In this document: positions 1-38,415 of the stretch, piece by piece | Layout: every line of letters starts with the position of its first letter | Position numbering within the stretch: the stretch's first letter is position 1 | NCBI GenBank assembly: GCA_043765655.1 | Contig: JAYUIW010000083.1 | Span: forward strand, 1-38,415 | Direction: 5' to 3' | Source of the DNA: a bacterium | GTDB lineage: Bacteria > Patescibacteriota > JACMRA01 | DNA length: 38,415 nt | Notes under the pieces: generated by a model | The model's input: only the letters and a program-made list of their open reading frames with translations | Databases searched by the model: none | Told to the model about the DNA's origin: nothing | Position numbers and translations under genes: made by a program

Positions 1-4
1 ATAC

Positions 5-99
5 AATATTCTAAAACTAGCTTCAACCTGCCTCAATTTTTATGAAAAAATTATCAAAACCTTTGAATTAATAGGGTAATTAGGAGTGGGTTAGGTGTA
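5..99. repeat. Left arm of a 95-nt inverted repeat; the partner is the extreme right end of the window (38321-38415)
   Basis: Read directly: 5-99 is the reverse complement of 38321-38415 except for two adjacent mismatches (73-74). Similarity stops abruptly at 100/38320. The arm replaces the 3' part of the trmB-like gene. Confidence 0.9.
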
Positions 100-533
100 G
101 GATCTAGCCAATCCCCAGTTGCTCCAATAGCATAAACTGTTTCTTTGGTTTGCAATATTAATCTCAAATAATTTTTGAAGCCTTCTACGCCACGGTATAT
201 TTTGGTTGATTCTGTTTTTGAAGTTTAATTATACATTTGGAATAATTCTGGTAGCACTGTATTTAGTTTGGTTTGTTTTTCAGTTATAATCTGTTCCAAC
301 TTACCAGGATCTACAGGATAATATAGAGTTGTAGAATTATCAAATATCTCATAAATCAAACCTTTATCAATTAATCTTTGGGTAGAATCGTAAACATTAC
401 GCCTATGAATCATTGTTTTTTCACAGATTTTGCCGGTTGTTAACGGATATTCTTGGAGTAAAGTCAAATAAATTTTGGCTTCATTTTTGGTTAGACCGAT
501 TTGATCTTCTAGAATTTGTTGTTGATTACTCAT
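54..533 (-). pseudogene. TrmB-family HTH transcriptional regulator, disrupted: in-frame TAA at 225-227, and distal part replaced by the terminal repeat
   Basis: The 102-aa ORF 225..533 is a TrmB-type winged-helix N-domain (GLTKNEAKIYLTLLQ...RRNVYDSTQRLIDKGLIY). Past the TAA the same frame continues TSKTESTKIYRGVEGFKNYLRLILQTKETVYAIGATGDWLDP. This is the usual continuation of TrmB-family proteins (..LPEL...Y....kp.v..y.G.eG.k..). Homology ends where the repeat arm starts (~99); the frame stops at TGA 54-56. Confidence 0.7.
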
Positions 534-557
534 ATATGGTAATCTTGACCACCATAT
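534..557. promoter_or_regulatory. Palindrome ATATGGT-N10-ACCATAT abutting the trmB-like start codon; candidate autoregulatory operator
   Basis: A 7-nt perfect inverted repeat seen in the 75-nt divergent gap between the trmB-like gene and ORF 609..1292. The function is inferred only. Confidence 0.25.
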
Positions 558-608
558 TACTTTTTGTCAATAATTTATAAATCTATAATTCAATAACAAC
601 ATGCATAT

Positions 609-1292
609 ATGCCCAAAAAATACGATATTCATCTTTCCGCTTACTCTATCACACGAGCGTCCATTCAACAGTTCGAAAATTTAGGTTTTGAGCGTGATTT
701 ATTCGCCAACAATACTAGGTGTGAAACAACTCAATACCATGCAACTTATCGAGGAAAATTAAATTTGCCAGACGATTTTTTGTGGGTTGAGCTTTGCCAA
801 ATACTAAAAGAAGATAAAATATTTGCTGGAAGTTTAGAAGAGGAAATATTCGAAACCACTGCAACAATTCATATTAATTCCAGTGTTAAAATTTATGAAA
901 ATATAGTAAAATTACCAAAAATTCAAACTACTCAACCAATATTTAATGAGTATAAAGCATGTGATATTCATATTAATATAAATACCGAACTTACATTACC
1001 AAAAACTATGGAATACATTGAATCTTTAGAGGTTGCTTCGTTTGACAGAGAAGAAGATGGCCAACTTCATAGAATATTTACAATAACATGCAGCACAACG
1101 GCCGATGGAATATTAATTTTAAATATACTAAAAAAATACTTAGAAAACCTTCAAGGATTAGTTGGTAAAATAAAAATGGAACGAACTTCAAGACACCTTA
1201 GACTTCCACTTGATTCACCTCAACTACCGCTAACTAACTCAAAAATGGTTAAAGATTGGTCAGAGCAAATAAAAGCTATTACACTTCTTTAG
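609..1292 (+). CDS. Hypothetical protein (227 aa), no motif recognised
   Basis: Long ORF in AT-rich DNA, followed by a bidirectional terminator at 1434-1472. No family assignment is possible by eye. Confidence 0.5.
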   Translation: MPKKYDIHLSAYSITRASIQQFENLGFERDLFANNTRCETTQYHATYRGKLNLPDDFLWVELCQILKEDKIFAGSLEEEIFETTATIHINSSVKIYENIVKLPKIQTTQPIFNEYKACDIHININTELTLPKTMEYIESLEVASFDREEDGQLHRIFTITCSTTADGILILNILKKYLENLQGLVGKIKMERTSRHLRLPLDSPQLPLTNSKMVKDWSEQIKAITLL

Positions 1293-1352
1293 CACTGAAG
1301 TACTTCTTGACGACAAGTAATTATACTTGTTCCACTATTTACCTTCCAATAA

Positions 1353-1396
1353 AAAATCCCCGAGCCATTCGGCTCACCCCTTTATCAAAGGGTCAC
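1353..1396 (+). repeat. R3 double-hairpin module (AAAATCCCCGAGCCATTCGGCTCACCCCTTTATCAAAGGGT)
   Basis: Near-identical copies at 13602-13645, 19887-19929, 30474-30505 (partial) and 30782-30870 (with an R5 insert). Contains the hairpins GAGCC/GGCTC and CCCTTT/AAAGGG. Confidence 0.85.
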
Positions 1397-1430
1397 TAGT
1401 TAGAATGTCTTTAGTGAAATAGGTATAACT

Positions 1431-1524
1431 CAACAAAAAACCCTCTAATAAAATTGAGGGAATATTTTTTTGGGTTAAAATTACAATCTAAGCCTGAACA
1501 ATTACAGGAACTACAATTGGATTT
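1431..1524. repeat. Copy A of a duplicated block: bidirectional terminator plus the last 12 codons of rnj
   Basis: 1431-1475 is identical (45/45) to 22154-22198. 1488-1524 matches 22214-22250 with 2 mismatches in 37. The spacers between the two parts are unrelated (12 vs 15 nt). Confidence 0.9.
1434..1472. terminator. Bidirectional rho-independent terminator between ORF 609..1292 and rnj
   Basis: Stem CCCTC/GAGGG (1441-1460), flanked by an A-run upstream and a 7-T run downstream. It therefore reads as hairpin plus U-tract on both strands. Confidence 0.7.
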
Positions 1525-3455
1525 TTTTCTAGATTTTTGAGGATAAATCCTGTAACACTAGACTTGACTTCACTGCGAAGATCTGCGAAGAAGGTTGGGG
1601 AATTAGTATCTAAGTTCGGACTTTCCATAATTCTCTTGAGATCTGACTCCAGAGTGTTTTTGATTTCGTCGAGATAATCCTTGGTGGTCTTGATATACAC
1701 AAAGCCTCTGGATGAGATTTCGGGAGCTGTAGCAAGGGCACGGTTTTTGTTCAAGGTTACTGTAATCATTACAATTCCTTCAGTTGCCATTTGACGTCGT
1801 TCCATCAATACAGCTTCACTTACAGAGCCGACACCAGTACCATCAACTAGGACATAGTTTTGGGTAATAATATCTTCTGTAAGAACAACTTCATTATGAC
1901 GCATTTCGATAATACGACCATTCTCACCGATTAGACAGTGATTGTACGGAACGCCCATCCCAGCACCGAGTTCGCCAACCTTACGAAGCATAAAGTGATC
2001 TCCGTGAATTGGTTGTAGATAGTCAGGCTTGGTCAAAGCCATTAGTAGCTTGAGATCCTCTTGGCAAGCATGTCCAGAAACATGTAGTTGGAATTCTTTG
2101 TTTTGGTAGACGCTAACACCTTTTCGTGATAATCTTGCGATTAATTCTTGGACAGAATCTTCATTACCAGGGATTGGATTAGAGGTAAAGATAACTGAAT
2201 CTCCGCCTTGCAGTCTAACCTGTGGATGTTCGTCGCGCGCCATTCTAGATAATGCTGCCATATCTTCGCCTTGAGATCCTGTAGACAAAATACAGACTTT
2301 GTCAGGTGGAAGGTTAGGAATATCCGCCATTTCAACGAGTAAGTTTGGCGGTACTTTGATATAACCAAGTTCAAAACATGTCTTGAAGTTAGTAACCATT
2401 GAGCGACCAACTAGCGATAGTTTGCGTCCTGTTGCTACACAGGCATCTACTGTGAATTGTACACGTGATATTGTAGTTGAGAATGAGGCAATAATAACAC
2501 GACCTTCGCATTCTTCAACGATTTTTTTGATAGTTGCTCCAATTGCTTTTTCGGAGATTTGGTATCCAGGTTTGAGCACACCAAGAGAATCTGTTAGTAA
2601 TAATCTAACTCCATCTTCACCCATATTAGCCAGTTTGGCATAGTCGGAGATTTGACCATCGAAGGGAGTGTTGTCGAACTTCCAGTCGGTACAATAAGCA
2701 ATTCTTCCCATTGGAGTATTGATATCTAGCCCTACAACATCAGGAATTGAGTGGTTGAGGCGGAAGAAATTAATCTGAAAACAGCCCAATGTTAGAGCAA
2801 GTTCAGGCTTGATAATTTTGGCAATGATTCGTTCTTCTAGCTTGAATTCTTGAAGACGGTTTTTGAGAAGTGCTAGTGTCAAAGGCATTCCAAAAATAGG
2901 AACTCCAGAAAGCTTTGGGAGAATATAAGGAGCTGCGCCAATGTGATCAAGATGCCCATGAGTAAAGATTACACCACGAATTCTGTCAAGGTTTTGCTCC
3001 AAATACTCCGTATCAGGAATAACATAATCAACTCCAGGGAACTTGTCTCCGCCGCCGAATCCCATTCCACAATCAACCACGATAATGTCGTTGCCGCACT
3101 CAATCGCAGTCATATTCATACCTACTTCACTAGTTCCACCAAGAGGAATAATTCTGACGACTGGTCCATTGTCAAAGGTTTCTGGGGAGTTAGTCTTAAG
3201 CATTGTGGTATTGAACCGCTCGCTAATTACAGAGTTGGCGATGTTTCCACCGTTGAAGCTGACAAGGTTCTTGGAATCTGGGCGACCACGTCCAGAGCTG
3301 TATCCTCCACGGTTTCCACCTCCATTATTACCACCGAATCTAGGTGCGTCATCACGACTACCTGAATGATCTCTACGAGCGACAAAAGAAGGATTGGAAG
3401 GTGCGTAGGCATTGGTTTTGCGTACTGGTGGTTTGTTCATTGTGAATTTTGACAT
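1488..3455 (-). CDS. rnj: Ribonuclease J (metallo-beta-lactamase / beta-CASP) with a ~95-aa Gly/Arg-rich N-terminal extension
   Basis: HGHLDH zinc motif and the beta-CASP region. Overall RNase J pattern (IIPLGGTSEVGMNMT..., ...HVSGHACQEDLKLL...HGDHFML). Confidence 0.9.
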   Translation of the reverse strand: MSKFTMNKPPVRKTNAYAPSNPSFVARRDHSGSRDDAPRFGGNNGGGNRGGYSSGRGRPDSKNLVSFNGGNIANSVISERFNTTMLKTNSPETFDNGPVVRIIPLGGTSEVGMNMTAIECGNDIIVVDCGMGFGGGDKFPGVDYVIPDTEYLEQNLDRIRGVIFTHGHLDHIGAAPYILPKLSGVPIFGMPLTLALLKNRLQEFKLEERIIAKIIKPELALTLGCFQINFFRLNHSIPDVVGLDINTPMGRIAYCTDWKFDNTPFDGQISDYAKLANMGEDGVRLLLTDSLGVLKPGYQISEKAIGATIKKIVEECEGRVIIASFSTTISRVQFTVDACVATGRKLSLVGRSMVTNFKTCFELGYIKVPPNLLVEMADIPNLPPDKVCILSTGSQGEDMAALSRMARDEHPQVRLQGGDSVIFTSNPIPGNEDSVQELIARLSRKGVSVYQNKEFQLHVSGHACQEDLKLLMALTKPDYLQPIHGDHFMLRKVGELGAGMGVPYNHCLIGENGRIIEMRHNEVVLTEDIITQNYVLVDGTGVGSVSEAVLMERRQMATEGIVMITVTLNKNRALATAPEISSRGFVYIKTTKDYLDEIKNTLESDLKRIMESPNLDTNSPTFFADLRSEVKSSVTGFILKNLEKNPIVVPVIVQA

Positions 3456-3606
3456 AATAAGATAAAATTAAATTGTTATAAATTGTTTGTGATATTTTTG
3501 ATAAATTTGTAAAGTGTTTTGTAAAATTAGTATTTGTAATTTTTTGCTTTGTAAAATGTTTTTTGGGAAGGTTGTTTTTGGCTGAATTGCTTGTATCTTT
3601 GCTATG

Positions 3607-4247
3607 CTGTCATTCTGAGCAAATGCGAAGAATCCCTTGTTGTTCAAGACACACTTCCAACCATGTCATCCTGAATTTAGTTCAGGATCTAAGAAGGTTT
3701 TTTTAAGCTGTCATTCTGAGCAAATGCGAAGAATCCCCTGTTGTTCAGACTGAACTTTCACATGAGCCCCCGTCAACTTCGTTGACACCCCCTTAACAAG
3801 GGGGAACTCATAGTAAAAACTTTAATCTTGAATAAAAAACTCCAACTGTCATCTTGAATTTATCATGCCATGGCTTCCGTCGGAACAAGTCCGACTTGTA
3901 ACTAAGACTTTTCAGGATCTAGGAAGGTCGTAATTAATGTAAGGTAATTTTTGTAACAATAAAAGATTGAATAACTTTTACCTAAATAAGTATACAAAGT
4001 CCAATAATAATTTTTTTAGATTCTGAAACAAGTTCAGAATGACAAGTTATAAAGTATATCTTTTTAAGCCGTCATCTTGAGCGAAGCGAAAGATCTGTTG
4101 GTTGTTAAACTGCAAATAGTAACTTTTACAATATTTACAAATAACAGATTCTTCGTTGCACTCAGAATGACGAAATATTGAATTTGTTTTATTAAAGATA
4201 TGATTCAACTACCCCCAAGGCTTTACTTTCACCCCTACAAAGGGGTA
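3607..4247. repeat. Hairpin-module array. R1(+)3607-3646, R2(+)3664-3693, R1(+)3708-3747, R4(+)3766-3806, R2L(+)3846-3921, R2(-)4017-4044, R1(+)4069-4106, R1(-)4145-4172, R6-like 4212-4247
   Basis: Each module matched by eye to copies elsewhere in the window. The array sits in the 1.5-kb non-coding gap between rnj and tRNA-Phe. Confidence 0.85.
3846..3921 (+). repeat. R2L copy 1: R2 hairpin whose loop carries a ~50-nt insert containing the GTCGGA-ACAAG-TCCGAC hairpin
   Basis: Aligns with 13339-13416, 17804-17879, 30509-30586 and 34442-34518. All five copies are on the + strand. Confidence 0.85.
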
Positions 4248-4586
4248 TTAATTCCTCCCCAAAAAACATTTTTTTTAATATAAATTACCAATAAATATTT
4301 TTAATATTTTGATATGAATAAGCCAAGAAGAATATTGAGACAAACCTTGATTACAAACTAATAAACCTGTACTAAAGTGTCTAATAATTATCCAACTGTA
4401 ACTTTGTTTTATCGTGATATTAATTATAAATTGTGTAATTTATTTTGTAAGGTCAATCCGATGGTGAGAACTGAACTCTTCGAATTAATCCAAAAAATAA
4501 ACTGTTATTTATATTGATTTGGTGTGGTTTGTGAACATCAAAAACTTGTTAATTAAAGTATACTTCTATTTTTATTTATTGTAAAA

Positions 4587-4835
4587 TTAACGACCGTTTT
4601 TTAGTTGATGTATACTTTCTACAGTAGGATTATAATTTTCTAAACTGTTAATTACTTGTTCTAAGATTTGATTAATTTCATAGTCAACCAAATTAATAAT
4701 TTCTAAAGTAGTGCCAGGGTTTTGAGAAATGATAATAAATTTATTAGTATCAACAATTTCTATACTAATATCTCCGTTTGTTTGAGTAAATGTATTAATA
4801 GCTATTATCTCTATAAATACCTGATGAACATTTTT
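4587..4835 (-). pseudogene. 82-codon open frame without ATG/GTG/TTG start; weak Phd/YefM-antitoxin-like pattern. Possible gene remnant
   Basis: Translated by hand: KNVHQVFIEIIAINTFTQTNGDISIEIVDTNKFIIISQNPGTTLEIINLVDYEINQILEQVINSLENYNPTVESIHQLKNGR*. Bounded by in-frame TAG (4836-4838) and TAA (4587-4589). An 82-codon open frame is notable in such AT-rich DNA. Confidence 0.25.
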
Positions 4836-4929
4836 CTACAAATAGTCCAACTAAATTTTTTATTTGTTATTTTCTTTCTTGTATTCTTAATGTTTCCATA
4901 AAATTAATTTTTGATTGTTATAATTACTT

Positions 4930-4960
4930 TTTTAGATTCTGAAACGAGTTCAGAATGACG
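4930..4960 (-). repeat. R2 hairpin module (ATTCTGAA variant)
   Basis: TAGATTCTGAAACGAGTTCAGAATGACG is the reverse complement of the R2 consensus, with both stem arms changed C>T / G>A together. Confidence 0.8.
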
Positions 4961-4987
4961 AGTAAAAGGTTTTGATTATATGTTAAA

Positions 4988-5062
4988 TGGTGCCGAGGAG
5001 AAGAATCGAACTTCCGACACGAGGCTCTTCAGGCCACTGCTCTACCACTGAGCTACCTCGGC
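4988..5062 (-). tRNA. tRNA-Phe (GAA), 75 nt, CCA encoded
   Basis: Hand-folded: GCCGAGG TA GCTC AGTGGTA GAGC A GTGGC CTGAAGA GCCTC GTGTC GGAAG TTCGATT CTTCT CCTCGGC A CCA. One U-U mismatch in the anticodon stem. Close to the canonical bacterial tRNA-Phe. Confidence 0.9.
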
Positions 5063-5078
5063 ATATTAGGTTTCTAAT

Positions 5079-5249
5079 TCCCCTTTTTCTAAAAGGGCTG
5101 TCAACAAAGTTGACGGGGTATTTTTTGAAGTTTGGCTTGAACAACAGGGGATTCTTCACATTCGTTCAGAATGACAGTTTGTTTTGGGCTTTTTAGTTGT
5201 TGTTTACTTTGAACAACAGGGGATTCTTCGCGATGCTCAGAATGACTGT
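5079..5249 (-). repeat. Hairpin-module array: R4(-)5079-5120, R1(-)5137-5177, R1(-)5209-5249
   Basis: Reverse complements of the R4 and R1 consensus. ORFs 4987..5196 and 5101..5328 are read-through artefacts of these repeats and of the tRNA. Confidence 0.85.
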
Positions 5250-5290
5250 TAAAAGGTTGGTGACGATGAAAGAAATAAAAATTAAAGCTT

Positions 5291-5833
5291 TTACTTTTTG
5301 TAAGGTCTATAGACTTTGACTGGAGCATCTTTTACTTTAACAAAACTATTTAGAAGTTCTAGGATTTCGCTTTCTAGTTCTATATAATGAAGTTTGAGAG
5401 TACTTGAGTTTTTGACACAAATCATAATGTTAAAAGCATCGATAGAATTTGTTTTGAGAAAACCTTGAACAACACTGTAGACTCTGCGGGAGATTTTTTT
5501 GCGATCTGTGGCAGGCTTGTGGAGTTTTTTGGGAATGCTAACTAGAATTCTAGGAGTTTTTTGATTAGTTTTTTGATCAAACTTATCTTCTATCTGAATT
5601 TGCGGACTTATTGGCACTTTGTCCTTGTCAAAACTTAAAGATGATTTGGTCGTTAAACTTGGTAATATTGGCTGTAAAGTTACGTTAGAATCTTGATTAA
5701 TAGTAGACGGATTCGCTTTTGTAGAGACTTTTTGGAAAGATAAATAAAAATTATTAGTATTTACTTTTTTGCCTCGACGAAGTAGATTTTGAATACTTTT
5801 TTTGGATTTTAGCTTGAATTGCTTGGCTAGCAT
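5291..5833 (-). CDS. rnpA: RNase P protein component with a ~65-aa internal insertion
   Basis: Located immediately downstream of rpmH, the classic rpmH-rnpA pair. Basic N-terminus (KLKSKKSIQNLLRRGKK) and the RnpA-like segment SIPKKLHKPATDRKKISRRV. At 180 aa it is longer than the usual ~115 aa. Confidence 0.7.
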   Translation of the reverse strand: MLAKQFKLKSKKSIQNLLRRGKKVNTNNFYLSFQKVSTKANPSTINQDSNVTLQPILPSLTTKSSLSFDKDKVPISPQIQIEDKFDQKTNQKTPRILVSIPKKLHKPATDRKKISRRVYSVVQGFLKTNSIDAFNIMICVKNSSTLKLHYIELESEILELLNSFVKVKDAPVKVYRPYKK

Positions 5834-5854
5834 TTGAGGATATGTAAATCAAAA

Positions 5855-6022
5855 CTATTTGTGAATAATAGCTTGTTTTTGACTACCGACAACCACAGCC
5901 AATCTAGTTCTCATTTTTAATCTCTTACTTTTGAGGACACTTTTCATGTACTTATTTCTTTTCATAAAGCCGAATTTGCGTGCTCTTCTTCTTTGTTGTA
6001 ATTTGGTTCCTGAATATGCCAT
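5855..6022 (-). CDS. rpmH: 50S ribosomal protein L34
   Basis: MAYSGTKLQQRRRARKFGFMKRNKYMKSVLKSKRLKMRTRLAV has the L34 arginine/lysine pattern. I chose the ATG at 6022 because the longer ORF (to 6076) would overlap tRNA-Gln. Confidence 0.75.
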   Translation of the reverse strand: MAYSGTKLQQRRRARKFGFMKRNKYMKSVLKSKRLKMRTRLAVVVGSQKQAIIHK

Positions 6023-6034
6023 AAATAAAAAATT

Positions 6035-6108
6035 TGGTTCGGGGATAGGGACTCGAACCCCAATAGACAGCACCAAAAACTATAGTCCTACCATTAGACG
6101 ATCCCCGA
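6035..6108 (-). tRNA. tRNA-Gln (UUG), 74 nt, CCA encoded
   Basis: Hand-folded: TCGGGGA TC GTCT AATGGTA GGAC T ATAGT TTTTGGT GCTGT CTAT TGGGG TTCGAGT CCCTA TCCCCGA A CCA. The U1-A72 pair is typical of bacterial tRNA-Gln. The anticodon stem has two G-U pairs. Confidence 0.8.
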
Positions 6109-6213
6109 ATAATGCGATTAATAATTGATTTTTGTTAATACTGATTCCGTGGAATACAATAAAAACTTTCTTGGTGATTGCGTGAATATTTTTGGTACTC
6201 AACACTTTAATGA

Positions 6214-6242
6214 ATTATGATACACTAAGGCTTTTTTGTCAA
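6214..6242 (-). promoter_or_regulatory. Sigma-70-like promoter for tRNA-Gln-rpmH-rnpA (TTGACA-17-CATAAT)
   Basis: On the minus strand, TTGACA (6242-6237) is followed by a 17-nt spacer and CATAAT (6219-6214), about 100 nt upstream of the tRNA 5' end. Confidence 0.5.
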
Positions 6243-6260
6243 ATAGAATCTTGGTGACTG

Positions 6261-6290
6261 TTGACACTTTGACAAGGTCTATAGTATAAT
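6261..6290 (+). promoter_or_regulatory. Consensus sigma-70-like promoter for the phosphohexomutase gene (TTGACA-18-TATAAT)
   Basis: TTGACA at 6261-6266 and TATAAT at 6285-6290, about 49 nt upstream of the ATG at 6339. Lies back-to-back with the minus-strand promoter. Confidence 0.6.
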
Positions 6291-6338
6291 GAAATATACA
6301 TAATACAAATCTTTAATTACACATTTTAACCTCATAAT

Positions 6339-7805
6339 ATGCCCTCGAATACTAATTTAACATCTCAGCAAATCCACGATTTTTTTAAGTCCTACGACAT
6401 GCGTGGCACTGTTCCAACTCTGAACGCAGAGATTTTTTATTGGACTGGTTACGGGCTTTTTGACCTTATTGTCAAGCCTCAAAACCTCCCAACAACTATT
6501 AATTTGATGCATGATTGTCGCCTTAGTTCGCCAGAATTCTACAAGGCTTTTGCTCAAGGTGTAATCGACGCTGGTGGAATGGTCAACAATCTTGGTTATG
6601 GAAGTACGGATCTACTATATGCTTCAACTCTAGTTACTCACAATACTGGTGCAATGATTACCGCGAGTCATAATCCCAAGGACGATAACGGTGTCAAAAT
6701 CCTCAAGATCGGCTCTACAATGCTCGGATTAGAAGAAGGTCTTGGAATAGTTCGTGATTTTGTTATTGCCAAATATAGTACTGATGAAAATTTGAACACT
6801 AAGCTAGAAAATCTGACTGATCCAGTAATGGACGAAGATCTCAAGACTAAGGTTAATGAGTTTTTTGTGCAAACAATTCGCGGAATTGGAGGAGCTGCAG
6901 AGGTTGATTCAATCTTGGCTTCACGGGGTCAAAAGCTCAAAATTGCCGTCGATGCAGGCAATGGAATGGGCGGTTATGTAATGGAGTTAATCAAGGATAT
7001 TTATCAAAACATTGAATTCGTACCACTATACTGGGAATTAGACGGTAATTATCCTAATCATCCTGCTGATCCACAGAACTTCGACAATCTCAAGGATCTC
7101 CAAAACATAGTTCGAACTACGGACATTGATTTTGGGTTCGCATTCGATGGAGATTCGGATAGAATTTTCTTTGTGGATGATAACGGTGATATTATTAACG
7201 GAGATTTCCTCGTAGCCTTCTTTTCTAGAGCAATTCTCAAAGCCAACCAAAAAAATCCAAGCCCTAATTACAATCATGCAATTGTGTATCTACAACCGGG
7301 ATCTCGATGTGTTATCGAAGCCATTAATGAGTGCGACGGTGTAGCAATTCCGTCAATGCAAGGACATACCAAGATCAAAGAACAAATGCAAAAATATAAA
7401 GCTCTATATGGTGGAGAATTCTCTGGACATCACTATTTTGCGCAATTTGGTTATCTGGATTCTGGAGTTATGGCGGGAGTTCTACTTATCAAAATTATTA
7501 CGGAACAAAATCAAAAAATCTCCCAAGTCTTCCAAAAACTCAAAAAAACCTACTTTATCTCGGATCTCGTGAACTTCAAAATTCCTGAGGGAATGACCTT
7601 TGAGGATATCAAAAATAAAATCAAACTAGCCTTTCAAGATTCAGTAACTAGCGAAATGGATGGAATTAGTGTGTTTTATCCCGATTGGAAATTCTCTATG
7701 AGACCAAGTAACACTGAACCCAAAGTTAGATTCATCCTAGAAACTAGAAGCACGGACAATGTTGCTGAGAAGTTAGCTCTAGTTAAAGAGGTTGTAGGGT
7801 ATTAA
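6339..7805 (+). CDS. Phosphomannomutase/phosphoglucomutase (alpha-D-phosphohexomutase family)
   Basis: Catalytic Ser loop TASHNPKDDNG, metal loop FDGDSDR, and the GEFSGH sugar-binding loop. Confidence 0.9.
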   Translation: MPSNTNLTSQQIHDFFKSYDMRGTVPTLNAEIFYWTGYGLFDLIVKPQNLPTTINLMHDCRLSSPEFYKAFAQGVIDAGGMVNNLGYGSTDLLYASTLVTHNTGAMITASHNPKDDNGVKILKIGSTMLGLEEGLGIVRDFVIAKYSTDENLNTKLENLTDPVMDEDLKTKVNEFFVQTIRGIGGAAEVDSILASRGQKLKIAVDAGNGMGGYVMELIKDIYQNIEFVPLYWELDGNYPNHPADPQNFDNLKDLQNIVRTTDIDFGFAFDGDSDRIFFVDDNGDIINGDFLVAFFSRAILKANQKNPSPNYNHAIVYLQPGSRCVIEAINECDGVAIPSMQGHTKIKEQMQKYKALYGGEFSGHHYFAQFGYLDSGVMAGVLLIKIITEQNQKISQVFQKLKKTYFISDLVNFKIPEGMTFEDIKNKIKLAFQDSVTSEMDGISVFYPDWKFSMRPSNTEPKVRFILETRSTDNVAEKLALVKEVVGY

Positions 7806-7815
7806 GGGTTAAAAT

Positions 7816-8150
7816 CCCCTCTTATAAGGGGGTACAATTTCAAAAAATACTGTCACCCTATTTTTTACACTGTCATCTTGAGCATAGCGAAAGATCCCCT
7901 GTTGTTCAAACCAAAACTCCCACTGTCATTCTGAGCAAAGCGAAGAATCCCCTAGCTTTTGAGTTTATACAACCCCCAAGCTTCGCTTGACCCCTTCGGA
8001 TACATGCGTCGCCGTATCAAGTACGGCTGTACCAGGGTCTTCAAAAGGGGTATGCTCCCAAAAAACTGTCATCTTGAGCAAGTGAGAAGTGGGTTCGGGT
8101 TTCCCGAACAAAGCATTCGCCACGACATGCGAAATACTCCCTGTTGTTCA
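7816..8150 (+). repeat. Hairpin-module array. R7/R3-like 7816-7832, R1 7870-7908, R1 7923-7953, R4/R6-like 7971-7994, R5 7991-8050, R1 with a ~48-nt loop insert 8066-8150
   Basis: All modules are in + orientation, downstream of the phosphohexomutase gene. ORFs 7959..8165 and 8041..8241 are artefacts of this array. Confidence 0.85.
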
Positions 8151-8200
8151 AACCAAGTCTATTAATCAAAAATATACACTTGGTTAATGAAAGTAAAAAG

Positions 8201-9085
8201 CTATAAATTAGTATTATAAGCTCTAAAATTAGACATATCAAATTTTGGTTTGTTGCCTGAGTTTTTGAGTAAATTATAACTTCCTATAATTGTAGCTATG
8301 AGTTGGAAAGCTTGACTTGCCTTTCGTTTTCTAATCTTACTTTTTTTGTATTCTTCAGTTTTTTTAAAATACTCCCACTCAAAAGAACGCCTCTCTACAC
8401 TACGTCCATATACCTCATGTCTTTCTGCGGTTTGTATTTTGAGTATATTTACAAAGTCTCCACTAAGTAAAAGCGTCAAAAGCATTCTAAGATAAACTTT
8501 TTTTTCGGTTAAAATTCGTTCAAGTTCCATTCCAAACATTTTGGCAACAGTTCTATCTAGCTCAAGCTTGGATTGCGTTACAGTTCCGTTCTCTTTCATC
8601 TGCGGAGTTATGTCGAATCCCGTTGGAATAATTAGCAATCTATCAATGACTGAACGGTCGAAAGATTCATCTAACCTTAAATAATCGATAAACATTTTTT
8701 CTAATTCTCTAGCGTTTTGAAAGGCTTCTGTATTGTAAGGGAATTGAGAAGTTCCGCAGTCAGCAGCAGGTCCGTTAACAAGTAGAATTATTTTTCTATC
8801 AGGGTATTGAATTAGCTCTTTTTTGATTTCGGAATAATGCTTTGAAAGATAGCAAAGATTAAACCAACTATTTTGCATACTTAATTCTTCCGTATCATCC
8901 GGTCTGTTGATAATATTTTGAGGATAAGAGTAATTATTAACTCCGCCGTAGCAATGTAAAGTTTGCAAAGTTGTGTTGGGATATTTGAACTCTTCAACCA
9001 ATCTAAGCAAATTACTTACTTCGTTAATTCGGTTTTTTCTAAGATCTGGAGCTTGTTCGTTCCATAGGACTTTATTAACATTCAT
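8201..9085 (-). CDS. Hypothetical protein (294 aa)
   Basis: Long ORF with ordinary composition. No motif that I can name with confidence. Confidence 0.5.
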   Translation of the reverse strand: MNVNKVLWNEQAPDLRKNRINEVSNLLRLVEEFKYPNTTLQTLHCYGGVNNYSYPQNIINRPDDTEELSMQNSWFNLCYLSKHYSEIKKELIQYPDRKIILLVNGPAADCGTSQFPYNTEAFQNARELEKMFIDYLRLDESFDRSVIDRLLIIPTGFDITPQMKENGTVTQSKLELDRTVAKMFGMELERILTEKKVYLRMLLTLLLSGDFVNILKIQTAERHEVYGRSVERRSFEWEYFKKTEEYKKSKIRKRKASQAFQLIATIIGSYNLLKNSGNKPKFDMSNFRAYNTNL

Positions 9086-9136
9086 AATCTTGATTATAAC
9101 TTAATTTAGCACCTTTGTCAAAAATCTAAAAACCAC

Positions 9137-9952
9137 CTATAAACTCAAATTTTGAACCACTAATTTTTTGAGACAATTAGCATTATTGAGTTCGTGACTC
9201 TTCAGAACATTTTGGATTAATTTTGCGACCGAAGTATCTAATTTTTCTTTATAAATAAAAGTCAGATTAGTTTCTAACAACCACAACCAAAAATCCAGTT
9301 CATAGCGTTCGACATCGCTGAGTTTATCAATCGTCAAGAAGTTTTTTTGGAGTAATATTCCAATCGCTTCTTTGGGATCTGGGAGAATTTTTTTAACTTT
9401 GGTGAGTAGATTTTGGTCGATGTTGGCAATTGAGAATTCACTAGTTAGGTTCTGAGTTACACACCGCGAGAGAATGGTTGGAAGAACTTCGCTACGACTT
9501 TGGGCAGTGAGAATAATAAATAAATTGGTTGGTGGTTCCTCGATTAGTTTGAGCATTCCTTCCTGAAGCGTTGTTGAATATTGGCTAAGATCTCCTAGAA
9601 TTAGCAAAGTTGGAGTTGAGTAGTTTTGGTAAACATCGCTGGCAACGAATTGGCGGAATTGCTCCTTGGCGGAGTCTGTAGAATCTTTGATATTTTCAAA
9701 AAGGATAACTTTTTTGTCCATTTTGGCGTTTTCTAGAATTTCCAAGTTTGGTTTAAGCTTAGTTAATTCATTTATATCTAGCCATTTTGAATTTGAGCTA
9801 GAACTATTATCAAAACATTGTCCAAAAAACTGCACTAAAATTGAATTAAAATTATTAGTATCAAGTTTTGTTTGGGTGATTATTAAGTGAGAGTGGATCA
9901 TAGGGTTGGGATTGGGTGGTGGTGTTTTTAATTTGAAAAAGGCTAATTTCAA
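9137..9952 (-). CDS. holB: DNA polymerase III delta-prime subunit-like clamp-loader protein
   Basis: LKLIEEPPTNLFIILTAQSRSEVLPTILSRC matches the delta-prime LK.LEEPP....L.......LL.TI.SRC box. The annotated start is TTG, directly abutting an R2 repeat. The ATG at 9901 (MIHSHL..) is a more likely start. Confidence 0.7.
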   Translation of the reverse strand: MKLAFFKLKTPPPNPNPMIHSHLIITQTKLDTNNFNSILVQFFGQCFDNSSSSNSKWLDINELTKLKPNLEILENAKMDKKVILFENIKDSTDSAKEQFRQFVASDVYQNYSTPTLLILGDLSQYSTTLQEGMLKLIEEPPTNLFIILTAQSRSEVLPTILSRCVTQNLTSEFSIANIDQNLLTKVKKILPDPKEAIGILLQKNFLTIDKLSDVERYELDFWLWLLETNLTFIYKEKLDTSVAKLIQNVLKSHELNNANCLKKLVVQNLSL

Positions 9953-10259
9953 CTGTCATCCTAAACTTGTTTCAGGATCTAAAATAGTAATTATTAGAAT
10001 TTATGGTCAAAAATTTACAGGTTTCGTTAAAAAATAAATTTAAGATTAAGATTTGTTATCAGGCTTACAATCTCTTAAAACAACCTTTTTAGATCCTGAA
10101 ACAAGTTCAGGATGACATAGTGGGAGTTTCAGCTTGAACAACAGGGGATTCTTCGGTTCCCTCAGAATGACAGTTTGTTTTAGGATTGTACCCCCTAGCC
10201 CCCTGACAGGGGGAATTATTTGGAATATAGGGGATCTTTCGCTTCGCTCAAGATGACAG
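9953..10259. repeat. Hairpin-module array. R2(+)9953-9985, R2(-)10090-10117, R1(-)10133-10173, R7 10198-10213, R1(-)10229-10259
   Basis: Matches to the R1/R2/R7 consensus. ORF 10046..10318 is an artefact of this array. Confidence 0.85.
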
Positions 10260-10314
10260 CGTGATGGAATTTTTAAGATGAAAGTATAAAAAATATAAAT
10301 TAAGCTTTGATGCT

Positions 10315-11217
10315 TCACTCAATTATATTCCTAATTCTAGAATCGCGAATTGCCAGAGTATGAAAGTTGTAATTATTGGGTTCCAAGTATTCTTTGGAAT
10401 TACCAAAGTTGCTTTTCCAGATTGGTAAAAAATAGTTTTTGAAAGTTTGGTTTGAGTTAAAATTTGAATTATAAATTACTGTCTGTTCCAGTGTTTTCTT
10501 CATCTTTTTAAATTTAGACTTGGTAAGTTTACCCAAAAAGTTGCTTATTTTTTTGAATACTTTATCCCAAGCTTCTTTGACGCTAAGCTTAAAATCTCGA
10601 TAGCCAAAAAGCCCGATTGGAATTCTAAAATTTAGGAACAAAGATTCCCAAAGTGCTATATCCCAAGGACAAAAAACAAGGTTAAGTTTAATTGTATCTT
10701 TGGTTTTGGATTCCAAGTTTTCTACCACGTTCTGTGTTACTTTCTGTATTACTTTCGGCTCCAAGCTTTGCTTCAGTTTTTCTTTCCCAATCTCCAATTT
10801 TGGATTCAGTTTTTTTTCCAACTTTGTCAAAAAATTCTTGACATCCTTTCGTCCACAATCTGCTTGTACGAAGTAAATTTGCTTTACGCTTTGAACTTGC
10901 TCTAAACCAAAGTTGGTAACTGTATTATACAAAAGCTGGCAACCCATAGAATGACAAACAATAATCGAAGCTTTGGATTCTTGAATTTGCTTGATTAGTT
11001 GGGCTTGAAGTTGGAGATCTTGAGCTAGTTTTTTTTCTCTAAAATAAAGATTCAGTAAACCAAAAATGTTATAGAACTTGAGATTACTCAAAATTCCCCA
11101 TCGAAAAAGTTCAGCTTCTCCAGAGTCAATCTCGTTAGCAAAAGCCTCAAATTTCCTGTACGGATCACAACCTGCATAGTTAGAATCAAAACCGTGGACT
11201 AGAATATATTTTGACAT
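10315..11217 (-). CDS. Alpha/beta-hydrolase-fold protein (putative esterase/lipase)
   Basis: N-terminal ILVHGF.. strand and the nucleophile elbow CHSMGC (G/x-x-S-x-G type). Confidence 0.55.
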   Translation of the reverse strand: MSKYILVHGFDSNYAGCDPYRKFEAFANEIDSGEAELFRWGILSNLKFYNIFGLLNLYFREKKLAQDLQLQAQLIKQIQESKASIIVCHSMGCQLLYNTVTNFGLEQVQSVKQIYFVQADCGRKDVKNFLTKLEKKLNPKLEIGKEKLKQSLEPKVIQKVTQNVVENLESKTKDTIKLNLVFCPWDIALWESLFLNFRIPIGLFGYRDFKLSVKEAWDKVFKKISNFLGKLTKSKFKKMKKTLEQTVIYNSNFNSNQTFKNYFLPIWKSNFGNSKEYLEPNNYNFHTLAIRDSRIRNIIE

Positions 11218-11289
11218 TAATAGTAGTTTGAACCAGAATTATAATAACGTCAAATTAACGTAAACTTAAAATCTCAAAAAAGCCTCAAT

Positions 11290-11838
11290 ATGAAAATTAT
11301 TCTCAAAATGTTACAATCTGTGGATGGCGTAATTGCTCGCAATCTGGACACTAACCAAGTCGATGAACTGGACTGGGGATCGTCGCAGGACAAAAAAAGC
11401 TTCAAAGAATTAACTGAACAATCTGGAGTTATGATTCTGGGCTCGACAACATTCCGCAATATGCCCAAATTTGTTTTCAAAAAAAGGCTGGGAGTTGTGT
11501 TAACTAGAAGTGTGGACAAACTGCAAGCAGAACACCAAGATTCGGGTTTGAATTTACTCTTTGTGGAGCCTGATCCCGTTGAAGTTGTTCAGAGATTAGA
11601 AGAACTAAAGTACCAAACCGTAATTCTATGCGGAGGTTCCAAGGTTAACGGAATGTTCCTCAAAGCAAATCTGGTTGATGAAATTCACTTGACGATTGCT
11701 CCTAAAATTTTCGGAACTGGTGTGAGACTGGTTGATCTTTTGGACACCAAGGAAAGTCAAGATATAAGACTAGAAATCATTGAACAAGAAACACTGGCAA
11801 CTTCGGAGATTTTGATCAAGTATCGAATAGTTAAGTAA
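11290..11838 (+). CDS. RibD C-terminal domain / dihydrofolate-reductase-like reductase
   Basis: LQSVDGVIA..., ILGSTTFR, and ILCGGSKVNGMFLKANLVDEIHLTIAPKIFG are the RibD_C/DHFR-like signature segments. Confidence 0.7.
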   Translation: MKIILKMLQSVDGVIARNLDTNQVDELDWGSSQDKKSFKELTEQSGVMILGSTTFRNMPKFVFKKRLGVVLTRSVDKLQAEHQDSGLNLLFVEPDPVEVVQRLEELKYQTVILCGGSKVNGMFLKANLVDEIHLTIAPKIFGTGVRLVDLLDTKESQDIRLEIIEQETLATSEILIKYRIVK

Positions 11839-11942
11839 GATTTGTTTTCTAAGTAATTTGAACTTAGATTTTCTAATTTATTTTTTATTAAAACTATCTC
11901 AAACTTCCAAGTAAAGTCTTAAATTTTGGTTAATTTGGGGTT

Positions 11943-12056
11943 GTATACCAATATCACTTTCAACTTTTACAAAAAACTTCAAAAAGCAAATAAATGTTTT
12001 TACTTCAAAGTATTTTTGAGTAAAAGTCAGTCAAAGTTCATATGGGTTTGGGTATA
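11943..12056 (+). repeat. R8 copy 1: ~115-nt long imperfect hairpin element, 83 nt upstream of guaA
   Basis: Aligns along its full length with 25298-25413 and 28953-29070. The arms TATACCAATATCACTTTCAACTTTTACAAAA and TTTTTGAGTAAAAGTCAGTCAAAGTTCATATGGGTTTGGGTATA pair. Confidence 0.85.
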
Positions 12057-12138
12057 AAACTTATATAGAATAACTTAAAGAAATTTGTTTGCAAAATTTG
12101 CATTTGACAAAAGATAAATTATGAGGCATTTTTAGAAT

Positions 12139-13140
12139 ATGTATAATAAGGTTTTGGTGCTAAATTATGGTTCGCAGTTCACACAGCTAATAGCTCGTCG
12201 AGTTCGCGAATTAGGTGTTTATTCTGAGATTAAGGATTGTGATTTTCCTTTTGAAAGTATTATTGCAGACACGTCAATCAAGGCAATTATTCTCTCTGGT
12301 GGTCCGCATTCTGTGTACGAACAAGATGCACCCAATATTGACAAGAGGATATTGGAGAGTGGTTTGCCAATCTTTGGGATCTGTTACGGGCAACAGACCA
12401 TCTCGCACGTTATGGGTGGCAAAGTCGAAACCGCCGACAAAGGCGAATACGGCAAAGGTAATCTAGAAATTAACGAGCTTGGACTTCAGACTCTTTTTGA
12501 GGGAATTAGTCCTGCAACTCAGGTTTGGCAATCACACCGTGATCACGTAACAACACTGCCAGATGGATTTCAATCTCTCGGTAGTAGTGAGAATTGTCCC
12601 AACGCCGCTATTGGTAATATTGAAGCCAAGATCTACGGAGTGCAGTATCATCCAGAGGTTGTACATTCGCTTGACGGTTCCAAGGTTCTAGCTAATTTCT
12701 TATTCAAAGTAGCGGGAATTAATCCGAATTGGAATACTACATCCTATATCAACGATCAAATGCTCAAAATCCAGACTCAAGTCGGTAGCGATAAAGTCTT
12801 GTGTGGACTATCTGGTGGAGTTGACTCTTCGGTCGTGGCAGCACTGGTCCAAAAAGCAATTCCTGGACAGATTCACTGCGTTTTTGTAGATAACGGACTT
12901 CTGAGAATGAACGAAAAAGAAGAAGTAGAAGAAGTTTTTAGGAATCACTTCAAAATTGAATTAACCGTAGCTGATGCTAGTGAGATTTTCTTAGATAGGC
13001 TAACGAGAGTAACAGACCCAGAAACCAAACGTAAAATAATTGGTAATACCTTTGTAGAAGTCTTCGATCTCGCCAAAACCAGCCTGAATCAAGAAATTAA
13101 AATCACCAAGGATTTGAATATTGAGATTGTTAAGACGTAG
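12139..13140 (+). CDS. guaA: GMP synthase, C-terminally truncated: GATase domain plus the first part of the ATP-pyrophosphatase domain only
   Basis: GATase motifs (GICYG, H..E triad region), the PP-loop SGGVDSSV, and KRKIIGNTFVEVF. The ORF stops at 333 aa, where full-length GuaA continues with ..LAQGT.YPDVIES.. and the dimerisation domain (about 190 aa missing). The repeat array starts 13 nt after the stop. Confidence 0.85.
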   Translation: MYNKVLVLNYGSQFTQLIARRVRELGVYSEIKDCDFPFESIIADTSIKAIILSGGPHSVYEQDAPNIDKRILESGLPIFGICYGQQTISHVMGGKVETADKGEYGKGNLEINELGLQTLFEGISPATQVWQSHRDHVTTLPDGFQSLGSSENCPNAAIGNIEAKIYGVQYHPEVVHSLDGSKVLANFLFKVAGINPNWNTTSYINDQMLKIQTQVGSDKVLCGLSGGVDSSVVAALVQKAIPGQIHCVFVDNGLLRMNEKEEVEEVFRNHFKIELTVADASEIFLDRLTRVTDPETKRKIIGNTFVEVFDLAKTSLNQEIKITKDLNIEIVKT

Positions 13141-13152
13141 GCTATTAAAGCG

Positions 13153-13645
13153 ACCCTCGGCACTTCGTGCCACTCCCTACATAGGGAGACCAAAACCACA
13201 GCTGTCATCTTGAGCGAAGCGAAAGATCCCCTGCTGTTCAGAATTTACTACCATTAGAACCCCTGTCAACTTCGTTGACATCCCCTTAATAAGGGGAAAC
13301 TTATAGCAAAAACTTTGATTTTGAGATAAAAACTTCCACTGTCATCCTGAACTTGTCATGTTAGAACCTATCGTCGGAACAAGTTCGACTTGCAACCAGT
13401 TACTTTTCAGGATCTAAAAAGATTGTTTTATGCTGTCATTCTGAACGAATGTGAAGAATCCCCTGTTGTTAGCTATAAAGCATGAACTATATTCACCCTG
13501 TCAGAGGGTTAGGCAGTACAAAAAAACATTTAAAATTGAATCAAACCAACAGATCTTTCGCTATGCTCAAGATGACGAAATAATAACTTTTAACATAAAA
13601 CAAAATCCCCGAGCCATTAGGCTCATCCCTTTATCAAGAGGTAAC
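13153..13645. repeat. Hairpin-module array. R4-variant 13153-13189, R1(+)13202-13240, R4(+)13260-13300, R2L(+)13339-13416, R1(+)13433-13470, R7 13496-13508, R1(-)13544-13578, R3(+)13602-13645
   Basis: This array fills the whole guaA-prs gap. ORFs 13451..13723 and 13623..13874 are artefacts of it. Confidence 0.85.
13339..13416 (+). repeat. R2L copy 2
   Basis: CTGTCATCCTGAACTTGTCATGTTAGAACCTATCGTCGGAACAAGTTCGACTTGCAACCAGTTACTTTTCAGGATCTA. Confidence 0.85.
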
Positions 13646-13695
13646 AAAAAACACTTTTTACCCCAAAAAACCCCAACTCCACAACATCCACCAAT

Positions 13696-14664
13696 ATGTC
13701 TTCTTCTACCAAAACTCTTTTAGCTAATTCAGTAATCATCGCAGGCTCTAACTCCCGTAAACTAGCCAACAACGTCGGAACTTTTAACGATATTCCTGTA
13801 CTCCAGCACAAGCTCACTAGCTTCGTTAACTCTGAGATGAAAATTACTATTCCATTCAACCTGGATCCCAACACTAACGTTTATATTGTCCAGTCGACTT
13901 CCAGTCCTGCTAATGGAACACTTATGGAATTAATGTTAATTATTGACACTCTCAAGAACCATGGAATTAACAACATCCACGCCATAATTCCTTATCTGGG
14001 TTATGCCCGCCAAGACAAAGAGCATCTTCCAGGAGAGTCAATGTCGCTGGATATGATCGTTAGAATTTTGAATTCTCTTGGGCTCCAGTCGATCCACACC
14101 GTGGACATTCACAATGCGGAGGTTATCGAGGCTTTGGCATTACCGATTCATAATCAATCGACTATGAAGACTCTTGCCAAGAATATCTTCAAAGACCTAA
14201 AACTAGACGAAACCACCGAAAGCCAATTCGTTATCGCCTCTCCAGATCAAGGCGGTGTGGATAGAGCCAAGGATTTTGCGGAAGGATTCTTCACTAATCC
14301 CGAGAACTCTAAGTTCGTCAGTGTCAAAAAAGAACGCGAACTAACCAAGGTTCACTATTCCAATGCCGTGGAATTATACGGAGACATTGACCGCCAAAAA
14401 ATGATTATAATCGACGATATTAGTACTAGTGGAGGCACGATTCTGAACGCTATTGAACTCTGTAGGGCCAACGGTGTCAAAGAAATCTACGTCGTAATTG
14501 TCCATGCCGACTTTGCCCGCGGAGTATTGGAGAAGTTCGAGAATCACGATCTTATTGTCAAAATGTACACTACCAACACTATCGAAAAGCCAATCGAAGA
14601 TCTAGACTGGTTCTCCAAGACCAAAGTTATTGATGTTAGTGAGGTTTTTGGGTTACAAGACTAA
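13696..14664 (+). CDS. prs: Ribose-phosphate pyrophosphokinase
   Basis: PRPP-binding loop IIDDISTSGGT, the ..YARQDK.. flexible-loop motif, and SPDQGGVDRA. Confidence 0.9.
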   Translation: MSSSTKTLLANSVIIAGSNSRKLANNVGTFNDIPVLQHKLTSFVNSEMKITIPFNLDPNTNVYIVQSTSSPANGTLMELMLIIDTLKNHGINNIHAIIPYLGYARQDKEHLPGESMSLDMIVRILNSLGLQSIHTVDIHNAEVIEALALPIHNQSTMKTLAKNIFKDLKLDETTESQFVIASPDQGGVDRAKDFAEGFFTNPENSKFVSVKKERELTKVHYSNAVELYGDIDRQKMIIIDDISTSGGTILNAIELCRANGVKEIYVVIVHADFARGVLEKFENHDLIVKMYTTNTIEKPIEDLDWFSKTKVIDVSEVFGLQD

Positions 14665-14681
14665 GGTAGTGTTAATATAAT

Positions 14682-16241
14682 TTATCCCCATCGTCCTCGG
14701 AATTGGAGGCTTTCGGCGAGGTGCTTGAGCTGGATATTCTCGCTTCCTTCTAGATCGGCGATGGTTCTAGATAGCTTGATAAGTCTCATGTATGCACGGG
14801 CTGAGAGTTTGAATTTGTCGACGGCTTTGGATAATAGGTCTTGTGTTGGTTTATCTAATTCGCAGTACTTTTGGATCATTGAGAGTGACATTTCGGAATT
14901 AGTGAAGATTTTAGTTCCAGCGAATCGAGTGGTCTGTATATCTCTGGCTTTTTGGATTCTGATGCGAATACTAGCGGATTTTTCTCCATATTCCTTAGAT
15001 TCTAGTTCGTCCTTGGTTGGTCTGTTGACATCGACTTGAAGATCAATTCTATCCAAAATTGGTCCTGAGAATTTGGCTTGGTACCTTGCAATTGCGCTGC
15101 GATTTTGGGGTTTGTTCATTCCATCAGGATCATCAGCGTCGAAGCCCGCGGGAGTCGGATTAGCAGCGGCAAGTAAATAAAAACTAGCAGGATATTCAAT
15201 AGAACCAGTGGCTCTAGAGATTGTAACATAACCGTCTTCCAAAGGTTGGCGAAGAACTTCAATGCTTTCACGGGAGAACTCTGGGAACTCGTCTAGGAAC
15301 AATACTCCACGATGTGCGAGTGAGATTTCTCCAGGGCGGAGTTTGGAACTACCTCCAACTAGAGCAATGTGCGAACAGGAATGATGCGGAGATCTAAAAG
15401 GACGCTTGGACATTATTTTACCACTATCGAGAAGTCCAGCCACTGAGTATATCTGGGTGACTTCCAGAATTTCTTCCTCTGTCATTCTAGGTAAAATCGT
15501 AGTGTAACTTTTGGCAAGTAGGGTTTTGCCACTGCCGGGTTGTCCGATGAACAGAATGTTGTGTCCGCCACTTGCTCCAATTTCTAAGGCCCGCTTTGCC
15601 ATGGTTTGCCCTTTGACAAAGGCCATATCGTTGATTTCTAATTCTGGATTTTCGCTATTAACATTCCCAGTTCTCAGATCAAGGTCTTGAATCTCTTGAA
15701 AATTAATCGGAATTACAGGCTCTAACTTTTTGGCATTATTCAAAAAATTAACAAGATCGCCTAGACTTTCAATCGCAAAAATATTAATTCCACCGACAAG
15801 TTTAGCTTCGGCTTCGTTAGCTTTGGGCACAAAAACATTTTCAAAACTATTTTTTCTAGCCCAGAGACAAGTACTGAGAACGCCTGTAACTCCACGGAGT
15901 TTGCCATCCAGGGATAATTCTCCAAGGAAAATTGACTTCGGACTAAGTTCTTTGGTAATCACGCCGATTAACCTGAGAATTCCAATTGCAATAGGTAGAT
16001 CTAGACTGGAGCCACTTTTGATAACGCCAGCTGGAGCAAGGTTAACGGTAATTTTGCCAAGCGGGAACTCGTAGCCAGATTGTTTGATTGCTGAGCGGAC
16101 ACGCTCTTTGGATTCTTGGACGGCTTTGTCAGGAAGACCTACGATTACGATCATCGGCAAGCTTGGGCTAAGATCGATTTCGGTCTCGATTAATTGTGTG
16201 TCCAGTCCGATATTGGTTGCTGTGAATACTTTGGTAATCAT
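14682..16241 (-). CDS. comM: Mg-chelatase-like AAA+ protein YifB/ComM
   Basis: Lon-like N-domain, Walker A GQPGSGKT, Walker B VLFLDEF, and the ChlI-type C-terminal helical region. Confidence 0.9.
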   Translation of the reverse strand: MITKVFTATNIGLDTQLIETEIDLSPSLPMIVIVGLPDKAVQESKERVRSAIKQSGYEFPLGKITVNLAPAGVIKSGSSLDLPIAIGILRLIGVITKELSPKSIFLGELSLDGKLRGVTGVLSTCLWARKNSFENVFVPKANEAEAKLVGGINIFAIESLGDLVNFLNNAKKLEPVIPINFQEIQDLDLRTGNVNSENPELEINDMAFVKGQTMAKRALEIGASGGHNILFIGQPGSGKTLLAKSYTTILPRMTEEEILEVTQIYSVAGLLDSGKIMSKRPFRSPHHSCSHIALVGGSSKLRPGEISLAHRGVLFLDEFPEFSRESIEVLRQPLEDGYVTISRATGSIEYPASFYLLAAANPTPAGFDADDPDGMNKPQNRSAIARYQAKFSGPILDRIDLQVDVNRPTKDELESKEYGEKSASIRIRIQKARDIQTTRFAGTKIFTNSEMSLSMIQKYCELDKPTQDLLSKAVDKFKLSARAYMRLIKLSRTIADLEGSENIQLKHLAESLQFRGRWG

Positions 16242-16332
16242 TGTTAGAATTAGTTCGGTGTTAAAGAACCAGCAAGTTAGTTTTGGTTATGAAAAGTTTG
16301 TATTTAGGGTGACAGCGTTTTTTGGAGAATTT

Positions 16333-16527
16333 CTCTTTTTGTAAAAGGGGTGTCAACGAAGTTGACGGGGTTGTGTTTGCAGTGAATTTTGAACAACAGG
16401 GGATTCTTCCCGATGCTCAGAATGACAACCTTAAAACAACTTTTTTAGATCCTGAAATAAATTCAGGATGACAGTGGTAGTTTTTATTCAAGAGCTGGGG
16501 TATTCTTCGTTACACTCAAGATGACAG
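16333..16527 (-). repeat. Hairpin-module array: R4(-)16333-16370, R1(-)16389-16428, R2(-)16446-16474, R1(-)16489-16527
   Basis: Reverse complements of the consensus modules. The R2 flank AAAACAAC(C)TTTTT is shared with the copies at 10078 and 17971. Confidence 0.85.
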
Positions 16528-16554
16528 TTTTTTAGATAATATTCAAAAAAGAAC

Positions 16555-16758
16555 TTACAATTCTGTAAGATCCTCGTCATCAAATTCGAATCCTAATAAC
16601 ACACTTTCTAATTGTTCTTGGGAAAGTCCTAATTCAAAGGCTTTTTGGGCGATTTGCTGGAATAAAAAAGACTCTGCTTCGGTGTCAGGATTAGGAATTG
16701 GTTGAGATAGAATTCCCAAAATATAATATTTGAATAATTGGATGTTAGGTTGAGTCAT
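16555..16758 (-). CDS. Small acidic hypothetical protein (67 aa)
   Basis: ORF only; no motif recognised. Confidence 0.3.
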   Translation of the reverse strand: MTQPNIQLFKYYILGILSQPIPNPDTEAESFLFQQIAQKAFELGLSQEQLESVLLGFEFDDEDLTEL

Positions 16759-16870
16759 ACTATCAAAAAGTTAGATTTTTGGCTCTAATTAGTTATTAGT
16801 AAGAATACTTAATTTTGGATTTAATGTCAATTTTTGGAACTTGAATTTAACTTGTAACTACAAATCTTGA

Positions 16871-17713
16871 TTATTCAATTTTTAGATAATCCATGGCATA
16901 TCCCAGCCAAACTAAACAAAACCAGGCAACTCCAACTCCAGTTACTGAACTACTGAGATAGTTATTATAATTAGGCATTTCTTTGATTTTTTGAATTTTA
17001 GTTAGATATTCTTGAAGTTTAATTTGAGTATTTTTGTCTAATAATGTATTTAGTTCTTTGAGAATTTTAGGATTGGTTACTGGAGGTTTTGAAGATTTTG
17101 GAGCATCTTCTTCTTTTGCCAAAAAATCTTGTTCAGATTTGGTTTTGTCTTTACTTTTCTTTTTAATTTTAGCATTATAAAAACTGCCGTAATATTCGCC
17201 AAGTCTAGGATTAACGACGCCGATACAATCAGGAACCTTGTTGTGGAGGTGATGATGGTCTGTAATTAACAGATCGCAATTTTCAGAATCTTGGATAATT
17301 TGGGCTTCGTCAACGGAGTTAATTCCACAGTCAACGCTAATAATCAGGTCAAAAATTGTTACCAATCTCGCCACCGCTTCGCCGTTAATTCCATAGCCTT
17401 CCGTGAATCGATCTGGAGTATAGAAGTCAATCAAAGAGCTGTCAAAGCCAAGATCTAGTAGCCCATGGTACACAACCCCTGTGGCAGTAACCGCATCGGT
17501 GTCATAGTCAGCATAGATGCAGATTTTTTGGGATTTGAGTTTTGCTAAAAGTGCCCGAATTACGAAGTTCTCAATATCAAACAAAAACGGCAACTTCTCA
17601 AAGTGTTCTTCTGGTGTAAAGTCGGTAAAAAACTTATCAAAAGCTGGAGGTTGTGAATTTGAGCTTTTGGGAGATTGGAATCTCTGAGTGTAGGCTATGA
17701 GTTTTGGGTGCAT
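16871..17713 (-). CDS. recJ: RecJ fragment: N-terminal DHH catalytic domain (motifs I-IV)
   Basis: DYDTDAVTATG (motif I), SVDCG (motif II), ITDHHH (motif III), VTGVGVAW (motif IV). The ORF ends 16 residues after motif IV. Confidence 0.8.
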   Translation of the reverse strand: MHPKLIAYTQRFQSPKSSNSQPPAFDKFFTDFTPEEHFEKLPFLFDIENFVIRALLAKLKSQKICIYADYDTDAVTATGVVYHGLLDLGFDSSLIDFYTPDRFTEGYGINGEAVARLVTIFDLIISVDCGINSVDEAQIIQDSENCDLLITDHHHLHNKVPDCIGVVNPRLGEYYGSFYNAKIKKKSKDKTKSEQDFLAKEEDAPKSSKPPVTNPKILKELNTLLDKNTQIKLQEYLTKIQKIKEMPNYNNYLSSSVTGVGVAWFCLVWLGYAMDYLKIE

Positions 17714-17803
17714 TGGATTGGTTTTGTGGTTTTGGAGAATACTTCTATGTAGATGTGAATGTAAATCCTTTGGGGATTTGGCTTTAGAATAAAGTTTTTA
17801 ACA

Positions 17804-17879
17804 TGTCATCCTCAACTTGTCGTACCGAGGCTATCGTCGGAACAAGTCCGACTTGTAACCAGTTACTTTTCAGGATCTA
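17804..17879 (+). repeat. R2L copy 3
   Basis: TGTCATCCTCAACTTGTCGTACCGAGGCTATCGTCGGAACAAGTCCGACTTGTAACCAGTTACTTTTCAGGATCTA. Confidence 0.85.
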
Positions 17880-17983
17880 AGATGACTTTTACTGAACTTC
17901 ACAGATTAATTTAAGATTTTCTTCAATTGGTGATTTTAATAATGTAATGTGCAAAAAATTATATCAGTATAAAACAACCTTTT

Positions 17984-18199
17984 TAGATCCTGAAACGAGT
18001 TCAGGATGACAGTTGTAGTTTTTGTTTTGAAATGAAAGTTTTTGTTACGAAATACCCTTTTTGAAGGGGTGAAGGCAAAGCCTTCGAGATTGTTGTAGTT
18101 TTGACTTGAACAACAGGGGATTCTTCACATTTGCTCAGAATGACGATTGGAGTTTTTGCTTAAGAGCTGGGGGATCTTTCGCTTTGCTCAAGATGACAG
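17984..18199 (-). repeat. Hairpin-module array: R2(-)17984-18012, R6(-)18054-18088, R1(-)18105-18146, R1(-)18160-18199
   Basis: Matches to consensus modules. The array lies between uppP and the recJ N-fragment. Confidence 0.85.
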
Positions 18200-18222
18200 T
18201 CTAAAAAGAAAAAAATTGTTTG

Positions 18223-19167
18223 TTAGCCTTTACTAATAATAATCAAAACAACTCCTAGAACAATGCGGTAGATTACAAAGACATCAAAGGAGTTAGTACT
18301 TAGGAATTTAATCAACCATTTGAGTGTCAAAAGTGCCGAGATATAAGCGAAAAAAGCTCCAATTATAATTCCAAGAATTGACAGATTACCTTGGTTCAAT
18401 AATACTTCTTGCGGCCAAAAATGCAAGTTTTTTAGTTCTTTTAACAAACTCAAAGTATCCTTAACGCCTGCCAAAAAAAGTGCAGGAATTGATAACAAAA
18501 AAACTGTTCTAACAAGATATTCTCTATGAATTCCCATCAGATAGCCACCACTAATCGTAGCTCCAGAGCGACTAATTCCAGGTAAAATTGCTAGAGATTG
18601 CCAACAACCAATGACTAATGTTTGCCAAAAAGTAAGTTGTTGAGGTTGAGATTCTATCTTTTTTTTGTTCCAGACTCGCTCGCTAACATACATGAGAATG
18701 GCTCCAAAGATCAGGAAAACTCCTATCCAAGCTACATTTTGTCTAAGATTATCCACAAGTTGTCTAAAAACAAGCCCTGCAATTCCAATGGGAATAGTGG
18801 CAATAATTAGTTGAGCGATTATAATATCAGTTTTCAAACTATCATTTTTGATACCACTCAAAACCTTAGTTCCCAGCATCCAGCTTTTAAAATTTGTAAC
18901 AAAGTTCTTAAACTCTTTGACATTCCTAAATTCCCAAATTCTACGCCCGATGGAACTCAAATCTACCCAAAAAAACTGCAAAATTGCTATAAGAGCAGCT
19001 AGTTGGAAGACATTACCAACTCTGGAATCGATATCTCCACCACCAAAAACTCCAAAAGCAACAAGTCTCATATGAGCAGTCGAAGAAATCGGCAAAAACT
19101 CTGTAATTCCCTCGGTTAAGCCAATCAGAATAGCGATTAAAATTTCTTTGATATATATAATTAACAT
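18223..19167 (-). CDS. uppP: Undecaprenyl-diphosphate phosphatase
   Basis: BacA/UppP motifs GLTEGITEFLPISSTAHM and PGISRSGATI. A multi-pass membrane protein. Confidence 0.9.
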   Translation of the reverse strand: MLIIYIKEILIAILIGLTEGITEFLPISSTAHMRLVAFGVFGGGDIDSRVGNVFQLAALIAILQFFWVDLSSIGRRIWEFRNVKEFKNFVTNFKSWMLGTKVLSGIKNDSLKTDIIIAQLIIATIPIGIAGLVFRQLVDNLRQNVAWIGVFLIFGAILMYVSERVWNKKKIESQPQQLTFWQTLVIGCWQSLAILPGISRSGATISGGYLMGIHREYLVRTVFLLSIPALFLAGVKDTLSLLKELKNLHFWPQEVLLNQGNLSILGIIIGAFFAYISALLTLKWLIKFLSTNSFDVFVIYRIVLGVVLIIISKG

Positions 19168-19206
19168 TCTTATATTCTACAGTTTTTGGGTTTGATTGTC
19201 AAAAAA

Positions 19207-19815
19207 TTACTCTTTACTAACGACAATCGTGGGAAGATTGTATTGATTGACTAGCCTGCTGGCTAATAATCCGATAATTCCTTTGCTCCAGTTGCCTTCT
19301 AACCAGATAATTTTGGCATTGTTGTCGAATTGTCTTTGAGCTTCTAGTTCAACATCTGTGAGAATTTCTTTGACCATTAATTTACGATCGGTATTAGTGT
19401 CAAAAAGCTTGGTAGCAAGCTCTGTAGTGGATTGATTCATTAATTCGATATTCTCTAGTACTAAATCACTTATATCAACAATTTTACTGTCTTTTAGTAA
19501 CGTGGCAATGGATAATCTAGCGTGACTAACGCGACCAGAACTATTGAGAATCGGCGAGAATATAAAGCCTAAATCTTGACTGGTGAGCCTGTAATTAGAG
19601 TTTATTTTTTCCACAAAACCTGTAATAATCGACAAGCTACTCAATCCTTGAATTTTGTGTTGGTTTTTTTGGAGGATTTGGAGTCCAGCTTTGACTAGTA
19701 ATCTATTAGTTGGCTCTAGAATACTTTGACAATCTGCAACTGTACCAATTGCGACCAGTGGAAGTAGTCTATTGAGTTTTTGAAGTCTAGAAGATTTTTG
19801 TAGAGAATTTGGCAT
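19207..19815 (-). CDS. recJ: RecJ fragment: central region (post-motif-IV linker up to the start of DHHA1), truncated
   Basis: LPLVAIGTVADCQSILEPTNRLLVKAGL, FSPILNSSGRVSHARLSIATLL, and NWSKGIIGLLASRLVNQYNLPTIVV match RecJ ..LVALGTIAD...NR.LV..GL.., ..AP.INA.GR.., ..H.GV.GI.ASR....Y.RP..V. It stops before the GGH..AAG core of DHHA1. Confidence 0.75.
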   Translation of the reverse strand: MPNSLQKSSRLQKLNRLLPLVAIGTVADCQSILEPTNRLLVKAGLQILQKNQHKIQGLSSLSIITGFVEKINSNYRLTSQDLGFIFSPILNSSGRVSHARLSIATLLKDSKIVDISDLVLENIELMNQSTTELATKLFDTNTDRKLMVKEILTDVELEAQRQFDNNAKIIWLEGNWSKGIIGLLASRLVNQYNLPTIVVSKE

Positions 19816-19886
19816 ATAGTTAAAGAAATTAGGGTTTGTTGGGTTTTAAAAAATTTCTACACTTACTATTTTAACAGTCTAAAATA

Positions 19887-19929
19887 AAATCCCCGAGCCA
19901 TTCGGCTCACCCCTTTATCAAGGGGTAAC
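19887..19929 (+). repeat. R3 double-hairpin module
   Basis: AAAATCCCCGAGCCATTCGGCTCACCCCTTTATCAAGGGGTAAC, the cleanest R3 copy. Confidence 0.85.
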
Positions 19930-19963
19930 TTGTTTGAATATTTTTAGTAAAATTAATATTAAT

Positions 19964-20536
19964 CTAAAAAATGGATTCTGTGGTTTCTGCAAAAGTTACT
20001 TTTTGGGCTGTTGGCTTGGGCAATATTGCTTCTTTTTTAATGTGTAAATCAAAGAAGTGGATTGGTTTGCCGTCGATAATATTCTGGAACAAATTCTCAG
20101 TTAGGCGAACATCGTTGAGACAATAATCAACTAATTCTAGCCATTTATTTTCTTTGTGATACTTGGAATAAGTGGCATAATCGTCTGTTTTGAGGTCATC
20201 TTCAAAGTTAGCCTTACACAGATCGTTTAGTTTGGGTTTGTAACCAATACTAGCTTCCATTTCTAACATTATGTCATAGCTTGGAAGTTGCTTGAGATCG
20301 AAGGTTGCATACTTTTGGAGGACTGGCAGATCGAACCAAAGATGATTATAACCAACTACTAGATCGCATTCTCTAAGTATGTTTAAAAAAACACTGACGT
20401 CCTTTTCCAAAAAAACCAAATATCGGTCCAACCAGCTACAATAAGCCCCAATCACACTAACTCGGAATTCGTTGGTATCAATTTTGTTCAGACTGCTGGG
20501 ACTATAGGTTTCGATGTCAAAAGTTACATAATTCAT
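19964..20536 (-). CDS. DnaQ/RNase-H-fold 3'-5' exonuclease domain protein (PolB-exonuclease-like)
   Basis: Exo I FDIET, Exo II-like GYNHLWFDLPVL, Exo III-like DYCLNDVRLT. Confidence 0.6.
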   Translation of the reverse strand: MNYVTFDIETYSPSSLNKIDTNEFRVSVIGAYCSWLDRYLVFLEKDVSVFLNILRECDLVVGYNHLWFDLPVLQKYATFDLKQLPSYDIMLEMEASIGYKPKLNDLCKANFEDDLKTDDYATYSKYHKENKWLELVDYCLNDVRLTENLFQNIIDGKPIHFFDLHIKKEAILPKPTAQKVTFAETTESIF

Positions 20537-20665
20537 TCCTTAATTGTATAACACAAAGCGGTAGAATGTCAAAAATAAAGCTAAGTTAAAGCTCGGAAAT
20601 TAACTCTTGACTATACCCAAAATATGTGATAAGCTTAAGGTATTAACAAAAAAACTAAAGAATTT

Positions 20666-22144
20666 ATGACAAAATCACCTGAAGGAGTTACTTCAATAAA
20701 ACCAGAAAGACAAATTTTCCAAAAGTGGGATAATATTGCAACAGAAGCAGGTTTAACAAAAACATTAATAATATTAAACAATGAAACACCTCTTAATGGA
20801 ACAACTCAATTTGAACATGACTGCACACATTATCTTGCAGGATTAATGCTAAAATGGCTCAAAAAATATAATCCAAGTTTTGAGGGTTTTTCAATCTTCG
20901 AAAATCAAGAATTAACAGCAGGTTTTAATTTTATAGGTGAGATTTTTGCTGATATTATTCAGTATTTTATTCAAGGTTGCCAAGTACGATATGAGCAGTT
21001 AAATGAAGACTTAATCCCAAAAGAATATTTGATTGTCGAACAAAATAATTTCGTTGACGTCAAAGATAAGCTTGCAAATAATATTGTTACTAGTATTGCA
21101 TCATCAATTGACGTTTCTTCTAATGGTAGGCAAGTTAAAGATAAAGTTTTTTTGGAATACCTAGTGCAGAAACTAAATAATGTTGACTTGAGTCAAAAAT
21201 TGGATCGTAAAGAAGCTGCGTTTAGAATGATTAACTTGCAATACGAAGAAATAATTAAGTTGTTAATAAGTAATGACCAAAGTAAGGCAGAAAATATATA
21301 TAACGAAAAATATAAATATATCATTGGTGTAGATTATAAGTTTTTGTACGACAATCAAGAGCGTTCTAGAATGATTGTAAATAAAGGTTTTGTTGAGTTC
21401 ATCAAAAATTTAGACGAAAAAATTACTTCTGAATTATTATTTTTTAGACTGCCAAGTAGCTTTATTAACAATGAGGATTTGAATAATAGCATTGAAAAAT
21501 ATTTGGATAATAAAGAAATATCACCTTTCTTACAATTGGTTATTAACAATTGTCTTTTACTTGAAGGATTTGATGTAATTAAATGTATATCTACCTATCG
21601 GAATTTTTCTAATTTATTTCTTGAAAGACTTAAAGATAATCCAAGCGTTACTAATAATAATAAAATTTATTACGCAACAAGTACTGAAGTTGGAGGTTTT
21701 TTAGCTAATCTTACTAACATTTATTTCCAGAATCAAATATTTAATACTACTAAAATTGATTATAAATACTTTACAGCAATTCCTAACATTAATGAATCTA
21801 CAGAATCAATAAACGAAAGAACAAATATTATGATCAAACAGCTAGAAGCTTTTTTTGGTAAAATCGATTCCAGAATTGCTGATATTAAATCAGAATTAAA
21901 GATTTGTGAAAATCTAAAAGATGGCATATCAGAAAAAATTGCTATAAATAGTAGAGAGTTACAAGACGTTACCGAGAAATGCAGTCTCCGTAAATCATTT
22001 GAAGAAAATAATTCTAAAATACAATGGCTGGAAAAAGCACTTAAAATATCTTTAGGAATAAGAGTTAATAAGTTTTATAATCCACAAGTTATAGAAATTT
22101 TGTCCAAGATGAATCGGTACTATGGAGTATCGTCTATTGAATAA
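20666..22144 (+). CDS. Hypothetical protein (492 aa), very AT-rich, probably all-helical with a coiled-coil-like C-terminus
   Basis: Uninterrupted 1.5-kb ORF in the most AT-rich stretch of the window. No motif recognised. Confidence 0.55.
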   Translation: MTKSPEGVTSIKPERQIFQKWDNIATEAGLTKTLIILNNETPLNGTTQFEHDCTHYLAGLMLKWLKKYNPSFEGFSIFENQELTAGFNFIGEIFADIIQYFIQGCQVRYEQLNEDLIPKEYLIVEQNNFVDVKDKLANNIVTSIASSIDVSSNGRQVKDKVFLEYLVQKLNNVDLSQKLDRKEAAFRMINLQYEEIIKLLISNDQSKAENIYNEKYKYIIGVDYKFLYDNQERSRMIVNKGFVEFIKNLDEKITSELLFFRLPSSFINNEDLNNSIEKYLDNKEISPFLQLVINNCLLLEGFDVIKCISTYRNFSNLFLERLKDNPSVTNNNKIYYATSTEVGGFLANLTNIYFQNQIFNTTKIDYKYFTAIPNINESTESINERTNIMIKQLEAFFGKIDSRIADIKSELKICENLKDGISEKIAINSRELQDVTEKCSLRKSFEENNSKIQWLEKALKISLGIRVNKFYNPQVIEILSKMNRYYGVSSIE

Positions 22145-22153
22145 GTTCATTCA

Positions 22154-22250
22154 CAACAAAAAACCCTCTAATAAAATTGAGGGAATATTTTTTTGGGTAA
22201 CTTTTTTAGAGTCCTAAGCCTGAATAATTACAGGAACTACCATTGGATTT
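22154..22250. repeat. Copy B of the duplicated block: terminator plus a remnant of the rnj 3' end (..NPMVVPVIIQA*)
   Basis: 22154-22198 is identical to 1431-1475. 22214-22250 matches 1488-1524 (35/37). The remnant lies in frame 14 codons downstream of the fic stop codon. Confidence 0.9.
22157..22195. terminator. Bidirectional rho-independent terminator between ORF 20666..22144 and fic
   Basis: Same CCCTC/GAGGG hairpin with an A-run and a 7-T run as at 1434-1472. Confidence 0.7.
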
Positions 22251-22255
22251 ATTAT

Positions 22256-23188
22256 CTAAGTTAAGGTGAGAGTGACTGCGTCAGAAGGTTCGCCGATCAT
22301 CCAGACACCTTTATCGCGGAAGGCTGGGATTGTATGGCGGTTAGCTTTGTTGATTAAGGCTGACAAGGACATATTTTTTGCTTTGGCATATTCTGATAGT
22401 TTCATAATCCTAAAACTACTTAGGTAAGCTAGTCTTTTGTGGTAACTATTAATAAGGGATTTACCGACTAATTCCTGCATAATACTGCATTTTTTAGTTG
22501 TTTGGAATTCTTTGAACGAATCGTAGTATTGTGGTCTATCACTGTAGTTAATAATCATCGGAACATAACCTTCGCGGATCAAAAGATAATTGTTGAGAGC
22601 TCTGCCGATTCTGCCGTTGCCGTCTACGAAAGGATGAATGTATTCGAACCCGAGATGGAATTTGGCAATTTTTGTGGCGATTGGATCTGTGCTAGCGTTG
22701 TACTCGCTCAGTAACTTGGTCATCGCAGGGATTACTTCATCTGGTGGAAGAGCTACGTAACTACCTGTTCTAACCCATTCTTTTTGGCGGAATCTACCCG
22801 CGATATTGTCATTGATATTACTTAGTAGAACCCCATGTAAAAACAAAATCATCTCAAAATCTAAAGGCTTGCTAACTGCGTTATTGTTAATGTATTCCAC
22901 GACTTTTGCCAAGTTCTTGGCTTCGAATAATTCTCGCTCGTTGATGTATCTATCTAGGTTAATTTGCATCAGGATTTTGTCGGTTTCTTCTAATGTCAAA
23001 GTACTATTCTCGATGGCGTTGGAGTTGTAGACTTGCTCACTAACTTCGGATTCGCTGATTAATTTTAGCAGTTCAGATTTGCCATCGTTGAGTTTGTAGA
23101 ATTTTTGGCGAAGGTTTTGGATTTTTTTTTCTAAAGAATTACCGTTAATCATATGCATAATTTTACCTCTATTCACGGTTTTTGTCAA
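22256..23188 (-). CDS. Fic/DOC-family protein (Fido domain) with an N-terminal inhibitory helix motif and a C-terminal wHTH-like tail
   Basis: Canonical Fic motif HPFVDGNGRIGR (22601-22636). SNAIEN (23006-23023) fits the (S/T)xxxE(G/N) autoinhibition motif placed N-terminal to the Fic core. Confidence 0.9.
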   Translation of the reverse strand: MTKTVNRGKIMHMINGNSLEKKIQNLRQKFYKLNDGKSELLKLISESEVSEQVYNSNAIENSTLTLEETDKILMQINLDRYINERELFEAKNLAKVVEYINNNAVSKPLDFEMILFLHGVLLSNINDNIAGRFRQKEWVRTGSYVALPPDEVIPAMTKLLSEYNASTDPIATKIAKFHLGFEYIHPFVDGNGRIGRALNNYLLIREGYVPMIINYSDRPQYYDSFKEFQTTKKCSIMQELVGKSLINSYHKRLAYLSSFRIMKLSEYAKAKNMSLSALINKANRHTIPAFRDKGVWMIGEPSDAVTLTLT

Positions 23189-23249
23189 TATAATCGTTAA
23201 TAAGTGTAGTTTTTTGAGGGTTGTTCACGGTTTTTTGGTTTGTTTTAGC

Positions 23250-24353
23250 CTACCTAAAGATTAGACCAAGAACCAAAGCCAGTAGACTAAACAAAGTCGA
23301 AATAATCCAGTATCTTGCAACGATTTTGGTGTTTGACCAGCCTTTGGCTTGAAAGTGGTGATGAATCGGAGCTGCCAAAAAAACTTTTTTCTTGAATACT
23401 TTTTTGGAAAATATCTGAATAATATTAGAACCTGCAGTAATTATCGGCATTATACAGGCAATTGGAATCAAGTATACATATCCTGTTAGAATTGCCACAG
23501 AGCCAAGAGTCAGGACCAAACATAACGATCCAGTATCGCCCATTATGAACCGCGCCGGTGGAAGATTGAACCATAGATAGCTCATCATCGAACCGACAAT
23601 CACCATCAAAAAAGTAGCAATGTCGTAGAATCCCTTACCAAAAGAAAGATAAGCAAAACAGATATAAATCGGTATAAAAACACCTGCTGCCAAGCCATCA
23701 ATTCCATCAATTACACTCGTTCCCCATAGTCCAACCAGAGTTATTACAGTTATCGGAATTATCAACCAATTAAGGTTGAGTCCCAAAATATTCCAGTCCA
23801 AGAAAATCAAGTCCCACCCAAAAAATCTAATCTTAGTAATCTCCAGCTTATTCCAAAACCACCAACCAATACCGAGACTAAGCACAAAAACCATTATTAA
23901 TCTGTGGCGAAGTTTGAGACCGCCGCCGTGGTAATTGCCTCCACCTTCCATTGTAGATAGTGCATCATCAATCAGTCCGAACATCGCTCCGAAGTATAAT
24001 GTCGCCAGTGGAATGAAGGTTTCACGTCTATCAATAATATTCAAGAATTGCAAGGTTTTGTTCTCAGGAGATAGCTTAAGTATTATCCAAAAAAACAAAC
24101 TAAAACCAATTGTGGTCAAACTAATCAGTAGCCCACCTGCACGGGGAACAGTAGTTTCGTTCTTAGATGAAGATTGTACCGAATATACTAATTCTTCGCC
24201 AGTTGTGGACAAGGTTCTAACTTTTTTCTTCCAGAATTTGAGGTTTTTGAGAATTTTGATAAGCGTTGGTGCCCACCATAACGATATAACAAAACTAAAA
24301 CTAAAATAAGTTAGTGTTTTGGCTAGTTCTAGATATATTTTGGTGTCGTTCAT
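23250..24353 (-). CDS. mraY: Phospho-N-acetylmuramoyl-pentapeptide transferase
   Basis: IDGIDGLA, MGDTGS and APIHHHF motifs. A multi-pass membrane protein. Confidence 0.9.
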   Translation of the reverse strand: MNDTKIYLELAKTLTYFSFSFVISLWWAPTLIKILKNLKFWKKKVRTLSTTGEELVYSVQSSSKNETTVPRAGGLLISLTTIGFSLFFWIILKLSPENKTLQFLNIIDRRETFIPLATLYFGAMFGLIDDALSTMEGGGNYHGGGLKLRHRLIMVFVLSLGIGWWFWNKLEITKIRFFGWDLIFLDWNILGLNLNWLIIPITVITLVGLWGTSVIDGIDGLAAGVFIPIYICFAYLSFGKGFYDIATFLMVIVGSMMSYLWFNLPPARFIMGDTGSLCLVLTLGSVAILTGYVYLIPIACIMPIITAGSNIIQIFSKKVFKKKVFLAAPIHHHFQAKGWSNTKIVARYWIISTLFSLLALVLGLIFR

Positions 24354-24359
24354 AACTGT

Positions 24360-25271
24360 TTATTTTTGCACATCAAAAAACTTGGACATTATCATCTGCA
24401 CAATCTGATCTGGAGTGAGATCGCTTGTATTCACAATCCACGAGTCAGAAGTTATAGATTCCAGATTATTTTTAATATCATTTTCATAATCTTGGTAGTT
24501 ACGATCTACCATATTTTTTTGGAATTCAGTTTGAATTGTATTAATAAGTACAGGATTGTTGTTCAAAGAGATTTCTAGTGAATTCGGCTCCAGATTATTG
24601 CGTTCTAGATAAGCCTTGGCGTATCTCTTGTAATTTTCTTTTTGGCTAACCCAGAAGAATAGCTTGATAACCTCGAAGCCTAGATTTTCGGCAAGCTTGA
24701 TATATGGAGTGTTGAATCCGCGACCATCCAGAATAATAGTAGAATCAATGAAGTTCTCGATAATGTAGCTTACTTTGTCGTAGTAACAAGCTCGAAAGAA
24801 CTGATCTCCAGAAAATATGGCAACTTTGGTTTGGACTTGATTGGATCGAAGTTCTAGATTAGTTAGAAGTTGATCTTCCCAAAAAATCTGGAGTTGAAGA
24901 TTCTCATGTTTTAATTTAATCTTCTCAAAGACAATTCGGGTATTCTCGTCATTAAAGTCTAAACCAAGTTCAGTATAAATCCAAGTCGCAGCTCGCAATA
25001 TTCCAGAAGTCTCTAAGTGTCCGATGTGTAATAACTCTGAGATTTTGGTGCTAATTGTACCTTTGCCACTACCAGCCAAGCCCGAGATCCTAATAATTCT
25101 TTTTTGGTTGTCAAGCTTAACTTTACTGATGTCAAAATTAGTAGTTGAAGCTTCGTACTCCAAAACTTTGGCAATATTATTGGGAAAAGGTGATAAGTCA
25201 ATTGTACTTTGTTTCATATTCTTAATTATGGCTAGTATTGAAGATTTGGTCAAACAAAGTTTTGTACACAA
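24360..25271 (-). CDS. cmk: Cytidylate kinase-like protein with an extended C-terminal half
   Basis: P-loop ISGLAGSGKGTIS, then ..LETSGILRAATW and ILDGRGFNT (Cmk ..DTGAMYRA.. / DGRD..). The annotated TTG start overlaps a terminator. The ATG at 25217 (MKQSTIDL) is the more likely start. Confidence 0.65.
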   Translation of the reverse strand: MCTKLCLTKSSILAIIKNMKQSTIDLSPFPNNIAKVLEYEASTTNFDISKVKLDNQKRIIRISGLAGSGKGTISTKISELLHIGHLETSGILRAATWIYTELGLDFNDENTRIVFEKIKLKHENLQLQIFWEDQLLTNLELRSNQVQTKVAIFSGDQFFRACYYDKVSYIIENFIDSTIILDGRGFNTPYIKLAENLGFEVIKLFFWVSQKENYKRYAKAYLERNNLEPNSLEISLNNNPVLINTIQTEFQKNMVDRNYQDYENDIKNNLESITSDSWIVNTSDLTPDQIVQMIMSKFFDVQK

Positions 25272-25295
25272 AAAAATAACCCTAAATTAATAGGG
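25266..25295 (-). terminator. Rho-independent terminator (minus strand) downstream of the surface-protein gene and R8 copy 2
   Basis: On the minus strand, hairpin CCCTA-TTAATT-TAGGG (25280-25295) is followed by TTATTTTTTTG. Confidence 0.5.
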
Positions 25296-25297
25296 CT

Positions 25298-25413
25298 GTA
25301 TACCAATATCACTTTCAACTTTTACAAAATACCTTTCAAAAAGCAAATAAATTACTTTACTTCAAAGTATTTTTGAGTAAAAGTCAGTCAAAGTTAATAT
25401 GGGTTTTGGTATA
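25298..25413 (+). repeat. R8 copy 2: same orientation as copies 1 and 3, but both flanking genes are on the minus strand
   Basis: Nearly identical to copy 1 except for the central ~15 nt. Confidence 0.85.
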
Positions 25414-25494
25414 TTTTTTAATCTGATAAGTTTTTAACACCAAACAAAAATTATTTTAAACAATATCAAGATTGCCCTAATTAATTAACCAAAA

Positions 25495-26739
25495 TTAGTT
25501 AAATTTAATTTTCTTTTTTGATACAGTTTTGAATCCAACTAATGCAATTATTGATGCAATTAGTGAGACAATAGCAATCTGCACACTGAAACCTCCAGTT
25601 GTTACAGTTCTACTGATTGGAGAAACCGAAGTTGTAGTTGTCATTACTTTTTTTGGCTCTTCATCAGCGGAAGCTACTTTGTTCGAAGTAGTAGTAGTTG
25701 CAGGCTTATTCTCTGATTGAATATTAGCTTGATTATTAGTTGTAGCTTTATTTTCTGGTTGAATGTTAGCCTGTGGTTGAGTTGTTGCACTCGAAGTATT
25801 AGACTGGTTTGTATTAACTACAATAACAGTACCAGTTGTATTAGTGTTAGAAGTTGAAGGTGGGGTTACAGTGGTTCCACTACCAAAATTAGTTGGTACA
25901 TTAACTGTAGCCGGAGTAGCTCCTGTAACTGATAATACACCTGTTCTAGCTCCTGTCAAAGTTCCTGCTGGAATTGTTTGACCTGCATTTGGTACGAAGT
26001 TACCGTTAACAATGGTTCCTGTAATTGGAGTTGTTGCTCCTGCTGGAAGAAAAGTAGCAACTGTGCCGTTGGGCATGTTACCTCCTGTCAAGGCAATAGT
26101 TGTAGCTGCTGATCCTAAGGCTCCTGTAATTGGATTACTGGTTGTCGCTGTTGGAGTTCCTGCTGTTGAAACAGTGGTTGTTGCGCCTCTGCAATCAGTT
26201 GTCACATATGTTACAGTTTGGTTCATCGGTGTCAAGCCTTCTTCGGTTGAAAAGTACAAGTTTTTTACTAAGGTTAATGCTGTCGAGCCGCTACCAGTTT
26301 TGTCTAGTTTTACTTTTCCAATTAATTCTGGAATTGCTGAGATTTGGGTTGATCCTGCAACTGTTCCATCACCTGAATAAGTGATTGGCATTGTCCATGT
26401 ATCAGTTGTTCCTCCAACTGCATTCCATTTTAGTGGCAAATAGTTACCAGAATTATAAACACCTCTTTCAAGAATTGTTGGGTTTGGGGTTAATGCTGAT
26501 GGTGTGTATTTGAACCAAGTGCTTGCATTTCCCATGTGTAAAGTTGTATCGTCAGTTTTGATACATACTGATAATTCGATAGCAGTTCCAGTATCGACTT
26601 GACCAATAATTAAGTTGGCTGTATTATTGACCGATTGTGCACTTGTCGCAATTGACGCGATAGATACAAAAGCAACCAAAAAAGTCATTGCTGAAAAAGT
26701 AAGATTTTTACTAATTGTTTGTAATTTGTTTTTAGTCAT
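25495..26739 (-). CDS. Secreted, Thr-rich cell-surface protein with a C-terminal membrane anchor / sorting-signal-like tail
   Basis: Signal peptide (..FLVAFVSIASIATSAQS), a ~125-aa beta-rich N-domain, and long T/S/N/P-rich linkers. C-terminus: ..RTVTTGG plus a hydrophobic helix plus KKKIKFN. Confidence 0.75.
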   Translation of the reverse strand: MTKNKLQTISKNLTFSAMTFLVAFVSIASIATSAQSVNNTANLIIGQVDTGTAIELSVCIKTDDTTLHMGNASTWFKYTPSALTPNPTILERGVYNSGNYLPLKWNAVGGTTDTWTMPITYSGDGTVAGSTQISAIPELIGKVKLDKTGSGSTALTLVKNLYFSTEEGLTPMNQTVTYVTTDCRGATTTVSTAGTPTATTSNPITGALGSAATTIALTGGNMPNGTVATFLPAGATTPITGTIVNGNFVPNAGQTIPAGTLTGARTGVLSVTGATPATVNVPTNFGSGTTVTPPSTSNTNTTGTVIVVNTNQSNTSSATTQPQANIQPENKATTNNQANIQSENKPATTTTSNKVASADEEPKKVMTTTTSVSPISRTVTTGGFSVQIAIVSLIASIIALVGFKTVSKKKIKFN

Positions 26740-26777
26740 AATATTTTTTATTTATATTTTTGTTATGATTTTTATTT

Positions 26778-27644
26778 TTATATATTTTCCAAGGCTTCTT
26801 GGGCTAGGGATGATAAGGTTCTATCAAGAGAATCTACAGTACCATCTAGATTGACGTCTGCTTTGTCATAGACATTAAGTGATTCTACTGCATTCTTGGA
26901 TAGTGTTCTATCAAGAGAATCTACAGTATCGTCTGAACTAATGTTAGCCATTCGCATTGCGTACAGATCTTGGCTAGAAGAATTGGTTCCAACTTTGAGT
27001 TGGTTTTGACCTCTGACATTTATGTTTTGAGTAAGATCGATTGTAGATATTGCGTTGGTTGTTAAGGTTGCATTACTATCAGTTGCTATCGCCAAATGAT
27101 TTCTGTGTCTTACGATTACTTTGTAATCACCAGTTGTTGTAACGCTTGGTAATGACAAAGTTGTTGCAGACGCCGTTGAATCAACTACACTGCCGTTCGA
27201 CTTTAGTAATCCTGCTTTTTTGGCAACTGTAGCTCCAGTAGAATTTTTGACTTCTACCAAAACCCAGTCGACTACATCAGTTGCAAAAGCTGTTGCACTT
27301 TCGGTTCCAGAGTATAGGTAAGGAGCTGCACTATATGGTTGAGCTGTGGGAATTATATTGGCTAATTGTAAGCTTGTAGTCATCGTATCGCTAGAATCAA
27401 CAAAGTTTCCTGATAAAAGAACCTTGAGATTAAGTGATGTCGAAGTTACAGCATTATTACAATTTAGATTTCCATATTCACCTGAACCATATGGACAACT
27501 TCCGTATCCTAGAGCTATAGCTTGTGCAATTACTTTGACAACAGGTTGTACAATTCTTGGATTACCAATAACAAAATATCCAAATGCAAAACTACAAATT
27601 ACTAAAACTGTAGAGATTAATTTTGAGGAATTTAGGTTTTTCAT
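26778..27644 (-). CDS. Secreted protein with two C-terminal dockerin-type (EF-hand-like) repeats
   Basis: Signal peptide. VDWVLVEVK...VIVRHRNHL core, as seen in uncharacterised secreted proteins. C-terminal SSDDTVDSLDRTLS and DVNLDGTVDSLDRTLS fit D.N.DG.....D. The DNA repeat TTCTATCAAGAGAATCTACAGTA occurs twice (about 26820 and 26900). Confidence 0.75.
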   Translation of the reverse strand: MKNLNSSKLISTVLVICSFAFGYFVIGNPRIVQPVVKVIAQAIALGYGSCPYGSGEYGNLNCNNAVTSTSLNLKVLLSGNFVDSSDTMTTSLQLANIIPTAQPYSAAPYLYSGTESATAFATDVVDWVLVEVKNSTGATVAKKAGLLKSNGSVVDSTASATTLSLPSVTTTGDYKVIVRHRNHLAIATDSNATLTTNAISTIDLTQNINVRGQNQLKVGTNSSSQDLYAMRMANISSDDTVDSLDRTLSKNAVESLNVYDKADVNLDGTVDSLDRTLSSLAQEALENI

Positions 27645-27652
27645 AGAATTTA

Positions 27653-28417
27653 TTATTTGTTTTTATTACTGCTGTTAGAGCTTAGCCACAGCGAGATTTC
27701 GAATAATGTTAATACTGGAACAACAGTTAATATCCATGTTAGAATATCGGGAGATCCGAATACTGCAGTGAATATAAAAGCTGCCAAGTAGATTTCACGG
27801 CGTTTGGATTGGACTTGAGCTTTGGTTACTAATCCTGATTTGATAAGTACAAAGACCATTACTGGAGTTTGGAATGTTACAATTAGAACTAATAACATAC
27901 TAACCAAGAATCCAGAATATCCTTCTGCCGTTAATAACAATGAAGTCTGCGGTGGAGCGAAGCTAACCAAAAAATGAAATATTGATGGAATTAGAATGAT
28001 CCAGCCATAGACGATTGCTACAATTGACAATATTGCAGTAACCCAAAAATAGTTTTTGATAATTTTTCGCTCTGTCTCTAATAGGGCATCTTTGAGATAA
28101 TACCAAAAAGAAACAACTTGGAAAGGTAGTGAAATTATAAAACCTGAGATTGTGTAGATTTTGATATAAAACATCAAACTATCAATCGGATTCAAAAAAT
28201 GTAGTGAAAGGTTATTCGACTTCAAAGGATTAATATAAAAATCGTAGATTTGGTTCTGAAAAAAATAAGTTATTATAATTCCCACAACCCAACCCAGAAT
28301 GACCTTAATGAATAAATTTTTAAAACCCAAAAAACCTTTACGCAGTGTTTGAATAGTTTCAGAATTTGCTACATTCCCCAAAAAATTAGAATCTTGGTTA
28401 GCTGTAATCTGATCCAT
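27653..28417 (-). CDS. tatC: Twin-arginine translocase subunit TatC
   Basis: Six-TM protein of TatC length and pattern, directly downstream of tatA. Confidence 0.8.
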   Translation of the reverse strand: MDQITANQDSNFLGNVANSETIQTLRKGFLGFKNLFIKVILGWVVGIIITYFFQNQIYDFYINPLKSNNLSLHFLNPIDSLMFYIKIYTISGFIISLPFQVVSFWYYLKDALLETERKIIKNYFWVTAILSIVAIVYGWIILIPSIFHFLVSFAPPQTSLLLTAEGYSGFLVSMLLVLIVTFQTPVMVFVLIKSGLVTKAQVQSKRREIYLAAFIFTAVFGSPDILTWILTVVPVLTLFEISLWLSSNSSNKNK

Positions 28418-28425
28418 AATACTAA

Positions 28426-28659
28426 TTATTTAGCTTTAGAAACAGTTTTTTTGTAGGCTTCGGTTGACACGGATTCACCGGCAGTAACCTCGGACTGTTC
28501 AAGTTGTACTGATTCAGTAACAGAAGACATCTCTTCTTTGAACGCTCTTATGGACTTTCCGAATGAACGCGCTGTTGCTGGCAAATTGTCTTTTCCGAAG
28601 AAAATAACCAAAAGTACTCCAATAATAAGCAAAGCTGTTGGGCTTGGTGCGTGAAACAT
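28426..28659 (-). CDS. tatA: Twin-arginine translocase subunit TatA/E
   Basis: Single N-terminal TM helix followed by FGKDNLPATARSFGKSIRAFKEE (FG..KLP..G..G...R.FK hinge/amphipathic motif). Confidence 0.8.
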   Translation of the reverse strand: MFHAPSPTALLIIGVLLVIFFGKDNLPATARSFGKSIRAFKEEMSSVTESVQLEQSEVTAGESVSTEAYKKTVSKAK

Positions 28660-28952
28660 ATGTGTATTTGTTTGTGTTTATAATTTTTGTTTGTGTGTTT
28701 GTTTTAACACTTACTAATAAGTATACATCATATTTTTTCTTTTTGCAAATAGTGTGTGTAAAATAGTTATTTTTTGGCTTATTGTTCAATATTTTAGCTG
28801 ATATTTTGGTTGAGCTCGACTGTCATTAATTTCTAATTTACCTTAGTTTTTTGGTTGATCACCAAATATGGTTCAAATTAATATAGTTCAAACATTAAGA
28901 ATTGACAATTATTATAAGATAGGGCATACTAAAATAGATAAGTCACAACAAA

Positions 28953-29070
28953 GTACACCGATATCACTTTCAACTTTTACAAAATATTCTTTAAAAAAAT
29001 GACTAAATACCCTTATTTAAAAATATTTTTGAGTCAAAGTCAGTCAAAGTTCATATGGGTTTTTGGTGCA
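28953..29070 (+). repeat. R8 copy 3: 77 nt upstream of glyA
   Basis: Shares ATATCACTTTCAACTTTTACAAAA and TATTTTTGAGT.AAAGTCAGTCAAAGTTCATATGGGTTT with copies 1 and 2. The centre and outer stem differ but still pair. Confidence 0.85.
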
Positions 29071-29146
29071 ACAAATTCTATTTTGACAAAAATTTCACTT
29101 TTTTGAATCTTAACTCGTCATTCTTAATTTTAATATTCCCAATTTT

Positions 29147-30454
29147 ATGTCTCACTCAACACTCAACGCCGACACCAACTTTATCCAACATCTTACAGCT
29201 CACGAATACGATCGCCAACGTGATTCTATCTCATTAATCGCCTCCGAGAACACACCATCGCCTAAGGTTATTGACTGTCTTGGTGGTATTAATCCCGAGG
29301 GAATTCGCTCGCTGTGGTCCAACAAGTATGGCGAAGGTTACCCTGGCAAACGCTACTACGCAGGCAATCAATATACGGATGAACTAGAATCCTTTGTCCA
29401 AAAAAAAGCCTTAGAAGTCTTCGGGCCAGTGGCAGTCGAGGAATACGCTGTTAATCTTCAGATGAATGCAGGCTCAATGGCCAATATGATGGTTTATCTC
29501 TCGGTTCTAGAATACGGCGATATGGTTGTCTCGCTGAACGTTGCCAACGGTGGACACATCTCTCACCTGCATACAACTAGTGCCTGGAACAAGTTCTTCA
29601 AGTACGCTAACTATGATCTAGTAGAAACTGAGCCGAATACCTTCGAAATCGACTACCAAGACTATTGCCAAAAAATCTTAGACAACAAGCCAAAACTGGT
29701 AATTATCGGTTGTTCGTCTTATCCTCGGGAAATCAAAAATTACAAAGAGATGATTGAGTTCGCCCACGCCAATGGAGCTCTGGTTCTATGTGATATTGCT
29801 CATATTAATGGTCTAGTTGCGGCTGGACTACACGCTACGCCTTTTTTGAGTGGAGTTAGTGGAGCTGACTTTGTATCGATGACTACTCACAAGACTTTCC
29901 GTGGCCCGCGTGGTGCGATGCTGTTTTTCAAAAAAGAATTCGAAACTGTAGTCAACAAAACAGTCTTCCCTGGAACTTCGGGTGGTCCGCACTTTAACAA
30001 AATTGCTGGTATCGGACAAGCTTGTCTGGAGATCCTTGGCGAAGATGTGTATCCTGATGGACGCGACTTCAAGACTTATTCCGCTGATGTTCTACGCCAA
30101 ACCAAGTTACTAGAAACTACACTTGTCAACGCTGGTCTCAAGATTATCTCTCCGACAGAGACTCACTTAATGTTATGTGTGCTTCCTGATGAATCTGACT
30201 CTCTAGTTACCCAAAAAAGTCTTGATGAAATCGACATTGTCTGTAACCGCAACTCTATTCCTTTTGAGAAAAAATCAATGTGGAAACCTTCGGGCTTGAG
30301 ATTAGGAACCGCCGCTGTAACTAGTCGTGGAATTAGCGATGAACAAATCGTCGAACTAGGTAACATTATTGCAGATTGTGTCAAAGGTGGCGACAAAGTC
30401 GAACTATCAACTAGAGTCAAACAAATTGTAGACAATATTAACTGGTGGTATTAA
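29147..30454 (+). CDS. glyA: Serine hydroxymethyltransferase
   Basis: SLIASEN, the PLP-lysine motif TTHKTFRGPRG, and overall SHMT collinearity. Confidence 0.95.
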   Translation: MSHSTLNADTNFIQHLTAHEYDRQRDSISLIASENTPSPKVIDCLGGINPEGIRSLWSNKYGEGYPGKRYYAGNQYTDELESFVQKKALEVFGPVAVEEYAVNLQMNAGSMANMMVYLSVLEYGDMVVSLNVANGGHISHLHTTSAWNKFFKYANYDLVETEPNTFEIDYQDYCQKILDNKPKLVIIGCSSYPREIKNYKEMIEFAHANGALVLCDIAHINGLVAAGLHATPFLSGVSGADFVSMTTHKTFRGPRGAMLFFKKEFETVVNKTVFPGTSGGPHFNKIAGIGQACLEILGEDVYPDGRDFKTYSADVLRQTKLLETTLVNAGLKIISPTETHLMLCVLPDESDSLVTQKSLDEIDIVCNRNSIPFEKKSMWKPSGLRLGTAAVTSRGISDEQIVELGNIIADCVKGGDKVELSTRVKQIVDNINWWY

Positions 30455-30473
30455 TTATTTTATTTTTTAACAC

Positions 30474-30946
30474 AAAATCCCCGAGTCACTAGGCTCACCT
30501 CCATCATACTGTCATTCTGAACTCGTCGTGCTAAAACCTATCGTCGGAACAAGTCCGACTTGCAACCAGTTACTTTTCAGGATCTAAAAAACTCCAAATT
30601 AGTTGTCATTCTGAGCGTAGCAAAGAATCCCCTGTTGTACACAATACACTCCAACCATGTCATCCTGAACTTGTTTCAGGATCTAAAAAAGTTATTAATA
30701 AGTTTCAGGATCTAAATTTGAGGTTTCGTAAATGAGGATATTAAGTTAGTTATACCCGTTTTATTATTTATCTTCCAAAATAAAATCCCCGAGCCATTCG
30801 GCTCACCCCTTTGGACACGTGCGTCGCCGTATCAAGTACGGCTGTACCAGTATCTTCAAAAAGGGGTAACAACCCCGAAGGCTTTGCCTTCACCTCCCCC
30901 CTGCACATGCATCGCCGTATCAAGTAAGGCTTTACCAGATCAAAAA
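30474..30946 (+). repeat. Hairpin-module array. R3(partial)30474-30505, R2L 30509-30586, R1 30603-30639, R2 30658-30690, half-R2 30702-30716, R3 with R5 insert 30782-30870, R6 30873-30897, R5-variant 30896-30946
   Basis: All modules are in + orientation. The array fills the glyA to pseudouridine-synthase gap. Confidence 0.85.
30509..30586 (+). repeat. R2L copy 4
   Basis: CTGTCATTCTGAACTCGTCGTGCTAAAACCTATCGTCGGAACAAGTCCGACTTGCAACCAGTTACTTTTCAGGATCTA. Confidence 0.85.
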
Positions 30947-31031
30947 TCTCACTATTTTTACAGCTTAACTTTGTTTTACAACCCCATAATTACCATCCCA
31001 ACAAAAAACCCTTTTTCCTAACAATCACACC

Positions 31032-32102
31032 ATGAAAACACGCCTTCACAAATACCTCGCAAACTATCTCCAATCAATTGGCGAGCTGGGTTATACCGTC
31101 CCCGAAATCAAACGCAACATCGAAAGCTGTGGAGTAATTCTCAACGGAACATTAACAAAACGCCAGTTGGAATGGGCTTTTGACGGGTCTAGTATCGAAC
31201 TATTGAATTGGCCCAAGCGAGTTATGGGCGACACTTCTTTGATCCAGATAATCCACGAAGACGAATTCTGTATTGTTATTAATAAGCCTTTTGGGCTGGT
31301 GGTCGAGCCTGGAGCTGGGCACGTTCTAGATAATGTTACCACTTGGTTGATGGATAATTACCCCAATCAGAACTTTGAGAAGATCTACAAAGCCAGCGAT
31401 CTTACCGATTTGTACAAGAAATATGGCATCGAGACTAGAGATATGAAATCTTCTGACGATAATTCTTCCACTAGGAGTTTTGCACTACCCAAAACTGGAA
31501 TGGTGCACCGAATCGACAAGAACACTCAGGGAATTCTTTTGATAGCCAAAAGCTTAGAATACTATGTTTTTTTTCAGAAGCAGTTCCGAGAGCACACCAT
31601 CCTCAAAAAATACTTAGCAATAGCGCAGGGTGTAGTCGACCACAAATACGACGTTCATAACTACCAAAGTCGTGATTACAGCAATCCGATTCGCAATAGG
31701 CTTTTTTGGACGCACAAAGACGCTATGAATTACAGTGTAGATTCTCGTGACGCTCATAGTTATATTACGCCTGTTTTGTCATGTGCAGAACTAAACCAAA
31801 CCTTAGTGGAAGTGCAGATTATGACTGGTAGAATGCACCAAATTCGCCTACAATGTGAGGCTCTAGGTTTTCCTTTAGTTGGTGATAATGTCTACAAATC
31901 TAACTCCACGATTCTGTATGATTTTGACCTTAACCCGAAGAACTCTCGAACTTTAACAAACCCAAAAATTCAAGGTTTAACTAAAGAAAGCTTCTTTGAT
32001 CTCAAACAAAACTACTTCGGCGATCACAAGTATTGCCTAATTAGTAATCAGATGAGCTTTATGTTACCTAACGCCAAAAAGCTTGAGTTGAAGATTAATT
32101 AG
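31032..32102 (+). CDS. RluA-family pseudouridine synthase (RluD-like) with insertions
   Basis: S4-like N-terminus, the catalytic motif HRIDKNTQGILLIAK (HRLD..TSG), and the C-terminal ..GRMHQIR.. motif. Confidence 0.85.
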   Translation: MKTRLHKYLANYLQSIGELGYTVPEIKRNIESCGVILNGTLTKRQLEWAFDGSSIELLNWPKRVMGDTSLIQIIHEDEFCIVINKPFGLVVEPGAGHVLDNVTTWLMDNYPNQNFEKIYKASDLTDLYKKYGIETRDMKSSDDNSSTRSFALPKTGMVHRIDKNTQGILLIAKSLEYYVFFQKQFREHTILKKYLAIAQGVVDHKYDVHNYQSRDYSNPIRNRLFWTHKDAMNYSVDSRDAHSYITPVLSCAELNQTLVEVQIMTGRMHQIRLQCEALGFPLVGDNVYKSNSTILYDFDLNPKNSRTLTNPKIQGLTKESFFDLKQNYFGDHKYCLISNQMSFMLPNAKKLELKIN

Positions 32103-32243
32103 ACTAAAAAATCCAAATTGGACCAAAGTAAGAACTTTGACGAGCTGATGAAAATCTGACATAATTGTAATATCAAAATATGGTAAACAAAGATAATTCT
32201 TACCAGTTTTTATATCTATTAATTAATGCTCAAACATTCGTAA

Positions 32244-34340
32244 ATGTCCAAATTTAACAACTTTTTTAAAAAAACAATTGTCATCTATTCCATAATTATT
32301 TTTATTTGTGGATTTTTCACTTTCTTTCAAGGTTATGACAAGCCAGAAGGTTTGTTTTGGGACGAAAACTATCACATTGCAAGTGCTCAACGTTATCTTC
32401 AAGGTAAGTTTTTTATGGAGCCGCATCCGCCATTTGGCAAGCTCTTAATCGCTCTTGGTGAAAAAATTGTTCACCCTAATCAAGGTCTCGATGTCTCCAA
32501 AATGGTCGGAGCAGGTGAAGGTGATGGTCTAGGATATATTCAGAGCCTAGAAGTAAAATGGCTCGATCCAGCGCGAACTGACGAAGCCAAGTTCAACTTT
32601 AGCGGTGTTAGATTGTTCCCTGTACTCGCTGCCTGGGCTTGTTGTCTATTAATACTGTGGATTGTATATTCCGCCACCAAAAATCCTCACATTGCTTTTC
32701 TAATCACCTTTGCATATACCTTCGATAACTCTATAATTACACATTCTCGTGGAGCGATGATCGATTCAATTCAACTATTCTTTATACTTTGTTCCACTTT
32801 AACATTTGTCAAAATCTGGACGAACCAAATCAAATTCAACCTCAAAAATCTCATAATTTTGTGTAGTTTTATATCACTGGCGTTCGCTGTTAAGATGAAT
32901 AGTTTGATAGTTTTATTATACTTAGTATTCCTAATGGTTCGCGAATTGTGGATGCATAAGTATCGAATGAATGTTCTGAAGTCGAGTGTTATCGGAGTTG
33001 CTACCTTCCTTGGAGTTTTTGGTGTCGATATTTTTAGGATAATTACTACTCCAAAAGGCGATCTGTTGATTCCGATGAACGATATAACTAGCTGGGTAGT
33101 TCGAATTGTTTTTGGCTTGATTGTATTTTTTATTACCCAAAAATTCCTGTTTCCAACTTTTGATACTAAGGAAGAATTAAATTCTGAAATGCTCAAATCC
33201 ATTGAAACTTTCGGGCTCAACTGGGCTGGCAAATTCGGAGTTTTTATTCTAATCTTTTTCTTAATTGTTGGCGGAGCGTATCAAGTTCACTTTGGACTAA
33301 CTGACACAATGATTGCTGGGAATGATTTTATTGCCAAAATTGAAATCAAAGAACTAACCACCAAAACAGTATCTGGTGGTGATGGCAAAACTGTAACAAC
33401 GTGGACAGAAGAACCAAACCTCGAAAAAGCCAAAGCTATTCAGGATCGTTACTATGCCATTCTTGATAATAATCAGACTTGGAATCCTAGTAACTTTGTA
33501 TTCCAGATGCAAGAACAACTCCGATTTGTTAATAAGTTCCAAAAAGGCGTTCCATCTCTAGATCTCAAAAAAGGTGATGACGAAGCTGGATCTTATCCAA
33601 TCTGGTGGATGGTTGGAGCTAGAACTGTGGCTAATTATCGTAGTTCATGGTCGCCTATAGAAGGTAAAGCTGGCTCTAATAATTATAAGGACTTTGTTAC
33701 CAACTATCTAACTCCGGCACCTAATATTGTAGTTTGGTGGAGTGGGCTTGCTGGAATTATACTGGCTTTATCACTGTTTATTTCCAAGTATTTTTGGAAA
33801 AATAAAAATCTAGAAAATGTTTTAGAGAACTCTTTGAACAGTAATAAAATTAATGCTAATCAACAAGAATTGGGATCAAAATCACCACAAACTTACTTCT
33901 TTGAACTTAAGGATTTGTCACCAGTTAATATTAGATTATCCTTGATTGCCTGCTTTACTTCCTGCTATATATTCTATATGATTACAATGTCGTCCATTGA
34001 CAGAGTTTTGTATATTTATCATTATTATTTTGCACTGGTGATTGCGTTGATAACTTTCGGCTTAGTAATCGATTATTATTTAATGTTAAATAAAAAACCA
34101 GTAGAAACCAAAATAAAAAATCAAGATTTGGAAGAACTTTCTTCTTCTTTAGCATCAAATAATTCCAAATTCTCAAAAACTAAAATTGCTTATCTAATTA
34201 GTTTAGTATTAATCTTCGGAAATTTCGTTTTCATTGCACCTTTTACTTATGCTCTTCCAATAACTGTAGACCAATTCAATCAGCGTAATGTTCTCAAGTA
34301 CATTGGACTTCGGGTAAATAAAAATATGGAAAGCAAGTAA
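32244..34340 (+). CDS. GT-C fold membrane glycosyltransferase, GT39 / protein-O-mannosyltransferase (PMT)-like
   Basis: First-loop motif WDENYHIASAQRYLQGKFFMEPHPPFGKLLIALG resembles PMT (..DE.H...A..Y......D.HPP.GK.L). Many TM helices and a large soluble loop. Confidence 0.7.
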   Translation: MSKFNNFFKKTIVIYSIIIFICGFFTFFQGYDKPEGLFWDENYHIASAQRYLQGKFFMEPHPPFGKLLIALGEKIVHPNQGLDVSKMVGAGEGDGLGYIQSLEVKWLDPARTDEAKFNFSGVRLFPVLAAWACCLLILWIVYSATKNPHIAFLITFAYTFDNSIITHSRGAMIDSIQLFFILCSTLTFVKIWTNQIKFNLKNLIILCSFISLAFAVKMNSLIVLLYLVFLMVRELWMHKYRMNVLKSSVIGVATFLGVFGVDIFRIITTPKGDLLIPMNDITSWVVRIVFGLIVFFITQKFLFPTFDTKEELNSEMLKSIETFGLNWAGKFGVFILIFFLIVGGAYQVHFGLTDTMIAGNDFIAKIEIKELTTKTVSGGDGKTVTTWTEEPNLEKAKAIQDRYYAILDNNQTWNPSNFVFQMQEQLRFVNKFQKGVPSLDLKKGDDEAGSYPIWWMVGARTVANYRSSWSPIEGKAGSNNYKDFVTNYLTPAPNIVVWWSGLAGIILALSLFISKYFWKNKNLENVLENSLNSNKINANQQELGSKSPQTYFFELKDLSPVNIRLSLIACFTSCYIFYMITMSSIDRVLYIYHYYFALVIALITFGLVIDYYLMLNKKPVETKIKNQDLEELSSSLASNNSKFSKTKIAYLISLVLIFGNFVFIAPFTYALPITVDQFNQRNVLKYIGLRVNKNMESK

Positions 34341-34347
34341 ATAAATT

Positions 34348-34640
34348 CTCCCTGTCAGGGGGTACAAAAAAAGTTGTTTTTACACTGTCATTCTGAACGA
34401 ATGTGAAGAATCCCCTGTTGTTTAATGCAAAGTGCGAATTGTGTCATCCTAAATTTGTCGTGCTAGAACCTCTCGTCGGAACAAGTCCGACTTGCAACCA
34501 ATTACTTTTCAGGATCTAAAAAAGTTGTTTCTAAAGTTTTAGCTATATATTAAAATATACTTCTAAATAACCATAACACTAAAAACAACTATTTTTTAAC
34601 AAACAACCAACAGATCTTTCGTTACACTCAAGATGACGAT
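34348..34640. repeat. Hairpin-module array: R7 34348-34365, R1(+)34385-34422, R2L(+)34442-34518, R1(-)34606-34640
   Basis: Matches to the consensus modules, in the GT39-gatC gap. Confidence 0.85.
34442..34518 (+). repeat. R2L copy 5
   Basis: TGTCATCCTAAATTTGTCGTGCTAGAACCTCTCGTCGGAACAAGTCCGACTTGCAACCAATTACTTTTCAGGATCTA. Confidence 0.85.
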
Positions 34641-34659
34641 AACTTAAATCAAAACAAAT

Positions 34660-35010
34660 ATGACAACTCAACAATCAGCCACAATAATCGACAACTCAAC
34701 CATCAAAAAAGCAGGAAATCTTGGTAGAATATTCTCCAATCAATACGCCGATGAGCATCCACAGGAACTCGCTAAGTTCGTGCCAAGTCTTGTTGGAATT
34801 ATGAACTTTATAGATAATCTATGCACAATTGACGCTAGCTCTTACTCACCTTTTGACTCTATCAAAAAAGTTGGAATTGAAGATCTGCGAGATGATACGC
34901 CTGATACTAGTGCAGACTACGAACGTATTAGGGAAAACATTAGAGCTAACTTTCCAGTTCGCCAAGGTGATTTTTTGCAACTGCCTGTGAGAATTATAGA
35001 GAGTTCGTAA
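34660..35010 (+). CDS. gatC: Asp/Glu-tRNA amidotransferase subunit C-like
   Basis: Size and C-terminal pattern ..DLRDD....E.IR.NFPVRQGDFLQLPVRI resemble GatC (..LR.D......L.NAP...G.F.VP). Confidence 0.55.
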   Translation: MTTQQSATIIDNSTIKKAGNLGRIFSNQYADEHPQELAKFVPSLVGIMNFIDNLCTIDASSYSPFDSIKKVGIEDLRDDTPDTSADYERIRENIRANFPVRQGDFLQLPVRIIESS

Positions 35011-35050
35011 AAATTGACAAAAACCAATCAAAAACCTTATAATCAATAAT

Positions 35051-35725
35051 ATGAACACAGAATTACTTTGCCTTAATAATACCTATAATTATACTTGTAA
35101 TGCCAAAATCATAGATGTTGGAACTTTGGAAGAATCTAATTTTTTAGTTATGGATCAAACCGTTTTTTATCCACAAGGTGGCGGTCAACCTAGTGATATT
35201 GGAACCATAGCAACCAAAGATGGAAGAATATTCACAGTAAGAAAATGTCAGATTATTGATAATGTGTGTTATCATTTTGGTTCTTGGGAAAATGAAATAG
35301 CTAAAATTGACGATGAAGTTAGTGTTCAAATCAACGAGCAAAAAAGAAAATTACACGCCAGATTGCATACCGCGGGGCATGTTATTGACTTGGCATTATC
35401 TGATCTTGGATATGTCTTGAATCCAACCAAAGGCTATCATTTTGAGAATGGTCCGTATGTAGAATATGAAGAAAATTTACCACAAGATCCAGAATTAAAA
35501 GAAAAACTGGAACAAACTCTTGAGAAAATAGTTGCGAAAGACGCCAAAACCAGCTTTAAGATCGTTGAAGGACAACATAATAATGGTAAACCTATGAGAA
35601 TTATGAGTATAGAAGGTTATCCAGATTGTGGCTGTGGTGGAACTCATGTCGAACACCTTGATCAGATTGGCAAAATCAACATTCGAAAAGTCAAAGGTAA
35701 TCGAGTGGCTTATGAAGTAGTTTAA
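35051..35725 (+). CDS. alaX: AlaX-type alanyl-tRNA editing protein (Ala/Thr-tRNA synthetase second additional domain)
   Basis: Zinc motifs HTAGH (H..H) and CGCGGTH (C...H). Confidence 0.8.
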   Translation: MNTELLCLNNTYNYTCNAKIIDVGTLEESNFLVMDQTVFYPQGGGQPSDIGTIATKDGRIFTVRKCQIIDNVCYHFGSWENEIAKIDDEVSVQINEQKRKLHARLHTAGHVIDLALSDLGYVLNPTKGYHFENGPYVEYEENLPQDPELKEKLEQTLEKIVAKDAKTSFKIVEGQHNNGKPMRIMSIEGYPDCGCGGTHVEHLDQIGKINIRKVKGNRVAYEVV

Positions 35726-35763
35726 AAATAAAATAACTCATCAAAACAAAAAATTCCAAAAAT

Positions 35764-36696
35764 ATGAATAACTCTAATTTTGTAGTAGAATTCCTCTCAG
35801 AAGTTAATCTAATATTAGCTCAGTTCGACTCGGGTAATCGCATGTATGAACTCCTACAACCCGTCAAAAACCTCTTTCTCAAAGAAAAAAACCTTCTGAG
35901 CTATTCAATATGTCGTTATAATGGTGGCAGTCCACAACTCTCGTTTTTTTGTGAATGGTATTACCAAATCTGCAAAACTACAGATAATCCTTCTTTATTA
36001 AAGTTGGAAAATCAAGATTTCTTGACCAAAAAAATTCCGAGAGAACTCAAAGAATTAGACCAAATTCAAGTTAAAATTGAAAGTGATGTTTTGGTTTTTT
36101 TGAATACTCAATTATCTATTCTTCACTCCAAAACCCGTGAACTTAACGATCTAGCGATCCATAAGAATCCATCAGTTATAAAATATCTGGACTATAATTA
36201 TGTCAATAAATTCTTTGGTAATCAATATTTGACCCGAAAATCGACCTACGATGAATCTACAGTTGCAGATTTTTTGGAAGCCAAAGGTGGATCATTGGCT
36301 TATACTCAGATAGTTCTACCGTTCTTAATCGGAACAATGTATGGTTACAGTCAACCAGATTCGATTGTTAATCCAGAAAGCGTAAAATGGGTTTTATTGG
36401 AGGAAGTTCTCAAGAATATTGCAATACTATATGAAATTAACAAAAATCACGAATTTGAAGAATTTTTGATGGTTCATACGATGGATATTTCTCAAAAAAA
36501 AGAATGGTATTCGCTGGATATCAAGAATCAATTTCAAAAAATTATTGCCTCGACTTCGGTTAGAGAGCAATTCAACTCTCATCGTAATAAGATTATTGAG
36601 AATATTATTAAAAATATAGACCACATCAAACTTCCCGAAAAATCAATGGAAATCTTAATCGACCTGTTCGATTGGGCCAAACAAAACGGAAGATAA
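35764..36696 (+). CDS. Hypothetical protein (310 aa)
   Basis: ORF only. Probably helical; no motif recognised. Confidence 0.5.
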   Translation: MNNSNFVVEFLSEVNLILAQFDSGNRMYELLQPVKNLFLKEKNLLSYSICRYNGGSPQLSFFCEWYYQICKTTDNPSLLKLENQDFLTKKIPRELKELDQIQVKIESDVLVFLNTQLSILHSKTRELNDLAIHKNPSVIKYLDYNYVNKFFGNQYLTRKSTYDESTVADFLEAKGGSLAYTQIVLPFLIGTMYGYSQPDSIVNPESVKWVLLEEVLKNIAILYEINKNHEFEEFLMVHTMDISQKKEWYSLDIKNQFQKIIASTSVREQFNSHRNKIIENIIKNIDHIKLPEKSMEILIDLFDWAKQNGR

Positions 36697-36716
36697 AAAA
36701 TTAACAAAACTTAAAT

Positions 36717-38204
36717 ATGCTCAAACCCCAAAAACTAAAGAACGGAATCACCCTGATCAAACTACCCAAAAACACTACCAACTTCATGACGGTTGGCTTC
36801 GTTATCCGCTCTGGATCGTGCAATGAGTTCGGTAACTTTCCCCAAGGAATCACACAATTGGTCGAGAAGCTTTTTTGGCGAGGAACGTACAAACACCAAT
36901 CCACCAAAGAGTTGAATTTGGCCCTAGAAGAAATGGGTGGGGAATATTGGAGTGAATCAACCCAGGAATTACTGCAATTCTGGATCAAAGTTCCTGTATA
37001 CAATCAGTATAAAGCTGTGAGTTTTTTGTCCGAGATTATTCAGAGATCTTTCTTTGATGCACGAGCAATTGAACTAGAAAAAAAACTTTTAATCGAAAAA
37101 ATTAAACAAAATTCTGGAGATGTAGCTAGAGAATTAAGCGAAGTCAATCTGGAATCAATCTACCCTAATTCTCCCATTGGTAAGCCTGTTATGGGCTCTG
37201 TGGAGTCAATTACTCAGATTAATCCTGTCCAAGTTATCGACTATTTGGCACACCAATTCCAGCCTGACAAGTGCTTTCTTGTAGTCAGTGGCAATTACGA
37301 ATCCAAGCGAGTTGTGGATCTGTTAGAGCAAGAATGGTCAATGTGGAACCCAAAGCTCAAAAAATTCCACAATCCCAAAGAATTACTAGATGAAGAAAAT
37401 ATTATTGAGGTTAATTTTCCGCAGATTGCCTACCGCCAACGAGGAATTAGTCGTACCTTGATGTCGGTGAGTTTTGTGCTTGATGAAGGTTTAACTCCGA
37501 ATTTTGAACTAATGAACTTAGAGGAAGACCAATGTGTAGAAAATCAATTAGAAGCCTCTTTGAACAAAAAGAATATCACCAAAACTGTGGACAAAAATGC
37601 TGGTAAATTCGTTGACAAAACTGACGAAAAAACCCAAGCACAACTTCAACTCAAGTTCGACAAATACCTGGAACAACGCCAAAAAGCTATGGCTGTACTT
37701 ATGCTTTTGAACACTATTATCGGAGCTGGTTATTCCTCCAGATTGTATGCCAAAGGTGTGGAAGAAGAGCAATTATTCGGGAATATTGAGAGCGAACTCA
37801 AGTATTTTGAGACTAAAAGTTTTTTGAAAATATCTGGGGATACTGAGAATTTGCAGTTTAGCTTCGGTTTGGAAAGTATTTTTTCGACCTTAGAATCCCT
37901 CAAAAAAACCACAATCTCAATCAACGAGCTCAGTAAAGCCAAAGAAGTTCTTAGATCCAAATTGCTAGAATCCCAAGAAAGTCTTATGGAATCAAGTATT
38001 TTTGAGTGTGGACAATACATTCTATCGGGCGGTTATCCGATGGTAACTAGTGATATTATTGACAAAATTAGTGCAATTGAAGCCAGTCAAATCCGCTCTT
38101 TGGCACTGGATTTATTTATTCCCAGTAGACTATGTATCGCAACCCTTGGAACTACCAAAGAGAACCGATTGGTAGAAAAGTTGATTAGAAAGTATTTGGA
38201 TTAG
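36717..38204 (+). CDS. M16 (pitrilysin/insulinase) family protein with a degenerate zinc motif
   Basis: N-terminal pattern L.NG.T.I......T...GF.I..GS..E.....G...L.E...F.GT is M16. At the HxxEH position the sequence is QLVEK (36855-36869). Confidence 0.75.
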   Translation: MLKPQKLKNGITLIKLPKNTTNFMTVGFVIRSGSCNEFGNFPQGITQLVEKLFWRGTYKHQSTKELNLALEEMGGEYWSESTQELLQFWIKVPVYNQYKAVSFLSEIIQRSFFDARAIELEKKLLIEKIKQNSGDVARELSEVNLESIYPNSPIGKPVMGSVESITQINPVQVIDYLAHQFQPDKCFLVVSGNYESKRVVDLLEQEWSMWNPKLKKFHNPKELLDEENIIEVNFPQIAYRQRGISRTLMSVSFVLDEGLTPNFELMNLEEDQCVENQLEASLNKKNITKTVDKNAGKFVDKTDEKTQAQLQLKFDKYLEQRQKAMAVLMLLNTIIGAGYSSRLYAKGVEEEQLFGNIESELKYFETKSFLKISGDTENLQFSFGLESIFSTLESLKKTTISINELSKAKEVLRSKLLESQESLMESSIFECGQYILSGGYPMVTSDIIDKISAIEASQIRSLALDLFIPSRLCIATLGTTKENRLVEKLIRKYLD

Positions 38205-38320
38205 ACTAGAAAATGATTTATTCACCCCTATATTCAGAGTAGTTTTGACCGTTGTAGTTGTGCTTTGTGGAATAGAGTTTATATCAACCCATAGAATATC
38301 ATCACATTTATCAAGCTCAT

Positions 38321-38415
38321 TACACCTAACCCACTCCTAATTACCTCATTAATTCAAAGGTTTTGATAATTTTTTCATAAAAATTGAGGCAGGTTGAAGC
38401 TAGTTTTAGAATATT
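38321..38415. repeat. Right arm of the 95-nt inverted repeat (partner 5-99)
   Basis: See the left arm. Reading outward from the window, both ends give the same sequence: TACACCTAACCCACTCCTAATTACC..TTAGAATATT. Confidence 0.9.

Follow-up and report, generated by a model that had tools for sequence, protein, structure and literature searches.

Tandem-GA hairpin repeats in a Patescibacteria-like genome, probable relatives of the CGTC-REP and Ssn-related motif class

Introduction

CGTC REPs are hairpin repeats defined by an unpaired YGTC tag, a stem that starts with A-T and T-A pairs, and a C after the stem (Di Nocera 2013, PMC3733652). The tag is often TGTC (also CCTC), the stems have 8-9 paired positions, the loops are of 4-5 nt, and the 3' tail is short and unpaired with the consensus CCA. 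The repeats occur mainly as head-to-head dimers, often of unlike units, and head-to-tail arrangement is negligible. They are known from Proteobacteria, Chlorobi, Bacteroidetes, Spirochaetes, and Thermotogae, and include the Rickettsia elements RPE-4/-6 (PMC3733652). Because the survey discarded palindromes with more than one mismatch (PMC3733652), a stem carrying two adjacent G.A pairs would be lost from it.

The class of Ssn-related motifs (SRM) includes Neisseria NTS/dRS3 and Rickettsia RPE-4/-6 and is targeted by GIY-YIG nucleases that act on ssDNA (Chenal et al. 2025, PMC11893778). These small Ssn nucleases, single-domain proteins of the cd10448 type, bind and cut SRM hairpins as ssDNA only and on one strand; SsnA interacts with neither the RNA form nor the dsDNA of the hairpin. 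[quoted passage not shown] The Ssn system modulates natural transformation in Neisseria (PMC11893778). A third group, the hairpins of class 3 HuH-Y1 genes, occurs in many copies, some 600 in Solibacter for instance (Quentin et al. 2018, PMC6006769), and is exemplified in Legionella by CCGAG CCGC GA CC GTAA GG GA GCGG (PMC6006769).

Here, we describe R1, a hairpin repeat with a tandem G-A step, and the accompanying repeats R2 and R3 in a window of 38 kb (the whole stretch of DNA analysed) from a Patescibacteria-like host.

R1 repeats in the window

The window holds 21 R1 copies, one of them interrupted by an insertion. An earlier note on this DNA had given the same number, and its copies are real, with positions shifted by 1-3 nt. 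The core GTCATYYTGA-N7-8-GAARRATC has 18 exact matches in the window versus 0 in 100 shuffles, and three deviating copies lie outside it, at 16500-16526(-), 30604-30629(+), and 8067-8139(+). The copies are as follows.

3608..3646, plus strand, R1 with TGTC tag, ATTCT-GA-GC-AAAT-GC-GA-AGAAT, C, and tail CCCTTGTTGTTCA
3709..3747, plus strand, R1 with tail CCCCTGTTGTTCA
4070..4172, R1b inverted doublet of 4070-4107 (+) and 4135-4172 (-), with tails CTGTTGGTTGTT and CTGTTATTTGT
5138..5176, minus strand, R1 with inner step AC/GT and a GAAT loop
5210..5247, minus strand, R1 with AGTC tag
7871..7908, plus strand, R1 with ATCTT/AAGAT arms
7924..7961, plus strand, R1 with tail CCCCTAGCTTTTG
8067..8150, plus strand, R1 with a loop divided by about 50 inserted nt
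10135..10172, minus strand, R1 with GG/CC inner step
10221..10258, minus strand, R1 with loop region GCGAAGC
13203..13240, plus strand, R1 matching the core
13434..13577, inverted pair of R1a 13434-13472 (+) and R1b 13540-13577 (-)
16390..16427, minus strand, R1 with a single inner mismatch, GC..GG
16488..16526, minus strand, R1 with uncompensated arms (ATCTT / AGAAT), the 3' arm mismatched, and tail CCCCAGCTCTTGA
18107..18145, minus strand, R1 with CGTC tag and an inner step containing a G.T wobble
18160..18198, minus strand, R1 with tail CCCCCAGCTCTTA
30604..30641, plus strand, R1 with AA in place of the second GA (GA..AA)
34386..34638, inverted pair of R1a 34386-34424 (+) and R1b 34601-34638 (-), enclosing the R3 copy at 34442-34516

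Fifteen copies carry the tag TGTC, five CGTC, and one AGTC. The GTC of the tag is invariant in the 20 aligned copies (20/20) and a C directly follows the stem in 19/20, and these are the positions that SsnA requires. Tails start with CCC, CTG, or CTC and fall into three subfamilies, CCCCTGTTGTTCA, CTGTTGGTTGTT, and CCCCAGCTCTTGA; the first has 13 matches in the window versus 0.68 expected. Apart from the three inverted pairs, of which the doublet at 4070..4172 forms a REPIN-like long hairpin (fold z -3.1 to -6.9), the majority of copies are singlets or stand in head-to-tail arrays with R2 and R3.

R2 is a TGTC-tagged hairpin of the same superfamily as R1, whose stem is Watson-Crick throughout (fold z -3.7 to -3.8), and has eight copies in the window. 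R3 has an outer stem of the R2 type and a loop into which about 50 nt are inserted. Loops of both R1 and R2 carry insertions of other elements; the one in the R1 copy at 8067..8150(+) has a hairpin of its own, GGGTTCGGG-TTT-CCCGAAC.

3664..3689, 9954-9979, and 30658-30683, plus strand, R2
4019-4044, 4935-4960, 10092-10117, 16448-16473, and 17986-18011, minus strand, R2
3847-3919, 13340..13414, 17804-17877, 30510-30584, and 34442-34516, plus strand, R3

Conservation of the stem and of the GA step

The R1 stem has nine positions, two of which are G.A rather than standard pairs, around a loop of 3-4 nt that is usually closed by G..A. It opens with A-T (positions 7/28) and T-A (positions 8/27) in 20/20 copies, and the outer helix directly abuts the GA step in all copies. 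The two G.A pairs are adjacent, in the context 5'-Y-GA-R-3' on both strands. The near-invariance that the earlier note ascribed to this step holds, the first GA being present in all copies and the second in 19/20 of the alignment. So do the paired variants it listed, namely arms TCT/AGA versus CTT/AAG and inner steps GC/GC, AC/GT, GT/AC, and GG/CC, together with their exceptions, one G.T wobble and one inner mismatch (16402-16426).

Conservation of the structure was measured on an alignment of 20 R1 copies with seven stem pairs, against 500 shuffles and slid controls. In the named structure 98.6% of cells are paired, versus 88.0 +/- 1.4 in shuffles (0/500 as high) and only 16-55% in the slid controls. 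Two-sided changes occur at 4/7 pairs, with 21 compensatory cells versus 6.7 in shuffles (0/500). Compensatory change, which had been proposed as the check on selection, is in excess over shuffles. The independent events in the window are few, about 4-5, because the variants fall into clonal subfamilies. A strong R1 fold is not predicted by standard DNA and RNA energy models (z -1.7 to +0.5); on CCCCTGTTGTTCA-tailed copies they preferentially pair the 5' half with the tail instead of forming the R1 hairpin, a result that counts against the Ssn reading given below. R1 is a genuine DNA hairpin whose structure is conserved.

Tandem-GA hairpins beyond the window

A sample unbiased with respect to pairing was drawn by fixing the 5' half and loop and leaving the 3' arm free. 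The 3' arm is complementary to the 5' arm in 113 of its 139 matches, with eight Watson-Crick arm variants, which bears out the earlier proposal of a constraint on the folded single strand beyond shared ancestry. Among 106 family-like matches, the first GA is followed by a purine and the second preceded by a pyrimidine in 105, and 88 have a loop closed by G..A. The tandem-GA type is found across several phyla and in many phage contigs, and there are copies in frame within a PglX gene. R1 is not confined to one lineage, and the type has expanded in the Patescibacteria-like lineage of the window. This distribution and expansion may be new findings, as may the escape of the type from the published SRM motif.

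About a third of the copies in the wider family are inverted doublets, many of them 70-140 nt long with TG...CA ends. Such doublets could be read as MITEs of a DDE transposase, with TGTCAT...ATGACA terminal inverted repeats and an incidental hairpin. Their length and ends fit this reading, and the ends may also resemble the IS50 end, CTGTCTCTTGATCAGATCT. Yet the window doublets have no target-site duplications, the majority of window copies are singlets, and no transposase family is enriched beside the elements. Moreover, the two halves of a doublet often differ in arm variant while each is self-complementary, which terminal repeats acting as dsDNA do not require and which supports a constraint on the folded single strand. 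MITEs are therefore a most improbable origin for R1.

Association with ssn genes

The link between tagged hairpins and ssn genes, known from the SRM work, was recovered here independently, and in other organisms tandem-GA hairpins are associated with ssn genes. Inverted tandem-GA hairpins flank two distinct ssn genes on three contigs. In one (L229), GTCATTCTGAGAGCAGCGAAGAATC lies 15 nt upstream of the gene, whose 3' end is the reverse complement of GTCACCCTGAGCGAAGCGAAGGGTC. The other two (L230 and L231) have identical flanks and share one ssn gene (P0401), which is preceded by GTCATCCCGAGCGCAGCGAGGGATC and ends in GTCATTTCGAGCGCAGCGAGAAATC read as its reverse complement. In a relative (L215), whose SHMT is 75% identical to that of the window, a 104-aa GIY-YIG gene lies between inverted R2-type hairpins, and the hairpin, read as its reverse complement, codes for the C-terminus DPESSSG* of the protein.

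This coupling of hairpin and gene end recurs. Among the 120 closest homologues, 47 have a C-terminal tail derived from a reverse-complemented TGTC hairpin, the stop being the TGA within the ATGAC tag in 42 of these 47, and the hairpin-encoded residues covary (P..G, A..A, S..E). Viral contigs contribute 13 homologue loci, 12 of them full-length, and CGTC/TGTC hairpins adjoin the gene in 12/12, mostly on both sides. Y6, Y17, and E65 are invariant in the homologues and match the catalytic Y6, Y17, and E64 of SsnA. The window itself has no ssn gene by tblastn over its 38 kb, which counts against the Ssn reading of its repeats.

The earlier note rightly reported that no RAYT/Y1 gene lies in the window, but it sought the wrong kind of enzyme. 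A tyrosine transposase encoded elsewhere and recognising the G.A-mismatched hairpin, which would make R1 a RAYT / Y1-HUH REP, is nonetheless suggested by two likenesses: hairpins of like design, stem-GA-NN-GNNA-NN-GA-stem, border class 3 HuH-Y1 genes (PMC6006769), and R1 doublets resemble REPINs (PMC3116915). We consider it very unlikely. The R1 tag is YGTC, not GTAG/GTGG or CnGA; neither the window nor 1.9 Mb of element-bearing loci yields a HUH-Y1 motif protein; Di Nocera et al. (PMC3733652) saw no tyrosine transposase adjoining CGTC REPs; and the genes flanked by tandem-GA TGTC hairpins are GIY-YIG, not Y1.

Sense bias and a possible role in transcripts

As the earlier note had counted, 16 of the 21 R1 copies have the sense orientation relative to their flanking genes (binomial p = 0.027). 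The same holds for 25 of all 34 tagged hairpins in the window (p = 0.009). The bias is real and modest. It speaks against R1 as an Ssn site, since a strand-specific ssDNA nuclease site alone predicts no sense bias. If R1 acted chiefly in RNA, through 3' UTR exonuclease protection, as a processing mark, or by binding a protein, the bias would be accounted for, as would the placement of intergenic copies in phage contigs, where gene 3' ends are favoured (12 convergent versus 2 divergent sites), a preference also typical of REP/SRM elements. Where the tagged strand departs from pairing, it does so by G.T and not by A.C, and Di Nocera et al. (PMC3733652) likewise took many REPs to be transcribed.

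Other observations make a chiefly RNA role unlikely, and the transcript functions first proposed (3'-UTR stabiliser, processing site, or insulator) are not supported. Between co-directional phage genes, single copies show no bias (11 sense versus 9 antisense), and ssn genes are flanked by identical hairpin types in both orientations. SsnA shows no interaction with hairpin RNA (PMC11893778). The predicted stability of R1 RNA is no better than that of shuffles (z -1.7, +0.5, -0.6), no T run follows R1, and it matches no Rfam family. R1 may have a secondary effect in RNA.

Proposed mechanism

Reading R1 as a target of an Ssn nuclease, by analogy with SsnA, suggests the following steps. Once the DNA is single-stranded, the strand with YGTC-AT... 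would fold into a short hairpin. A single-domain GIY-YIG Ssn nuclease would recognise this hairpin together with the unpaired 5' GTC tag and the 3' C, and would nick the tagged strand a few bases upstream of the hairpin. The nuclease gene for the R1 copies of the window would be located elsewhere in the genome, and we infer that the host encodes a cognate Ssn. The tandem G.A would serve as a signature of shape and sequence that co-evolved with one Ssn clade, a putative recognition element. Copies retaining the fold and the GA step would persist or multiply, and their persistence would explain the compensatory pattern. Because ssn genes are IS-like and flanked by inverted copies (SRM-ssn-SRM), the dispersed hairpins, whether single, in inverted doublets, or arrayed head to tail, are most likely non-autonomous derivatives.

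A broader proposal, which we put forward tentatively, is that the tandem-GA TGTC hairpin forms a major uncatalogued class of Ssn targets, with a GIY-YIG clade of its own and a mobile hairpin-ssn-hairpin unit. If so, it is possibly the dominant Ssn target outside Proteobacteria and in their phages, read by a clade of ssDNA nucleases that recognises a non-Watson-Crick (sheared G.A) stem. The hairpin-ssn-hairpin unit, in which the hairpin tag supplies the stop codon of the gene, would in that case be a genuine mobile element. Its non-autonomous copies would have invaded a small Patescibacteria-like genome to about one per kilobase, and the sense-strand bias would point to transcription-linked insertion or selection.

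Comparison with known systems

Tandem sheared G.A pairs beside a Watson-Crick helix, with CUGA on one strand, recall the kink-turn and box C/D motifs. An RNA kink-turn was rejected: R1 is without the defining 3-nt bulge, its box orientation is unsuited, and the evidence favours DNA.

Like R1, GTAG REPs and REPINs (Nunvar 2010; Bertels and Rainey 2011) are short extragenic hairpins that carry an unpaired tetranucleotide on the 5' side, form inverted doublets, show compensatory stem changes, and flank a single-copy enzyme gene. They differ in the tag (GTAG/GTGG) and in the enzyme, a Y1 HUH protein (RAYT). Class 3 HuH-Y1 hairpins share the core layout, which inwards from either side has an outer stem, GA, and 2 bp, with a G..A-closed loop in the centre, but have a 5' foot CnGA(G), G+C-rich stems, and a tyrosine HUH gene, not GIY-YIG.

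CGTC REPs agree with R1 in the tag, the A-T stem positions 1 and 2, a tail beginning with C, and the lack of a transposase nearby; they agree with R1-type copies in lying downstream of genes, in dimers of unlike units, and in in-frame copies inside genes. In contrast to their head-to-head dimers, fully paired stems of 8-9 positions, and loops of 4-5 nt, R1 in the window occurs mostly as singlets or head-to-tail arrays, has the tandem G.A among its nine stem positions, and has a loop of 3-4 nt.

SRM have, like R1, an unpaired 5' (H)GTC followed by A-T, a short hairpin with variable loop sequence, and a C. They occur in hundreds of oriented copies and in intergenic clusters, and inverted copies flank ssn genes. 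The conserved tandem G.A step that breaks the R1 stem and the 3-4 nt loop set R1 apart, as do its Patescibacteria-like host and the copies in phage contigs, neither of which is named in the text of the SRM paper (PMC11893778). The published degenerate motif, HGTCWYN(0-2)YYVSBRHN(0-5)WNVSBRGN(0-2)RNCYNB, has 0 matches on either strand of the window; the GA step breaks its V-S positions. Membership is therefore argued from shared architecture and ssn gene association, not from the published SRM pattern. On these grounds R1, R2, and R3 probably constitute a local CGTC/TGTC-tagged REP family of the same class as the SRM/Ssn targets. R1 would so belong to a known class, as a widespread variant that is recognised by its conserved tandem G-A step and overlooked by published searches.

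Structure and conservation of the R1 hairpin

R1 is best explained as a local, expanded family of a tandem-GA subclass within the hairpin class that includes the Ssn-related motifs (SRM; NTS/dRS3 in Neisseria) and the CGTC-tagged REPs. A typical copy consists of an unpaired YGTC tag, a stem with a GA..GA step (tandem G.A), a loop of 3-4 nt, a C, and a tail. R1 is a real feature and was observed correctly in the earlier note: the core GTCATYYTGA-N7-8-GAARRATC occurs 18 times in the window versus none in shuffles, and three deviant copies complete the 21 reported. In an alignment of 20 copies, 98.6% of the proposed structure is paired, and slid controls of the structure collapse. The proposed compensatory change is also borne out, with four of seven pairs altered on both sides and 21 compensatory cells, a level reached by none of 500 shuffles. 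Independent double changes within the window alone number only about four or five because the R1 variants are a few clonal subfamilies. The GA..GA step had been described as invariant in most copies; among the 20 aligned copies the first GA never varies and the second is altered in one. The reported excess of sense orientation (16 of 21 copies) is significant at p = 0.027, and the window is indeed free of a Y1 transposase.

Thermodynamic folding gave no significant support for the R1 hairpin under standard energy models. In copies carrying CCCCTGTTGTTCA, among them the one at 3707-3749, the tail TTGTTCA(GA) complements the copy's own 5' half, (TC)TGA(G/A)CAA; thus the energy models favour that pairing over the R1 hairpin. 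The alternative pairing is without covariation support. Readings of R1 as a kink-turn, a box C/D element, or a hammerhead core were ruled out by its anatomy, there being no bulge and no CUGANGA. Against Rfam, the window yielded two tRNAs and nothing else, also when short pieces were searched at E <= 10.

R1 and its neighbours in the window

The window makes up nearly all of a 38.6-kb metagenome contig (ENA ERZ27314329 k141_397406). Its G+C content is about 36%, about 20% of it is intergenic, and its housekeeping genes are RNase J, phosphoglucomutase, holB, a GMP-synthase-like gene, PrsA, ComM, BacA, SHMT, RluD, and PMT. The named relatives of its SHMT belong to Patescibacteria and Saccharimonadia (56-57% identity). 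All tagged hairpins are confined to nine long spacers. From 3456 to 4987, RNase J and tRNA-Phe are separated by 1.5 kb that holds no gene and is made up mostly of tagged hairpins and other repeats, which is unusual in a small, compact genome.

Two further families, R2 (eight copies) and R3 (five copies), share the head TGTCATYCTGA with R1. In R2 the GA is in normal pairing with TC, and in R3 the loop of an R2-type stem has taken up about 50 nt of additional sequence. A comparable insert sits in the loop of one R1 copy. The R3 insert (e.g., 13370-13399) contains a small hairpin of its own, CGTCGGAACAAGTCCGAC, which likewise starts with CGTC, as if one tagged hairpin had inserted into another. 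Units are chained head to tail, every unit beginning at TGTCAT, and copies with the CTGTTGGTTGTT tail occur without exception in an inverted pair. A sister-sample contig (L141, 1379-2607) matches the window exactly as far as position 16463, inside an R2 copy, beyond which it runs into another locus (SufE); this divergence is either an assembly break or recombination at the R2 repeat.

Other repeats are also present in the window:

1318-1383, 13567-13632, 19851-19916, 30439-30504, 30747-30812: separate family with AAAATCCCCGAGCCATTCGGCTCACCCC
11943-12056, 25298-25413, 28953-29069: module of about 115 nt, GTATACCAATATCACTTTCAACTTTTACAAAA...GTCAGTCAAAGTTCATATGGGTTT, three copies upstream of genes
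7982-8050, 30797-30865, 30905-30938: family with core CGTCGCCGTATCAAGTACGGCTGTACCAG, within the same repeat-rich spacers

On the opposite strand, the AAAATCCCCGAGCCATTCGGCTCACCCC family has the layout of a G+C-rich hairpin with a T run after it, and is therefore probably a shared intrinsic terminator module. The 115-nt module may serve several genes as a common promoter or leader.

Distribution beyond the window

The R1 tail pattern GAARRATCCCCTGTTGTTCA gave chance matches only (4 in genome_contigs and 11 in metagenome_contigs), and the CCCCTGTTGTTCA tail subfamily has neither a true match nor a close relative in these two collections. The R1 core is not lineage-specific but widespread. It was found in at least 120 viral contigs, nearly all with the form GTCAT-YCT-GA-GC-GNA-GC-GA-AGR-ATC, and on plasmids of cyanobacteria, Bacteroidota, and Acidobacteria; it is nearly missing from cultured GenBank phages.

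An unbiased pattern search, in which the 5' half and loop were fixed and the 3' arm was left free, gave 139 hits; the 3' arm was complementary in 113 of them and came in eight variants. The purine after the first GA and the pyrimidine before the second were kept in 105 of 106 family-like hits, and a G..A loop closure in 88. In general, sheared tandem G.A pairs are favoured by a 5'-Y-GA-R-3' context, and GNA triloops with a C-G closure form unusually stable DNA mini-hairpins. Inverted doublets account for about one-third of copies in the wider family; their halves often have unlike arms, each self-complementary, and it is thus the small local hairpin that is conserved.

Over 18-21 kb, relatives with an SHMT 79-80% identical to that of the window lack these elements, and more distant relatives have a few. 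The expansion of R1 therefore appears specific to the window's lineage.

Genomic setting in phages and plasmids

In phage contigs, the elements occupy short spacers at gene ends, convergent at 12 sites versus divergent at 2. The earlier note had suggested a role in transcripts; this reading of R1 as an RNA element is not favoured, single copies in phage contigs showing no orientation bias (11 sense versus 9 antisense). Neighbour-gene enrichment across 145 element-adjacent ORFs in phage contigs brought out ordinary phage structural genes only, a comparison of little discriminating power since non-autonomous copies far outnumber enzyme genes. A scan for HUH-Y1 motifs across all fetched DNA found nothing.

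One spacer (4190-4300 in phage locus L111; the same spacer in L045, L186, L193, L057, L033, and L047) holds differing hairpin elements in related phages about 80% identical. These are TGTC-tagged or unrelated palindromes placed just upstream of a ribosome-binding site, and the spacer looks like an insertion hot spot for hairpin elements. Comparison of filled and empty sites in related phages yielded no clean empty site for element boundaries or target sites.

In two Planktothrix plasmids, copies lie in frame within the BREX PglX methyltransferase gene, where tagged hairpin doublets and partial heads occur as follows:

L209, about 14940-15120 and about 16650
L127, about 2738 and about 4394

The encoded protein gains short peptides, for instance AQNDR and VILSETKDL, and the reading frame stays intact.

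Association with ssn nuclease genes

The window has no ssn gene (a gene for a small GIY-YIG ssDNA nuclease, Ssn). A relative does (L215, an 808-kb contig; SHMT 75% identical): its 104-aa GIY-YIG gene (2763-3077) lies between inverted R2-type hairpins, and the protein's C-terminus, DPESSSG*, is the hairpin read backwards. Among the 120 closest homologues of this protein (P0241-P0360), 47 have hairpin-encoded tails, and in 42 of these the stop is the TGA within the downstream hairpin's ATGAC tag. The final seven residues of such proteins are thus hairpin-encoded and covary with the stem (DPE..SG, DAE..SA, DSE..SE). Homologue genes were found at 13 viral-contig loci, and all 12 that are full-length have CGTC/TGTC hairpins beside the gene. 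The hairpin-ssn association was thus recovered here independently of Chenal et al. (PMC11893778). This nuclease family is very large, with 20,457 clusters at E <= 1e-3; the invariant Y6, Y17, and E65 of the homologues match the catalytic residues of SsnA, and a PDB sequence search returned no relative of the nuclease.

Tandem-GA-type representatives end in DPSLRSG*, DFSLRSK*, or PLRSE*, or contain HSERSEES. The genes for P0456 (contig L229) and P0401 (contigs L230 and L231, with identical flanks) have tandem-GA TGTC hairpins in inverted orientation on both sides. A putative cognate Ssn would read the R1 hairpins in single-stranded DNA, and it would be for this reason that the fold and the GA step are kept.

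Implications

The orphan R1 repeat gains a likely partner and mechanism. Ssn clades each have their own ssDNA specificity and are under development as tools; a clade reading the tandem-GA hairpin, if true, would represent a new one. Patescibacteria are generally regarded as dependent on DNA uptake, and if a nuclease trims single strands as they enter, a dense set of its sites could influence recombination or DNA scavenging in these organisms. For annotation, it is relevant that the hairpins interrupt assemblies and lengthen ORFs spuriously (tails such as DPETSSG and DPSLRSG; strings such as RFAQND); literature searches for the peptide artefacts and DNA words returned nothing relevant.

Comparison with known systems

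CGTC-tagged REPs have a CGTC or TGTC tag, complementary A-T at stem positions 1 and 2, and a short 3' tail; many of their dimers combine unlike units, a search for an associated transposase found none, and in-frame copies occur within genes, as with Rickettsia RPE-4/-6 and Neisseria dRS3 (Di Nocera et al., PMC3733652). The filter used in that study discarded palindromes with more than one mismatch. GA-NN-loop-NN-GA hairpins lie beside class 3 HuH-Y1 genes (Quentin et al., PMC6006769), so the design is in use by ssDNA enzymes. NTS/dRS3-like hairpins are found on either side of small GIY-YIG ssn genes; SsnA binds its hairpin only as ssDNA and on one strand, cuts a few bases upstream, requires three bases before the palindrome and a C after it, is indifferent to loop sequence, and reduces transformation by NTS-bearing DNA (Chenal et al., PMC11893778). 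The published SRM pattern found none of the window's R1 copies, and thus misses a stem type present in several phyla and many phage contigs. The system to which R1 belongs is of a known kind, and its tandem G.A stem is apparently an uncatalogued variant.

Follow-up and report, generated by a model that had tools for sequence, protein, structure and literature searches.

Short hairpin modules nested at the 3' loop edge of hairpin repeats in a Patescibacteria genome

The small dispersed repeats SDR4-6 of Nostoc punctiforme are reportedly 21-27 nt long and restricted to the Nostocaceae, and SDR5 is said to insert between nucleotides 3 and 4 of HIP1. In Neisseria, a filamentous phage integrates into the dRS3 repeat. 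The Nostoc small dispersed repeats are also treated in two citing papers (PMC5861425, PMC4390886). Insertion of IS1397 and ISKpn1 into palindromic units, and of IS110-family elements into REPs, has been reported (Clement 1999; Tobes and Pareja 2006, as cited in PMC3116915). Rickettsia palindromic elements (RPEs), which are approximately 100-150 bp long and known from Rickettsia only, are located in-frame in housekeeping genes and leave them functional (PMC10969869).

Ssn, a small single-domain GIY-YIG protein, binds the NTS/SRM hairpin repeats (CGTCATTCCCGCGMAVGCGGGAATCYRG) solely as ssDNA (Chenal et al. 2025, PMC11893778). It needs three nucleotides before the palindrome and a C after it, the C being the most crucial base for binding. 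Cleavage requires the GTC immediately upstream of the palindrome, which also sets the orientation of the repeat. The cut is made outside the loop, a few nucleotides upstream of the hairpin, and is still made when the target hairpin is split between two oligonucleotides. Copies of the repeats usually lie on either side of the ssn genes. Neither insertions inside NTS/SRM repeats nor a mechanism of their mobility are described in that paper (PMC11893778).

The assembly studied here (1.05 Mb in 84 contigs, 35% G+C, 74% complete) includes the contig C83, whose 38,415 nt constitute the window. By a crude ORF call approximately 81% of the genome is coding, and short hairpin repeats make up much of the remainder. 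A multicopy element terminates 17 of the contigs. Three repeats are relevant as hosts. R1 has the structure (C/T)GTCAT-YY-TGA-NN-loop(3-4)-N'N'-GAA-RR-ATC-CCCTGTTGTTCA, with 106 short copies genome-wide by the strict pattern. R2 (GTCATCCTGAA-NNNNN-TTCAGGATC-TAAAAA) is present in 77-85 short copies, and R3 (CCCCGAGCC-ATTC-GGCTCA-CCCCTT-loop-AAGGGG) in about 50. The hairpin CCCCTT-loop-AAGGGG, designated hpA, is common to R3, the R4-type repeats and R6; in the latter two it adjoins a second, variable hairpin. R1 and R2 are not fully unrelated, because they share the frame GTCAT-palindrome-ATC. At -1.9 kcal/mol the outer stem of R1 has little thermodynamic stability, and its contribution would be negligible if the loop measured 47 nt. 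Features of the window are listed in Table 1; all of its R3 copies are on the + strand.

Table 1. Empty and filled hairpin repeats in the window
Feature	Position	Strand	Details
R1, empty	7872..7896	+	GTCAT-CTT-GA-GC-ATA-GC-GA-AAG-ATC
R1, empty, second copy	7925-7949
R2, empty	9955..9979	+	GTCATCCTAAA-CTTGT-TTCAGGATC
R2, empty, seven more copies	3665, 30659; 4019, 4935, 10092, 16448, 17986	+ (first two); - (last five)
R3, empty	1358..1378	+
R3, empty, other copies	13607, 19891, 30479	+
R1 host with M1 insert (R1L)	8066..8150	+	5' arm CTGTCATCTTGAGC; 3' part GCGAAATACTCCCTGTTGTTCA with decayed arm
M1 element	8082..8127	+	(GT)GAGAAGTGG, hairpin GTTCGGG-TTT-CCCGAAC (8093-8109), then AAAGCATTCGCCACGAC; covariance-model match
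R4-type host	7977..8050	+	hairpin CAAGC-TTCG-CTTG (7977-7989), then CCCCTT..AAGGGG (7991-8050)
R5 core in loop of R4-type CCCCTT..AAGGGG hairpin	8007-8027	+	host hairpin 7991-8050
R2L (R2 + M2)	3848..3919	+	subfamily B, loop TTTAT
R2L	13341..13414	+	inner hairpin with one mismatch (GTTCGAC)
R2L	17805..17877	+
R2L	30511..30584	+
R2L	34443..34516	+
R3 with R5	30787..30866	+	first hairpin GAGCC-ATTC-GGCTC; second CCCCTT..AAGGGG (30806-30866)
R5 core in second hairpin of R3	30822-30842	+
R5 core, third	30910..30930	+	decayed; left arm of host hairpin lost

A first-pass annotation had described the segment 8066-8150 as an R1 copy with intact flanks whose loop carries an insert with the hairpin GTTCGGG-TTT-CCCGAAC. 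The R1 copy and its insert, 45-47 nt enclosed by the arms GTCATCTTGAGC...GCGAAATACT, were confirmed, but the description of the flanks was only partly right, because the 3' arm reads AAATACT where AAAGATC is expected and the outer stem has no predicted fold. Intact arms are present in other R1+M1 copies of the genome. The five long R2 copies (R2L) that the annotation had placed at 3846, 13339, 17804, 30509 and 34442, with an insert of approximately 50 nt, were all found between 3848 and 34516; each consists of R2 (GTCATCCTGAA..TTCAGGATC) and an insert of about 48 nt with CGTCGGA-ACAAG-TCCGAC. R5 was likewise present in both places named, the second hairpin of R3 and the 7991-8050 hairpin, and the nested R3+R5 fold was well predicted (z = -4.3 for 30755-30870).

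The inserts M1 (in R1), M2 (in R2) and R5 (in R3) have common termini, 5' AAG-T.A..TGG ... GCCTCGNCACGAC-AAG 3', and a central hairpin that covaries. Read on one strand, the plan is AAG, T.A..TGG, a hairpin of 7-9 bp with a 3-5-nt loop, (GCC)TCGNCACGAC, and AAG again. M1 consists of (GT)GAGAAGTGG, the 7-9-bp hairpin and RAGCCTCGCCACGAC. The reverse strand of M2, AAG-TAACTGGTTGCA-AGTCGGA-CTTGT-TCCGACG-ATAGCCTCGGCACGAC-AAG, has the same 5' A..TGG motif and the same 3' end as M1 (GATAGCCTCGGCACGAC-AAG in M2, AAAGCCTCGCCACGAC-AAG in M1). R5, also on the reverse strand, reads AAG-ATACTGGTACA-GCCGTA-CTTGA-TACGGC-GACGCACGTGTCC-AAG, and its cores and flanks align with M2. By these alignments, the three inserts form one superfamily of 45-50-nt modules.

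Genome-wide, 34 M1 copies were detected with a covariance model, along with approximately 22 M2 and 23 R5 copies. About 22 of the M1 copies are in R1 (in all three tail subfamilies), four in R6, three in R3, four in R4-type repeats and one in a transposase gene. Compensatory double substitutions were observed at 7 of the 11 predicted M1 base pairs. The stem subtypes include GTTCGGG/CCCGAAC, GTCTTGGG/CCCAAGAC, TGGTCTGGG/CCCAGACTA and ATTCGGG/CCGAAT, and each of them is present in several hosts. A second, unrelated module, M3 (TCCTCCC-WCGG-GAGGTG-variable hairpin-GGAGGGGGT), occupies the R1 loop five times, with differing inner hairpins, and was found twice elsewhere. M1, M2 and R5 are discrete, interrelated and inserted with site and orientation specificity, and their hairpin is kept by compensatory change. 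The nested copies had been taken to represent three unrelated repeat families. This did not hold: the pattern is mostly that of one superfamily, M1, M2 and R5, with one target, the hosts R1 and R2 share a frame, and M3 is the sole second class.

The opposite direction of change was also checked, with the long forms as the ancestral state and the short ones derived from them by internal deletion. Arms and subfamily variants are common to short and long forms, as deletion would predict, and precise loss is conceivable. The census of the hosts disfavours it. R3 was found empty in about 35 copies, with R5 in 11-13 and with M1 in three, all at one site, and R6 was empty in seven copies, filled with M1 in four and with R5 in one; the identical site in R3, R4-type repeats and R6 can be occupied by R5 or M1. 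Four paralogous units of approximately 125 nt containing R6 align base for base: two are empty, and the other two carry an insert of 45 nt at GATAAA^GGGAG (^, insertion point), M1 in one and R5 in the other. Because M1 and R5 differ yet fill one site, they cannot both be original there, and deletion would further require that M1 was original in four unrelated families plus genes. In addition, empty copies exceed filled ones by 3-5 to 1 and have kept a regular loop of 3-5 nt. Ancestry of the long forms is therefore hardly credible. The occurrence of M1 in four unrelated hosts and a gene, the site shared by M1 and R5, and the empty, M1-filled and R5-filled paralogues together indicate that the long forms are the product of insertions into hairpins that were already there. 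Orthologous empty and filled sites were sought in genomes of the same genus, whose genes are only about 68% identical and in which synteny is lost downstream of the phosphoglucomutase gene. Contigs of other assemblies with the same gene end at repeats.

The genome-wide catalogue of empty and filled copies placed the insertion at an (A)AG, which in most copies flanks the insert on the left and on the right. Copies were classified by host; a simple flank-stem statistic was dropped as too crude, because R1 stems hold G-A/G-A steps. In every host this AAG forms either the end of the loop or the start of the 3' arm: GAGC-(G)AAG^CGAA in R1, GAA-ACAAG^TTCAGG on the reverse strand of R2, and TTGAAG^GGG or GATAAAG^GGG in hpA. 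The 5' side of the insert had AAG in 21 of 30 M1, 15 of 19 M2 and 12 of 17 R5 copies, and AAG or AG was present on the 3' side in 22 of 30, 13 of 19 and 11 of 17 copies, respectively. The right-hand (A)AG is often only AG, is absent at one junction (in C51), and runs of A blur the boundaries. The flanking (A)AG may represent either a target duplication of 2-3 nt or a stretch that the target and the end of the element have in common.

Loop AAG sites number approximately 330 among the 43,567 AAG trinucleotides of the genome. Of the minimally independent events, 11 in all when each pair of host and insert family is counted once, at least 9 fell on these sites (P ~1e-18). Copy numbers overstate the number of independent events, because the composites R1+M1, R2+M2 and R3+R5 were probably amplified as units. 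The proposal that loops are the preferred insertion target was thus borne out in frequency and had to be narrowed in position: the site is the loop/stem junction at the 3' loop edge, not the loop at large.

Orientation was also fixed. AAG^GGG is available on both strands of hpA, and in all curated filled copies the insert occupies the strand on which it is followed by the second hairpin. An automatic fold-based tally of orientation agreed for 16 of the 19 classifiable copies, with one copy opposite and two unclear. No bias of element orientation relative to the direction of neighbouring genes was found, so an explanation of the fixed orientation by transcription or replication strand is not supported.

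Some copies were found outside hairpins. The rve-type ORF C27:25300-26194 (rve/IS481-like) reads through a 48-nt M1 and also through a 51-nt M2-like element that splits the motif SD^NGKEF. Besides this rve gene, in-frame copies are present in UvrD-like helicase (C1), Ogt-like (C52), ValRS-like (C31) and PurL-like (C23) genes. The intragenic copies are in-frame and contain no stop codons, so selection must contribute. M1 was also detected in relatives, with 8 copies in G001, 18 in G003, one in G004 and one or two in each of three other genera of the same family; it was absent from 35 genomes of other families in the phylum. Hosts in the relatives are R1, R6-type repeats and, four times in G003, the loop of a GGCAAAAC..GTTTTGAC hairpin, and two or three copies of G001/G003 have no visible host hairpin. 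In the ISAs1-like transposase genes of G001 and G012, M1 is located at one codon (..ALHCQ^K..) where there is no hairpin, and in the rve/IS481-like genes of G017 and G001 it lies in-frame at a non-hairpin site. The AAG-TGA-hairpin of the 47-nt copies in the ISAs1-like genes was considered as a candidate for programmed -1 frameshifting or translational bypass. A scan of 185,579 species genomes with the M1 pattern gave 29 matches, real only in two related MAGs; 47-nt matches in Bacteroidales and other groups turned out to be a conserved protein-coding stretch.

Hairpin residence is therefore the rule, not a requirement: 33 of 34 M1 copies are within recognised host hairpins, and the same element occurs at non-hairpin sites in transposase genes. 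The first-pass annotation had concluded that loop residence implies a structure-specific mechanism. This conclusion was too strong. Such a mechanism, acting on ssDNA, is a reasonable interpretation, but it has to accommodate the non-hairpin copies inside transposase genes both here and in three related genera.

Enzymes that act on hairpin ssDNA were searched for, and the genome contains two candidates, a putative Ssn-type GIY-YIG nuclease and an IS200-type Y1 transposase. The GIY-YIG ORF (C51:16434-16742, ~100 aa, single-domain; PF01541, 61.7 bits) is flanked by R2 copies upstream and by R2L (R2+M2) and R1 downstream, an arrangement like that of ssn genes. It had no NCBIfam match above the cut-off and no relative in the PDB. 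R1 and R2 share several properties with SRM: all copies begin with (C/T)GTCAT, so that GTC precedes the palindrome; a C follows it (...AGAAT-C or AAGAT-C in R1, ...TTCAGGAT-C in R2); and the YY/RR arm pairs are complementary in 187 of 226 R1/R2 copies and covary. The published SRM pattern (HGTCWYN(0-2)YYVSBRHN(0-5)WNVSBRGN(0-2)RNCYNB) had a single match in the genome and none in the repeats, because the R1/R2 stems are AT-rich where the pattern demands S, B or R. R1 and R2 are for this reason called SRM-like only. Since everything that Ssn needs lies outside the loop, the loop of R1 and R2 would be a permissive site.

The Y1 transposase gene (tnpA) is present once, split over the starts of C35 and C71. 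The end hairpins of its element (CCCGCC-TTCA-GGCGGG and GCGTCC-TTCA-GGGCG) occur nowhere else in the genome and do not resemble the inserts, contrary to what would be expected if M1, M2 and R5 were IS200/IS605-derived or RAYT-mobilised elements. Y1 was found in 15 of 27 relatives, with a distribution unrelated to that of M1. CGTC is present at the hairpin foot of R5 (GCGTC-GCCGTA..TACGGC) and M2 (TCGTCGGA..TCCGAC), and is missing in M1. Nor do the inserts have the terminal inverted repeats of MITEs derived from DDE-type insertion sequences, as their 5' TGAGAAGTGG and 3' CTCGCCACGAC ends are not inverted copies of each other. A longer element with these ends was seen neither in this genome nor in 60 relatives, and reverse transcriptase, TnpB and IS110 transposase were not found in the 74%-complete assembly. 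Neither the GIY-YIG gene nor the Y1 transposase was linked to the inserts.

The reading that we prefer, with a probability of roughly 0.6, is that a single superfamily of non-autonomous 45-50-nt hairpin modules produces the nested architecture. The modules would enter in a single orientation at the (A)AG of the 3' loop edge of pre-existing hairpin repeats, using R1, R2 and the CCCCTT-loop-AAGGGG hairpin of R3, R4-type repeats and R6 as hosts, and (A)AG would usually be present on both sides after insertion. The loop could become single-stranded once the repeat is extruded as a hairpin. Insertion into the loop would spare the features by which the host may be recognised (the GTC tag, the stem and the following C), so that the composite would stay 'alive' and be copied further, which may explain the more than 20 copies each of R1+M1 and R2+M2. 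The passage through ssDNA or a hairpin, the view of the loop as permissive and the identity of the enzyme are inferred.

A serious rival combines a sequence target with survival at permissive sites. In that case insertion would take place at A-rich ...AAG anywhere, with no hairpin recognised, and copies would persist only where they do no damage: within the loops of other selfish repeats, which remain functional and can still be amplified, in transposase genes, or in tolerant regions of proteins if in-frame. The AAG/AAA insertions at non-hairpin sites of transposase genes, here and in three other genera, fit this explanation, as do the stop-free in-frame copies, a signature of selection; the coding share of the genome is high, and the Ssn/NTS interaction tolerates interruption of the loop (PMC11893778). 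It does not account for the lack of M copies in plain intergenic DNA of this genome, although the spacers between repeats should be as harmless, nor for the second AAG in the 3' arm of ATTCT-type R1, which is never used, or the restriction to a single AAG^GGG in hpA, where two are symmetrically placed. We consider this explanation possible but somewhat doubtful. More passive spread was also considered: R1, R2 and the CCCC..GGGG hairpins might be the ends of small MITE-like vehicles that picked up the modules on one or a few occasions, through recombination or gene conversion between repeats for instance, and carried them along with no dedicated insertion activity. Two unrelated cargos, M1 and M3, within R1 arms, the high copy number and uniform junctions of the composites, and the recurrence of R1-R2 tandems as units are compatible with such capture. 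It is nevertheless improbable, as one and the same module, with unchanged boundaries and flanking (A)AG, recurs in five or more host families, inside transposase genes and across other genera, M1 stem subtypes are common to several hosts, and two modules of equal length occupy one site of paralogous units. Also very improbable is a functional structured RNA whose 'inserts' are expansion segments kept for RNA function. The inner stem is kept by compensatory changes, and a terminator-like T-run ends R3 in one orientation. Yet the copies occur in both orientations and within coding sequence, orientation is independent of the direction of flanking genes, and the R2 stem is followed 3' by a run of A, not T. 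Rfam gave no match other than two tRNAs, and none even at E <= 1 on 7840-8170, so a known RNA family was rejected.

A more specific form of the preferred superfamily reading is put forward tentatively, as it seems doubtful in its full extent. M1, M2 and R5 might be a new class of gene-less, 'hyperparasitic' DNA of about 47 nt that moves as a folded single strand, inserts orientation-specifically at the (A)AG of the loop/3'-arm junction in ssDNA hairpins, including Ssn-bound SRM, thereby parasitising a repeat system, and uses the Ssn-type GIY-YIG protein or Y1 in trans. Residence in genes could be tolerated because two of the three sense frames of the element are open.

Four described systems are the closest parallels to the nested modules: the small dispersed repeats of Nostoc, insertion sequences targeting REPs, Ssn/SRM with respect to the hosts, and RPEs with respect to the intragenic copies. 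With the Nostoc repeats they share tiny, non-coding mobile modules without a transposase, a fixed position in another repeat, and nesting. The target there is a short palindrome, HIP1, whereas here it is the loop of hairpin repeats of 25-70 nt, and no sequence similarity to the Nostoc repeats was seen. M1, M2 and R5 also differ from them in length (45-50 nt), in having a covarying hairpin of their own and in residing in a ~1-Mb Saccharibacteria-like Patescibacteria genome. The hosts R1 and R2 are similar to NTS/SRM in their architecture ((C/T)GTC-AT-palindrome-ATC-C), in being present in 100+ copies and in the ~100-aa GIY-YIG gene located between repeats, but they fall outside the published pattern, and Ssn cuts upstream of the hairpin.

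The use of hairpin repeats as specific landing sites, with insertion within or beside the palindrome, recalls the REP-targeting insertion sequences; those are kilobase-sized and encode a transposase, whereas the guests here are 45-50 nt long and gene-less, and no IS110-type gene was found. In common with REPIN/RAYT systems and CGTC-tagged REPs (PMC3116915, PMC3733652), there is an unpaired conserved tag, compensatory change in the stems, a Y1 gene in the genome, and CGTC at the hairpin foot of M2 and R5, though not of M1. Unlike REPINs, however, M1, M2 and R5 have no doublet organisation, the Y1 of this genome is IS200-like with unrelated end hairpins, and REPINs are not known to nest in other repeats. 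Like RPEs, the modules are palindromic repeats found in-frame in intact genes (ValRS-, PurL-, UvrD- and Ogt-like, rve). Nesting at a fixed loop position is not known for RPEs, and because sizes and taxon differ, the relation is one of analogy, not membership.

For the annotation of such genomes, the findings advise caution, since repeat insertions account for many of the peptides labelled 'hypothetical', of the split genes and of the breaks between contigs. Defined termini, a hairpin, an (A)AG target and a fixed orientation would make the modules suitable for bench experiments on how gene-less hairpin repeats (REP, SRM/NTS, SDR) multiply. The results would also link the Ssn/SRM system to Patescibacteria and suggest the SRM loop as a permissive site. 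A streamlined, uncultivated, ultra-small bacterium with a genome of ~1 Mb would support layered selfish DNA, with repeats inside repeats. If the 'hyperparasite' interpretation is true, the modules would be among the smallest known site- and structure-specific mobile elements, and they would provide a natural read-out of ssDNA hairpin formation in a CPR genome.

The mini-elements, 45-50-nt hairpin modules inserted in the loops of host hairpin repeats, were also found inside transposase genes. An rve/IS481-like transposase ORF carries two of them in-frame, and its reading frame stays open across both. One, a 48-nt M1, encodes EIIDGK[VRSGDWVPQSKASPRQ]NQ, and the other, a 51-nt M2-like element, interrupts the catalytic motif (SD/NGKEF, the slash marking the break). 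The same IDGK site holds M1 in the related genome G001 as well. In two diverged ISAs1-like genes from two genera (L006 and L008) M1 occupies one shared codon (..ALHCQ/K..). Here the upstream frame reaches AAG-TGA, which is followed by the hairpin. A -1 slip on A-AAG would restore the downstream frame, and one idea is that these genes may use frameshifting or bypass.

Housekeeping genes contain repeats in-frame too (Table), in a manner similar to the Rickettsia palindromic elements. In the ValRS-like gene R1 is present in both orientations, read as VILSKAKDP and EGILRDAQND, and the gene further holds a DUF559-like and a hydrolase-like insert.

Table. Coordinates of the features (C numbers without a G prefix, contigs of the genome of the window)
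Feature	Location	Strand
rve/IS481-like transposase ORF, two in-frame mini-elements	C27:25300-26194 (outside the window)	
M1 (47 nt) in ISAs1-like transposase gene, L006	G001:C14	
M1 (47 nt) in ISAs1-like transposase gene, L008	G012:C59	
ValRS-like gene, in-frame R1	C31:20882-24608	
PurL-like gene, two antisense R1 copies in-frame	C23:569-3278	reverse
UvrD/PD-(D/E)XK helicase, in-frame R4-type element with nested M1	C1:268-2614	
Ogt-like methyltransferase, in-frame R4-type element with nested M1	C52:9494-10259	
Truncated palindromic R2L, GTCATCCTGAA-TTTATCGTGCCGAGGCTATCGTCGGAACAAGTCC-AGGATGAC	C22:8788 and C37:8758	
IS200-type tnpA, two parts	C35:6-119 and C71:4-240	- and +
Second GIY-YIG ORF, truncated (MKQYYIYILTNRKKTAFYAGVTNDLIRRVFEH...)	C57:5700-5900	
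~95-nt terminal sequence	window 1-99 and 38320-38415; ends of 15 further contigs	

The most frequent R1 core (14/106 copies; e.g. window 7872-7896 and 13204-13228) is GC-GAA-GC between two G-A steps. Since d(GCGAAGC) is a DNA mini-hairpin of unusual stability, this core is consistent with a structure that forms in the DNA itself. In the window, all five R2L copies (R2 with M2 in its loop; 3848-34516) and all five R3 copies (1358-30807) are on the + strand, and short R1 and R2 copies occur in both orientations. In the truncated R2L an inverted R2 arm joins the left R2L half without a gap. R6 is embedded on C24, C41, C51 and C77 in a repeated unit of ~125 nt (TATACTCATTCTCATGCCAACTTGCAATTTTAGAAGAGTTATAAATTGG...GGGATTTAATTATGCAAGTTGGGGTGAGTTTTAGTATA), which includes a promoter-like TTGCAA...TATAAAT stretch.

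Among the candidate enzyme genes, the only IS200-type tnpA of the genome is divided precisely over the starts of two contigs, and CCCGCC-TTCA-GGCGGG and GCGTCC-TTCA-GGGCG form its end hairpins. A short way upstream of the truncated GIY-YIG ORF is an R1 variant, CGTCATCCAGAGCGAAGCGAAGGATC. A multicopy element terminates in the inward-facing ~95-nt sequence (ATACAATATTCTAAAACTAGCTTCAACCTGCC...) shared by 17 contig ends. The assembly lacks the interior of this element, which is possibly an autonomous insertion sequence.

Follow-up and report, generated by a model that had tools for sequence, protein, structure and literature searches.

RUP of Streptococcus pneumoniae is a 107-bp MITE that was assigned to the insertion sequence IS630-Spn1 through the similarity of their ends and its TA targets (PMC2229807). 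The Correia/NEMIS elements of Neisseria and the ERIC/IRU elements of enterobacteria are 100-150 bp long, carry terminal inverted repeats and a terminal TA, duplicate their target, and give transcripts that fold as long hairpins (PMC2229807, table 1). We analyzed a dispersed repeat, R8, starting from a 38,415-nt stretch of DNA (the window) that constitutes contig C83 of the G000 assembly (1.05 Mb in 84 contigs, 35% G+C, about 74% complete).

By its design, R8 is closest to RUP. Both are AT-rich, non-coding, intergenic units of ~110 bp that occur in tens to about 100 copies; both have terminal inverted repeats resembling the ends of IS630-family insertion sequences, with 5'-TA-3' at both termini and insertion at TA; both insert into other repeats and IS elements; and in both cases the transposase is assigned by a similar indirect logic (PMC2229807). 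No sequence relationship was seen between the two. R8 further differs from RUP in its host, an uncultivated bacterium with a ~1-Mb genome from glacier-fed streams, in that its best-matching insertion sequence was seen in a sister species instead of the same assembly, and in that at least two further MITE families of the genome have the same termini. The Correia/NEMIS and ERIC/IRU elements resemble R8 in size, TA termini and hairpins, and are able to insert in leaders and 3' UTRs. Correia elements carry IHF sites and outward promoters and are cleaved by RNase III, whereas a promoter scan found no convincing outward promoter in R8. We propose that R8 is a non-autonomous, RUP-like MITE of the IS630/Tc1-mariner kind, probably mobilized by an IS630-family transposase, and assign this reading a probability of about 0.87.

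R8 copies in the window

The three copies of ~115 nt described in the earlier note were confirmed at their reported places, the window alignment spanning about 113-117 nt. The number three holds within the window only: a search of the whole G000 assembly by BLAST and iterated nhmmer gave 37 matches, 28 full-length and 9 partial, distributed over 30 of the 84 contigs. All three window copies have the same orientation and each is able to fold into one long imperfect hairpin. The blocks previously described as conserved were found in the alignment, and the two halves of the element pair to form this hairpin.

Copy 1 (11944..12056, 113 nt with its flanking TA, TATACC...GGGTATA) scores 109.7 bits with the covariance model; its identity of 94.8% to the family consensus marks it as a young copy. 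It lies 82 nt before the start of a guaA-like gene on the plus strand (12139..13140, ATG at 12139), which encodes a GATase domain and the start of an ATP-pyrophosphatase domain in 333 aa. Truncation of guaA by repeats was considered and rejected, as an open frame of 334-344 aa is present in all five species of the genus. The GMP_synt_C domain is found in a separate gene of ~400 aa, which is convergent and adjacent in the sister genome G001 and located on another contig in G000 (C36:5311-5577). The arrangement suggests a GMP synthase that is split or duplicated.

Copy 2 (25299..25413, 115 nt, TATACC...TGGTATA) is 98.3% identical to the consensus and scores 133.7 bits. It has minus-strand neighbours on both sides, a cytidylate-kinase-like gene and a gene of 414 aa, and is placed after the stop of the latter and before its terminator. 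The minus-strand terminator proposed near this copy was recovered by our scan as an intrinsic-terminator-like hairpin followed by a T-run (25297-25278), which directly abuts R8.

Copy 3 (28954..29070, 117 nt, TACACC...GGTGCA) is an older copy with 83.5% identity to the consensus and a score of 99.4 bits. It precedes by 76 nt the ATG (29147) of glyA, encoding serine hydroxymethyltransferase (29147..30454, plus strand, 435 aa). The spacings of 83 and 77 nt previously reported as equal are thus similar but not identical, and each is one nucleotide shorter. The TACACC/GGTGCA outer stem does contain the reported compensated change of one pair from T-A to C-G, but also an additional new A/C mismatch. 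It belongs to the glyA copy; the earlier note had first called the copy at 25298 the third, so that its numbering is inconsistent. The proposed promoter-like site TTGACA-17-CATACT was recovered by scan on the plus strand at 28902..28930, and copy 3 is placed between this site and glyA. Boxes resembling the upstream site (TTGACAAT) precede glyA in two R8-free relatives (L063 and L064), suggesting that the glyA 5' leader was probably the target of the R8 insertion. The glyA upstream spacers were too diverged for the insertion to be delimited by direct alignment with the relatives.

A weak promoter-like sequence, TTGACT-16-TATTTT (9/12), is located inside copy 3 on the minus strand (29047-29020). 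It lies on the better-folding strand of R8, and the second hexamer is poorer in the R8 consensus.

Genome-wide R8 family and gene context

The R8 unit is a non-coding, AT-rich sequence (25-30% G+C) of 111-117 nt. A covariance model built from 26 copies gave 29 matches in G000. According to a crude ORF map, all copies are intergenic and none lies within a gene. The gene contexts comprise 15 tandem, 6 convergent and 5 divergent arrangements, a mix statistically indistinguishable from that of the length-weighted intergenic background (chi-square P = 0.24). Among the copies in tandem contexts, 9 are co-oriented with the genes and 6 opposed, and the G000 context counts revealed no preference of R8 for gene 3' ends or for an orientation relative to genes. 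The copies also differ in age: 12 have an identity of 94.8% or more to the consensus, the remainder 75-91%. Young and old R8 copies therefore coexist in this genome.

We surveyed the 26 genes whose 5' end faces an R8 copy. They include genes of DNA and RNA handling (a PIF1-like helicase, a beta-CASP RNase of the RNase J-like kind, uvrA, photolyase, tgt and a TrwB/HerA-like ATPase), nucleotide and one-carbon metabolism (CTP synthase pyrG, guaA, cmk, a carbamoyl-phosphate-synthase-like gene, carB-like, and glyA), and membrane and transport functions (an MFS transporter, VKOR, SPFH, fasciclin and a solute-binding protein), as well as NUDIX, a GT2 glycosyltransferase, a Der-like GTPase, ATP synthase beta (atpD) and several unknowns.

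R8 as a proposed leader RNA of guaA and glyA

The positions of copies 1 and 3, both in sense orientation shortly before guaA and glyA, had led to the suggestion that R8 is a cis-regulatory leader RNA, riboswitch- or attenuator-like, common to purine and one-carbon genes. The nucleotide and one-carbon genes, 5 of the 26 that face R8, are at most a nominal excess. This suggestion failed a refutation test set in advance, since the copies stand beside unrelated genes and in both orientations. The tabulated downstream genes are functionally diverse: the remaining 21 are unrelated to these pathways, the cmk and carB-like genes face R8 in the opposite orientation, and the six copies between convergent genes add to the evidence against a leader.

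The element is likewise not retained at orthologous genes. Among four related MAGs from glacier-fed streams, in which the glyA loci compared have 72-81% protein identity, no R8 was detected upstream of glyA with filters off and E-values up to 1; one of the four has an R8 copy downstream of this gene. No R8 was found near the guaA orthologs of all four sister genomes in the DNA fetched around them.

Comparison with Rfam matched no relevant family. At the gathering threshold the window contains two tRNAs only, and at E-values up to 1 the additional matches were chance snoRNA hits far below threshold. The purine, ZTP and THF riboswitches and other Rfam leaders thus resemble R8 only in the placement of two of its copies upstream of guaA and glyA, and differ from it by the missing Rfam match, by its absence from orthologous genes and by its presence in both orientations beside unrelated genes.

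The folding of R8 was also compared between strands. When folded as RNA, the reverse complement of the strand used in the earlier note is the better folder (mean -21.5 versus -14.2 kcal/mol over 28 copies), and mRNAs of guaA and glyA would carry the poorer-folding strand, which argues against the leader. RNAalifold gave a weak consensus of 13 pairs for 26 in-genome copies (-1.4 kcal/mol). Covariation among the in-genome copies did not exceed that of shuffles (87.4% versus 86.9% paired, with 31 of 500 shuffles as high), and these copies are therefore uninformative on selection.

Taken with the above, a shared leader RNA is very improbable. The guaA and glyA genes share no regulatory RNA here and are incidental neighbours of copies 1 and 3, which represent two independent insertions of different age, one in the guaA upstream spacer and one in the glyA leader. 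Any effect of R8 on either gene would be a side effect.

Termini and TA target duplication

Intact R8 copies begin with TATAC(C/T) and end with G(G/A)GTATA, and in a flank-included alignment the similarity starts and stops sharply at these positions. The two arms are terminal inverted repeats with imperfect complementarity along both. Several repeat families carry the same termini.

Two nested insertions provide the target sites. The copy at C18:10860-10974 interrupts another repeat, whose uninterrupted members (on C78, C29 and C61) read CCAGT-TA-TCTTTC, and the filled site reads ...CCATT-TA-[TAC...GGTA]-TA-TCTTTC... Conversely, in the R8 copy at C19:7443-7662 the loop is interrupted at AATT-TA-TTTGC by an inserted element of 107 nt, TATACC...GAGTATA. 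Both insertions indicate a duplication of the TA target, as read from two empty sites that were reconstructed from nested repeats and are not true alleles. In JGI metagenomes, an empty guaA allele was sought first and R8 core sequence of any kind second, each with 0 matches. Duplication of TA is a hallmark of IS630/Tc1-mariner elements.

The 107-nt element belongs to a further repeat family of ~107 nt with R8-like termini (TATACC...GAGTATA), which is found at 1315-1428 in the window and at C19:7506-7612 and C1:9226-9332 in G000. This family has an internal GC-rich hairpin (CCCCTTTTTGAAGGGG), and one of its copies is the one inserted at TA inside R8. Another family, ending in TATACTCAAACTCAGCCCAACTTTTAC, occurs at 30751-30870 in the window and at C78:3891-4007, C29:6807-6907 and C61:3348-3432. 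Its end resembles that of the G001 IS630-type element even more closely than the R8 end does, and the family hosts the R8 insertion at C18:10860.

Relationship to IS630-family insertion sequences

A transposase of the IS630 family is encoded in G000 at the edge of contig C14 (C14:2-1054), with HTH_Tnp_IS630 and DDE_3 domains in two frames parted by a stop. A second copy of the right end of this element lies at the edge of contig C57 (C57:5889-5983); only the right end is assembled, and the two right ends diverge exactly after ...GGAATGGGTATA. The element ends in GGGTATA, the terminal heptamer of R8, and shares with R8 only the outer 8 nt (TATACCCA). This insertion sequence is present in at least two copies and breaks the assembly.

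A more extensive match was found in the sister genome G001, where an IS630-type element (DDE_3, E = 2.7e-33) occurs at least five times, every copy being cut off by a contig end. Its DDE region has 45% amino acid identity to that of the G000 element. The end of the G001 element reads TA-TACCCAAACCCAACCCAACTTTTAC, and its copies have different flanks from the first position beyond the TA. One arm of R8 begins with TATACCCAAACCCA, a match of 14/14 to the G001 end (TATACCCAAACCCAACCCAACTTTTAC), and the other arm carries the CAACTTTTAC box of the same insertion sequence at the corresponding distance. No complete insertion sequence with both ends matching R8 was found, and no left IS end was recovered. 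Neither blastn nor tblastx detected the G001-type element in the assembled 1.05 Mb of G000, and no IS630 transposase was detected in the assembly of G004, which has 84 R8 copies; both assemblies are fragmented and estimated to be 64-74% complete, so that these absences weigh little. A complete IS630 element of another genus (L083, with a 26-nt TIR, TATAGCTAACC...) was also considered as a partner of R8 and set aside as a member of a different subgroup.

The MITE reading had earlier been offered as equally plausible to the leader RNA; it is supported, and made more specific, by the TA duplication and the IS630-family ends. The two halves of R8 are imperfect inverted repeats that bear the ends of an insertion sequence of the IS630 family. 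From the known chemistry of this family, a transposase supplied in trans would bind both ends of R8 and excise it by cut-and-paste, and the excised element would be pasted into a TA dinucleotide, which would thereby be duplicated.

A different transposase could be envisaged. G000 also encodes a Y1 transposase (Y1_Tnp), split over the ends of two contigs (C71:4-240 and C35:6-119) and flanked by GC-rich hairpins. Should R8 be a REP/PATE-like repeat, handled as single-stranded DNA by a Y1 transposase of the IS200/IS605 or RAYT type, the strand asymmetry of its hairpin could also be explained by G-T wobble in single-stranded DNA. However, the short GC-rich hairpins flanking the Y1 gene are unlike the AT-rich ends of R8, terminal inverted repeats and TA duplication are not made by Y1 elements, and the R8 ends match those of IS630. 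A REP/BIME or an IS200/IS605-derived palindrome was likewise rejected for an AT-rich element of 115 nt with terminal inverted repeats and TA duplication. We regard the probability of Y1-dependent mobility of R8 as close to nil; the Y1 transposase could partner another hairpin repeat family.

Hairpin pairing and strand asymmetry

Under mobilization by an IS630-family transposase, the long hairpin of R8 follows from its inverted-repeat build. The pairing reaches across the whole 55-nt arms, past the ~27-nt IS end, and is kept between subfamilies, which is more than simple transposase binding requires. In a cross-genome alignment 82.6% of cells pair, and 37 of the 46 pairs have changes on both sides; none of 500 shuffles reached the observed values, and slid controls were far lower. 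These counts are inflated, because the alignment was fitted to the model structure and the copies share common ancestry, and for this reason MAFFT-only consensus sequences of G000 and G004 were compared as well. With 75% identity between them, the two consensus sequences each form a full-length hairpin when folded as RNA (z = -4.3 and -3.1, respectively). Among the 41 pairs of the G000 hairpin, 23 are unchanged in G004, 6 are kept by one change and 3 by two, 7 are broken and 2 are gapped.

The better-folding strand is the same in G000 (9/9), G004 (22/29), G005 (5/6) and G017 (3/4), and this mild asymmetry is absent in G002 (3/6) and G001 (0/1). Cells with G-U outnumber those with A-C (220 versus 105). 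When folded as single-stranded DNA, the G004 consensus was no better than shuffles.

The inverted-repeat build of R8 is retained, as expected if both arms serve the same transposase. There is no more than a hint that pairing outside the ~27-nt IS-derived end is of importance as well. Roles as mRNA stabilizers, RNase III targets, terminator helpers and protein-binding sites have been described for Correia, ERIC and REP elements. By analogy, R8 might be a former MITE adopted by the host as a structured module in transcripts or DNA with one of these roles, for instance the stabilization of mRNA 3' ends. The both-side changes across genomes, the consensus pairs kept by single and double changes, the strand preference shared by four genomes and the excess of G-U over A-C cells would all fit such a module, as would the placement of copy 2 precisely between a stop codon and a terminator. 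Against it stand the inflation of the cross-genome counts, the seven broken pairs, the missing asymmetry in G002 and G001, and the single-stranded DNA fold of the G004 consensus. Moreover, the lack of bias in orientation (9 versus 6) and of any preference for 3' ends argues against a general host function at the RNA level, and we consider adoption by the host unlikely.

The compensated pairs beyond the IS-derived ends, together with a G-U asymmetry that is repeated in diverged subfamilies, are what hints at selection. It is doubtful, and at most a tentative idea, that selection on one strand maintains the hairpin as a module of structured RNA or single-stranded DNA employed by the host or by the element, such as a 3'-UTR stabilizer, a processing site or a transposition intermediate. 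If it were so, such modules would have come to make up much of the intergenic space in this lineage of ~1-Mb genomes.

Distribution of R8 among related genomes

The covariance model detected no R8 copies in G003, one in G001, 6 in G002, 29 in G000 and 84 in G004. Within the bacterial family, a further two genera have 6 and 4 copies, and no copies were found with this model in any of the remaining genomes of the family. BLAST searches of 16 genomes from other families of the phylum were negative. The copy number of R8 is therefore patchy, with species-specific bursts. In G004, an assembly of ~1.0 Mb in 250 contigs, at least 84 copies of an R8-related subfamily are present, many of them at contig ends, so that they break this assembly.

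Other repeat families and biological implications

The longer intergenic spacers of the window are mostly occupied by other dispersed repeat families, each with 11 to 72 BLAST matches in the 1.05-Mb genome. The repeat-filled spacers are 1-99, 1318-1470, 3599-4172, 5075-5255, 7859-8151, 9944-10268, 13193-13650, 16328-16536, 17793-18209, 19863-19971, 30507-30870, 34367-34559 and 38318-38415. G000 is unusually repeat-laden for its size. Several of its MITE families, with TA-TAC(C/T)...GTA-TA ends, are apparently fed by IS630-family transposases.

For guaA and glyA, the assignment of R8 to the MITEs removes the false lead of a shared regulatory RNA. More broadly, the MITE families give a handle on the fragmentation of assemblies and on the patterned intergenic DNA in G000 and its relatives. 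They bloom unequally among sister species, R8 alone ranging from 0 to 84 copies in genomes of ~1 Mb, and MITE loads this high are unusual for very small genomes. Strains might be distinguished by repeats of the R8 type, which could also preserve a natural history of transposon bursts in uncultivated bacteria living in streams. R8 itself is an ordinary kind of element; more notable is how densely MITE families populate the ~1-Mb genomes of this lineage.
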